Assembly (NCBI GenBank): GCA_002269645.1
Contig: NIVC01000591.1
Span: forward strand, 124,001 to 188,000
DNA from: Macrostomum lignano
Lineage: Eukaryota
Direction of reading: 5' to 3'
Length of the DNA stretch: 64,000 nt
Shown here: one piece after another, positions 1 through 64,000 of the stretch
How positions within the stretch are numbered: position 1 is the first letter of the stretch
How the letters are laid out: the number at the start of each line of letters is the position of its first letter
Position numbers and translations under genes: made by a program
The notes under the pieces: generated by a model
Databases searched by the model: none
The model's input: the letters and a program-made list of their open reading frames with translations, nothing else
Told to the model about the DNA's origin: nothing

Positions 1-287
1 GTTTATCAAGGGCAAAGTAAAGCTAAGAAGTTTTGTTGTGGCGTTAGCCGCAAAGCAAAATTACTCCCAATACTCAGGCAGTGACTCCAGACGCAGCAGG
101 GGTGGGTCGAAATCCTGGGATTGTAGGAAAGTTCCGTTTTAAATTAAACTGAATATCGTACTTAGCATCCTCACAGATATTTGTTAGATTTCACTTGCAC
201 TGTCTAGACTTGATATCACATTGCCAACATAATTCCACAACCTATATCTCCCAATGGGAGTTCAGCTCCCAATTCCCATACCCTTCG

Positions 288-532
288 CATTCCATGCATC
301 TCCCTGCATCCCCCTGCATCTCCTTGCATCCCATGCATCCCCATGCATCCCCCTGCATCTCCCTGCATCCCATGCTTCTCCGTGCATCTCCATGCATCCC
401 CCTGCATCTCCCTGCATCCCATGCTTCTCCTTGCATCTCCATGCATCCCCCTGCATCTCCCTGCATCCCATGCTTCTCCGTGCATCTCCTTGCATCTCCA
501 TGCATCTCCCTGCATTTCCCTACATCTTCTTC
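288..532. repeat. Minisatellite of the (GCATCTCCCT/GCATCCCAT) family
   Basis: Tandem 9-10 bp C-rich subunits; related to the arrays at 3660-4425, 4915-17090 and 30113-30708. Confidence 0.9.
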
Positions 533-730
533 AACTAATTCCCCCAAGAATCTCCCTGATCCCTCTTCGTCCACGCATCTTCATACATCCATGCCTATCC
601 CCATCCCTCTTTGAGTGAGAGATTCGAATACCTGTCTCTGAGAAGTCAAACCAATTCATGCCATTTTGCAGCCCTGACCCCCGATAACGTTGCTGACCCA
701 AAGGCTGCTTAAGCCAATTGTCACGCAAGC

Positions 731-1040
731 CCAGTTACTGAGGTCAAGTTTGACTTTCATCTCAGGTTGTGAAGCTGTCTGCTTAACAGCCTGAGTACCG
801 ATTGCTGCCCAGTAATTAGCAGTTAATTTCTGTAGCGCAGTCTTGGCAACCGGAGAACCGCAATGTTTAACTTTCTAACTACTGACAAATTGGAGTAGTA
901 TGCGATAACCGGCCACTGATTTGTTTATTTTTACACACACGTCCGAACTTCTGAAATATAATAATAGAACTAATTAGGCGACAATGCCTGAGGTGAACTG
1001 GTCTCGTATTCACTGCAGACTGAACCCGTTGTGAGGCCTT
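731..1040. repeat. Dispersed ~310-bp element X, copy 1 (unknown identity)
   Basis: Colinear, diverged direct homolog of 4506-4830, e.g. shared GTAGTATGCGATAACCGG, CTGATTTGTTTATTTTTACACACAC and GCAGTCTTGGCAACC. Confidence 0.85.
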
Positions 1041-1121
1041 CCGGTTAGCTTGTTGGTGTTGGTTACATGTGACTGCGGCTGGCTGCTTGTGGAGTTCAAT
1101 GGTTTACAGATTTGAAGGGCC

Positions 1122-1386
1122 TGGTGGGGAGATGCGTGAGATAGAGGGTGGGAGATGTGGGATAGAGGGTGGGAGATGTGGGATAGAGGGTGGGAGATGT
1201 GGGATAGAGGGTGGGAGATGTGGGATAGAGGGTGGGAAATGTGGGATCGAGGGTGGGAGATGTGGGATAGAGGGTAGGAGATGTGGGATCGAGGGGCGAG
1301 ATGTGGGATCGAGGGTGGGAGATGTGGGATCGAGGGTGGGAGATGTGGGATCGAGGGGCGAGATGTGGGATCGAGGGTTGGAGATC
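1122..1386. repeat. 21-bp minisatellite (GAGGGTGGGAGATGTGGGATA)
   Basis: About 12 tandem copies; source of the spurious GIEGGRC ORF. Confidence 0.92.
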
Positions 1387-1862
1387 TGAGTTAGAGGGTG
1401 TAAAATTATTATAGAATACAACACAGTACAATTTAATACAAGTCGTATAAGAAACGTTTTAATGTATTTTAATGCGGTTATCAGAATTAAACCAAATGTA
1501 AAATGTAAAAACATTGCTCACTTTTAACCACCAATCTGCGAGATCGACTCTCTGTACCTTTCCCTCCTGTTAATTCCCTTCTGCAAGCAGCAACTGCTGC
1601 TAATTCCCTCAGACCCCAACTGCTATTCCATCCGGTACAGAGTTGGCACCATTCAGCGGGGGTCCGGGGGTCACCCGGCCGTCGCGCCGACCCCCGCAGC
1701 GCTCGCAGCCGCCGCAGCCGCGCCCGCCTCGTGCCGCTGCCGCCCCCCGCTGTGCCGCAGAGTCCCAGGCTGAAAACCCGAGCGTCACTGCAGCTGGGGG
1801 ATTTGCGGCTCTCCGCAGCTCAACTGTCTATGGCCGGCCTCCCGCTGCGGCTGGGGACTCTC

Positions 1863-1951
1863 ATTGGCTCTGAGCTGCCAGCCAATAGGAGCGAAGCTGC
1901 CCCCACTCAGCCTGAGGCGGCTGGGTTGGCGACCTGGGAGACACCATAAAA
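1863..1951 (+). promoter_or_regulatory. Possible core promoter of CCCH copy A: inverted and direct CCAAT boxes plus CATAAAA in a GC-rich region
   Basis: ATTGG at 1863-1867, CCAAT at 1882-1886 and CATAAAA at 1945-1951; all are conserved in copy B. Motif match only. Confidence 0.3.
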
Positions 1952-2079
1952 CTGTGGCTCACCAGAAATGTTGGTTCTTCATTGTTGCTGAGCACTGAGT
2001 CCGCCGGTCCGGGCTTCTGATAAAGACTCTCAACTCTTCACCTGCCGTGTGCTTGATTTACCAATTTTTCACTCTGGAA

Positions 2080-3237
<1,158 letters not shown>

Positions 3238-3381
3238 ATAATCGCTAAATGCCCTATGCGCTTCGATTGCTACTCACAACAGTAGTGTTTTCATATCAGC
3301 TGACTGATCTTCAATGAGTTTTGTAAATATGCTTTCATACCCGCTTCGGCGATTTTCTTACCGTAGTATTTTTTTGAGGTT

Positions 3382-3390
3382 TTATTTATT
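3382..3390 (+). promoter_or_regulatory. AU-rich element nonamer (UUAUUUAUU) in the putative 3' UTR of CCCH copy A
   Basis: TTATTTATT 145 nt after the stop and upstream of AATAAA at about 3536. Copy B has TTATTTAAT at 17363-17371 (-). Confidence 0.5.
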
Positions 3391-3659
3391 AATATACATT
3401 GCTGTCAAGTCAACGCCTTTCTGCTCCTAATATCCAGCTGTTTAATAATATTTCTATTTGCTTTGTTGTATTATGGTAAAACGAGTATTAGCTGTATCTG
3501 CACCTACGCTGTTCTGTGTGTCATGTCACATTATTAATAAAAGATTTTATTTCTGATCCAATATGAAGTGCTTGAATGAATTTCAATCGTTTCCTTACCG
3601 CGCAAATCAGCTCGTAATGACCAAGATTTAATTTGATCGCTTAAAGAGAACTGTGCATT

Positions 3660-4425
3660 TTACTGCACCTCCCTGCATCTCCCTGCACCTCCCTACATCT
3701 CCCTGCCCCTCCCTGCACCTCCCTACATCCTATGCATCCCCCTGCACCTCCCTACATCCTATTCGTCCCCCTGCACCTCCCTACATATCCCTGCCCCTCC
3801 CTGCACCTCCCTACATCCTATGCATCCCCCTGCACCTCCCTACATCCTATTCGTCCCCCTGCACCTCCCTGCATATCCCTGCCCCTCCCTGCACCTCCCT
3901 ACATCCTATGCATCCCCCTGCACCTCCCTACATCCTATTCGTCCCCCTGCACCTCCCTACATCTCCCTGCCCCTCCCTGCACCTCCCTACATCCTATGCA
4001 TCCCCCTGCACCTCCCTACATCCTATTCGTCCCCCTGCACCTCCCTGCATCTCCCTGCACCTCCCTACATCTCCCTGCACCTCCCTGCACCTCCCTACAT
4101 CCTATTCGTACGCCCGCACCTCCCTGCATCTCCCTGCACCTCCCTACATCTCCCTGCACCTCCCTGCACCTCCCTACATCCTATGCATTCCCCTGCACCT
4201 CCCTACATCCTCTGCACCCCCCTGCATCTCCCTGCACCTCCCTACATCCTATGCATCCCCCTGCATCTCCCTGCATCCCAAGCATCTCCCTGCATCCCAA
4301 GCATCTCCCTGCATCCCAAGCATCTCCCTGCATCCCATGCATCTTCCTGCATCCCAAGCATCTCCCTGCATCCCATGCATCTTCCTGCATCCCAAGCATC
4401 TCCCTGCATCCCAAACATCTCCCTG
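3660..4425. repeat. C-rich satellite, the inverted counterpart of the 12-kb array
   Basis: Units such as CTCCCTACATCCTATGCATCCCCCTGCAC are the reverse complement of the 4915-17090 units. Confidence 0.95.
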
Positions 4426-4505
4426 AATCTCATTTCACTTCAACTCCAAAAGCTACCGAAATGCTGAGGGATAGCATTTCGAAGACATTTTTCTAACTTT
4501 CTCAA

Positions 4506-4830
4506 CATTACTGAGCTCAAGTAATTTGACTTTCAGATCCCAGGTTGTGAAACTGTTTGCTTAAAAGCTTTAATAAACAATTTGTATGCCCAGTAATTAC
4601 CAGTTAATTTCTGTAAGGCAGTCTTGGCAACCACAGAATCGCATTGTTTAGCTCCAACTACTGATATAAGTAGTATGCGATAACCGGCTTCTGATTTGTT
4701 TATTTTTACACACACATGTCCGAACTTGTGAAATATGACAATAGAACTAATTATGAGCCAATGTATGACGTGCACATTCTCTCGTGTTCATTGCAGCTTC
4801 AATACTGACCGCTGTCAGACCCTCCTGTTT
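4506..4830. repeat. Dispersed ~310-bp element X, copy 2, in the spacer of the inverted repeat
   Basis: Homologous to 731-1040 in the same orientation. Confidence 0.85.
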
Positions 4831-4914
4831 CTTGGTGATTACGGTTTTATACCAGTGAAGTAGGGCACATGACCTGATGGGGAGGTCTGGGGCAGAGGGT
4901 GAGAGATGCGTCAC

Positions 4915-7900
4915 ATGCAGGGGGATGCATAGGATATAGGGAGATTCAGGGAGATGCAGGGGGATGCAGAGGATGTAGGGAGGTGCAGGGGGATGCATAG
5001 GATGTAGGGAGGTGCAGGGAGATGCAGAGGATGTAGGAGGTGCAGGGGGATGCATAGGATGTAGGGAGATGCAGAGGGATGCAGAGGATGTAGGGAGGTG
5101 CAGGGAGATGCAGAGGGATGCATAGGATGTAGGGAGATGCAGGGGGATGCATAGGATGTAGGGAGGTGCAGGGAGATGCAGGGGGATGCATAGGATGTAG
5201 GGAGATGCAGGGGGATGCATAGGATGTAGGGAGATGCAGAAGGATGCATAGGATGTAGGGAGATGCAGAGGGACGAATAGGATGTAGGGAGATGCAGGGG
5301 GATGCATAGGATGTAGGGAGATGCAGGGGGATGCATAGGATGTAGGGAGATGCAGAGGGATGCATAGGATGTAGGGAGATGCAAGAGGGATGCATAGGAT
5401 GTAGGGAGATGCAGAGGGATGCAGAGGATGTAGGGAGGTGCAGGGGGATGCATAGGATGTAGGGAGATGCAGGGGGATGCATAGGATGTAGGGAGATGCA
5501 GAGGGACGAATAGGATGTAGGGAGATGCAGGGGGATGCATAGGATGTAGGGAGGTGCAGGGAGGGGCAGGGAGATGTAGGGAGGGGCAGGGAGATGTAGG
5601 GAGGTGCAGGGAGATGCAGGGGGATGCATAGGATGTAGGGAGATGCAGGGGATGCATAGGATGTAGGGAGGTGCAGGGAGATGCAGGGGGATGCAGAGGA
5701 TGTAGGGAGATGCAGGGGGATGCATAGGATGTAGGGAGATGCAGAGGGACGAATAGGATGTAGGGAGATGCAGGGGGATGCATAGGATGTAGGGAGGTGC
5801 AGGGAGGGGCAGGGAGATGTAGGGAGGTGCAGGGAGATGCAGGGGGATGCAGAGGATGTAGGGAGATGCAGGCGGATGCATAGGATGTAGGGAGATGCAG
5901 AGGGACGAATAGGATGTAGGGAGGTGCAGGGAGATGCAGGGGGATGCATAGGATGTAGGGAGGTGCAGGGAGGGGCAGGGAGATGTAGGGAGGGGCAGGG
6001 AGATGTAGGGAGGTGCAGGGAGATGCAGGGGGATGCATAGGATGTAGGGAGATGCAGGGGGATGCATAGGATGTAGGGAGGTGCAGGGAGATGCAGGGGG
6101 ATGCAGAGGATGTAGGGAGATGCAGGGGGATGCATAGGATGTAGGGAGATGCAGAGGGACGAATAGGATGTAGGGAGATGCAGGGGGATGCATAGGATGT
6201 AGGGAGGTGCAGGGAGGGGCAGGGAGATGTAGGGAGGTGCAGGGAGATGCAGGGGGATGCAGAGGATGTAGGGAGATGCAGGGGATGCATAGGATGTAGG
6301 GAGATGCAGAGGGACGAATAGGATGTAGGGAGATGCAGGGGGATGCATAGGATGTAGGGAGGTGCAGGGAGGGGCAGGGAGATGTAGGGAGGGGCAGGGA
6401 GATGTAGGGAGGTGCAGGGAGATGCAGGGGGATGCATAGGATGTAAGGAGATGCAGGGGGATGCATAGGATGTAGGGAGGTGCAGGGAGATGCAGGGGGA
6501 TGCAGAGGATGTAGGGAGATGCAGGGGGATGCATAGGATGTAGGGAGATGCAGAGGGACGAATAGGATGTAGGGAGATGCAGGGGGATGCAGAGGATGTG
6601 GGGAGATGCAGGCGGATGCATAGGATGTAGGGAGATGCAGAGGGACGAATAGGATGTAGGGAGATGCAGGGGGCATAGGATGTAGGGAGGTGCAGGGAGG
6701 GGCAGGGAGATGTAGGGAGGGGCAGGGAGATGTAGGGAGGTGCAGGGAGATGCAGGGGGATGCATAGGATGTAAGGAGATGCAGGGGGATGCATAGGATG
6801 TAGGGAGGTGCAGGGAGATGCAGGGGGATGCAGAGGATGTAGGGAGATGCAGGGGGATGCATAGGATGTAGGGAGATGCAGAGGGACGAATAGGATGTAG
6901 GGAGATGCAGGGGGATGCATAGGATGTAGGGAGATGCAGGGGGATGCATAGGATGTAGGGAGGTGCAAGGAGATGCAGGGGGATGCATAGGATGTAGGGA
7001 GATGCAGGGGGATGCATAGGATGTAGGGAGATGCAGGGGGATGCATAGGATGTAGGGAGATGCAGAGAGACGAATAGGATGTAGGGAGATGCAGGGCGAT
7101 GCATAGGATGTAGGGAGATGCAGGGGGATGCATAGGATGTAGGGAGATGCAGAGGGATGCAGAGGATGTAGGGAGGTGCAGGAGGATGCATAGGATGTAG
7201 GGAGATGCAGAGGGATGCAGAGGATGTAGGGAGGTGCAGGGAGATGCAGAGGGATGCATAGGATGTAGGGAGATGCAGGGCGATGCATAGGATGTAGGGA
7301 GATGCAGGGGGATGCATAGGATGTAGGGAGATGCAGGGGGATGCAAAGGATGTAGGGAGATGCAGAAGGATGCATAAGATGTAGGGAGATGCAGGCGGAT
7401 GCATAGGATGTAGGGAGGTGCAGGGAGATGCAGAGGGATGCATAGGTTGTAGGGAGATGCAGGGGGATGCATAGGATGTAGGGAGATGCAGGGCGATGCA
7501 TAGGATGTAGGGAGATGCAGGGGGATGCATAGGATGTAGGGAGATGCAGGGGGATGCATAGGATGTAGGGAGATGCAGAAGGATGCATAGGATGTAGGGA
7601 GGTGCAGAAGGATGCATAGGATGTAGGGAGATGCAGGGGGATGCATAGGATGTAGGGAGATGCAGGGGGATGCATAGGATGTAGGGAGATGCAGAGGGAT
7701 GCATAGGATGTAGGGAGATGCAGACGGATGCATAGGATGTAGGGAGATGCAGAGGGACGAATAGGATGTAGGGAGATGCAGGGGGATGCATAGGATGTAG
7801 GGAGGTGCAGGGAGGGGCAGGGAGATGTAGGGAGGTGCAGGGAGATGCAGGGGGATGCAGAGGATGTAGGGAGATGCAGGGGGATGCATAGGATGAAGGG

Positions 7901-10900
7901 AGATGCAGAGGGACGAATAGGATGTAGGGAGATGCAGGGGGATGCATAGGGTGTAGGGAGGTGCAGGGAGGGGCAGGGAGATGTAGGGAGGGGCAGGGAG
8001 ATGTAGGGAGTGCAGGGAGATGCAGGGGATGCATAGGATGTAGGAGATGCAGGGGGATGCATAGGATGTAGGGAGGTGCAGGGAGATGCAGGGGGATGCA
8101 GAGGATGTAGGGAGATGCAGGGGGATGCATAGGATGTAGGGAGATGCAGAGGGACGAATAGGATGTAGGGAGATGCATGGGGATGCAGAGGATGTAGGGA
8201 GATGCAGGCGGATGCATAGGATGTAGGGAGATGCAGAGGGACGAATAGGATGTAGGGAGATGCAGGGGGATGCATAGGATGTAGGGAGGTGCAGGGAGGG
8301 GCAGGGAGATGTAGGGAGGGGCAGGGAGATGTAGGGAGGTGCAGGGAGATGCAGGGGGATGCATAGGATGTAAGGAGATGCAGGGGGATGCATAGGATGT
8401 AGGGAGGTGCAGGGAGATGCAGGGGGATGCAGAGGATGTAGGGAGATGCAGGGGGATGCATAGGATGTAGGGAGATGCAGAGGGACGAATAGGATGTAGG
8501 GAGATGCAGGGGGATGCATAGGATGTAGGGAGATGCAGAGGGACGAATAGGATGTAGGGAGATGCAGGGGGATGCATAGGATGTAGGGAGGTGCAGGGAG
8601 ATGCAGGGGGATGCATAGGATGTAGGGAGATGCAAGGGGATGCATAGGATGTACGGAGATGCAGAGGGATGCATAGGATGTAGGAAGATGCAGGGGGATG
8701 CATAGGATGTAGGGAGATGCAGGGGGATGCAGAGGATGTAGGGAGGTGCAGGAGGATGCATAGGATGTAGGGAGATGCAGAGGGATGCAGAGGATGTAGG
8801 GAGGTGCAGGGAGATGCAGAGGGATGCATAGGATGTAGGGAGATGCAGGGCGATGCATAGGATGTAGGGAGATGCAGGGGGATGCATAGGATGTAGGGAG
8901 ATGCAGGGGGATGCAAAGGATGTAGGGAGATGCAGAAGGATGCATAAGATGTAGGGAGATGCAGGGGGATGCATAGGATGTAGGGAGGTGCAGGGAGATG
9001 CAGAGGGATGCATAGGATGTAGGGAGATGCAGGGGGATGCATAGGATGTAGGGAGATGCAGGGCGATGCATAGGATGTAGAGAGATGCAGGGGGATGCAT
9101 AGGATGTAGGGAGATGCAGGGGGATGCAGAGGATGTAGGGAGATGCAGAAGGATGCATAGGATGTAGGGAGGTGCAGAAGGATGCATAGGATGTAGGGAG
9201 ATGCAGGGGGATGCATAGGATGTAGGGAGATGCAGGGGGATGCATAGGATGTAGGGAGATGCAGGGGGATGCATAGGATGTAGGGAGGTGCAGGGAGATG
9301 CAGGGGGATGCATAGGATGTAGGGAGATGCAGGGGGATGCATAGGATGTAGGGAGGTGCAGGGAGATGCAGGGGGATGCAGAGGATGTAGGGAGATGCAG
9401 GGGATGCATAGGATGTAGGGAGATGCAGAGGGACGAATAGGATGTAGGGAGATGCAGGGGATGCATAGGATGTAGGGCGGTGCAGAGGACGAATAGGATG
9501 TAGGGAGATGCAGGGGGATGCATAGGATGTAGGGAGGTGCAGGAGGGCAGGGAGATGTAGGGAGGTGCAGGGAGATGCAGGGGATGCAGAGGATGTAGGG
9601 AGATGCAGGGGGATGCATAGGATGTAGGGAGATGCAGAGGACGAATAGGATGTAGGGAGATGCAGGGGGATGCATAGGATTTAGGGAGGTGCAGGGAGGG
9701 GCAGGGAGATGTAGGGAGGGGCAGGGAGATGTAGGGAGGTGCAGGGAGATGCAGGGGGATGCAGAGGATGTAGGGAGATGCAGGGGGATGCATAGGATGT
9801 AGGGAGATGCAGAGGGACGAATAGGATGTAGGGAGATGCATGGGGATGCAGAGGATGTAGGGAGATGCAGGCGGATGCATAGGATGTAGGGAGATGCAGA
9901 GGGACGAATAGGATGTAGGGAGATGCAGGGGATGCATAGGATGTAGGGAGGTGCAGGGAGGGGCAGGGAGATGTAGGGAGGGGCAGGGAGATGTAGGGAG
10001 GTGCAGGGAGATGCAGGGGGATGCATAGGATGTAAGGAGATGCAGGGGGATGCATAGGATGTAGGGAGGTGCAGGGAGATGCAGGGGGATGCAGAGGATG
10101 TAGGGAGATGCAGGGGATGCATAGGATGTAGGGAGATGCAGAGGACGAATAGGATGTAGGGAGATGCAGGGGATGCATAGGATGTAGGGAGATGCAGAGG
10201 ACGAATAGGATGTAGGGAGATGCAGGGGGATGCATAGGATGTAGGGAGGTGCAGGGAGATGCAGGGGGATGCATAGGATGTAGGAGATGCAGGGGGATGC
10301 ATAGGATGTAGGAGATGCAGGGGATGCATAGGATGTAGGAAGATGCAGGGGATGCATAGGATGTAGGGAGATGCAGGGGATGCAGAGGATGTAGGGAGGT
10401 GCAGGAGGATGCATAGGATGTAGGGAGATGCAGAGGGATGCAGAGGATGTAGGTGCAGGGAGATGCAGGGATGCATAGGATGTAGGGAGATGCAGGGCGA
10501 TGCATAGGATGTAGGGAGATGCAGGGGGATGCATAGGATGTAGGGAGATGCAGGGGGATGCAAAGGATGTAGGGAGATGCAGAAGGATGCATAAGATGTA
10601 GGGAGATGCAGGGGGATGCATAGGATGTAGGGAGGTGCAGGGAGATGCAGAGGGATGCATAGGATGTAGGGAGATGCAGGGGGATGCATAGGATGTAGGG
10701 AGATGCAGGGCGATGCATAGGATGTAGGAGAGATGCAGGGGGATGCATAGGATGTAGGGAGATGCAGGGATGCAGAGGATGTAGGGAGATGCAGAAGGAT
10801 GCATAGGATGTAGGGAGGTGCAGGGATGCATAGGATGTAGGGAGATGCAGGGGATGCATAGGATGTAGGGAGATGCAGGGGATGCATAGGATGTAGGGAG

Positions 10901-13900
10901 ATGCAGGGGGATGCATAGGATGTAGGGAGGTGCAGGGAGATGCAGGGGGATGCATAGGATGTAGGGAGATGCAGGGGGATGCATAGGATGTAGGGAGGTG
11001 CAGGGAGATGCAGGGGATGCAGAGGATGTAGGGAGATGCAGGGGGATGCATAGGATGTAGGGAGATGCAGAGGGACGAATAGGATGTAGGGAGATGCAGG
11101 GGGATGCATAGGATGTAGGGAGGTGCAGAGGGACGAATAGGATGTAGGGAGATGCAGGGGGATGCATAGGATGTAGGGAGGTGCAGGGAGGGCAGGAGAT
11201 GTAGGAGGTGCAGGGAGATGCAGGGGGATGCAGAGGATGTAGGGAGATGCAGGGGGATGCATAGGATGAAGGGAGATGCAGAGGGACGAATAGGATGTAG
11301 GGAGATGCAGGGGGATGCATAGGATTTAGGGAGGTGCAGGGAGGGGCAGGGAGATGTAGGGAGGGGCAGGGAGATGTAGGGAGGTGCAGGGAGATGCAGG
11401 GGGATGCATAGGATGTAGGGAAATGCAGGGGGATGCATAGGATGTAGGGAGGTGCAGGGAGATGCAGGGGGATGCAGAGGATGTAGGGAGATGCAGGGGG
11501 ATGCATAGGATGTAGGGAGATGCAGAGGGACGAATAGGATGTAGGGAGATGCAGGGGGATGCATAGGATGTAGGGAGGTGCAGGGAGGGGCAGGGAGATG
11601 TAGGGAGGGGCAGGGAGATGTAGGGAGGTGCAGGGAGATGCAGGGAGATGCATAGCATGTAGGAAGATGCAGGGGGATGCATAGGATGTAGGGAGGTGCA
11701 GGGAGATGCAGGGGATGCAGAGGATGTAGGGAGATGCAGGGGATGCATAGGATGTAGGGAGATGCAGAGGGACGAATAGGATGTAGGGAGATGCAGGGGG
11801 ATGCATAGGATGTAGGGAGGTGCAGGGAGGGGCAGGGAGATGTAGGGAGGTGCAGGGAGATGCAGGGGGATGCAGAGGATGTAGGGAGATGCAGGGGGAT
11901 GCATAGGATGTAGGAGATGCAGAGGGACGAATAGGATGTAGGGAGATGCAGGGGGATGCATAGGATGTAGGGAGGTGCAGGGAGGGGCAGGGAGATGTAG
12001 GGAGGGGCAGGGAGATGTAGGGAGGTGCAGGGAGATGCAGGGGGATGCATAGGATGTAAGGAGATGCAGGGGGATGCATAGGATGTAGGGAGGTGCAGGG
12101 AGATGCAGGGGGATGCAGAGGATGTAGGGAGATGCAGGGGGATGCATAGGATGTAGGGAGATGCAGAGGGACGAATAGGATGCAGGGAGATGCAGGGGGA
12201 TGCAGAGGATGTAGGGAGATGCAGGGGGATGCATAGGATGTAGGGAGATGCAGAGGGACGAATAGGATGTAGGGAGATGCAGGGGGATGCATAGGATGTA
12301 GGGAGATGCAGAGGGACGAATAGGATGTAGGGAGATGCAGGGGGATGCATAGGATTTAGGGAGGTGCAGGGAGGGGCAGGGAGATGTAGGGAGGTGCAGG
12401 GAGATGCAGGCGGATGCAGAGGATGTAGGGAGATGCAGGGGGATGCATAGGATGTAGGGAGATGCAGAGGGACGAATAGGATGTAGGGAGATGCAGGGGG
12501 ATGCATAGGATGTAGGGAGGTGCAGAGGGACGAATAGGATGTAGGGAGATGCAGGGGGATGCATAGGATGTAGGGAGGTGCAGGGAGGGGCAGGGAGATG
12601 TAGGGAGGTGCAGGGAGATGCAGGGGGATGCAGAGGATGTAGGGAGATGCAGGGGGATGCATAGGATGAAGGGAGATGCAGAGGGACGAATAGGATGTAG
12701 GGAGATGCAGGGGGATGCATAGGATTTAGGGAGGTGCAGGGAGGGGCAGGGAGATGTAGGGAGGGGCAGGGAGATGTAGGGAGGTGCAGGGAGATGCAGG
12801 GGGATGCATAGGATGTAGGGAAATGCAGGGGGATGCATAGGATGTAGGGAGGTGCAGGGAGATGCAGGGGGATGCAGAGGATGTAGGGAGATGCAGGGGG
12901 ATGCATAGGATGTAGGGAGATGCAGAGGGACGAATAGGATGTAGGGAGATGCAGGGGGATGCATAGGATGTAGGGAGGTGCAGGAGGGGCAGGGAGATGT
13001 AGGGAGGGGCAGGGAGATGTAGGGAGGTGCAGGGAGATGCAGGGAGATGCATAGCATGTAGGAAGATGCAGGGGGATGCATAGGATGTAGGGAGGTGCAG
13101 GGAGATGCAGGGGGATGCAGAGGATGTAGGGAGATGCAGGGGGATGCATAGGATGTAGGGAGATGCAGAGGGACGAATAGGATGTAGGGAGATGCAGGGG
13201 GATGCATAGGATGTAGGGAGGTGCAGGGAGGGGCAGGGAGATGTAGGGAGGTGCAGGGAGATGCAGGGGGATGCAGAGGATGTAGGGAGATGCAGGGGGA
13301 TGCATAGGATGTAGGGAGATGCAGAGGGACGAATAGGATGTAGGGAGATGCAGGGGGATGCATAGGATGTAGGGAGGTGCAGGGAGGGGCAGGGAGATGT
13401 AGGGAGGGGCAGGGAGATGTAGGGAGGTGCAGGGAGATGCAGGGGGATGCATAGGATGTAAGGAGATGCAGGGGATGCATAGGATGTAGGGAGGTGCAGG
13501 GAGATGCAGGGGGATGCAGAGGATGTAGGGAGATGCAGGGGGATGCATAGGATGTAGGGAGATGCAGAGGGACGAATAGGATGCAGGGAGATGCAGGGGG
13601 ATGCAGAGGATGTAGGGAGATGCAGGGGGATGCATAGGATGTAGGGAGATGCAGAGGGACGAATAGGATGTAGGGAGATGCAGGGGGATGCATAGGATGT
13701 AGGGAGATGCAGAGGGACGAATAGGATGTAGGGAGATGCAGGGGGATGCATAGGATTTAGGGAGGTGCAGGGAGGGGCAGGGAGATGTAGGGAGGTGCAG
13801 GGAGATGCAGGCGGATGCAGAGGATGTAGGGAGATGCAGGGGGATGCATAGGATGTAGGGAGATGCAGAGGGACGAATAGGATGTAGGGAGATGCAGGGG

Positions 13901-16900
13901 GATGCATAGGATGTAGGGAGGTGCAGGGAGGGGCAGGGAGATGTAGGGAGGTGCAGGGAGATGTAGGGAGGTGCAGGGAGATGCAGGGGGATGCATAGGA
14001 TGTAGGGAGATGCAGGGGGATGCATAGGATGTAGGGAGATGCAGAGGGACGAATAGGATGTAGGGAGATGCAGGGGGATGCATAGGATGTAGGGAGGTGC
14101 AGGGAGGGGCAGGGAGATGTAGGGAGGGGCAGGGAGATGTAGGGAGGTGCAGGGAGATGCAGGGGGATGCATAGGATGTAGGGAGATGCAGGGGGATGCA
14201 TAGGATGTAGGGAGGTGCAGGGAGATGCAGGGGATGCAGAGGATGTAGGGAGATGCAGGGGGATGCATAGGATGTAGGGAGATGCAGAGGGACGAATAGG
14301 ATGTAGGGAGATGCAGGGGATGCATAGGATGTAGGGAGGTGCAGGGAGGGGCAGGGAGATGTAGGGAGGTGCAGGGAGATGCAGGGGGATGCAGAGGATG
14401 TAGGGAGATGCAGGGGGATGCATAGGATGTAGGGAGATGCAGAGGGACGAATAGGATGTAGGGAGATGCAGGGGATGCATAGGATGTAGGGAGGTGCAGG
14501 GAGGGGCAGGGAGATGTAGGGAGGGGCAGGGAGATGTAGGGAGGTGCAGGGAGATGCAGGGGGATGCATAGGATGTAAGGAGATGCAGGGGGATGCATAG
14601 GATGTAGGGAGGTGCAGGGAGATGCAGGGGGATGCAGAGGATGTAGGGAGATGCAGGGGGATGCATAGGATGTAGGGAGATGCAGAGGGACGAATAGGAT
14701 GTAGGGAGATGCAGGGGGATGCATAGGATGTAGGGAGATGCAGAGGGATGCAGAGGATGTAGGGAGATGCAGGGGGATGCATAGGATGAAGGGAGATGCA
14801 GGGGGATGCATAGGATGTAGGGAGGTGCAGGGAGATGCAGGGGGATGCATAGGATGTAGGGAGATGCAGGGGGATGCATAGGATGTAGGGAGATGCAGAG
14901 GGATGCATAGGATGTAGGGAGATGCAGAGGGACGAATAGGATGTAGGGAGATGCAGGGCGATGCATAGGATGTAGGGAGATGCAGGGGGATGCATAGGAT
15001 GTAGGGAGATGCAGAGGGATGCAGAGGATGTAGGGAGGTGCAGGGGGATGCATAGGATGTAGGGAGATGCAGAGGGATGCAGAGGATGTAGGGAGGTGCA
15101 GGGAGATGCATAGGATGTAGGGAGATGCAGGGTGATGCATAGGATGTAGGGAGGTGCAGGGGGATGCATAGGATGTAGGGAGATGCAGGGGGATGCATAG
15201 GATGTAGGGAGATGCAGAGGGACGAATAGGATGTAGGGAGATGCAGGGGGATGCATAGGATTTAGGGAGGTGCAGGGAGGGGCAGGGAGATGTAGGGAGG
15301 TGCAGGGAGATGCAGGGGGATGCATAGGATGTAGGGAGATGCAGGGTGATGCATAGGATGTAGGGAGGTGCAGGGGGATGCATAGGATGTAGGGAGATGC
15401 AGGGGGATGCATAGGATGTAGGGAGATGCAGAGGGACGAATAGGATGTAGGGAGATGCAGGGGGATGCAAAGGATTTAGGGAGGTGCAGGGAGGCGCAGG
15501 GAGATGTAGGGAGGTGCAGGGAGATGCAGGGGGATGCAGAGGATGTAGGGAGATGCAGGGGGATGCATAGGATGTAGGGAGATGCAGAGGGACGAATAGG
15601 ATGTAGGGAGATGCAGGGGGATGCATAGGATGTAGGGAGGTGCAGGGAGGGGCAGGGAGATGTAGGGAGGGGCAGGGAGATGTAGGGAGGTGCAGGGAGA
15701 TGCAGGGGGATGCATAGGATGTAGGGAGATGCAGGGGGATGCATAGGATGTAGGGAGGTGCAGGGAGATGCAGGGGGATGCATAGGATGTAGGGAGATGC
15801 AGGGGGATGCATAGGATGTAGGGAGATGCAGAGGGATGCATAGGATGTAGGGAGATGCAGAGAGACGAATAGGATGTAGGGAGATGCAGGGGGATGCATA
15901 GGATGTAGGGAGATGCAGGGGGATGCATAGGATGTAGGGAGATGCAGAGGGATGCAGAGGATGTAGGGAGGTGCAGGGGGATGCATAGGATGTAGGGAGA
16001 TGCAGAGGGATGCAGAGGATGTAGGGAGGTGCAGGGAGATGCAGAGGGATGCATAGGATGTAGGGAGATGCAGGGCGATGCATAGGATGTAGGGAGATGC
16101 AGGGGGATGCATAGGATGTAGGGAGATGCAGGGGGATGCAAAGGATGTAGGGAGATGCAGAAGGATGCATAAGATGTAGGGAGATGCAGGGGGATGCATA
16201 GGATGTAGGGAGGTGCAGGGAGATGCAGAGGGATGCATAGGATGTAGGGAGATGCAGGGGGATGCATAGGATGTAGGGAGATGCAGGGTGATGCATAGGA
16301 TGTAGGGAGATGCAGGGGGATGCATAGGATGTAGGGAGGTGCAGGGAGAGGCAGGGGGATGCATAGGATGTAGGGAGATGCAGGGGGATGCATAGGATGT
16401 AGGGAGATGCAGGGCGATGCATAGGATGTAGGGAGATGCAGGGGGATGCATAGGATGTAGGGAGATGCAGGGGGATGCATAGGATGTAGGGAGAGGCAGG
16501 GGGATGCATAGGATGTAGGGAGATGCAGAGGGACGAATAGGATGTAGGGAGATGCAGGGGGATGCATAGGATGTAGGGAGGTGCAGGGAGGGGCAGGGAG
16601 ATGTAGGGAGGGGCAGGGAGATGTAGGGAGGTGCAGGGAGATGCAGGGGGATGCATAGGATGTAGGGAGATGCAGGGGGATGCATAGGATGTAGGGAGGT
16701 GCAGGGAGATGCAGGGGATGCAGAGGATGTAGGGAGATGCAGGGGATGCATAGGATGTAGGGAGATGCAGAGGGACGAATAGGATGTAGGGAGATGCAGG
16801 GGGATGCATAGGATGTAGGGAGATGCAGAGGGACGAATAGGATGTAGGGAGGTGCAGGGGGATGCATAGGATGTAGGGAGGTGCAGGGAGGGGCAGGGAG

Positions 16901-17090
16901 ATGTAGGGAGGTGCAGGGAGATGCAGGGGGATGCAGAGGATGTAGGGAGATGCAGGGGGATGCATAGGATGTAGGGAGATGCAGAGGGACGAATAAGATG
17001 TAGGGAGATGCAGGGGGATGCATAGGATGTAGGGAGGTGCAGGGAGGGGCAGGGAGATGTAGGGAGGTGCAGGGAGATGCAGGGAGGTGC
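4915..17090. repeat. 12.2-kb G-rich satellite; 29-bp base unit GCAGGGGGAT-GCATAGGAT-GTAGGGAGAT with 10-bp variants and higher-order repeats
   Basis: Continuous tandem array. The C-rich strand has almost no stop codons, which explains the 400-2448 aa minus-strand ORFs. Confidence 0.97.
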
Positions 17091-17520
17091 AGTAAAATGC
17101 AGTTCTCTTTAGGCGATCAAATTAAATTTTGGTCATTACGAGCTGATTTGCGCGGTAAGGAAACGATTGAAATTCATTCAAGCACTTTATATTTGATCAG
17201 AAATAGAATCTTTTATTAATAATGTGACATGACACACAGAACAGCGTAGGTGCAGATACAGCTAATACTCGTTTTACCATAATACAACAAAGCAAATAGA
17301 AATATTATTAAACAGCTGGATATTAGGAGCAGAAAGGCGTTGACTTGACAGCAATGTATATTATTAAATAAAACCTCAACAAAATACTACGGTAAGAAAA
17401 TCGCCGAAGCGGGTATGAAAGCATATTTACAGAATCATTGAAGATCAGTCAATCGCAGCTGATATCAAAACACTACTGTTGTGAGTAGCAATCGAAGCGC
17501 ATAGGGCATTTAGCGATTTT

Positions 17521-18307
<787 letters not shown>

Positions 18308-18869
18308 TTCCAGAGTGAAAAATTGGTAAATCAAGCACACGGCAGGTGAAGAGTTGAGAGTCTTTATCAGAAGCCCGGACCGGCGGACTCCGTGCTCAGC
18401 AACAATGAAGAACCAACATTTCTGGTGAGCCACAGTTTTATGGTGTCTCCCAGGTCGCCAACCCAGCCGCCTCAGGCTGAGTGGGGCAGCTTCGCTCCTA
18501 TTGGCTGGCAGCTCAGAGCCAATGAGAGTCCCCAGCCGCAGCGGGAGGCCGGCCATAGACAGTTGAGCTGCGGAGAGCCGCAAATCCCCCAGCTGCAGTG
18601 ACGCTCGGGTTTTCAGCCTGGGAAAACTGCGGCACAGCGGGGGGCGGCAGCGGCACGAGGCGGGCGCGGCTGCGGCGGCTGCGAGCGCCGCGGGGGTCGG
18701 CGCGACGGCCGGGTGACCCCCCCCCCGGACCCCCGCTGAATGGTGCCAACTCTGTACCGGATGAAATAGTAGTTGGGGTCTGAGGGAATTAGCAGCAACT
18801 GCTGCTTGCAGAAGGGAATTAACAGGAGGGAAAGGTACAGAGAGTCGATCTCTTTCACTGTCCCTTAGT

Positions 18870-18951
18870 GTCACTGACTGTCTCTCAATTTCCTCTCACT
18901 GTCCCTCTATCTCCCTCTCACAGTCTCCCTCTCACTGTCTCTATCTCCCTC

Positions 18952-19012
<61 letters not shown>

Positions 19013-19060
19013 TTCACTGTCTCTATCTCCCTCTCTTCCGTCCTCCCCGCCCTCTCTTCG
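18870..19060. repeat. (CT)n / pyrimidine-rich low-complexity tract
   Basis: Directly visible, immediately outside the right inverted-repeat arm. Confidence 0.85.
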
Positions 19061-20479
19061 GCCTGGGGAGAAGCCTTGGGTGACTTGCATTTACTTTCAT
19101 GTCAGCTACAGAGTTTTAACTCGAGTTTAGTCACTAACCGCTAATTAGCGCTGCATGTAGGATGTCTACAGCTTGGAAACAAGGATTAAAATGTGTTGTT
19201 TAATTTCTAAACCGGCCGAATTCCGTACCACAACGGAAGTTTTGTTTATTTATCTCAACATCCTTTCGAAGACAGCCACCATTTAATTGTTGGAGATTCG
19301 AATTGAAATTGTGATTTATGATGCGATAATTGGGTGACAATATTTTCTGAAAAGTCTATGCTCGTTCTAATGTTGTATTGGGGGGGGGCAAATTCAAAGC
19401 ATGGATACTGCGTTTGTGGTGTTGCGTCACTTTGAAGAATAGACCCAGTGCGGCCTACTAAGCCGCAAATAGCAGCAATATGCTTTCAACAAAACACTCT
19501 TTGAGATTGATGAGATTAATCGAGATCCGGAGAGGTGAGAAGAGAGAGCGGGAGAGAATAGCCGCAGATATGAGTATATGCATCAAAGGAAGTTCAATCA
19601 ATCCCAACCAGGATTCACATCAAGTGATCACAGGTTTTTAATTCACCCAAAGCAATATTTTTTAATACTCAAAGCCCCTGGACCCCCCTCCAAGAAGATA
19701 TACAACGGAACAAAAACATTGGTCGCATAACACAACAGGGCATAAAGTATCAAGTTACAGCGCGAGTGCTTATCGTAACAGTCGGAATTGTGCAGTCAAA
19801 TTGCAATCTGCAGTGCGGCAAGTCATACGAGCCATATATCACTTGACGAATGAAGACACAAACCATAAAATATATATTGACAGTAGCTGCATGCCTAACT
19901 TTAACTGCACTCGCTGGCTCCTTTGAGCTCCACCAAGGAGAAGCAGAAATTATAACTTGATACAATTACTCTCTCAGTTCCATGTATCTGCTGCTGGTGG
20001 TCTGGTCTGGTTCGCCCAGAGCCTGTGGCCTGAATTCTCTCTTTCATCAGGATCAACCCAGCCATGCGCTACAAGTATCAAATTGCCAAACCATAATCTG
20101 GTTCAGTGGCAGGACGGAACAAACACATCCACGCAAAATCGTCTTCAATGCTTGCAGACTCCTGTAGGCACAGACAAATGTAGCTCAGTGGGGAATCCCA
20201 GAGTCATTGAAGGAAAGAAGTGACTCTCTAGAAGACTAAAATAATCGCATTTCAAATTTTTAGCAACTCTTTTTAGTCTACTTGAGTTAGTATAGAAGAA
20301 ATTTTAGCGCTAATACAACAACTTTGGACCATTTTAAAACACGTGAAGCACTTGTGACTCAACAGTTGCCACTCCATCATCGCATTGCAGTCGTTTGAGT
20401 CGTTAAAAAGTCACAACTGAGTTGCCCCCGAGAGTCTCTAGAGTCAGTAGTAAGTTGTTTTCTTCAAAATGCTATATGA

Positions 20480-20697
20480 TGAGGGAGATGTAGGGAGATA
20501 CTGAGGGGAGATGTAGGGGGATACTGAGGGGGATATGCAGGGAGATACTGAGGAAATGTAGGGAGATGCTATGAGATGTGAGGAGATGCTGTGAGGAGAT
20601 GTAGGGAGATACTGAGGGGAGACGTAGGGGGATACTGATGGGAGATGTAGGGGGATACTGAGATGTAGGGAGATGCTGTGAGATGTAGGGAGATACC
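20480..20697. repeat. Minisatellite (GTAGGGAGATACTGAGGGGAGAT-like)
   Basis: Tandem degenerate units; inverted relative to 21295-21782. Confidence 0.85.
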
Positions 20698-21294
20698 CAG
20701 CCTAAATATGAAGAGTTCAGTCAGGTATTGAAGCCAGCCAGAGGTTGTCTATAACTAGGCTTAACTAGACTGGGGGTTGGCCAACAAGAACCTCAGTTTC
20801 TGCTGGTGGGCCTGTTTCGCACAGGGCACACACGAACAGGAATCTTACAATACAAACCAAAAATGCAAACAATATGAATCAGTAGATGCGTTTTTCCGGT
20901 TGAAAAATTGATACACCCACGACTGTAACTGATATCAGTATCAATTGATAAACACAATTAAGGCAACTGCAGTTTTGTTGCATTTTGTAAGAAAGCAGAG
21001 TTACCAGGCCAAAAGAATAACTTGTATATTCGAATATATTTAATAACAAATATAAAACATGCAAATTAACAATTATTTATATGCAAACAAGAGATCAGTT
21101 ATTTGGAATGCTGCCAAAAAGGTGCAGAAAGTGTGTAACATTGTTCACGTTTACATAGACAGTTTCACTTAATCTTAGGAGTCATAAATTTCAGGATGCA
21201 TCAAAAAGCGCTACACGGGCACGCAATCTAAAATATAACATTGTGACAAGCCTCTAAAAGCCATTTTATTTCTTTAAGATTATACCTCCACACC

Positions 21295-21782
21295 CTGTAT
21301 CTCCTCACATTACCTCCCTACATCTTACAGTTATCTACCTACATCTCTCACAGTATCTCCCAACATCTCCTCACAGTATCTCCCAACATCTCTTCTCAGT
21401 ATCTCCCAACATCTCCTCACAGTATCTCCCAACATCTCCTCACAGTATCTCCCAACATCTCCTCACAGTATCTCCCAACATCTCCTCACAGTATCTCCCA
21501 ACATCTCCTCACAGTATCTCCCTACATCTCCTCACAGTATCTCCCTACATCTCCTCACATTACCTCCCTATATCTCACTCAGTATCTCCCTACATCTCCC
21601 CCAGTATCTCCCTACATCTCCCCTCAGTATCTCTCTACATCTCTTCTCAGTATCTCCCTACATCTCCCCTCAGTATCTCCCTACATCTCCGCTCAGTATC
21701 TCCCTACCTTTCATCACAGGATCTCCCTACATCTCCGCTCAGTATCTCCTTACATCTCCCCTCAGTATCTCCCTACATCTCG
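21295..21782. repeat. Minisatellite (ATCTCCTCACAGTATCTCCCAAC / ATCTCCCCTCAGTATCTCCCTAC), just 3' of the PGAP4-like stop
   Basis: Tandem ~23-bp units. Confidence 0.9.
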
Positions 21783-21803
21783 CTACATAAAAGCACACGA
21801 ATT

Positions 21804-23411
21804 TCAACTGGCCAAGTCGAACAGCTGAGGTGCAACACTAACAAGAGCGGCTTCACCAACACGATTCAACAAAGCCATCACCATGGCAACAGCATCGTTG
21901 CTAAGCAAATCAATACCAATCAAAGCCGATCGACTCACTAAAATTGGGGCAGTAAACAAATGAAACAATTTAATGCTACTCTTCAAATTAGTTAATCCGT
22001 TAATCCAATAATTGGGATTATCATCAAATCCGACATGGCCCCTCTGCAAGCTACTGAGCAGTCTGTGCCAGTTTGGCCTACCAACAGCCAGCACTGTGAG
22101 CACAGCTTGAGCAGCAAGGAAAGCGGCCAGCCCAGCATTCGACATGGGCATATGTGGCCGATAAAATTTCCGATAATAAACCAGATAAGGTAGCACAGCT
22201 AGGCAGACAGCTAAACCAATCAGTTCAAGGATGCTGGAGGGATCTGGTGGGAAATACCTGATGCCAGGAGTGAAGCTGTCAGCTGTCTGAAGAATTGCTA
22301 CAGCTGGAGACCTGTTTGATTTCTGTGCAGTCTGGTAGTCTATTAGAGTTCGAAGTTTTTTAACCGAATCCAGTTTGGCCAGGTAGTTGCCGGGCAAAAC
22401 TGCCAACCAGCTGGCGTGGGGGTCAGCTGAGGTCATGGCTGACAGGCACCACAACTGCGACTGGACTCTTGCGCTGGTGCTGCTGCGGTTGCTGCAATAG
22501 AAGTGAAAGCAATATTGGTGATGCGATGCGACTGAATGTGATGAGATGAAGGGATGGTTTACTCTCTCTAATCTCACCTAGTCTCTAGTCTCACCCAGAA
22601 TGTATCTCACTGTTTCTTTAATCTCACCCAGTCTCTAATCTCACTCAGAATGTATCTCATTTTTTCTCTAATCTCAACCTGTTTCTAAACTCACCAGTCT
22701 CTAATCTCACAGTCTCTAATCTCACAAAACCTGTCTCTAATCTTACAGTCTCTAATCTAATCTCATCCTGTCTCTGATCTCACCTAGTCTCTAATCTCAT
22801 CCTGTCTCTAATCTAACCCACTCTCTAATTTTACCTAGTCTCTAATCTCACCCAGTCTCATACCGATATTAAGAATTAAGAGCGAACCTTTTCGAATCAC
22901 CCTGCAGCCGTTTCCTTGGCCCCAGCACAGGCAGCGCGGTGCCCCAGGCGGCAAGGTCGGAGCCCACCACTCCGTCATCGCTGCAGATGAACACCCGCAG
23001 GCTGCCAAATCCGCTACTCTGCTTGGCCTCGAAATTGGCTGACAAGAGCAGAGCGTGAGCAGACCGAGCCAAGCAGCCAGCATCATCAGCTGATGACGTC
23101 AGCAAACCAATGGAGAGATTCTGACCATGATTAGTTTTTCTATTGCTGCTAGACTTGCCAGACAGATAAGACCAGCTGGAACCCGACAGCCGATTAATAA
23201 AATTCCTGGCCTCTAGAGATGCGGCATCAGTATGCCTCTTTGACAATCTTCTATCGCCAATATAATAAGCAGAGCCGGGCATATGACTGCACAGCAATGG
23301 CAGCACAATGCAGAACTGCAGCAGCAGTTGCAGAGTCATAATCCTTGTTGGCAAGCCCATGGTGAAGGTGCGCCACAGCATCTTGTAGGAGAACATCGGC
23401 ATAAACAGCAT
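21804..23411 (-). CDS. PGAP4: PGAP4/TMEM246-like membrane glycosyltransferase-fold protein; exons about 22888-23411 and 21804-22491
   Basis: Colinear similarity to recalled human TMEM246: LLLQFCIVLPLLCSHMPGSAYYIG ~ TFGLLAPLACHRLLHSYFYL; RVFICS ~ QLFLCN; YFPPDPSSILELIGLAV ~ YINPEPMRILEWVGVGM; VLAVGRPNW ~ VELVGRHYF; LLNRVGEAALVSVAPQL ~ LLRAKGERAYVVEPNL. A phase-2 GT-AG intron at 22492-22887 restores the frame. Confidence 0.7.
22575..22860. repeat. Degenerate (AGTCTCTAATCTCAC) minisatellite in the PGAP4-like intron
   Basis: Directly visible. Confidence 0.85.
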
Positions 23412-23458
23412 CGCTCTGCATGCATTACAGATTGACACAAATACTACTGAAATCAGTA

Positions 23459-24402
23459 CTCTTGAAAGGGGAATTGGGAAGACTCTTGAAGGGGAATTAA
23501 GAAGAATCTTGAAGGGGATTTGGGAAGACTCTTCAAGGGGAATTGGGAAGACTCCTAAGAGTAATTTGGGAGACTCTTGAAAGGGGAATAGGGAAGACTC
23601 TTCAAGGGGAATTGGGAAGACTCCTGAGAGGAATTTGGGAGACTCTTAAAGGGGAATTGGGAAGACTCTTGAAAGGGGAATTGGGAAGACTCTTCAAGGG
23701 GAATTGGGAAGACTCTTGAAAGGGGAATTGGGAAGACTCTTCAAGGGGAATTGGGAAGACTCTTCAAGGGGAATTGGGAAGACTCTTGAAAGGGGAATTG
23801 GGAAGACTCTTGAAGGGGAATTGGGAAGTTTCTTGAAGGGGGAATTGGGAAAAATCTTGAAGGGGAATTGGGAAGACTCTTGAAGGGGAATTGGGAAGAC
23901 TCTTGAAGGGGAATTGGGAAGACTCTTGAAAGGGGAATTGGGAAGACTCTTCAAGGGGAATTGGGAAGACTCTTCAAGGGGAATTGGGAAGACTCTTCAA
24001 GGGGAATTGGGAAGACTCTTGAAGGGGAATTGGGAAGTTTCTTGAAGGGGGAATTGGGAAAAATCTTGAAGGGGAATTGGGAAGACTCTTGAAGGGGAAT
24101 TGGGAAGACTCTTGACGGGGAATTGGGAAGACTCTTGAAGGGAATGGGAAGACTCTTGAGGGGGAATTGGGAAGACTCTTGAAGGGGAATTGGGAAGACT
24201 CTTGAAGGGGAATTGGGAAGACTCTTGAAGGGGAATTGGGAAGACTCTTGAAGGGAATGGGAAGACTCTTGAGGGGGAATTGGGAAGACTCTTGAAGGGC
24301 AATTGGGAAGACTCTTGAGGGGGAATTGGGAAGACTCTTGAAGGGGAATTGGGAAGACTCTTGAAGGGGGATTGGGAAGACTCTCGAAGGGTAATTGGGA
24401 AG
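23459..24402. repeat. 23-bp minisatellite (GGGGAATTGGGAAGACTCTTGAA)
   Basis: About 40 tandem copies directly upstream of the PGAP4-like start. Confidence 0.95.
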
Positions 24403-24819
24403 AACACATACAGGCGCGGCAATACTGTACACAGTAACGCACTCATACAGACGCTCACACAGGGTGCACAGCGCGCGCGGCCCTTTGACCTTCTAATCGT
24501 CAGACATGTACAGTACAATACAAGTCAGTAGTACTTAGCGTTTATGTATTGTAATTTTAAAAAGGAAAAATAAGACAACACAAAAACAATAACTAGACTG
24601 AGTAGTAAAATGAAAACACGTGAACTTTTATTTAACGACTCAAACAGACACTTTGGTATTTGGTGTGTTCACCTTTTCAGGCGCAAACATGAGATGTTAG
24701 TTAATAGCTAAATTTTATGGTATTAGGGTTCTTAAACAAATGGTTAGCTAATTTTATCTATGCCATTTCAAACTAACAAGCTGAACACTACAAATAGCAT
24801 TGTAACTTTTCTTAGAAAG

Positions 24820-25070
24820 CCTAGTGCTTAGAGCGTCGGGGGTTCGATTCCCGATCCCATTAGGAACAATTTGTGTCCTTGAGCCAGATACTTATAACTG
24901 TGCATTGCTTCAGTTCACCCAGCTGTAAAATGGGTGCCAGCATTAGCTGGGGTAATTGAGGCTGTGTGTGGCGACCCCCCTCCAGTCCTTGGACTGAACA
25001 GCCGTACGCAGCCTTCAGATGTCGGTTGCACATCTTCCCATTGGGGCAGGTGTATCAAATTATTATTAGT
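24820..25070 (+). mobile_element. tRNA-derived CORE-type SINE
   Basis: A-box-like TAGTGCTTAGAGC, B-box GGTTCGATTCC (24841-24851), CORE-like GTGTCCTTGAGCCAGATACTT...CTTCAGTTCACCCAGCTGTAAAATGGG (compare the MIR core ...CTCAGTTTCCTCATCTGTAAAATGGG), and a short (TTA)n tail. Confidence 0.75.
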
Positions 25071-25188
25071 AACTAAATGAGGATCTTGCATTTAAAGATT
25101 TAGATTTAAGAAAAACTAAAAATATTCATATCTCACTACTCATTACTTGCATAACATATAGTAGTACTAATTCAGACAGACGCAATGT

Positions 25189-25683
25189 TTATTTAACATC
25201 ATCAAAGCTAGGCGCAGACCCAGACTCAATATCCTGGATGAATGATTTATAATAAGCCTCGTATCTCTTGGCGCAGCGCATGACGTCATTGTGCGTGTCC
25301 TCGAATGCCCTCCTAGCATTGGGGTCGTCAAACGCTGAGTCATCTTTCAACAAGCCGTCAATCTGGGCCATAAACTTTCGGAAGTAGAGGCCGCACGGTC
25401 CCGTGACGTACTTGGCCACGCAACCGCAGTGCCAGTTGTAGCTGCCGTCCGGCCGCTTGAACCCCGGCAGGCTGTACTTCGTGTCGATGTCAAAGTAGTT
25501 GGTCATCGACATGGTGGGATAGGCGTCCCGGCGGGACAAGAAGGTGGCCGCGTGAGCGGGACGGTTGGGTCCGCCAGGGATCTGCTTGGACCACGACGGC
25601 CTCTGATCCTCACTAGGCAGCACCGGCGGCTGCTGCTCTGCGACTGGTTCCGCTTTTGTTGCAGTTGCAGGAGATGAAGACAT
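25189..25683 (-). CDS. CHCHD4: MIA40/CHCHD4-like mitochondrial intermembrane-space oxidoreductase, atypical, 164 aa, single coding exon
   Basis: GFKRPDGSYNWHCGCVAKYVTGPCG aligns with MIA40 [25 protein letters not shown]; C-terminal VMRCAKRYEAYY ~ MQECMQKYPDLY. Confidence 0.8.
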   Translation of the reverse strand: MSSSPATATKAEPVAEQQPPVLPSEDQRPSWSKQIPGGPNRPAHAATFLSRRDAYPTMSMTNYFDIDTKYSLPGFKRPDGSYNWHCGCVAKYVTGPCGLYFRKFMAQIDGLLKDDSAFDDPNARRAFEDTHNDVMRCAKRYEAYYKSFIQDIESGSAPSFDDVK

Positions 25684-25704
25684 TTGCTGCAGTCATGAAG
25701 GATC

Positions 25705-26245
25705 GAATTGGGGAGATTCTTGATGGGGATTGGGGAGATTCTTGGAGGAAATTAAGAAGATTCTTGAATGGAATCGGGAAGATTCTTGAAGGGGAGTTGG
25801 GGAGATTCTTGAATGGGAGTTGGGGAGATTCTTGAAGAGAAATTGGGGAGATTCTTGATGGGGATTGGGGAGATTACTGAAGGGAAATTGGGGTGATTCT
25901 TAAAGGGGAATTGGGGAGATTCTTGAAGAGAAATTGGGGATGGGGAGATTCTTTAAGAGAAGTTGGGGAGCTTCTTGAAGAGAAATTGGGGAGATTCTTA
26001 AAAGGGAATTGGGAAGATTCTTAAATGGGAATTGGGAAGATTCTTAAATGGGAATTGGGAAGATTCTTAAATGGGAATTGGGAAGATTCGTAAAGGGGAG
26101 TTAGGGAGATGCTTGAATGGGAATTGGGGAGATTCTTAAAGGGGAGTTGGGGAGATTCCTAAAGAGGAATTAGGGAGATTCTTGAAGGGGATTCGGGGAG
26201 ATTCTTGAAAGGGATTTGGGGAGATTCTTAAAGGGGAATTTTGGA
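25705..26245. repeat. Degenerate ~23-bp minisatellite (GGGAATTGGGGAGATTCTTGAAG), related to 23459-24402
   Basis: Directly visible, upstream of the MIA40-like start. Confidence 0.9.
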
Positions 26246-26510
26246 AATACAAAGATATTAGGAAAAAATAAAATAATTTGATATAACAACAGGAACTGGA
26301 AACATATAAAGGCCTAAAAAAGCATTTTGAACATCTGCAGATCCTTTATTTTATCATTTTTATTTTTGAAAATTTAACTAAAAAGTTTTTAATCTTGTGT
26401 TTTGTTAAAATGCTGAATATTTCATGTATTAATGACATTAAAACGGCAACAACAGTTCCATGCTTAGGAAGTGGCTCGAGCCGATAAATAGGTAGGATTT
26501 GAGAAGCTGG

Positions 26511-26915
26511 AAGTGGCCCAGCAACTCACACTCATGGAGGCTGGATGAGCAACTGAGGATCTGGGAGGCTGGCCCAGCAACTGAGGATCTGGGAGGCTGG
26601 CCCGGCAACTGAGGATCGGGGAGGCTGGCCCAGCAACTGAGGATCTGGGAGGCTGGCCCGGCAACTGAGGATCGGGGAGGCTGGCCCAGCAACTGAGGAT
26701 CTGGGAGGCTGGCCCGGCAACTGAGGATCGGGGAGGCTGGCCCGGCAACTGTGGATCTGGAAGGCTGGTGGCCCAGCAACTGAGGATCTGGGAGGCTGGC
26801 CCAGCAACTGTGGATCTGAAAGGCTGGTGGCCCAGCAACTGAGGATCTGGGAGGCTGGCCCAGCAACTGTGGATCTGAAAGGCTGGTGGCCCAGCAACTG
26901 AGGATCTGAGAGGCT
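26511..26915. repeat. 28-bp minisatellite (GGCCCAGCAACTGAGGATCTGGGAGGCT)
   Basis: About 14 copies, 3' of SMIM12. Confidence 0.92.
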
Positions 26916-27087
26916 GAAAGTTTCATAGTCACGGAACTCAATAAAAACCACTCAACGCACAATTTCACAAAACAACAATACTAAATCTATGGTATTCCTA
27001 CAGCAAAGCCACTAAAAACGTATCATACTACTGCATGGAGAAGTGTAGCACAGTTCAGTAAAAAACGCATTTCCATAAAACACGACA

Positions 27088-27441
27088 TCAAGTCGCTTCC
27101 CCCTTGCCAACTTTATTGAACAGCCTGTTGTAGTCATTCTTATCGAAAATTCTACTGGGAGCAGACGGGGCCAGCGGCTCCAGACCGCCTGCGGATGATG
27201 AGGCTTCAGCGGCAGCAGCTGCAGCTTCCCGAAGCAGTCGCTCGTCTCGTTGATCAGCCACTGACTTGTCTCGGCGGGCCGCTGCCTCCTGCGACTCCAA
27301 ACTCGCTGGCGAGGTGAACAAGCGCTCAGCGTTGTAGCCAATGATGCCGATGACAACGGCGAATGGAAATGCGATTGCGTTGGCAACTGGACCGGCTCGG
27401 GCCATGAAAGTGCGCATCGCTTGCAGGATTAAGGGTAGCAT
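27088..27441 (-). CDS. SMIM12: Small integral membrane protein 12 (UPF0767 family), 117 aa
   Basis: RTF...[16 protein letters not shown] ~ human [37 protein letters not shown] ~ [23 protein letters not shown] ~ APKAVLNRN. Confidence 0.85.
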   Translation of the reverse strand: [117 protein letters not shown]

Positions 27442-27514
27442 TGTTGCTTAGCTGGGACATGAATGGTGACGATATGTATCGAAAATACACATTGAATGAG
27501 TTTAAAATGAAATA

Positions 27515-29320
27515 CAATTGGGATTTTCCTAAATCCTAAATAACCGAAAGAGATTTCCCCAAATTCTGAATAACAGAATGAGATTTCCCCAAATCCCGAA
27601 TACTCAATAGGGATTTCCCCGAATCCTTAATAACCGAATGAGATTTCCCCAAATCCTAAATAACCGAATGGGATTTCCCCAAATCCTGAATACTCAATAG
27701 GGATTTCCCCGAATCCTTAATAACCGAATGGGATTTCCCGGAATCCTAAATAACCGAATGGGATTTCCCCAAATCCTAAATAACCGAATGGGATTTCCCC
27801 GAATCCTAAATAACCGAATGGGATTTTACCAAATCCTAAATAACAGAATAGGATTTCCAAAATTCATAAATAAACTTGAATAATAGGACTTCACCAAATC
27901 CTAAATAACCGAATGGGATTTCCCCAAATCCTGAATACTCAATAGGGATTTCCCCGAATCCTAAATAACCGAATGGGATTTCTCCAAATACTAAATAACC
28001 GAATGAGATTTCCCCAAATCCCGAATACTCAATAGGGATTTCCCCGAATCCTAGTTAACCGAATGGGATTTCCCCAAATCCTAAATAACCGAATGAGATT
28101 TCCCCAAATCCTAAATAACCGAATAGATTTCACCAAATCCTAAATAACCGAATGAGATTTCCACAAATCCTAAATAACCGAATCAATGGGATTTCCTTAA
28201 ATCCTGAATAACCGAATGAGATTTCCCCAAATCCTAAATAATTGAGTGGGATTTCCCCAAATCCTGAATACTCAATAGGGATTTCCCCGAATCCTAAATA
28301 ACCGAATGGGATTTCCCCAAATCCTGAATACTCAATAGGGATTTCTCCGAATCCTAAATAATCGAATGGGATTTCCCCAAATCCTGAATACTCAATAGGG
28401 ATTTCCCCGAATCCTAAATAACCGAATGGGATTTCCCGAATCCTAAATAACCGAATGGGATTTCCCCAAATCCTAAATAACCGAATCAATGGGATTTCCC
28501 CAAATCCTAAATAGCCGAATAGATTTTACCAAATCCTAAATAACCGAATGGGATTTCCCCAAATCCTGAATACTCAATAGGGATTTCTCCGAATCCTAAA
28601 TAACCGAATGGGATTTCCCAAAATCCTGAATACTCAATAGGGATTTCTCCGAATCCTAAATAACCGAATGGGATTTCCCCAAATCCTGAATACTCAATAG
28701 GGATTTCTCCGAATCCTAAATAACCGAATGGGATTTCCCCAAATCCTGAATACTCAATAGGGATTTCTCCGAATCCTAAATAACCGAATGGGATTTCCCC
28801 AAATCCTGAATACTCAATAGGGATTTTCCCGAATCGTAAATAACCGAATGGGATTTCCCCGAATCCTAAATAACCGAATGGGATTTCCCCAAATCCTGAA
28901 TACTCAATAGGGATTTCTCCGAATCCTAAATAACCGAATGGGATTTCCCCAAATCCTGAATACTCAATAGGGATTTCCCCGAATCCTAAATAACCGAATG
29001 GGATTTCCCCAAATCCTAAATAACCGAATGGGATTTCCCCAAATCCTAAATAACCGAATCAATGGGATTTCCCCAAATCCTAAATAGCCGAATAGATTTT
29101 ACCAAATCCTAAATAACCGAATGGGATTTCCCCAAATCCTGAATACTCAATAGGGATTTCTCCGAATCCTAAATAACCGAATGGGATTTCCCCAAATCCT
29201 GAATACTCAATAGGGATTTCCCCGAATCCTAAATAAACGAATGGGATTTCCCCAAATCTTGAATACTCAATAGGGATTTCTCCGAATCCTAAATAACCGA
29301 ATGGGATTTCCGCTAAATCC
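27515..29320. repeat. 30-bp minisatellite (TAACCGAATGGGATTTCCCCAAATCCTAAA) with a 60-bp dimeric higher-order unit
   Basis: About 60 copies. The two subunit types alternate strictly over 28540-28960. Each unit carries an internal GGATTT...AAATCC inverted repeat. Confidence 0.95.
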
Positions 29321-30112
29321 TGCATTTTACCACGGACAAAAAATTAAAACTAGTCAGATTTAGAACAACTGCTAATTAAAGTTTATTTGGCAACAATGAT
29401 CAATGAATTACGATCTTTTAAAGCAATACATAAACATATATATGCATTAAAATTGTTACAAAAAAATTTGTTAAAGGAAGAGGTGTGAAACAAAAAAAAT
29501 TAAGTAACTAGCTAGTAAGTAAAACAAGCACTTCAGCTGCATATCAAAGTGCTTTACGATGGTTTTTGGTATTAAAAAAAAGTGACTGCAAAAATAAGGA
29601 AAACAGAGTAATGACATTGGAACAGAACAATAGCCACAACCACACCCGACACCAGTAACAGCCAACTATGAAAAAAAGATCAACCAACACAAAATTGAAA
29701 GACGATGTTAAAAAAACAAACACAGACTCAAAAAAGGTCCCCGAAGTTCCGTTTGAATTAAAACATAACCAACACAACAGTAAAACAGGGAAGCATTTAT
29801 GTGGAGAGATTTTCAAATTCCACAAACTGGAATAACGATCCTTTTAATTGAAGAATTGAAAATAATAACACAACATATCGGTAGAATGTCTAAAAGCAGG
29901 CAAAACATTTGTGCAGGAAAAAATTAAAATACAATTATTGTCAAGGAAAATAGGACTATATTATTTAATAAATATATCAAATATTATGCGCTTAATTAAG
30001 GAAAACTACAAATTGCAAGAGACTGAAAATCAGCAGCCAACAAACCCGCATGAGTCCAAAACTCATTGCTTGCATACTACTTACTGACAAGCATGTGTTC
30101 GGGCCGCTGTAC

Positions 30113-30708
30113 ATGCATGGGATGCAGGGAGATGCAGGAAGATTTAGGGAGATGTAGGGAGACGCAGGGACATGAAAGAGATGTAGGGAAATGCAGGGAG
30201 ATGTAGTGAGATGCATGGGATGTAGGGAGATGCAGGGAGATGTAGTGAGATGCATGGGATGTAGGGAGATGCAGGGAAATGTAGGGAGATGTATGGGATG
30301 TAGGGAGATGCAGGGAGATGCAGGGAGATGCATGGGATGTAGGGAGATGCATGGGATGTAGAGAGATGCAGGGAGATGCAGGGGATGTAGGGAGATGCAT
30401 GGGATGTAAGGAGATGCATGGGATGTAGGGAGATGCAGGGGATGTAGGGAGATGCATGGGGATGCAGGGAGATGCAGGGAGATGCAGGGAGATGCAGGGA
30501 GATGTAGGGAGATGCATGGGATGTAGGGAGATCGATGGGATGCAGGGAGATGCACGGAAATTCATGGGATGTAGGGAGATGCATGGGATGTAGGGAGATC
30601 CATGGGATGCAGGGAAATACATGGGATGTAGGGACATGCAGGGAGATGTAGGGAGATGCATGGGATGTAGGGAGATCCATGGGATGCAGGGAGATGCAGG
30701 GAGATGAG
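30113..30708. repeat. Minisatellite (GCAGGGAGAT/GCATGGGAT/GTAGGGAGAT), same family as the 12-kb array
   Basis: Directly visible, 3' of the DDHD1 stop. Confidence 0.92.
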
Positions 30709-30867
30709 CATTGTTAGCTTTTAATCTTTAGTATTTCAGCTACCGCAATGACCAAAATTTGTTCATAGATGAAAAAATGAATTTTTGACCGCCAATAAAC
30801 AAGTAAATAAACAAATAAACAAACAAATAAACATTTGCCAGCCCGTCAATCATTGAAACTCAGTCGA

Positions 30868-33800
30868 TCATCGCTTCGGAATGCCAATAGGCCCATAGTC
30901 AGGGAACAGGTGACTCATAATAAACAGAGCAATATCTTCATGACTCCAATAGGCGGTGTGACTGGTGAGCACACTTACATATGAGGACTCATAGCGGCCT
31001 TCTCTCAGCTGATAGTCCAGTCTGTGCTCAAGTTCGGTCCTGTGCTGCATCGAGTCGTACACATTTACAGCCGGCCGACTACTGTTCGAGGCTGGCGCAG
31101 CCTCTCCATTAGCTTCATCAGCGCCCAGCATCAGATCATCGGCAGCATCTTCAACGTAGTTGCTAGCAAAAGTTTTCAGTTCCGACATGACGGGAGGCCC
31201 AGTTGAGCTGACTGAGACTGCTGTAGCTGAAGCTGACGACGCCACGGAACCGCTGGCAGATGCAGTCTTGCGAAAGCTCGAAAGTCTGGATGGACTGTAG
31301 GCTGAGTCACCTGATGGAGACGGCAGCTGCGGCGGCTGCTGCTGCCCCTTGCCAGTGAATCTTGACAGAAACGTGTTGAACCGGTCTAGGGGTGAGAAAT
31401 ACAGATAGTGACACATAATCACAGATAATCACATAATCACAGATAATCACATAATCACAGATAATCACAGATAATCACACAATCACAGATAATCACATAA
31501 TCACAGATAATCACATAATCACAGATAATCACACATAATCACACAATCACAGATAATCACATAATCACAGATAATCACATAATCACAGATAATCACATAA
31601 TCACAGATAATCACACATAATCACAGATAATCACAGACAATCACAGATAATCACATAATCACAGATAATCACACATAATCACAGATAATCACAGACAATC
31701 ACAGATAATCACATAATCACAGATAATCACACATAATCACAGATAATCACAGACAATCACAGATAATCACATAATCACAGATAATCACATAATCACAGAT
31801 AATCACAGATAATCACACAATCACAGATAATCACATAATCACAGATAATCACAGATAATCACACAATCACAGATAATCACATAATCACAGATAATCACAC
31901 AGCGGCTCTTTGACTTTCTAATCGTCAGGCGTGAGAGCACAGGAAGGCTGGATATACAATAATAAAATAGCGACTGTCACTACGTCAAGCATCGATTTGG
32001 AAAAAGCAATATAAACCAGTAAATTGTTAAATAATTTTGCTACCAATTCTTTATAATAGATAAAAATTATTTAGAAATTAGAGCCCAGATAAAATGGGAA
32101 AAATGATTTTTTTATTAGCTAAAACCTTAAATATTATAAAACTATGAACCAGAGTAGTTTATAATTAGAGTTTATATATTGCGAAAATATATTACACATC
32201 TATCTTCTACTTGAGCTAAACTTTAGTATTGATAGATTACTGTAAGCCAGTAAAAGGATTACCAATGTATTCTGAAATAATATAACAAAAGTACTAAGAA
32301 AGTATAGATAATAAAATTTAAATTTAATATGCAAATTTGTGCGAAGAAAATTATTTGCAAAGGATATCTACCATGCCAAAATTAGTGTTGGATAACATAA
32401 AAACTAATTGAAGGTCTAATGTACATCTAGGGTGGGGTTGTGGGGGCTAGTGTACATCTAGGGTAGGTTAGTGGGGCTAGTGTACATCAAGGGTGGGGTT
32501 GTGGAGGTTAGTGTACATCTAGGGTGGGGTTGTGGGGGCTAGTGTACATCTAGGGTAGGTTTTTGGGAGCCAGTGTACATCTAGGTGGGGATGTAAGGAG
32601 CCAGTGTACATCTAGGTGGGGATGTGGGGAGCCAGTGTGTGATAGCTTGGCCTGCGTGCGCGCTGGGGGCGGAGCTGGATTGCGTTGTTTTGGTTTCTCT
32701 CTCTCTCTCTCTCGCTGCATGTACTTGCTAGCGCGGGTTGGGGGGTGCGGTGAGTATGCCGATCGATAACAAATAGTTCAATATAAAGCAGGCATTCTGG
32801 CCTGCTATGTTTTTCGTACTTTTGAGCCAAAATAAAGTTTTGTCTTGACTTTATTTCACTGGCGACGAGGATGGCCACTGGGCCACTGTGTAGCATAGGA
32901 CCGTTTGAGCCTGAAACAGAGGACTGGCCGCAACACAAGGAGCGCATTGAACAAGTGTTCATTGCAAACGAAATCGAAAGCGAAGAGAAGAAGCGAGCGG
33001 TATTCCTCAGCGTGTGCGGCAAGGACACCTATAGGCTTGTCACCAGTCTTCTGGCCCCAGTTAAGCCTTCAGAGGCTTCCTTCGCTAACATCTGCAAAAA
33101 GCTTGACGATCACTGGGACCCAAAGCCGTCAGAGATCGTGCAAAGGTTCCACTTCTACCAGCGCGTTCGAGAGAGCTCGGAGTCCGTGGCCGACTTCCTG
33201 GCGGCACTGCGGCGTTTGGCTGTCTACTGCAACTTCGGTGACAGCTTGAGCACCATGCTGAGGGACCGTCTGGTGCTTGGCATCCAAGATGATCGCATAC
33301 AGCGCAGACTCCTGTCCGAGACAGAGTTGGACCTGGACAGAGCACTGGCGATCTCCCAGGCGGTGGAGCTGGCAACCAAGGGCTGCAACTTGGTCAAGGG
33401 CTCGTCCTCAGGAACTCCGCAAGCCGCCTCAGCAGCATCGGTAGACCAAGTCGGCCAGACCAATGCGATAACGGCTCAGCGACCTGCAAAAAGGTGCTAC
33501 AGGTGCCTGTCAGCGAAACACCTGGCGGCGAAGTGCCCATTCATGAAGAAGGCCTGTTTCAAGTGCGGCAAGATAGGGCACACCGCTGCAGCCTGTCGAG
33601 GAGGCGCGGATTCGGCTGGAGCTGAGCCGCGGTCGCAAGTCGCCGCCGTGGAGGAGGAAAGCCAAGACTGCGGCTCCCTGAACACCTTGCCCAGTACAAC
33701 TGCCAAGGTACCGCCGTACATCACCACGGTCCTGCTCAACGGAGTGTCCTGCCAGATGGAGATCGACACGGGCGCGGCGGTATCGCTGATATCGGCTAGA

Positions 33801-36800
33801 GCCTATCACGACCTGCTGGGCGGGGCTCCTGAGCTCGAGCGCACTCCGATTCGACTGCGGAACTACTGCGGACAGCCGGTTAGCGTGCTCGGTCAGATCA
33901 GCGTGTCTGCAGAGATTCCAGGTAAAGCCAAGCAGCTTCTTCCTCTTCTAGTGGTATCTGGATCCGGTTCCAGCCTCATCGGTAGGAACTGGCTGGCTGT
34001 GCTGCCGTTGAATTGGGGGAGCGTCAAGCAGCTGCCCGAAGCGTCGGCTCCAAAGGATCAGCAAGTGCAGAAGTTGCTAGAGAAGTTCAGCCCCGTTTTC
34101 TCGAGTGGCCTCGGCTGCTACACGGGTGAACCCCTGAAACTGCGAGTGAAGCCCGGGGCGCGACCCAAGTTCATGAAGGCGCGGCAGGTACCTTTCGCCT
34201 TGAAGTCCAAGGTGGAAGAGCAGCTCGAGCGGGAGATTCAGCAGGGCATCCTGCGGCCGGTCTCCGATTCTGAGTATGCGTCCCCAATCGTGCCGGTGCT
34301 GAAGTCGGACGGCTCCGTCAGAATCTGCGCAGATTTCAAGTGCACGGTAAACCAGGATGTGGAGATGGACTGCTACCCGCTGCCAAGGATTGAGGAGTTG
34401 TTCGCCAAGCTCACCGGCGGCCAAAAGTTCACCAAGCTGGACCTCAGCCAGGCATACATGCAGCTTCGGCTCGACGAAGAGTCTCAGCGCCTGTGCACCA
34501 TCAACACCTCGAAGGGTTTGCTGAGGTATACGAGGCTACCGTTTGGAATCTCACCAGCAGTTGGAATCTTCCAGAGAACCATGGACGGCCTGCTGCAAGG
34601 CGCACAGCATACGGCAACCTTTATTGATGACGTGTTGGTGACCGGCGCCGATGACGCTGAGCACCTCGAGAATCTGGAGACCGTCCTGCAGCGCCTGAAG
34701 GATGCTGGGCTGAAGTGCCGACTTGACAAATGCCGCTTCATGGAGAATTCGGTGACCTATTTGGGGCATCGGATTGACGCCTAGGGCCTGCATCCGATGA
34801 GTGACAAAGTCAACGCGATCGTTGACGCGCCGATGCCAAAGGACGTCACGCAGTTGCGCAGTTTCTTGGGCCTCCTCAACTATTACGGCCGGTTTCTGCC
34901 GAACCTGTCCAGCGTTCTGGCTCCTCTGCACCGGCTGCTCGAGAAAGGAACTGTCTGGCGATGGGGCGAAGCGCAGTCCGATGCTTTTCGGCGCAGCAAG
35001 GAGCTGCTACTGAGCTCGCAGGCGCTTGTCCATTTCGACGTCAAAAAGGAGGTGATTCTGGAGTGCGATAGTTCGCCATACGGTGTCGGGGCCGTCATCT
35101 GCCACCGCATTGATGGCCTTGAAAGGCCAATTGCCTTCGCGTCCCGATCGCTCGCCGACGCCGAGAGGAACTATTCGCAGACAGAGAAGGAAGCCCTGGC
35201 GATCATTTTTGGGATCAAGCACTTCCACGCCTACCTCTATGGCAAAACCTTTGAGCTCAAGAGCGACCACAAGTCGCTACTGGGCCTGCTACACGAGAGC
35301 AAGGCCATTCCACCACTGGCTTCGGCTAGGATCCAGCGTTGGGCTCTGCTGCTTTCGAACTACTCGTATCGGCTGCAGTATCGCAAGGGAACTTCGCTGC
35401 TGCGGGCTGACGCTCTGAGTCGGCTGCCGCTGCCGACAAAGTCAGTGGAGACGCCGTCACCGGCTGAGGTAGTCCTGCTCATAGATGCGTTCAATGAGGG
35501 ACCCGTGACGGCTGCTCAGGTTCGCGGCTGGACAAGGCGGGACCCGCTGCTCAGTCGAGTGCTGCGGTTCGTGCAGGGTGGATGGCCAGAGCGTCATCGG
35601 CTGGATGCGGAACTGCAGCCGTATGCAGTTAGGGCGGCAGAGCTGAGCTTGGAGGACGGCTGCCTGCTGTGGGGCAACCGTGTGATTGTGCCGGTTCAGG
35701 GACGACAAGCGCTGCTCGATTGTCTACATCAGAGCCATCAAGGAGCTTCAAGGATGAAGTCCCTGGCCCGAGGATATTTCTGGTGGCCGGGATTGGACCG
35801 GGACATCGAGCAGATGTCGCAGAACTGCGGCGAGTGCCAGCGTCATCAGAACTGCCCGCCGCCAGCCCTCCTGCAGCCGTGGCCGTGGCCGGACAAGCCG
35901 TGGTCCCGGATCCACATGGACTACGCTGGACCATTCGAGGGAAAAATGCTGTTAGTACTGGTGGACGCTCATTCCAAATGGATTGAAGTCCACATTTGCC
36001 AGTCAGCCACCAGTGCTGCCGCCATCGATCGGCTGAGAAGGACTTTCAGTCAGCTGGGATTGCCAGAGGTCGTAGTGAGCGACAACGGTCCGAATTTCGT
36101 GAGCCAAGAGATGAGCAACTTCTTGGCCAGTAACGGCATCCGGCACATCAAAGTGGCTCCATATCATCCATCGTCCAACGGATTGGCCGAGCGAGCGGTC
36201 CAGACGGTGAAGGCGGCCCTGGCGAAGGGGCGGCCGGCGTCCCTGCAGTTTCGGCTAGCTCGGTTCCTGCTGACCTACCGGGTCACTCCGCACAGCACAA
36301 CCGGTGCTCCACCCTGCCAGCTGATGATGGGCAGGCAGCTGCGGACGCTTCTAGACATTGTGCGGCCCGATGTCTCGGCTACAGTCAGGCGCAGCCAGGA
36401 CTCGCAAAAGGAGTACCACGACCTGCGAGCCAGGGATCGCAACTTCGAAGAAGGCGACGGCGTCCTGGTGCGCGACTTCAATGGTCCGGAGAAGTGGGCG
36501 CCGGCCTCCGTGAGCCGCCAGACCGGGCCGCTGTCCTACGAGTGCCGCCTGCCCGACGAGCGCATCGTGCGGCGGCATGCCGACCACCTGGTGCCGGCGG
36601 TCATCCCACCTGAGCAAGCGGCAGGATCGGCCCAGTCAAGTGGGGCGACGCCACAGCTTCTGACTCCGTCGGTGACAACGTCTGAAGCACCACCTCCGCC
36701 GCCATCGCTGCCACCGCCGCCGCTGCCACCGCTGCCGCCGCTGCCGCCGCCCCCGATGCTGCGGCGTTCGGAGAGGACTACAAGGGCACCGGATCGACTG

Positions 36801-39229
36801 ACCTACGAGTGAACTTGATCTGACAGTGACTGATTGTTTTTTTGGGTGGTGGGTTTTTTTTCTTTTTTCTTTGTTGCAAGTTCCGTTGCTTTTGTCTTGG
36901 CATGGAGGGATGTGATAGCTTGGCCTGCGTGCGCGCTGGGGGCGGAGCTGGATTGCGTTGTTTTGGTTTCTCTCTCTCTCTCGCTGCATGTACTTGCTAG
37001 CGCGGGTTGGGGGGTGCGGTGAGTATGCCGATCGATAACAAATAGTTCAATATAAAGCAGGCATTCTGGCCTGCTATGTTTTTCGTACTTTTGAGCCAAA
37101 ATAAAGTTTTGTCTTGACTTTATTTCACAGTGTACATCTAGGGTGAGGTTGTGGGGAGCCAGTGTACATCTAGGGTGGGGTTGTGGGGAGCCAGTGTACA
37201 TCTAGGGTGGGGATGTGGGGAGCCAGTGTACATCTAGGGTGGGGTTGTGGGGAGCCAGTGTACATCTAGGGTGGGGTTGTGGGGAGCCAGTGTACATCTA
37301 GGGTGGGGATGTGGGGAGCCAGTGTACATCTAGGATGGGGATGTGGGGAGCCAGTGTACATCTAGGGTGGGGTTGTGCGGAGCCAGTGTACATCTAGGGT
37401 GGGGATGTGGGGAGCCAGTGTACATCTAGGGTGGGGATGTGGGGAGCCAGTGTACATCTAGGGTTAGATTGTGGGGTTTAAAATCATTTGAAATCATTTA
37501 TAAAATTAAATGCATTCACTAACATAAGGACAAAAAAAAGCACAAATATAATCAATGATGGAACATAAAGATTCAGATATAGCACAACACTAATCAGGGA
37601 TTTTAAAACACACAACAGCATAAAACAAAATCACGCATCGGTGGTGAAACGAACCTGACAGTGAGGCATCGCTAGCCACAGCTCTTAGAGTGGCTGGGTG
37701 TTCTGTTACGGCACACACTTGGCCTGGTATTTGGTAGTTAATGCACGCAATATTAATGATAGCAAGGAAAGCTATAGGGCATAGGCGTAGGGATAGACCA
37801 GATATATCGGCCTGTAGTTAAATATGGCTGACTATGGGTTTTTTAGAAGGTAAGAAATTAGATAATCGATAAAAAATTAGATAACTAAGGGAGGTAGCTC
37901 GTAATGAATTAAGCATTTGTATTCAGAATTTTACTGATTAAACGGTAAATACATTAATTTTTTTATATTGACAACTTAAATGGTCAATTAAAATTGAGAG
38001 AAATGGGAGGTGAGACGCAGATGGAGAGGGGTGGGAGAGGGGGATGGGAGGGAGAGAGGGAAATGGTAGGGAAGAGGGAGATGAGAGGGAGAGAGGGAGA
38101 TAAGTGGGAGAGAGGGAGATGGGAGGGAGAGAGGGAGATGGGAGGGGAGAGGGAGATGGGAGGGAGAGAGGGAGATGGGAGGGAGAGAGGGAGATGGGAG
38201 GGAGAGAGGGAGATGGGAGGGAGAGGGAGATGATAGGGAGAGAGGGAGATGAGAGGGAGAGAGGGAGATGGGAGGGAGAGAGGGAAATGGGAGGGAAGAG
38301 GGAGATGAGAGGGAGAGAGGGAGATGGGAGGGAGAGAGGGTGATGAGAAGGAGAGAGGGAGATAGGAGGGAGAGAGGGAGATGGGAGGGAGAGAGGGAGA
38401 TGGGAGGGAGAGAGGGAAATGGGAGGGAAGAGGGAGATGAGAGGGAGAGAGGGAGATGAGAGGGAGAGGGAGATGGGAGGGAGAGAGGGAGATGGGAGGG
38501 AGAGAGGGAGATGGGAGGGAGAGAGGGAAATGGGAGGGAAGAGGGAGATGAGAGGGAGAGAGGGAGATGAGAGGGAGAGGGAGATGATAGGGAGAGAGGG
38601 AAATGGGAGGGAAGAGGGAGATGAGAGGGAGAGGGGGAAATGGGAGGGAAGAGGGAGATGAGAGGGAGAGAGGGAAATGGGAGGGAAGAGGGAGATGAGA
38701 GGGAGAGAGGGAGATGGGAGGGAGAGAGGGAGATGGGAGGGAAGAGGGAGATGAGAGGGAAGAGGGAGATGAGAGGGAGAGAGGGAAATGGGAGGAAAGA
38801 GGGAGATGAGAGGGAGAGAGGGAGATGAGAGGGAGAGAGGGAGATGAGAGGGAGAGAGGGAGATGAGATGAGAGGGAGAGAGGGAGATGGGAGGGAAGAG
38901 GGAGATGGGAGGGAAGGTGATGGGAGGGAAGACACAAATTCAGCAATTCGTCGGCAGAGAAACACCGAAACCCGCAGCTGTGGTCAGCAAGTATCGGGGG
39001 GGGGGGGAGCTCAAAGACACGAGTACACCCCCGGAGGAACTCACTAATACTGCTAGGCTTGTCTCCGCTGCCAGCTGCAATATCGGAGGCATCGAGAGCG
39101 CTGGAGTCCTGGCCGGAGCCGCCGCCGCAAGCTCCGGTGTCGCTGTGCCGAGACGAGAGCTCGTCAAAGTTCAACTCCGGCGGTGACGAGTCGCCAGAGT
39201 GCAGTAGAAGATGAGCAGCAGCGAACTGT

Positions 39230-39261
<32 letters not shown>

Positions 39262-41570
39262 TTGCTTCCGCTGGCGTTGGCCACTAGGAGAAGAAGAGGC
39301 TGCAGCAGCCATGCTTTGGTGAAGCGGCTCCTGAGGCAAAGTGTGATACGGCGGCTTGTTCATGGCGTCGACTCGGTGGATGTGCACCGGCTGGATGGTG
39401 GAGTAGTGCTTCAGGATCAGCGGCTCCAGACGGTAGGCCTTAAGAAAAATAAGTTAAAAAAATCAATTCTAGACGTGAGATTTGTACTTTTATGGCAATT
39501 AGTTATAGGAGATATAGATTTCCCTTACATGAGGATATGGGAGATTTCCCTTACATGAGGATATGGGAGAATTCCCTTACATGAGGATATGGGAGATTTC
39601 CCTGACATGAGGATATGGGAGATTTCCCTGACATGAGGATATGGGAGATTTCCCTGACATGAGGATATGGGAGATTTCCCTGACATGAGGATATAGGAGA
39701 ATTCCCTGATATAAGGATATGGGGTATTCCCTGACGTGAGGATATGGGAGAATTCCCTAACATAAGGATATGGGGAATTCCCTGACATGAGGATATGGGA
39801 GAATTCCCTGACATGACGATATGGGAGAATTCCCTAACACGAGGATATGGGAGCATTCTTCGACATGAGGATATGGGCAAATTTCCCAACGGAGCTAATA
39901 ACTAAAATAAAAATAAAATTGAAATTGAAATTTATACTTACAACAGGATCAGCTGGGTGGTAAATATTATAGATTCGGTTCACAATAGACTTTGGCACAA
40001 TATCCTCCTGGGTGCCGTTGCCCTTTGGTCGAATGCCGCGCAGAGCCAGAAACACGGCGAGAGGAGAGCCGAGACAGAACAGATTCTCCAGCTGTTGTGT
40101 TCGGAGGTATTGACATCCAATTAAGATGGAGATTAATCTTATGAACTAATAATTATTAATTGATATGTGCACCCAAATGTACACCTATCACGAAACAATA
40201 TTAAGCAGTGTACAGTCATTCAGTTAGAGTAATGGCCCCAAAACCCCATAATCAATCCTAGGCAGTGTACTATCAGCCAGTTAGAATAGCCAACCCCAGA
40301 ACGACCACCCCATTCCACCGCATCAATCCAGGCAGTGTACATTCAGCCAGTTAGAATAGCCAACCCCAGAACGACCACCCCACTCCACCGCATCAATCCA
40401 GGCAGTGTACATTCAGCCAGTTAGAAAACCCAACCCCAGAACCACCACCCCACTCCACCGCATCAATCCTAGGCAGTGTACATCCAGCCAGTTAGAATAG
40501 CCAACCCCAGAACCACCACCCCACTCCACCGCATCAATCCAGGCAGTGTACATTCAGCCAGTTAGAATAGCCAACCCCAGAACCACCACCCCACTCCACC
40601 GCATCAATCCTAGGCAGTGTACATTCAGCCAGTTAGAATAGCCAACCCCAGAACCACCACCCCACTCCACCGCATCAATCCTAGGCAGTGTACATTCAGC
40701 CAGTTAGATTAGCCAACCGAAGAACCCCCCACACCAAACCCTAGCAAGTCTGGGCAGTGTACACTATCAACCTTAATAGAATAGATAGAATAGAATACTT
40801 GTATATTGAGTTAAATTTAGGTAAATTTTGCCACAAAGATCATCCGGAGATGATATTAACAAACTGCATGGTTATACCAAAAGCAAGAGACAATTCTCAT
40901 CACTCATAGTTAAAAAGCACAGCTGGCATGTACCTGGCAATAATAAAACACAAGCGCATGTCAATGTACATAAACTTTTCAATTTAATAATTAATAAAGA
41001 CACCTCAATATATTAAGTTAAGCCCCTTCACCAGTTAAAATTGATGTTATCTGGCAAATGGCTACTTGTTAATGATTAGTTGCATTACCTGCGGCAAACC
41101 TCTCCATAGGGGACCGGATTTAAAATTACTAGGAAAATTGGCTTGCTGCAAAAATGTTTTCATTTTGGCGCAATTATTGCATTTTTGACTACTTATAAGT
41201 AGACAACGATGTATAATAATTGTTCGCATTGTTAGTAATATTTACATTCATTATCCAATAAATTCATAACTTACCCGAAAATTGGTGCAAGAATTAGCGC
41301 TTTTGTGCTGCTTCTCGGCCATAGACAGCAGGGAGTACTCCAGTTCCGTTACTCTGAAACAGTGATTCAGTATCAATAAGTACTGACCTGCTGCAGAAGC
41401 ACACTGCTCACAATTGCTTACTTCTTGCGAGCCTCGTCCAGTTCTTTCAGCACCTGCTGACACTCCTCTCTGTCGTTGGACTTGTCGTTCTGAAGTTTGA
41501 AGATTTATGTGTTTGTCAATATGGACTGAACTCGAGATTTCATGGCTGCATGGAGACAAATGGGGGATGG

Positions 41571-41609
<39 letters not shown>

Positions 41610-41640
41610 GAGACAGACAGACAGACAGACAGACAAACAA

Positions 41641-41675
<35 letters not shown>

Positions 41676-41676
41676 C

Positions 41677-41715
<39 letters not shown>

Positions 41716-41752
41716 CACAGACACTAAGACAGACAGACAGACAGACAGACAC

Positions 41753-41795
<43 letters not shown>

Positions 41796-41796
41796 A

Positions 41797-41831
<35 letters not shown>

Positions 41832-41930
41832 CACAGACAGACAGACAGACAGACAGACACACAGACACTAAGACAGACAGACAGACAGACAGACACACAG
41901 ACAGACAGACAGACAGACACACAGACACTA

Positions 41931-41971
<41 letters not shown>

Positions 41972-41976
41972 TACAT

Positions 41977-42019
<43 letters not shown>

Positions 42020-42020
42020 A

Positions 42021-42051
<31 letters not shown>

Positions 42052-42052
42052 C

Positions 42053-42091
<39 letters not shown>

Positions 42092-42128
42092 CACAGACAC
42101 TAAGACAGACAGACAGACAGACAGACAC

Positions 42129-42175
<47 letters not shown>

Positions 42176-45100
42176 CACAGGCAGGCAGACAGACAGACAG
42201 ACAGACACACAGACACACAGGCAGACAGACACAGAGCAGAGGCTCACCAGGTAGCTGTGCACGAACTGGTCATACAGCTGCATGGGATTCCAGCCCATAA
42301 CAATATCGTAGGTGATGACGCAGCCCAGCGAGTGGCCGATGACGGACACTTTGCCGCCAGCCGGCTCAAAGTAGGGGTGCCTGGCGCAGAACATGCTGTA
42401 CAGGCGGCTGAGCTCCGTCTGCAGGCCGTGGGTGATCTCGGCGCGGTACAGGGGGCTGGTGTAGTACAGCACGTCCATTGCGGATGAGTTCAACAGGGTG
42501 CGAAGGCCGCGGATATTTGGTGGTGTAATTGAGTCCACGGTGTCGCCTGCGGCATTTTTGTTTTTTATTGTCGTTGATTATTGGTCAGAATTTACATGCT
42601 TATGAGCAGTCATTCCGATAGTTTATGAGCAGTCATTTTGATGGTTTATGAGCAGTCATTTTGATGGTTTATGAGCAGCCATTTTGATGGTTTATGAGAA
42701 GTTATTTTGATGGTTTATGAGCAGTCATTTTGATGGTTTATGAGCAGCCACTCTGATAGTTTATGAGCAGTCATTATGATATTTTATGAGCAGTCACTCT
42801 GATAGTTTATGAGCAGTCATTCTGATGGTTTATGAGCAGTCATTGTGATATTTTATGAGCAGTCACTCTGATGATAGTTTATGAGCAGTCATTCTGATGG
42901 TTTATAAGTAATAATTTTGATGATTTATTGTGGGTCATATTTATGGTTTATGAAATCATTGCATTTTTACAAGGGCTAATTCCAATGGTTTATAAACGGT
43001 CATTCTGATAATTGGCACCCCACCCCTTACCATCTAAAGTGAGTGCAGATCTCCATTCGACTGGCAGAAACTCCACTCTCTGATTCGCGGAATCCAAATC
43101 CGGAAAGAATTTCTTCTTAATCCGTTCGCAAGTCTGCCTCAGATCGAAGGCGCATTTAACAATGGCGCCCGTTCGCATCTTCTGCCCGATGCCGTGAATA
43201 ACAAAGACTAGATGAGTAATATCAGCCAGCTTCTCTTCAACTTTGGCTTCATCTTTGTACCCTCTGACCAGGCGAGCCCCGGTGCGCTGGACGCCGAGTT
43301 TCTGCAGGATGAACCGGCTGGTTGAGTCCTGGTACAGGTGCACCTGGCGAAGGTCGTACCAGTTCACGTGACAGTCGGTCAGGCGCAGGCTGTGGATGGC
43401 TGTGAATGGGTTTTGGGATAATCATTATAGAGTGATAAAATGGGATTTTGGGATAAATCAATTCCCAGAGTGACAACATGAGATTTTGGGATAAATCACT
43501 CCTCCAGAGTGACAAGATGGGATTTTGGGATGAATCGCTCTCCCAGAGTGACAAGATGGGATTTTGGGATGAATCGCTCTCCCAGAGTGACAAGATGGGA
43601 TTTTGGGATGAATCGCTCTCCCAGAGTGACAAGATGGGATTTTGGGATGAATCGCTCTCCCAGAGTGACAAGATGGGATTTTGAGATGAATCACTCCCCT
43701 AGAGCGACGAAATGGGATTTTAGGATAAATCACTCCTCCAGAGTGACAAGATGGGATTTTGGGATGAATCGCTCTCCCAGAGTGACAAGATGGGATTTTG
43801 GGATGAATCGCTCTCCCAGAGTGACAAGATGGGATTTTGGGATTAATCACCACCCCCTCAGAGTGACAAGATGGGATTTTGGGATAAATCACTCCCCCAG
43901 CGTGACAAAATGGGATTTTGGGATGAATCACCACCCCCTCAGAGTGACAAGATGGGATTTTAGGATAAATCACTCCCCCAGAGTGACAACATGGGATTTT
44001 GGGATAAATCACTCACCCAGAGTGACAAGATAGGATTTTGAGATAAATCACTCCCCCAGAGTGACAAGATGGGATTTTGGGATGAATCACTCCCCCAGAG
44101 TGACAAGATGGGATTTTGGGATGAATCACTCCCCCAGAGTGACAAAATGGGATTTTGGGATAAATCACCACCCCCTCAGAGTGACAAAATGGGATTTTGG
44201 GATAAATCACTCCCCCAGCGTGACAAAATGGGATTTTGGGATGAATCACCACCCCCTCAGAGTGACAAGATGGGATTTTGGGATGAATCACCCCCTCAGA
44301 GTGACAAGATGGGATTTTAGGATAAATCACTCCCCCAGAGTGACAACATGGGATTTTAGGATAAATCACTCCTCCAGCACATGAGGACAGCTACAAGAAA
44401 ATTAACTATAACAGAGAATTACATGGCCAATCACTAACAAAATTACAACAGAAAAGTGTTGCTAAGGTGTGCCAGCCACGTGAGCACACACTGTACAAGA
44501 GTACAAGATTATAAGCCAGAGAAGTTGAAGAAAAGACTAAAAAATTCATGCACAATGTCAGTAACAGCCTGTCCAAAATTCCGACAAAGAAATGAGAAAT
44601 AAACAACAAAAATTGGAACAAGCTGGCTTTTGAGCCTGTTAAAAACATTAAAAAAACAAAATTAATAAACTTCTCCATTTCCTCGTTGCACGACTAAGAA
44701 AAACACGTGGATGACAAAAAAAGTGAAGCCAAGGCCCACATACGGGCGAAAGTCAGGGCGTTGATCTCGTCGCAAGTCGACAAGGACTGCTTTAATTTTG
44801 CGCCGGCTGGGGTTTGTTTTAAACAAAATTAGGGCAGGTAATTGAAAGTGTTCGAAGGAAAAGTAATGAAAACAGCGGATAATGGGGTGGGATCTTCGTG
44901 ATAGCGAGTCAGTGGGTCAGTCAGTGGGTCAGTCAGTCAGTGGGTCAGTCAGTAGGTCAGTCAGTCAGTGGGTCAGTCAGTCAGTGGGTCAGTCAGTCAG
45001 TAGGTCAGTCAGTCAGTGGGTCAGTCAGTCAGTGGGTCAGTCAGAGGGTCAGTGGGTCAGTGGATCAGTGGGTCAGTCAGTGGGTCAGTCAGTGGGTCAG

Positions 45101-48100
45101 TCAGTCAGTGGATCAGTGGGTCAGTCAGTGGGTCAGTGGATCAGTGGGTCAGTCAGTGGGTCAGTCAGTGGGTCAGTCAGTGGATCAGTGGATCAGTGGG
45201 TCAGTCAGTGAGTCAGTCAGTCAGTCAGTGGGTCAGTCAGTCAGTGGGTCAGTCAGTGGGTCAGTGGATCAGTGGGTCAGTCAGTGGGTCAGTCAGTCAG
45301 TGAGTCAGTCAGTCAGTGGGTCAGTCAGTCAGTGGGTCAGTCAGTGGGTCAGTCAGTCAGTGGGTCAGTCAGTGGGTCAGTCAGTCAGTGGGTCAGTCAG
45401 TGGGTCAGTCAGTCAGTGGGTCAGTCAGTCAGTAGGTCAGTCAGTCAGTGGGTCAATCAGTCAGTGGGTCAGTCGGGTTAGTCAGTGGGTCAGTGGATCA
45501 GTGGGTCAGTCAGTGGGTCAGTCAGTCAGTGAGTCAGTCAGTCAGTGGGTCAGTCAGTCAGTGGGTCAGTCAGTGGGTCAGTCAGTCAGTGGGTCAGTCA
45601 GTGGGTCATTCAGTCAGTCAGTGGGTCAGTCAGTGGGTCAGTCAGTCAGTGGGTCAGTCAGTGGGTCAGTCAGTCAGTGGGTCAGTCAGTCAGTAGGTCA
45701 GTCAGTCAGTGGGTCAATCAGTCAGTGGGTCAGTCGGGTTAGTCAGTGGGTCAGTGGGTCAGTGGGTCAGTCAGTCAGTGGGTCAGTCAGTGGGTCATTC
45801 AGTCAGTCAGTGGGTCAGTCAGTGGGTCAGTCAGTGGGTCAGTCAGTCAGTGGGTCAGTCAGTGGGTCAGTCAGTCAGTGGGTCAGTCAGTGGGTCAGTC
45901 AGTCAGTAGGTCAGTCAGTCAGTGGGTCAATCAGTCAGTGGGTCAGTGGGTTAGTCAGTGGGTCAGTGGGTCAGTCAGTGGGTCAGTCAGTCAGTGGGTC
46001 AATCAGTCAGTGGGTCAGTGGGTTAGTCAGTGGGTCAGTCAGTGGGTCAGTGGATCAGTGGGTCAGTCAGTGGGTCAGTGGGTCAGTCAGTGGGTCAGTC
46101 AGTGGGTCAGTGGGTCATTCAGTCAGTCAGTGGGTCACTCAGTGAGTCAGTCAGTAAAAAAATCGATTGAAAGGAAAAAAAGTTATTTCTTGATATCAGC
46201 AGGTATTTAAAAAAGATCAAATTATCTCGATCTATCAGAAAAGGTAAAAGTTTTAAAAGTCAAGTTGAATTCAACATCAGAAACAAGCAATACTCAACAT
46301 TTATAAAGTTTATGAAACGGTGCAAATAATATGTAAAAACTGAAAACTGTTCATGCACAAAAAACTTCAGCGCACTTATTTTCACCTCAACTCACCTTCC
46401 TTTGACTTGGAGCTGCCACTGGCGCCGCCGCCGCCACCGCTGCTGCCTCCTTCGCGACAAACCGGCGACTCCTCGTAGCGAAGGCCTTCGAATTTGGCCA
46501 GGTGCTCGGCTTCAATCTGGGCTGCCAGATCTTCTGGCAGGGGCTGCCAGCCGTTCTCACGAAACCAGGTGCCGCGGGTGAGCACGGCGGTTTGTTTAAC
46601 ACCTGGATGCAGAATTTGTTAATTATAAATAAATTTTAAACTACACCAAAGTTTTGTTTAATTTTAATTTAATTTAATTAATTTTCAAATTAACGGCAGA
46701 TAAATTGAATTAACAAATAAGATATTTTAATCAAGTTAAAGTTGATTATCTGAACAATTCCCCTCGGAGTCATTGCCTATCTGAACAATTCCCCTTCAGT
46801 CATTGCCTATCTGAACAATTCCCCTCGAGTCATTGCCTATCTGAACAATTCCTCTCGAGTCATTGCCAATCTGAACAATTCCCCTCCAGTCATTTCCAAT
46901 CTGAACAATTCCCCTCCAGTCATTGCCTATTTGAACAATTCCCCTCCAGTCATTGCCTATCTGAACAATTCCCCTCGAGTCATTGCCAATCTGAACAATT
47001 CCCCTCCAGTCATTGAGTATTTGAACAATTCCCCTCGAGTTATTTGCAATCTGAACAATTCCTCCCGAGTCATTGCCTATCTGAACAATTCCCCTCAAGT
47101 CATTGAGTATCTGAACAATTCCCCTCAAGTCATTGAGTATCTGAACAATTCCCCTCGAGTCATTGCCAATCTGAACAATTCCCCTCCAGTCATTGAGTAT
47201 TTGAACAATTCCCCTCGAGTTATTTGCAATCTGAACAATTCCTCCCGAGTCATTGCCTATCTGAACAATTCCCCTCGAGTCATTGAGTATCTGAACAATT
47301 CCCCTCGAGTCATTGAGTATCTGAACAATTCTCCTTGAGTCATTGAGTATCTGAACAATTCCCCTCGAGTCATTGAGTATCTGAACAATTCTCCTTGAGT
47401 CATTGAGTATCTGAACAATTCCCCTCGAGTCATTGAGTATCTGAACAATTCCCCTCGAGTCACTGAGTATCTGAACAATTCCCCTCAAGTCATTGAGTAT
47501 CTGAACAATTCCCCTCGAGTCATTGCCTATCTGAACAATTCCCCTCGAGTCATTGAGTATCTGAACAATTCCCCTCAAGTCATTGAGTATCTGAACAATT
47601 CCCCTCGAGTCATTGCCTATCTGAACAATTCCCCTCGAGTCATTGCCTATCTGAACAATTCCCCTCAAGTCATTGAGTATCTGAACAATACCCTCGAGTC
47701 ATTGCCAATCTGAAAAATTCCCCTTAAGTCATTGAGTATCTGAACAATTCCCCTCGAGTCACTGGCCATGTGAACAATTCCCCTCGAGTCACTGGCCATG
47801 TGAACAATTCCTTTCAACTTATTGGTTCTCTAAACAATGCCCCCTTAAGTCGCTGATCTGATAGCTCTCCCTATTAAACCTTGACCATTAGCCGTTCAAA
47901 TTCCATGAATTCGCAAAGCGAGGATAATTAGGTAAATGCTTTTAAATGAGCTGCTTTAATTGCAGTTTTTTTCATGTTCAATAAGACTGTACAGGCGTTA
48001 TTTTTAAAAAAAGTCAGGTTATGAAAACCAAATCTGGGAAATACAGAGAAGTTACTGGTAACACAAGCAAAATAGAACATAATTAACTCTAAGACAACTA

Positions 48101-51100
48101 TAAACTTCAGACACATTTTTATCAGCTTTGATTATCTTAACTAAAAACTCGTATTAGTGAAAATTAAAACTGATCAGCCAAATTCAAAGAAGAATTTCCG
48201 CAGGTAAGGGGGGGGGCAGAATGAGCGGCCCAATAAAAGTGTCAGAAGGCGACGCACAGCATAGAAACAATATATTATAATATTATACTTGTATACTTAC
48301 TCATTTTGTTAACTCGCATCTCTAAAATTGAGGAATAAATAATTTGAGCAAATTGGAAAAAGCCAAAATAAAAACGGTGCTCAAGAAATCTTTTTGGCAA
48401 ATTTAAACTCCGCGGCACCAGAAAAGCATGCAGTTTCTTTAATGCAAAAAATCTAGAAATTTAATCTTCGAATTTCCCAGAAATTTCTATAATTTAACAA
48501 ACAAAAATGAGTTGAAAAACAATAAAGCAAAAATTATGATTTATTAATTATTTTGTGTACTTTTGCGCCAACTCTTCGGCATTCGATTTGGTTTGCCGCG
48601 CCAATCCAGCTCAGAAACGGCTGCAAGTTTGTTAGAATGAATCTCAGAAATAATCTTTACTTAGAAAACAATACTAATATATATAGTCGACAGTTATGCA
48701 AACAACATAAATTATTGTACTACTAAAAGGGTTAAATTTCGCAACTTAATAGGAAAAACTGATCAATAACAAATTTTTACTAGTAATGTACTTTTTTATG
48801 CTGACACCGCTACCCTCCTCAGGTCATTTAGTGCACTGACACCGCTACCCTCCTCAGGGCATTCAGTGCACTGACACCGCTACCCTCCTCAGGTCATTTA
48901 GTGCACTGACACCGCTACCCTCCTCAGGTCATTTAGTGCACTGACACCGCTACCCTCCTCAGGTCATTTAGTGCACTGACACCGCTACCCTCCTCAGGTC
49001 ATTTAGTGCACTGACACCGCTACCCTCCTCAGGTCATTTAGTGCACTGACACCGCTACCCTCCTCAGGTCATTTAGTGCACTGACACCGCTACCCTCCTC
49101 AGGTCATTTAGTGCACTGACACCGCTACCCTCCTCAGGTCATTTAGTGCACTGACACCGCTACCCTCCTCAGGGCATTCAGTGCACTGACACCGCTACCC
49201 TCCTCAGGTCATTTAGTGCACTGACACCGCTACCCTCCTCAGGTCATTTAGTGCACTGACACCGCTACCCTCCTCAGGTCATTTAGTGCACTGACACCGC
49301 TACCCTCCTCAGGTCATTTAGTGCACTGACACCGCTACCCTCCTCAGGTCATTTAGTGCACTGACACCGCTACCCTCCTCAGGTCATTTAGTGCACTGAC
49401 ACCGCTACCCTCCTCAGGTCATTTAGTGCACTGACACCGCTACCCTCCTCAGGTCATTTAGTGCACTGACACCGCTACCCTCCTCAGGTCATTTAGTGCA
49501 CTGACACCGCTACCCTCCTCAGGTCATTTAGTGCACTGACACCGCTACCCTCCTCAGGTCATTTAGTGCACTGACACCGCTACCCTCCTCAGGTCATTTA
49601 GTGCACTGACACCGCTACCCTCCTCAGGTCATTCAGTGCACTGACACCGCTACCCTCCTCAGGTCACTCAGTGCACTGACACCGCTATCCTCCTCAGGTC
49701 ACTCAGTGCACTGACACCGCTATCCTCCTCAGGTCACTCAGTGCACTAGCTGACACCGCTACCCTCCTCAGGTCTTATTAGTGCTGACACAGCTACCCCC
49801 TCAGGTCACTCAGTGCACTGACACCGCTATCCTCCTCAGGTCTTATTAGTGCTGACACCGCTACCCTCCTCAGGTCACTCAGTGCACTGACACCGCTATC
49901 CTCCTCAGGTCTTATTAGTGCTGACACCGCTACCCTCCTCAGGTCACTCAGTGCACTGACACCGCTATCCTCCTCAGGTCACTCAGTGCACTGACACCGC
50001 TATCCTCCTCAGGTCACTCAGTGCACTGACACCGCTACCCTCCTCAGGTCACTCAGTGCACTGACACCGCTACCCTCCTCAGGTCATTTAGTGCACTGAC
50101 ACCGCTACCCTCCTCAGGTCATTTAGTGCACTGACACCGCTACCCTCCTCAGGTCATTTAGTGCACTGACACCGCTACCCTCCTCAGGTCATTTAGTGCA
50201 CTGACACCGCTACCCTCCTCATGTCATTTAGTGCACTGACACCGCTACCCTCCTCAGGTCATTCAGTGCACTGACACCGCTACCCTCCTCAGGTCACTCA
50301 GTGCACTGACACCGCTATCCTCCTCAGGTCACTCAGTGCACTGACACCGCTATCCTCCTCAGGTCACTCAGTGCACTAGCTGACACCGCTACCCTCCTCA
50401 GGTCTTATTAGTGCTGACACAGCTACCCCCTCAGGTCACTCAGTGCACTGACACCGCTATCCTCCTCAGGTCTTATTAGTGCTGACACCGCTACCCTCCT
50501 CAGGTCACTCAGTGCACTGACACCGCTATCCTCCTCAGGTCTTATTAGTGCTGACACCGCTACCCTCCTCAGGTCACTCAGTGCACTGACACCGCTATCC
50601 TCCTCAGGTCACTCAGTGCACTGACACCGCTACCCTCCTCAGGTCATTCAGTGCACTAGCTGACACCGCTACCCCTCAGGTCTTATTAGTGCTGACACCG
50701 CTACCCTCCTCAGGTCACTCAGTGCACTGACACCGCTACCCTCCTCAGGGCATTCAGTGCACTAGCTGACACCGCTACCCTCCTCAGGTCTTATTAGTGC
50801 TGACACAGCTACCCCCTCAGGTCACTCAGTGCACTGAACCGCTATCCTCCTCAGGTCACTCAGTGCACTGACACCGCTATCCTCCTCAGGTCACTCAGTG
50901 CACTGACACCGCTATCCTCCTCAGGTCACTCAGTGCACTAGCTGACACCGCTACCATCCTCAGGTCTTATTAGTGCTGACACAGCTACCCCCTCAGGTCA
51001 CTCAGTGCACTGACACCGCTATCCTCCTCAGGTCTTATTAGTGCTGACACCGCTACCCTCCTCAGGTCACTCAGTGCACTGACACCGCTATCCTCCTCAG

Positions 51101-53371
51101 GTCTTATTAGTGCTGACACCGCTACCCTCCTCAGGTCACTCAGTGCACTGACACCGCTATCCTCCTCAGGTCACTCAGTGCACTGACACCGCTATCCTCC
51201 TCAGGTCACTCAGTGCACTGACACCGCTACCCTCCTCAGGTCACTCAGTGCACTGACACCGCTATCCTCCTCAGGTCACTCAGTGCACTGACACCGCTAC
51301 CCTCCTCAGGTCATTCAGTGCACTAGCTGACACCGCTACCCCTCAGGTCTTATTAGTGCTGACACCGCTATCCTCCTCAGGTCATTCAGTGCACTGACAC
51401 CGCTACCCTCCTCAGGTCACTCAGTGCACTGACACCGCTATCCTCCTCAGGTCACTCAGTGCACTGACACCGCTACCCTCCTCAGGTCATTCAGTGCACT
51501 GACACCGCTACCCTCCTCAGGTCACTCAGTGCACTGACACCGCTACCCTCCTCAGGTCATTCAGTGCACTGACACCGCTACCCTCCTCAGGTCTTATTAG
51601 TGCTGACACCGCTACCCTCCTCAGGTCACTCAGTGCACTGACACCGCTACCCTCCTCAGGTCACTCAGTGCACTGACACCGCTACCCTCCTCAGGTCACT
51701 CAGTGCACTGACACCGCTATCCTCCTCAGGTCACTCAGTGCACTGACACCGCTACCCTCCTCAGGTCACTCAGTGCACTGACACCGCTACCCTCCTCAGG
51801 TCACTCAGTGCACTGACACCGCTATCCTCCTCAGGTCATTCAGTGCACTGACACCGCTACCCTCCTCAGGTCATATTAGTGCTGACACCGCTACCCTCCT
51901 CAGGTCATATTAGTGCTGACACCGCTACCCTCCTCGGGTCTTATTAGTGCTGACACCGCTACCCTCCTCAGGTCATATTAGTGCTGACACCGCTACCCTC
52001 CTCAGGTCACTCAGTGCACTGACACCGCTACCCTCCTCAGGTCACTCAGTGCAGTGACACCGCTACCCTCCTCAGGTCACTCAGTGCACTGACACCGCTA
52101 CCCTCCTCAGGTCACTCAGTGCAGTGACACCGCTACCCTCCTCAGGTCACTCAGTGCACTGACACCGCTACCCTCCTCAGGTCACTCAGTGCAGTGACAC
52201 CGCTACCCTCCTCAGGTCACTCAGTGCAGTGACACCGCTACCCTCCTCAGGTCATTTAGTGCAGTGACACCGCTACCCTCCTCAGGTCACTCAGTGCACT
52301 GACACCGCTACCCTCCTCAGGTCACTCAGTGCAGTGACACCGCTACCGTCCTCAGGTCTTATTAGTGCTGACACCGCTACCCTGATGATATTTAATAGGT
52401 AAATACGGTCAGAGTAATTAAAAAAACAAATAGGAATTCTGTGTAAACGTCATATTACATGCTACTACAAGTAGGTATTTATAAATGAATTCAGATATGC
52501 TATCATCAAGGTGGCTAATATTGCAATCAATCAAACTACACTAATTTTAAACTTTTACCTGACCAATAGATTGGCCGACAACTTCTAGCCGCGATGTCAG
52601 CTTCAAACAGGCCACCCCGAACTAGGATCTTCTCCGTGTGGCTGTCGCCGCTGCCACCAGTAGCTGGAGCTGCGGCTGCGGCACCAGCGGCAGTGCACAA
52701 GAGTTCGCGGTGTTTGCACTCTAATCTCAGCGAATCGTAGCCATTAAATGGCAGCCATTTTTTCTCGCCTTCCTCTTGGTAGAACCAGCGGATCTGGGAT
52801 TGTAGTAGGCGCTTTTTGTTTATGCAGCTTTTTAGGGGCGATTGTGAGGCCATTATAAGGGCAATTCTTAGGCCTATTTAATGGCGATTCTTAGGCCTAT
52901 TTAAGGGCGATTCTTAGGCTTATTTAAGGGCGATTCTTAGGCCTATTTAAGGGCGATTCTAAGGCCTATTTAAGGGCGATTCTTAGGCCTATTTAAGGGC
53001 GATTCTTGGGCCTTCATAGGGACGATTTTTAGGTCACTATAAGAGCGATTTTAGACTTTCATAAGTACGATGTTTAGACCAATATTCACCTCTTCCGGTC
53101 GCAGCTCGGCAACGCAGTCGTTAGCCGGATACAGTGGATTAGTCATGGCTCGCCTATTAATCCTAGCAGCTGCAGCCGCGTACTCCGGGTTATTTGTAGT
53201 CGATGAAGCAGTGGATGACACATCCTCAGAGGAGAAGGACAAAGCATCGTAATCGCGCAGGTAGGGATCTGTAGATGCGCTAGTCAGTGGGTCAATGCCT
53301 CTGTAGCGGCACTGGTCTCTGTAAGACAGGCCTTCGCGTTCCGTTAGCTGCACCTCGGAAGAGTCTGCCAT
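30868..53371 (-). CDS. DDHD1: DDHD1-like phosphatidic-acid-preferring phospholipase A1; exons 53090-53371, 52559-52793, 46396-46602, 43031-43399, 42248-42546, 41422-41489, 41275-41353, 39942-40091, 39045-39438, (37655-37723 candidate), 30868-31385
   Basis: All junctions are GT-AG with compatible phases. Motifs: ELRPEE|[57 protein letters not shown], lipase [43 protein letters not shown]|AYRLEPL, and C-terminal RLDYQL...SHTAYW (DDHD domain). Confidence 0.93.
31405..31900. repeat. (CAGATAATCA/CATAATCA) minisatellite next to the last DDHD1 acceptor
   Basis: Directly visible. Confidence 0.93.
32638..32858 (+). repeat. 5' LTR (221 bp)
   Basis: Identical to the 3' LTR except (TC)9 versus (TC)7; contains AATAAA. 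Confidence 0.95.
32860..32874 (+). other. Primer-binding site complementary to the tRNA-Ser(GCU) 3' end; overlaps the gag ATG
   Basis: TGGCGACGAGGATGG is the reverse complement of ...CCATCCTCGTCGCCA, the recalled tRNA-Ser(GCT) 3' end. Confidence 0.7.
32871..36812 (+). CDS. Gag-Pol polyprotein interrupted by a single in-frame TAG at 34782-34784
   Basis: Two CCHC knuckles ([28 protein letters not shown]), protease IDTGA, RT FIDD, RNase H (ECDSS, YSQTEKE), integrase HHCC plus RIHMDY/SDNG/NGLAE. ORFs 32871-34784 and 34797-36812 share a frame (offset 1926 = 642 codons). Confidence 0.93.
36911..37127 (+). repeat. 3' LTR (217 bp)
   Basis: Matches the 5' LTR; preceded by the polypurine tract. Confidence 0.95.
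37994..38930. repeat. Purine-rich minisatellite (GGGAGAGAGGGAGATGGGA-like), intronic
   Basis: Directly visible; polypyrimidine on the DDHD1 sense strand. Confidence 0.93.
39517..39880. repeat. 26-bp minisatellite (GAGGATATGGGAGATTTCCCTGACAT), intronic
   Basis: About 14 copies. Confidence 0.92.
40255..40765. repeat. 70/71-bp minisatellite (GGCAGTGTACATTCAGCCAGTTAGAATAGCC...CGCATCAATCCA), intronic
   Basis: About 7 copies. Confidence 0.92.
41570..42235. repeat. (AGAC)n compound microsatellite, intronic
   Basis: Directly visible. Confidence 0.95.
42595..42995. repeat. 23-bp minisatellite (TTATGAGCAGTCATTCTGATGGT), intronic
   Basis: Directly visible. Confidence 0.88.
43420..44380. repeat. 39-bp minisatellite (GAGTGACAAGATGGGATTTTGGGATGAATCGCTCTCCCA), intronic
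   Basis: About 24 copies. Confidence 0.94.
44905..46155. repeat. (GTCA)n/(GTGG) compound tetranucleotide array, intronic
   Basis: Directly visible. Confidence 0.95.
46745..47810. repeat. 30-bp minisatellite (CTGAACAATTCCCCTCGAGTCATTGAGTAT), intronic
   Basis: About 35 copies. Confidence 0.95.
48800..52382. repeat. 35-bp minisatellite (CTGACACCGCTACCCTCCTCAGGTCATTTAGTGCA), 3.6 kb, intronic
   Basis: About 100 copies with ordered variant blocks; no spacers. Confidence 0.96.
52855..53040. repeat. 23-bp minisatellite (TTAAGGGCGATTCTTAGGCCTAT), DDHD1 intron 1
   Basis: About 8 copies. Confidence 0.9.
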
Positions 53372-53499
53372 CCAGATTTGATTTATGGACTGACTATGCC
53401 AAACCGTGCAGATGATGAGTTATTGCACTGGGCATTGGGAGCAGAAATTGAAGCATAGGGGCTTGCTTAATGTCAATTTATGGGATCGAATTAAGGTGT

Positions 53500-55555
53500 G
53501 GCGTAACTGGGTGGTGTTAGATAGGGAAACTATAGATAATGGGATGTTAGATAAGGAATATGGGATAATTAAAGGTGCTAGATAAGGGAACATGGGATAA
53601 TTAGGGGTGTTAGATAAGGGGACATGGGATAATTAGGGGTGTTAGATAAGGGGACATGGGATAATTGGGGGGGGGTGTTAGATAAGGGGACATGGGATAA
53701 TTGGGGGTGTTAGATAAGGGAACGTGGGATAATTTGGGGTGTTATTTAAGAGAGCATGGGATAATTAGGGATGTTAGATAAGGGGACATGGGATAATTGG
53801 GGGGGTGTTAGATAAGGTGACATGGGATAATTAGGGGTGTTAGATAAGGTGACATGGGATAATTAGGGGTGTTAGATAAGAGAACATGGGATAACTATGG
53901 GTGTTAGATAAGGGAACATGGGATAATTAGGGGTGTTAGATAAGGGAACATGGGATAACTATGGGTGTTAGATAAGGGAACATGGGATAATTAGGGGTGT
54001 TAGATAAGGTGACATGGGGATAATTAGGGGTGTTAGATAAGGGAACATGGGATAATTAGGGGTGTTGGATAAGGGGACATGGGATAACTATGGGTGTTAG
54101 ATAAGGGAACATGGGATAATTAGGGGTGTTAGATAAGGTGACATGGGGATAATTAGGGGTGTTAGATAAGAGAACATGGGATAACTATGGGTGTTAGATA
54201 AGGTGACATGGGGATAATTAGGGGTGTTAGATAAGGGAACATGGGATAATTAGGGGTGTTAGATAAGGGGACATGGGATAACTATGGGTGTTAGATAAGG
54301 GAACATGGGATAATAAGGGGTGTTAGATAAGGTGACATGGGGATAATTAGGGGTGTTAGATAAGGGAACATGGGATAATTAGGGGTGTTAGATAAGAGAA
54401 CATGGGATAACTATGGGTGTTAGATAAGGGAACATGGGATAACTATGGGTGTTAGATAAGAGAACATGGGATAACTATGGGTGTTAGATAAGGGAACATG
54501 GGATAATTGGGGGTGTTAGATAAGGGAACATGGGATAATTGGGGGTGTTAGATAAGAGAACATGGGATAACTATGGGTGTTAGATAAGGGAACATGGGAT
54601 AACTATGGGTGTTAGATAAGGGAACATGGGATAACTATGGGTGTTAGATAAGAGAACATGGGATAATTAGGGGTGTTAGATAAGGGAACATGGGATAACT
54701 ATGGGTGTTAGATAAGAGAACATGGGATAACTATGGGTGTTAGATAAGGTGACATGGGATAATTAGGGGTGTTAGATAAGGGAACATGGGATAATTGGGG
54801 GTGTTAGATAAGGGAACATGGGATAATTGGGGGTGTTAGATAAGAGAACATGGGATAACTATGGGTGTTAGATAAGGGAACATGGGATAACTATGGGTGT
54901 TAGATAAGAGAACATGGGATAACTATGGGTGTTAGATAAGGTGACATGGGATAATTAGGGGTGTTAGATAAGGGAACATGGGATAATTGGGGGTGTTAGA
55001 TAAGGGAACATGGGATAATTGGGGGTGTTAGATAAGAGAACATGGGATAACTATGGGTGTTAGATAAGGGAACATGGGATAACTATGGGTGTTAGATAAG
55101 AGAACATGGGTAACTATGGGTGTTAGATAAGGGAACATGGGATAATTGGGGGTGTTAGATAAGGGAACATGGGACAATTAGGGGTGTTAGACAAGTGAAT
55201 ATGGGATAATTGGGGGTGTTAGACAAGGGAACATGGGATAATTAGGGATGTTAGATAAGGGAACTTTGGATAATGGGGTGTTAGATAAGGGAATATGGGA
55301 TAATTAAAGGTGCTAGATAAGGGAACATGGGATAATTAGGGGTGTTAGATAAGGGGACATGGGATAATTGGATAATTGGGGGTGTTAGATAAGAGAGCAT
55401 GGGATAATTAGGGGTGTAAGATAAGGAAATATGGGATAATTGGGGGTGTTATATAAGGGAATATGGGATAATTAGGGGTGTTAGATAAGGAAACATGGGA
55501 TAATTAGGGGTGTTAGATAAGGGAACATGAGATAATTGGGGGTGTTAGATAATAG
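53500..55555. repeat. 32-bp minisatellite (GTTAGATAAGGGAACATGGGATAATTAGGGGT) filling the DDX52-DDHD1 intergenic region
   Basis: About 64 copies. Confidence 0.95.
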
Positions 55556-55726
55556 CTATATGGGCTAGATAAATACAAAAATAATTGACAATAATTGTCG
55601 AAATAATTCAATTTGAAAATGCTAGAAGATTCAAGCAGAAAATGCCTTGTACTTAAAGAGTGACAAATTTACTGCAAATTCTCAAATTCATTAGAACTAT
55701 CAAGGGTCCAGCACAGTCCTGAAGTC

Positions 55727-58700
55727 TCAAGCAGACACCGCCTCTTTGGCTCTGGCCTTGGCCTTGGCTTTGCGAATTTTTCGTCTGGCTTTCTTGGCGT
55801 CGCGAACATCGCGACGTTTTCGGTTGACCGCGCGAACTCCGCCGAACACGTGGCCCCGGCCTGCGGCCTGTTCAGCCTTTGATCTTGCCGACTCTTGCGC
55901 CTGTTCCGACTGCTTCTTGTGCTTTGCTTGCTTGTTTCCTGATTGCTGCTGCTGCTGCCTTGGTGGACGGCGTCGGTTTGAGTTGCTTGGCAACAGAGCG
56001 TACAAGTCGGGATTCACCTGTTGAAGGGGTTTTAAGGAATGAAAATGTTATTATCGTGATTCCTGTACATTCCGATCTTGTGAATATGATTAGGGATCTT
56101 GTGAATTTGATTAAGGATCTTGTGAATATGATTAGGGATCTTGTGAATATGATTAAGGATCTTGTGAATCTGATTAGCGTTTTTATGAATATGATTAGGG
56201 ATCTTGTGAATTTGATTAAGGATCTAGTGAATATGATTAGGGATCTTGTGAATTTGATTAAGGATCTAGTGAATATGATTAGGGATCTTGTGAATTTGAT
56301 TAAGGATCTTGTGAATATGATTAGGGATCTTGTGAATTTGATTAAGGATCTTGTGAATTTGATTAAGGATCTTGTGAATTTGATTAAGGATCTTGTGAAT
56401 TTGATTAAAGATCTTGTGAATCTGATAAGGGATCTTGTGAATCTCATTTAGGATCTTGTGAATCTGATTAGGGTTCTTATGAATATGATTAGGGATCTTG
56501 TGAATTTGATTAAGGATCTTGTGAATATGATAAGGGATCTTGTGAATATGATTAGGGATCTTGTGAATCTGATTAGGGATCTTGTGAATCTGATTAATTT
56601 TCTTGTGACTCAATTAGGGATCCTAATAATCCGATTAGGGATCCTGATAATCCGATTAGGGATCCTGATAATCCGATTAGGGATCCTGATAATCCGATTA
56701 AGGATCCTGATAATCCTATTAGGGATCCTGATAATCCGATTAGGGATCCTGATAATCCGATTAGGGATCCTGATAATCCCAATAGGGATCCTGATAATCC
56801 GATTAGGGATCCTGATAATCCCATTAGGGATCCTGATAATCCGATTAAGGATCCTGATAATCCAATTTGGGATAATAATTATTAAAATCCCACCTGGCAA
56901 CCGCTGTTCTTCATCACCGCCAGCACAGGTCTGAGATTAGGCAGATCCCGCTTCTCCCACAGGCTGACGGCCAGACCCCGACGGCCGGCCCTGCCGCAGC
57001 GGCCAATGCGATGAATGTACTCTCGGCTAGCCGTCGGCAGATCGTAATTAATCACCATAGCAACGCTGGGAAAGTCCATACCGCGAGCCATCAGGTCTGT
57101 ACTGACCAAAGCCGGTAGGCGACCTTCGCGAAATTTGCGTAGCAGTTTGTCTCGCGTCTCCTGAGGCCTGCCGGCGGTCACCGAGTCCACCTGGAGGCCC
57201 TGGTCCCTCAGCAGCTGGCACAGCTCGCTTGCTCGCTGCCGAGTGTGCACGAATATCAGCAGGGGGTACTGCAGGTCGCCTCGGGCGAACATAGTCTTGA
57301 TCTCGTGAGCTTTGCCTGCGATGAGATTGACGGTGATGAGATTAGATATGATTAAAGATACGATTAGAGGGTGAAATCAGATTGGAGTTGATTGAGATGG
57401 AAGGTGAGATTAGATAAGAGAATACCTGAGAGATGTAGAGCGAGATTAGATTGGAAACGCTTGAGATCGAGGATGAGATTGGATTGAAGATTTTAGATTT
57501 TAGGGTGGGATTAGATCTGAGATGCTTCTCAGGTGGAGGGTAAGAGTAGATAATACATGTTTGGGATGGAGGATAAGATTAGATAAGAGATGCTTGAGAT
57601 GAAGGATGAGATTAGAGAAGACATGCTTGATGTGGAGGATGAGATTAGATTAAAGATGTCCGGGATGGACAGTGAGATTAGATTATAGAAGAGAATGTGC
57701 TCAAGATGGTGAGATTAGATAAGAGATGCTTGATGTGGAGGATGAGATTAGATAAGAGATGCTTGATGTGGAGGATGAGATTAGATAAGAGATTCTTGAT
57801 GTGGAGGATGAGATTAGATAAGAGATGCTTGATGTGGAGGATGAGATTAGATAAGAGATATTTGATGTGGAGAATTAGATTAGTAAGAAATGCTTAGGAT
57901 GGGGGTGAGATTTTTGTAGTTTAGAGATACTCGAGATAGAAAGTTGGTAAAACTAGATTTACGATAATGAGAAAGAAGAATCAAGAGTTGATAAAAAAGA
58001 CAAGCCTTGATTACCAGCTTCATTAGAGCAGAACACCAGTTTCTGGTCAATAGTGTTGGTGGCCGCCTGCTTCGGTCCAACACGCACAATGGCCAGGCGG
58101 TCGAAATTCTCGCGGCAGAACTGCTCCACTGCCGGGTGGGCCGTGGCGCTTAACAGGGCGCGGGACAGCTGGGGGTGGCCGCATCTGGAGTGTTGGGTAG
58201 GGGCGAGGGGCGTCGTTTATTGTTGAGGAGTTTCGTCGTATTTTTAGGATAACTGTTCGGTCTACCAACATTCCCTGTCTACCCATGCCACTACTCTGCA
58301 CGCCTCCAGTCTGCAAACCCCTACTCTGCCCACCCCTGCTCTGCACACCCCTGCTCTGCACGCCCTTACTCTGCACGCCCCTGCTCTGCACACCCCTGCT
58401 CTGCACACCCCTACTCTGCACACCCCTGCTCTGCACACTCCTGCTCTGCACACCCCTGCTCTGCACGCCCTTACTGTGCACGCCCCTACTCTGCACACCC
58501 CTGCTCTGCACACCCCTGCTCTGCACACCCCTGCTCTGCACACCCCTACTCTGCACACCCCTGCTCTGCACACCCCTGCTCTGAACGCCCTTACTCTGCA
58601 CGCCCCTGCTCTGCACACCCCTGCTCTGCACACCCCTACTCTGCACACCCCTGCTCTGCACACCCCTGCTCTGCACACCCCTGCTCTGCACACCCCTGCT

Positions 58701-60631
58701 CTGCACACCCCTACTCTGCACGCCTTTACTCTGCACACCCCTGCTCTGCACACCCCTGCTCTGCACGCCCTTATTGTGCACACCCCTGCTCTGCACACCC
58801 CTACTCTGCACGCCCTTACTCTGCACACCCCTGCTCTGCACACCCTTGCTCTGCACGCCCTTACTCTGCACACCCCTACTCTGCACACCCCTGTTCTGCA
58901 CACCCCTGCTCTGCACACCCCTGCTCTGCACACCCCTGCTCTGCACGCCCTTATTGTGCACACCCCTGCTCTGCACACCTCTACTCTGCACGCCCTTACT
59001 CTGCACACCCCTGCTCTGCACACCCCTACTCTGCACACCCCTGCTCTGCACACCCCTACTCTGCACGCCTTTACTCTGCACACCCCTACTCTACACACCC
59101 CTACTCTGCACGCCCTACTCTGCACACCCCTACTCCGCACGCCCCTACTCTGCACAAACCTGGAGCAGATGGCTCCTAATTGGTCGGCAAATCCCCGAGG
59201 TCCTTCATCGCGCAGCAGCCGGTCGGCTTCATCCAGCACCAGGTAGCGCACCGAGTCCAATCCCTCCGCTTGCAGCGGCCCGCCCGCGGTCAGCAGATGC
59301 ACCAGACGCTGAGGCGTTGACACCAGCATGTCGGCGCTGCGAACCTGTTCAACAGCGGCAGTCTGGCCCGAGTCGCCGTCAATATCCGAGGTGAGCAGTC
59401 GGACTCGATAGTCTGGCAGACCCTGCACCAGCTGCTTGGCACTGTGAACTACCTGGCAGTGAGTCAGACAAAATAATAATAAGACCACTAAATATTGTAC
59501 TGGGAAAAATAGGCCCAATACTAAATTTATTGGGCCACTGTATCTTCCACTACCTCAAAGGGGTTGGCAAACTTTTGTACTTTAGGGGCCAGATAAAGAA
59601 TCCAGCTCATGGCTTCGGGCCAGATAAGAGAAGATATGAAGCGAGAGATATGAAAAGAGAAAAGATAGAAGTGGAGAGAAGAGGGAGAAAATAAGAGAGC
59701 GGAGAGCTTAGAGAGGGGAGAGAGTAGAGAGAGGGGAGAGGAGAGAAGAGAGAAGAGGAGAGAATAGAGGGAGAGGACGGAGAGGAGAGGAGAGTGTAGA
59801 GAGGAGATAGGAGGGGAGAGAGGGAGAAGAGAGATGAGAGAGGGAGAAGAGAGATGAGAGAGATGAAAGAGGGGAGAAGAGAGAGGAGACAGGAGAGAGG
59901 GGAGAAGGGAGAGGAGAGATAGGGAGGGGAGAGTAGAGAGAGAGAGGGAAGAGAGAGGAGACAGGAGAGATGAGAGAGGAGAGAAAGAAGAGAGAAGGGA
60001 AAGGGGACTAGGAGAGGAGAGAAGAGAAGAGACACAAACCTTGAGCGGGGTGGACTGCAATTGTGAAGCTTCAAAGAACCCAAGGGCCGGGCCTCGAGTG
60101 AGGCTTCGAGGGCTGAATGTGACACGCGAGTCGGAGTTTGCCAACCCCTGCTCTATCCAATTATAGGACCACTGCATTTTCCAACCTGAAGTTACCAACC
60201 TGTTTAGCCAGATCAACAGTAGGCAGCAACACCAGCGCTGCTGGCTTATTCCTTGCACCGCTAGCATTATCGGCAACCAAGTTGGACTGATCAATCCAAG
60301 TTTTAGCCACAATAGGCAGCAGGTAAGCCAGTGACTTGCCACTACCAGTTGGTGCATAGGCCAGTACATTCCTGGACTGCATTAGCACTGGTACGCATTG
60401 CATTTGAATCGGTGTGGGCTCCTGATACTGCAGTCTGACAGTGATATTATGCAACAGTTTAGTTGGCAAGCCAAGGCTGCTAAACATTGAATCGAAATTC
60501 TCTTCAGGCTGAGGAATCTCATCGCCAACAACGCGAATATAGTGGCGCTTGCGCAGGCCTTCAATTGCACTCATACTACTACTAGTAGCATTGGCAGTAG
60601 TAGACAATTTTGAGTAAGTTTTGTTTTTCAT
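55727..60631 (-). CDS. DDX52: DEAD-box RNA helicase DDX52/ROK1; exons 60200-60631, 59160-59452, 58015-58184, 56894-57315, 55727-56017
   Basis: Q-motif PTPIQ, Walker [71 protein letters not shown] and [19 protein letters not shown] are ROK1-like. Phase-compatible GT-AG introns. An extra 5' exon cannot be excluded. Confidence 0.92.
56070..56872. repeat. Two adjacent 21-bp minisatellites (GATCTTGTGAATTTGATTAAG; GGATCCTGATAATCCGATTAG), last DDX52 intron
   Basis: Arrays at 56070-56600 and 56620-56872. Confidence 0.93.
57320..57900. repeat. Degenerate 33-bp minisatellite (GATGAGATTAGATAAGAGATGCTTGATGTGGAG), DDX52 intron
   Basis: Directly visible. Confidence 0.85.
58288..59155. repeat. 15-bp minisatellite (CTCTGCACACCCCTG), DDX52 intron
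   Basis: About 58 copies abutting the donor at 59159. Confidence 0.95.
59635..60035. repeat. GA-rich low-complexity tract, DDX52 intron 1
   Basis: Directly visible. Confidence 0.9.
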
Positions 60632-60789
60632 GTCTGACCAATGAGTCTCATGAAATTGGTAGCTCAACACAAGTTAAAATGTCCGCTGGTGTTGTCCTGT
60701 GTTTTCAATATTGCCAATGCTAAAAAACTGTCACTCAGAAATTGGTCGAGGTAAGTAAGCCACATTGCTGTAATGAACTGACCCTCATT

Positions 60790-62250
60790 TGGAAAATTTG
60801 TCTGGTCACTTGAGAAGTTCAGCAAAGGATAAACTGGTGAATCGAACTCTCAGTGAGAAGCTGGTGGAAAGAGATTCGACAATAATGCTGAAGAGGGCCA
60901 AAGGAGGCAGGTCAGGTGTCATGGAGCTTCTAAACCAAGATCTGCAAGCTTACCAACATTCCTATCAACTATGATGAAGCTGAAAATCTCTCTGGGCCTC
61001 AGCAATTGCCAGATGCTACAAGCTGCCAAAGTTTTGCGATAGGGAGCTAGATCTGCAATTGCTGTCCAATCCAACCTAGTGGCACACCTGGTCAAGCAGG
61101 GTCAGCTCTTGCAACAGTTCTTTGGTATAGTGCAGCTAGATATTGGTAAGAAGCAATTGTCTCCCGCAGTGATCAATACTGATATGCAAGCATTTGTTGA
61201 GAAAGTTGCCAGTGATTGAAAGTTAACTGAGTTTCAAGTCAAACTTGGCTTGAATGGCAGTGGCAGCTTCTTTAAAGTCTGCATAAGTCTGATGTTGCAG
61301 CAAGATAGCAGTGCAGATATGCAATTTAAGGACTTATGTGTCAAGAAGAGGATACTGCTGGCTATAGTTCCTGACATGCATGGGTGATACAAGAGCATCA
61401 GGGCTGTCTTTGAGACTCTAGATTTTGAGGGAGTCGCACTGGAGTGTAGCTGCTGATATGAAAGTTGCTAATATTATTTGTGGCCTACAGTTGCATGCAT
61501 CAGCTCATCCCTGTTGCTACTATGAGGCGGCAGTTTTGCTTGCCTCTTGTGGCACCATGCAAACGATCGGACAGATTCGGCAGATGGCAGCAGAATATGC
61601 AAACAGTGGCAGCTCCAAGGTAAGTGCCAAGCATTTCCAAAACTGCGTGGGTGAGCTGCTGCTTTTGGTAGATGACGATGTCAAGATTCTGCAAGTGCTT
61701 CCACCCCCAGAAATACACCTGATGCTGGGAATCACTAATTGTGTATTTGACTCATTAAATACAGCTTGGGGTGACAACCACATATTTCATTGGGCTAGTG
61801 AATGCAGCATTGTCAGAGTCAGCTATTGAGGTGGGTCCATGGAGGAAAATGCATGTGGCATTCTGTTGCATAAGGCACAGGAGCTGTACAACACCCTGCC
61901 CAACAATTTGCGGTCATATGCCACCTGCTTAAAAAAGTTGGATGCCATAGTCAGCAGTTGTTTTGGCTTGCAGCTGCAGCCAAATTTGAAAAACAAAATT
62001 CATCCTGGCATACAAAGCTAAACCTGGCCATGTCTCAAAGGTCCACATGCTGTTGCAACATGTGTTGGCCTTCTGTATTGGCACCAGTGGCTATGCTCTC
62101 GGAAAGTTTAATGAGCAGGCCTTTGAGTCAGTCCATCATGATTTTAAGCTCACGTGGCAAAGGTACACAAAGCTGGTTTAGTATCCCGAATATGCAGTCA
62201 TAGATGCCTTTCTACAGGCTGTGGTTGCCTACAATAGCTTCTATTTATGA
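60790..62250 (+). pseudogene. Decayed DDE transposase of Transib/RAG1/Chapaev-like type
   Basis: Fragments across stops and frameshifts: VKLGLNGSGSFFKVCISL (first D site read as N), ADMKVANIICGLQLHASAHPCC, PPPEIHLMLG, SY*GGSMEEN, VSSCFG, LGKFNEQAFESVHHDF. The superfamily assignment comes from recalled motif order only. Confidence 0.6.
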
Positions 62251-64000
62251 CATTGACCATGTTAATTACTGTTGTCTGTTTGTGTATTATGTTGGTTTAA
62301 AGAAAATTATGTTGAGATTGTAGAGTGCCGAGTCCTAAACTAAATATAGTAACAAGCAAAAAAGGCAAAAAAAATAATATTTTCTACAAAAGCAAAAGCC
62401 ATTATAGTCATTATTACACAATGCACTCTAGATAATTAGCAGAAATTTAGTAGCCAATGATTGTAGGAAGATAGTAGCAAAATGTGCATAGCCAAAGGGA
62501 AAAGAATGTACTTAAGAGAATACATTAATACTTTTTAGTGTGCAATTCTACTGCCATATGTATTTTTTGTTTAACAGTCAGTATCTTATAGTTATGCAAA
62601 GAAACAAGAATGTATGCCTCTATGAAATCTAACTGTTTGATACTTTGATTAAAATATAATGACTGCTAAAAATGAAGACAGACACCCTGATTTCAATCAG
62701 TAATGAAAAAATTCCTTTAAGTGTGTCTTTACTGTAAAGGTATATTTTGCTTTAGTTATTTATGATGTTTCTTTGTAAATGTGGTAAAAATTTTGAATAG
62801 CTTCCATCTTTTGTTTAGCATGCTAATTACCTTTTTCAAAACTAGAATCAGTTTGAATTGGAGAAAATAATATATTGTTGTCCAATCCAATATTGTTCAA
62901 TTTCTAGTAAAACTAAAGCTGCAATCATTAAACATATTGTTCAATTCCATAACAATCTTACAGAAGGTCCTGAAGAAGACAGTGTATTTGAACTGAAACC
63001 CAAGGAATCTATGACTATAGGTTTAGAATCATTTCAGACTAATCCATTGGCTTCAATTTCTAGTAATGATACTATATCCTCAACAGATTCTAGGGAGTCT
63101 AATGTTATCAATGATTTTAATGTTTAAAATAAAATCCCATCCTATTCAAATGATCTATCACAAAGTACCTATAACAGATGTAAGCCTATCTAATTTGAGT
63201 TTTATTAAGAAGACAGAAAGTGCATGGTAATTAAGAGAAGATTTGAAAGAAAGTATTGCACAAGATATTGTTCATTTTTTATAATATTTTATATTTTATA
63301 ATATTTTATAATAATATATTAGCTTAAAAAATTGAATCTATTGAAAAGTTTTTATATCTAGATACATTTTTGATACTTGTTTTGATATATTAGTTAGTGA
63401 AGCTCGACTTATGGGATATATCAAGCCAAGTTTCCATTTGTAGATTAAAAGCTACAGCCCATTAAAATCCCAACATAGGATATAAAGAATGATATTATAT
63501 ATGTTCCAATTGGAAATAGTATTGAAGCAGCATTAAAAAATATTGATTTTATAAAATTGGTTTTAGAAAGTGAATTGTCAAGTAAGTCTCCTTTTTGTAT
63601 TAGTCAATACTTTAAAGAATATATTGCCCCTTTAATTAAAGACATGAATTGAATTAAATTGAATTGACTTAATTGAAGACAATTGATTGCTAGAAATGGA
63701 TTCATGCTTTATCAATTTAAGCAAAGGTGCTTAATCCAAACAATTTTTTGGATTGCAGCTGTCTTGTCAGCATTATTCAGGAGTCAAATCATTGGACGGG
63801 AGTCCGCATGTCAATGAGCATTGTGAAAACTGAGTTGACAATCGAGTCCATTTTTGATACATCATGGACTTTCTAGCCTTGGATTTGAAACATGATTGGC
63901 AAATGGAAAATGTCAATGAGACTGTTGAAATTTTTCTGAAGCTCCAAAATCCAAAGCAGGCTACTAATCAATTGATTAGGTCTGGTTAGCATTCTGCCAA

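What the first reader, a model, noticed from the sequence alone, without database searches (positions are those of the whole stretch)
21804..60635. Candidate SL trans-spliced operon: DDX52 > DDHD1 > SMIM12 > MIA40-like > PGAP4-like
Five functionally unrelated housekeeping genes lie head-to-tail on the minus strand, 1.4-3.4 kb apart. The spacers are mostly tandem repeat, with no obvious GC-rich promoter like the one before the CCCH genes. Each ATG is closely preceded by an acceptor-like CAG: GGTCAG|acATG (2 nt), TAGTCAG|18 nt, GTCCCAG|10 nt, CTGCAG|caaATG (3 nt), ATGCAG|agcgATG (4 nt). That is the pattern expected for spliced-leader trans-splicing and polycistronic transcription, both known in flatworms. 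An operon whose intercistronic regions are inflated by satellites would be unusual. Caveat: a YAG near an ATG can arise by chance or from 5'-UTR introns.
Basis: inference. Interest (0 to 1): 0.7.

Follow-up and report, generated by a model that had tools for sequence, protein, structure and literature searches.

The report
Known-type flatworm spliced-leader gene cluster
This is a run of five same-strand genes in the flatworm Macrostomum lignano, an ordinary case of the repeat-inflated spliced-leader operons already described for this species; only the last three genes have indirect published support for being one transcript.

Summary
The window is Macrostomum lignano Mlig_3_7, contig NIVC01000591.1. 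Five minus-strand genes (DEAD-box helicase/DDX52-like, DDHD1, SMIM12/UPF0767, MIA40-like, an unverified "PGAP4-like" gene) lie 1.4-3.4 kb apart. The spacers are 53-87% tandem repeat, and every quoted CAG-ATG context is exact.

The unusual-looking part is already published. [quoted passage not shown] Repeats are known to inflate intercistronic distances, and operons are called at under 1 kb after repeat subtraction. Here the non-tandem spacer lengths are 315, 1029, 465 and 831 nt.

In two paralogous loci the NCBI locus tags place SMIM12, MIA40-like and PGAP4-like under one transcriptional-unit prefix. DDX52 carries a different prefix, and SMIM12 is numbered g1, so the annotation implies three units, not one.

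Tandem arrays fill 13 of 14 introns too, so they do not mark spacers.

No RNA reads could be examined.

One unexplained extra: CATG, the SL's last four bases, lies 0-5 nt before the acceptor AG in 4 of 5 genes.

The parts
55727..60646 (-). DDX52-like DEAD-box helicase gene. Five coding exons: 60631-60200, 59452-59160, 58184-58015, 57315-56894, 56017-55727. The likely SL acceptor is catgAG|ACT, exon start 60646.
   Evidence: The exon model reproduces UniRef A0A1I8H0I4 exactly. Pfam DEAD and Helicase_C. NCBI CDS 60643..55727, 539 aa, 5'-partial, starts HWSD; paralogues start THWSD.
53372..55726 (-). Spacer 1, DDX52 stop to DDHD1 ATG: 2355 nt, of which 2040 nt is a 32-nt tandem array (53513-55552, 63 copies). 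No AATAAA or ATTAAA.
   Evidence: In paralogue L006 the same array has only 25.6 copies and the spacer is 1138 nt.
30868..53371 (-). DDHD1 phospholipase gene. My 10-exon model: 53371-53090, 52793-52559, 46602-46396, 43399-43031, 42546-42248, 41489-41422, 41353-41275, 40091-39942, 39438-39045, 31385-30868 (866 aa). The annotated product is 896 aa.
   Evidence: Orthologues are named phospholipase DDHD1. The annotated CDS starts at 53371. Neither my 866-aa model nor an 896-aa variant matched the database exactly.
32639..37127 (+). Young LTR retroelement inserted antisense in the last DDHD1 intron. It is not part of the operon question.
   Evidence: Pfam zinc knuckle, aspartyl protease, RT, RNase H and integrase on ORFs 32871-34784 and 34797-36812. 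100% identical direct repeats at 32700-32859 and 36969-37128. Absent from paralogue L003, where the flanking 32-nt array is continuous.
27442..30867 (-). Spacer 2, DDHD1 stop to SMIM12 ATG: 3426 nt, of which 2397 nt is tandem (30113-30706 and the 30-nt array 27519-29321). Candidate acceptor tcccAG|CTA, exon start 27451.
27088..27441 (-). SMIM12 (UPF0767), single exon, 117 aa.
   Evidence: PF15990, E 1.8e-12. The exact protein is in NCBI for this contig. Paralogues are named Mlig023451g1 and Mlig018815g1.
25684..27087 (-). Spacer 3, SMIM12 stop to MIA40-like ATG: 1404 nt, of which 939 nt is tandem (26514-26916 and 25705-26240). Candidate acceptor ctgcAG|CAA, exon start 25686; it matches [T/C]TNCAG. 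The array ends 18 nt before it.
25189..25683 (-). MIA40-like gene, single exon, 164 aa. It has CGC in place of CPC and an incomplete twin Cx9C.
   Evidence: PDB 2k3j, E 1.1e-4, over residues 63-106. No Pfam hit. The paralogue is Mlig023451g2, partial, starting LQQM.
23412..25188 (-). Spacer 4, MIA40-like stop to PGAP4-like ATG: 1777 nt, of which 946 nt is a 23-nt array (23458-24403). Candidate acceptor atgcAG|AGCG, exon start 23415.
21804..23417 (-). 'PGAP4-like' membrane protein gene, two exons (23417-22888 and 22491-21804). The annotated product is 405 aa, 5'-partial, starting RAM. The family assignment is unverified.
   Evidence: The model matches PAA80272.1/PAA53721.1 (Mlig023451g4, partial) exactly. 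No Pfam, PDB or outside homologues.

Best explanation
The locus is a head-to-tail run of SL trans-spliced genes in Macrostomum lignano, of the type already catalogued for this species. RNA polymerase II reads through several genes, and through the tandem arrays between them, just as it reads through the arrays inside their introns. Each downstream mRNA is released by 3' cleavage and polyadenylation of the upstream gene and by addition of the 35-nt SL (ending in AUG) at an AG a few to a few tens of nt before its start codon. SMIM12, MIA40-like and PGAP4-like are most likely one such polycistron. This rests on the published annotation of paralogous copies, not on reads seen here. DDX52 and DDHD1 are probably also trans-spliced, at sites slightly upstream of those proposed. 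Whether they are made from the same primary transcript is inferred only from strand, order and short non-repeat spacing. The tandem arrays are neutral filler, not a functional part.
For: - Source genome and contig identified.
- Published facts for this species: one 35-nt SL; 30% of genes trans-spliced; 15% in operons; repeats inflate intergenic distances specifically between trans-spliced genes; operon threshold 1 kb after repeat subtraction.
- Transcriptional units are cut into genes at SL and poly(A) signals, and this is reflected in the MligNNNNNN.gN names.
- Unrelated genes share a unit prefix in two paralogous loci: Mlig023451 g1, g2, g4 and Mlig018815 g1, g2.
- Non-tandem spacer lengths are 315, 1029, 465 and 831 nt including UTRs.
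- Only 18-123 nt of unique sequence lies between each array and the candidate acceptor, which leaves little room for a promoter.
- Annotated CDSs of DDX52, PGAP4-like and the paralogous MIA40-like gene are 5'-partial and begin 2-5 codons before the Met. This is as expected when the mRNA 5' end is set by an SL site close to the ATG.
- An older gene model (P0005) fuses DDHD1, SMIM12 and MIA40-like. Calvelo et al. 2025 treat such chimeras as a signature of polycistronic pre-mRNA.
- 13 of 14 introns carry arrays of up to 4.6 kb, so arrays are compatible with transcription and processing.
- No annotated gene lies within 10 kb upstream of DDX52 or 6.6 kb downstream of PGAP4-like.
Against: - No RNA evidence was seen directly. 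No Logan or transcript contigs carry these proteins.
- The annotation splits the region into at least three units: DDX52 has its own prefix and SMIM12 is g1 of its unit.
- The DDHD1 unit name could not be recovered.
- Units that span tandem arrays could be assembly artefacts, because reads were multi-mapped (up to 1000 locations allowed).
- The unit names come from paralogous copies; the names for the window's own SMIM12 and MIA40-like genes are hidden.
- Annotated 5' ends do not fall exactly after an AG for PGAP4-like or for the paralogous MIA40-like gene.
- Only 1 of 5 sites fits the published acceptor motif.
- The DDHD1-to-SMIM12 non-repeat distance is at the edge of the 1-kb threshold.
- About 60% of trans-spliced genes in this species are not in operons.
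Confidence: 0.6

Rival explanations
1. Each gene, or each of three units, has its own promoter in or next to the tandem arrays. Each primary transcript is monocistronic, with an outron that is removed by SL trans-splicing. The head-to-tail order is incidental.
For: - About 60% of SL trans-spliced M. lignano genes are not in operons.
- The annotation gives DDX52 and DDHD1 units separate from SMIM12.
- Spacers are 1.4-3.4 kb, and the DDHD1-to-SMIM12 spacer keeps about 1 kb of non-repeat sequence, including a 791-nt unique block at 29322-30112.
- Parasitic flatworms often use internal promoters that create outrons.
Against: - SMIM12, MIA40-like and PGAP4-like share a unit prefix in two paralogous loci.
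- Unique sequence between array and acceptor is only 18-123 nt.
- The non-repeat spacer segments are AT-rich and UTR-like.
- The authors themselves note that units tend to break in repeat-rich spacers, so separate units do not show separate promoters.
Confidence: 0.3
2. The AGs near the ATGs are chance matches or acceptors of cis-spliced 5'-UTR introns. The genes are conventionally capped, with no SL addition.
For: - A CAG 2-18 nt upstream occurs at 27-32% of arbitrary ATGs.
- Only one site matches [T/C]TNCAG.
- Flatworm SL acceptors are often shared with cis-splicing.
Against: - The 5'-partial CDSs begin a few codons before the Met in DDX52, PGAP4-like and the paralogous MIA40-like gene. This places transcript ends right at these sites, and the pipeline that set the gene boundaries (TBONE) says it used only SL and poly(A) read evidence to do so.
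- Genes could only have been cut from a shared unit at SL or poly(A) peaks.
- Conserved genes are strongly enriched among SL targets in this species.
Confidence: 0.07

Closest known systems
Macrostomum lignano SL operons (Wudarski et al. 2017, PMC5730564; Ustyantsev & Berezikov 2021, PMC8629364)
   Same: Same organism and same single 35-nt SL. Same-strand conserved housekeeping genes, with intergenic distances inflated by simple repeats that collapse below 1 kb once the repeats are subtracted. Three of the genes already share a transcriptional-unit prefix in the public annotation of paralogous copies.
   Different: Nothing in kind. Five genes would be at the large end: 93% of the operons have 2-3 genes and the maximum is 9. 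The annotation supports only a three-gene unit.
Caenorhabditis elegans operons
   Same: Polycistronic pre-mRNA of functionally unrelated genes, resolved by 3' end formation coupled to SL trans-splicing.
   Different: C. elegans intercistronic regions are about 100 nt and downstream genes receive a specialised SL2. Here the spacers are 1.4-3.4 kb (0.3-1.0 kb without repeats) and the species has a single SL.
Polycistrons of parasitic flatworms (Protasio 2012; Calvelo et al. 2025, PMC12582326)
   Same: An SL ending in AUG, no SL specialisation, a UUNYAG-type acceptor, and chimeric gene models as a trace of polycistronic precursors. Some intergenic distances reach several kb.
   Different: Those candidates were mostly defined at 300 nt or less. 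None of these gene families appears in that paper's supplementary tables, so conservation of this cluster is unknown.

Membership tests
M. lignano SL operon (operational definition of Ustyantsev & Berezikov 2021) | Immediately adjacent genes on the same strand, not interrupted by an opposite-strand transcript | tested here: met
   Five consecutive minus-strand CDSs. The recovered accessions PAA80272 (PGAP4-like) and PAA80276 (DDX52) bracket them, which leaves exactly three numbers for the three genes between. No other gene is called between them. The only plus-strand coding element is a retroelement inside a DDHD1 intron.
M. lignano SL operon (operational definition of Ustyantsev & Berezikov 2021) | Intergenic distance below 1000 bp after subtracting simple repeats and transposable elements | tested here: met
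   Stop-to-ATG minus TRF arrays gives 315, 1029, 465 and 831 nt. Because these include both UTRs, transcript-to-transcript distances are shorter. The DDHD1-to-SMIM12 pair is borderline. RepeatMasker-type repeats could not be subtracted.
M. lignano SL operon (operational definition of Ustyantsev & Berezikov 2021) | The downstream gene of each pair carries the SL (SL-containing RNA-seq reads at its 5' end) | not testable with these tools
   No RNA reads or transcripts were reachable. The evidence is indirect only: 5'-partial CDS starts for DDX52, PGAP4-like and the paralogous MIA40-like gene, and genes cut out of shared units.
Polycistronic transcription unit (any SL operon) | One primary transcript spans consecutive genes | tested here: inconclusive
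   SMIM12, MIA40-like and PGAP4-like share a unit prefix in loci L003 and L004. DDX52 has another prefix, and SMIM12 is g1 of its unit. The DDHD1 name was not recovered. An older chimeric model fuses DDHD1, SMIM12 and MIA40-like.
M. lignano SL acceptor | [T/C]TNCAG directly at the exon start (present at 44% of annotated SL sites) | tested here: inconclusive
   Only CTGCAG|CAA (MIA40-like) matches. TCCCAG, ATGCAG, GGTCAG or CATGAG, and AGTCAG or GCCCAG do not. The motif is not obligatory.
C. elegans-type operon | Intercistronic region of about 100 nt and a dedicated SL2 for downstream genes | tested here: not met
   Spacers are 1.4-3.4 kb. M. lignano has a single SL.

The most novel reading that the evidence does not exclude
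The tetranucleotide CATG is the palindromic last four bases of the SL exon. It lies 0-5 nt upstream of the candidate trans-splice AG in 4 of 5 genes:
- DDX52: tttCATG-AG|ACT
- SMIM12: ttCATG-TCCC-AG|CTA
- MIA40-like: ttCATG-ACTGC-AG|CAA
- PGAP4-like: tgCATG-C-AG|AGC

The upstream DDHD1 acceptor has aATG-CCC-AG|. If this pattern is general, an outron CAUG could pair with the CAUG at the 3' end of the SL exon and hold the leader next to the 3' splice site. That would resemble an exon-binding/intron-binding contact and would be a new specificity element for SL trans-splicing.
Probability: 0.08. Interest if true: 0.6.

Novelty: already known. Interest (0 to 1): 0.15.

Why it matters
It matters little beyond annotation. 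It shows that a sequence-only reader can recognise an SL operon. However, both the phenomenon and its repeat-inflated spacers were described genome-wide for this species in 2017-2021, and the public annotation already groups three of the genes. Two things are useful:
- Two proposed acceptors are corrected.
- Tandem arrays are shown to fill introns and spacers alike, and they vary 2.5-fold in copy number between paralogous copies. This argues that they are neutral filler which transcription tolerates.

The CATG-before-AG regularity is the only point that could lead somewhere new, and it rests on five sites.

Tried and rejected
- Direct transcript evidence. Exact-protein look-ups for SMIM12, MIA40-like, DDX52 and their paralogues returned only the NCBI genome contigs and no RNA-seq assemblies. 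Two Logan contigs reached through DDHD1 homologues come from unidentified other samples and were not informative.
- Homology searches with DDX52 exon 1 and with the PGAP4-like protein gave no useful named relatives.
- DDHD1 unit name. I rebuilt the gene (866 aa) and a variant with a 90-nt extra exon at 44536-44447 (896 aa). Neither is in the collection.
- Gene-level tables. The supplements of Wudarski 2017, Grudniewska 2018 and Calvelo 2025 hold none of these gene ids or names, and no paper mentions the ids.
- Relic SL copies upstream of the genes ('recycled cDNA'). Similarity to the SL does not extend beyond CATG; alignment scores rank at 20-80% among all CATG sites.
- Satellites derived from the SL. 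The best alignment of the SL to any array unit is no better than for a shuffled SL (P = 0.25).
- No SL RNA gene or SL copy in the window.
- GC-rich promoter criterion. It is not discriminating, because the region upstream of DDX52 is not GC-rich either.
- Hidden genes. None was found in the 791-nt unique block of spacer 2 or upstream of DDX52.


Full report
Source. Exact-protein look-ups place the window on Macrostomum lignano Mlig_3_7 (GCA_002269645.1), contig NIVC01000591.1. Record position equals window position plus 124000, in the same orientation. The window is 55% tandem repeat. Rfam finds nothing in it, and it contains no copy of the spliced leader.

Checking the observation. I built gene models on the minus strand.
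- DDX52-like: five exons. The 535-aa product is identical to UniRef A0A1I8H0I4 and has DEAD and Helicase_C domains.
- DDHD1: ten exons between 53371 and 30868. Homologues elsewhere are named phospholipase DDHD1.
- SMIM12: single exon, PF15990.
- MIA40-like: single exon. It aligns to human MIA40 only around the redox motif, with CGC in place of CPC (E 1.1e-4).
- 'PGAP4-like': two exons. My 405-aa model matches PAA80272.1/PAA53721.1 exactly, but I could not verify the family name.

Stop-to-ATG spacers are 2355, 3426, 1404 and 1777 nt, of which 87%, 70%, 67% and 53% is tandem array. The description is therefore correct.

Two of its supporting arguments are weak.
- A CAG 2-18 nt upstream is found at 27-32% of arbitrary ATGs in the non-tandem part of the window. 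Only one site fits the published acceptor motif.
- Tandem arrays are not a spacer feature. 13 of the 14 introns of these genes also contain them, up to 4.6 kb in one intron.

The absence of a GC-rich promoter is also uninformative, because the sequence upstream of the first gene is not GC-rich either.

What is already known. Wudarski et al. 2017 mapped SL-containing reads to this assembly and found that about 7% of assembled transcripts are precursors with several SL sites. They introduced 'transcriptional units' that are cut into genes at SL and poly(A) signals by the TBONE pipeline. Similar units share a name prefix. Ustyantsev & Berezikov 2021 reported several further points:
- The SL is 35 nt long and ends in ATG.
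- 30% of genes are trans-spliced and 15% are in operons.
- The acceptor motif is [T/C]TNCAG.
- Subtracting simple repeats and transposable elements changes the distance distribution mainly between trans-spliced genes, giving a main peak near 100 bp. From this they conclude that repeats contribute substantially to intergenic distances in operons, and they set a 1-kb repeat-adjusted threshold.

At this locus the non-tandem spacer lengths, UTRs included, are 315, 1029, 465 and 831 nt. The cluster therefore meets that distance criterion, with the DDHD1-to-SMIM12 pair at the edge.

Evidence from the annotation. Names for the window's own single-exon proteins are hidden. Paralogous copies of the locus (L003, L004, L006, L009) are 92-97% identical, arrays included, and their names are shown.
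- L004: SMIM12 is Mlig023451g1, MIA40-like is Mlig023451g2 and PGAP4-like is Mlig023451g4.
- L003: SMIM12 is Mlig018815g1 and PGAP4-like is Mlig018815g2.

Unrelated genes can share a prefix only if at least one assembled unit spanned them. This is indirect but specific support for a SMIM12, MIA40-like, PGAP4-like polycistron.

By contrast, the window's DDX52 is Mlig009826g1 and its paralogues are Mlig021325g1 and g2. SMIM12 is numbered g1 in both of its units. The annotation therefore implies three units: DDX52, DDHD1, and the last three genes. I could not recover the DDHD1 name. The authors warn that units tend to break in repeat-rich spacers, so separate units do not disprove co-transcription. 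Conversely, units that bridge arrays might be helped by multi-mapped reads. An older UniParc model (P0005) fuses DDHD1, SMIM12 and MIA40-like. Calvelo et al. 2025 treat such chimeras as traces of polycistronic precursors.

Acceptor positions.
- DDX52: the NCBI CDS of the window copy is 5'-partial and starts HWSD at 60643. The paralogues start THWSD. Only that site puts the SL AUG in frame with the ORF.
- DDHD1: the CDS starts at its Met, although the frame stays open for 16 codons upstream. The annotated 5' end must therefore lie upstream of the in-frame TAA at 53422-53420. The Y-rich acceptor ctcccaatgcccAG|TGC at about 53427 fits better than 53389.
- PGAP4-like: the CDS starts RAM, at 23417.
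- Paralogous MIA40-like: the CDS starts LQQM.

These last two 5' ends lie 2-8 nt upstream of the proposed AGs, so the exact junctions remain unsettled. No RNA data could be reached to settle them.

Mechanism. The best reading is the standard one. Transcription runs through genes and arrays alike. Upstream mRNAs are cleaved and polyadenylated, and downstream ones receive the SL at an AG close to the start codon. The arrays abut the acceptors, leaving 18-123 nt of unique sequence and little room for promoters. The DDX52-to-DDHD1 array has 63 copies here and 26 in paralogue L006, with conserved flanks, which suggests neutral expansion. Polycistronic transcription of the last three genes is inferred from the annotation. 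Including the first two genes is inference from arrangement only. The main rival is independent promoters with outron trans-splicing.

An unexplained regularity. CATG, the last four bases of the SL and a palindrome, lies 0-5 nt upstream of the candidate acceptor AG in four of the five genes. The upstream DDHD1 acceptor has ATG-CCC-AG.
- Only 2.3% of control ATGs in non-tandem window sequence have CATG.{0,5}AG within 25 nt upstream (P of about 1e-6 for 4 of 5, post hoc).
- None of the 14 cis acceptors has it.
- Similarity to the SL does not extend further, and the satellites are not SL-like.
- In parasitic flatworms no second motif was found near SL acceptors.
- The annotated 5'-partial CDS starts of the DDX52 paralogues, PGAP4-like and the paralogous MIA40-like gene (where the tetramer is CCTG) are compatible with boundaries placed right after this tetramer; the window's own DDX52 start is not. 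Boundary-calling details may therefore be involved, but that would not explain the genomic sequence itself.

With five sites from one locus this is only a lead. It needs the genome-wide count.

Verdict. The kind of feature is already described for this organism, so interest is low.

Noticed in passing
window 60649-60652, 27457-27460, 25694-25697, 23419-23422 (minus strand): CATG, identical to the 3' end of the SL exon, lies 0-5 nt upstream of the candidate trans-splice AG in 4 of 5 genes. The background rate is about 2%, and 0 of 14 cis acceptors show it. It is mutated to CCTG in paralogue L004.
   Followed up: partly
window 32639-37127 (+): LTR retroelement with gag-like, protease, RT, RNase H and integrase ORFs and 100% identical terminal repeats. 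It is inserted antisense into the last DDHD1 intron, inside a 32-nt tandem array. It is absent from paralogue L003, so the insertion is very recent.
   Followed up: partly
window 4915-17092: A single 12-kb array of a 29/58-nt G-rich unit (about 420 copies) with extreme GC skew (0.74). Related ATGCAGGGAG-type arrays recur at 287-527, 3663-4431, 20478-20694 and 30113-30706.
   Followed up: no
window about 17200-18900 (minus strand): Tandem CCCH zinc fingers of the TIS11/ZFP36 type are visible in the translation, downstream of the cluster on the same strand. A 58% GC block lies at 18252-18891. No CDS is called there in the look-up tables.
   Followed up: no
introns of DDX52, DDHD1 and PGAP4-like, e.g. 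58294-59156, 48801-52383, 22564-22859: 13 of 14 introns consist largely of a different tandem array each. Array copy number differs between paralogous copies; the 32-mer at 53513-55552 has 63 copies here and 26 in L006.
   Followed up: partly
P0005 (UniParc UPI0007A219AA), maps to window 43397-25201: An older 738-aa gene model fuses DDHD1, SMIM12 and MIA40-like into one protein. It reads part of the MIA40-like 5' region in another frame and is a mis-annotation.
   Followed up: partly
window 44447-44536 (minus strand): The annotated DDHD1 product is 896 aa and my model is 866 aa. One 90-nt candidate exon with good splice signals would make up the difference, but the resulting protein is not the annotated one.
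   Followed up: partly
window 61425-63127 (+): Several plus-strand ORFs upstream of DDX52, including a weak C2H2-finger match. They may be remnants of a mobile element. No annotated gene lies within 10 kb upstream of DDX52.
   Followed up: partly
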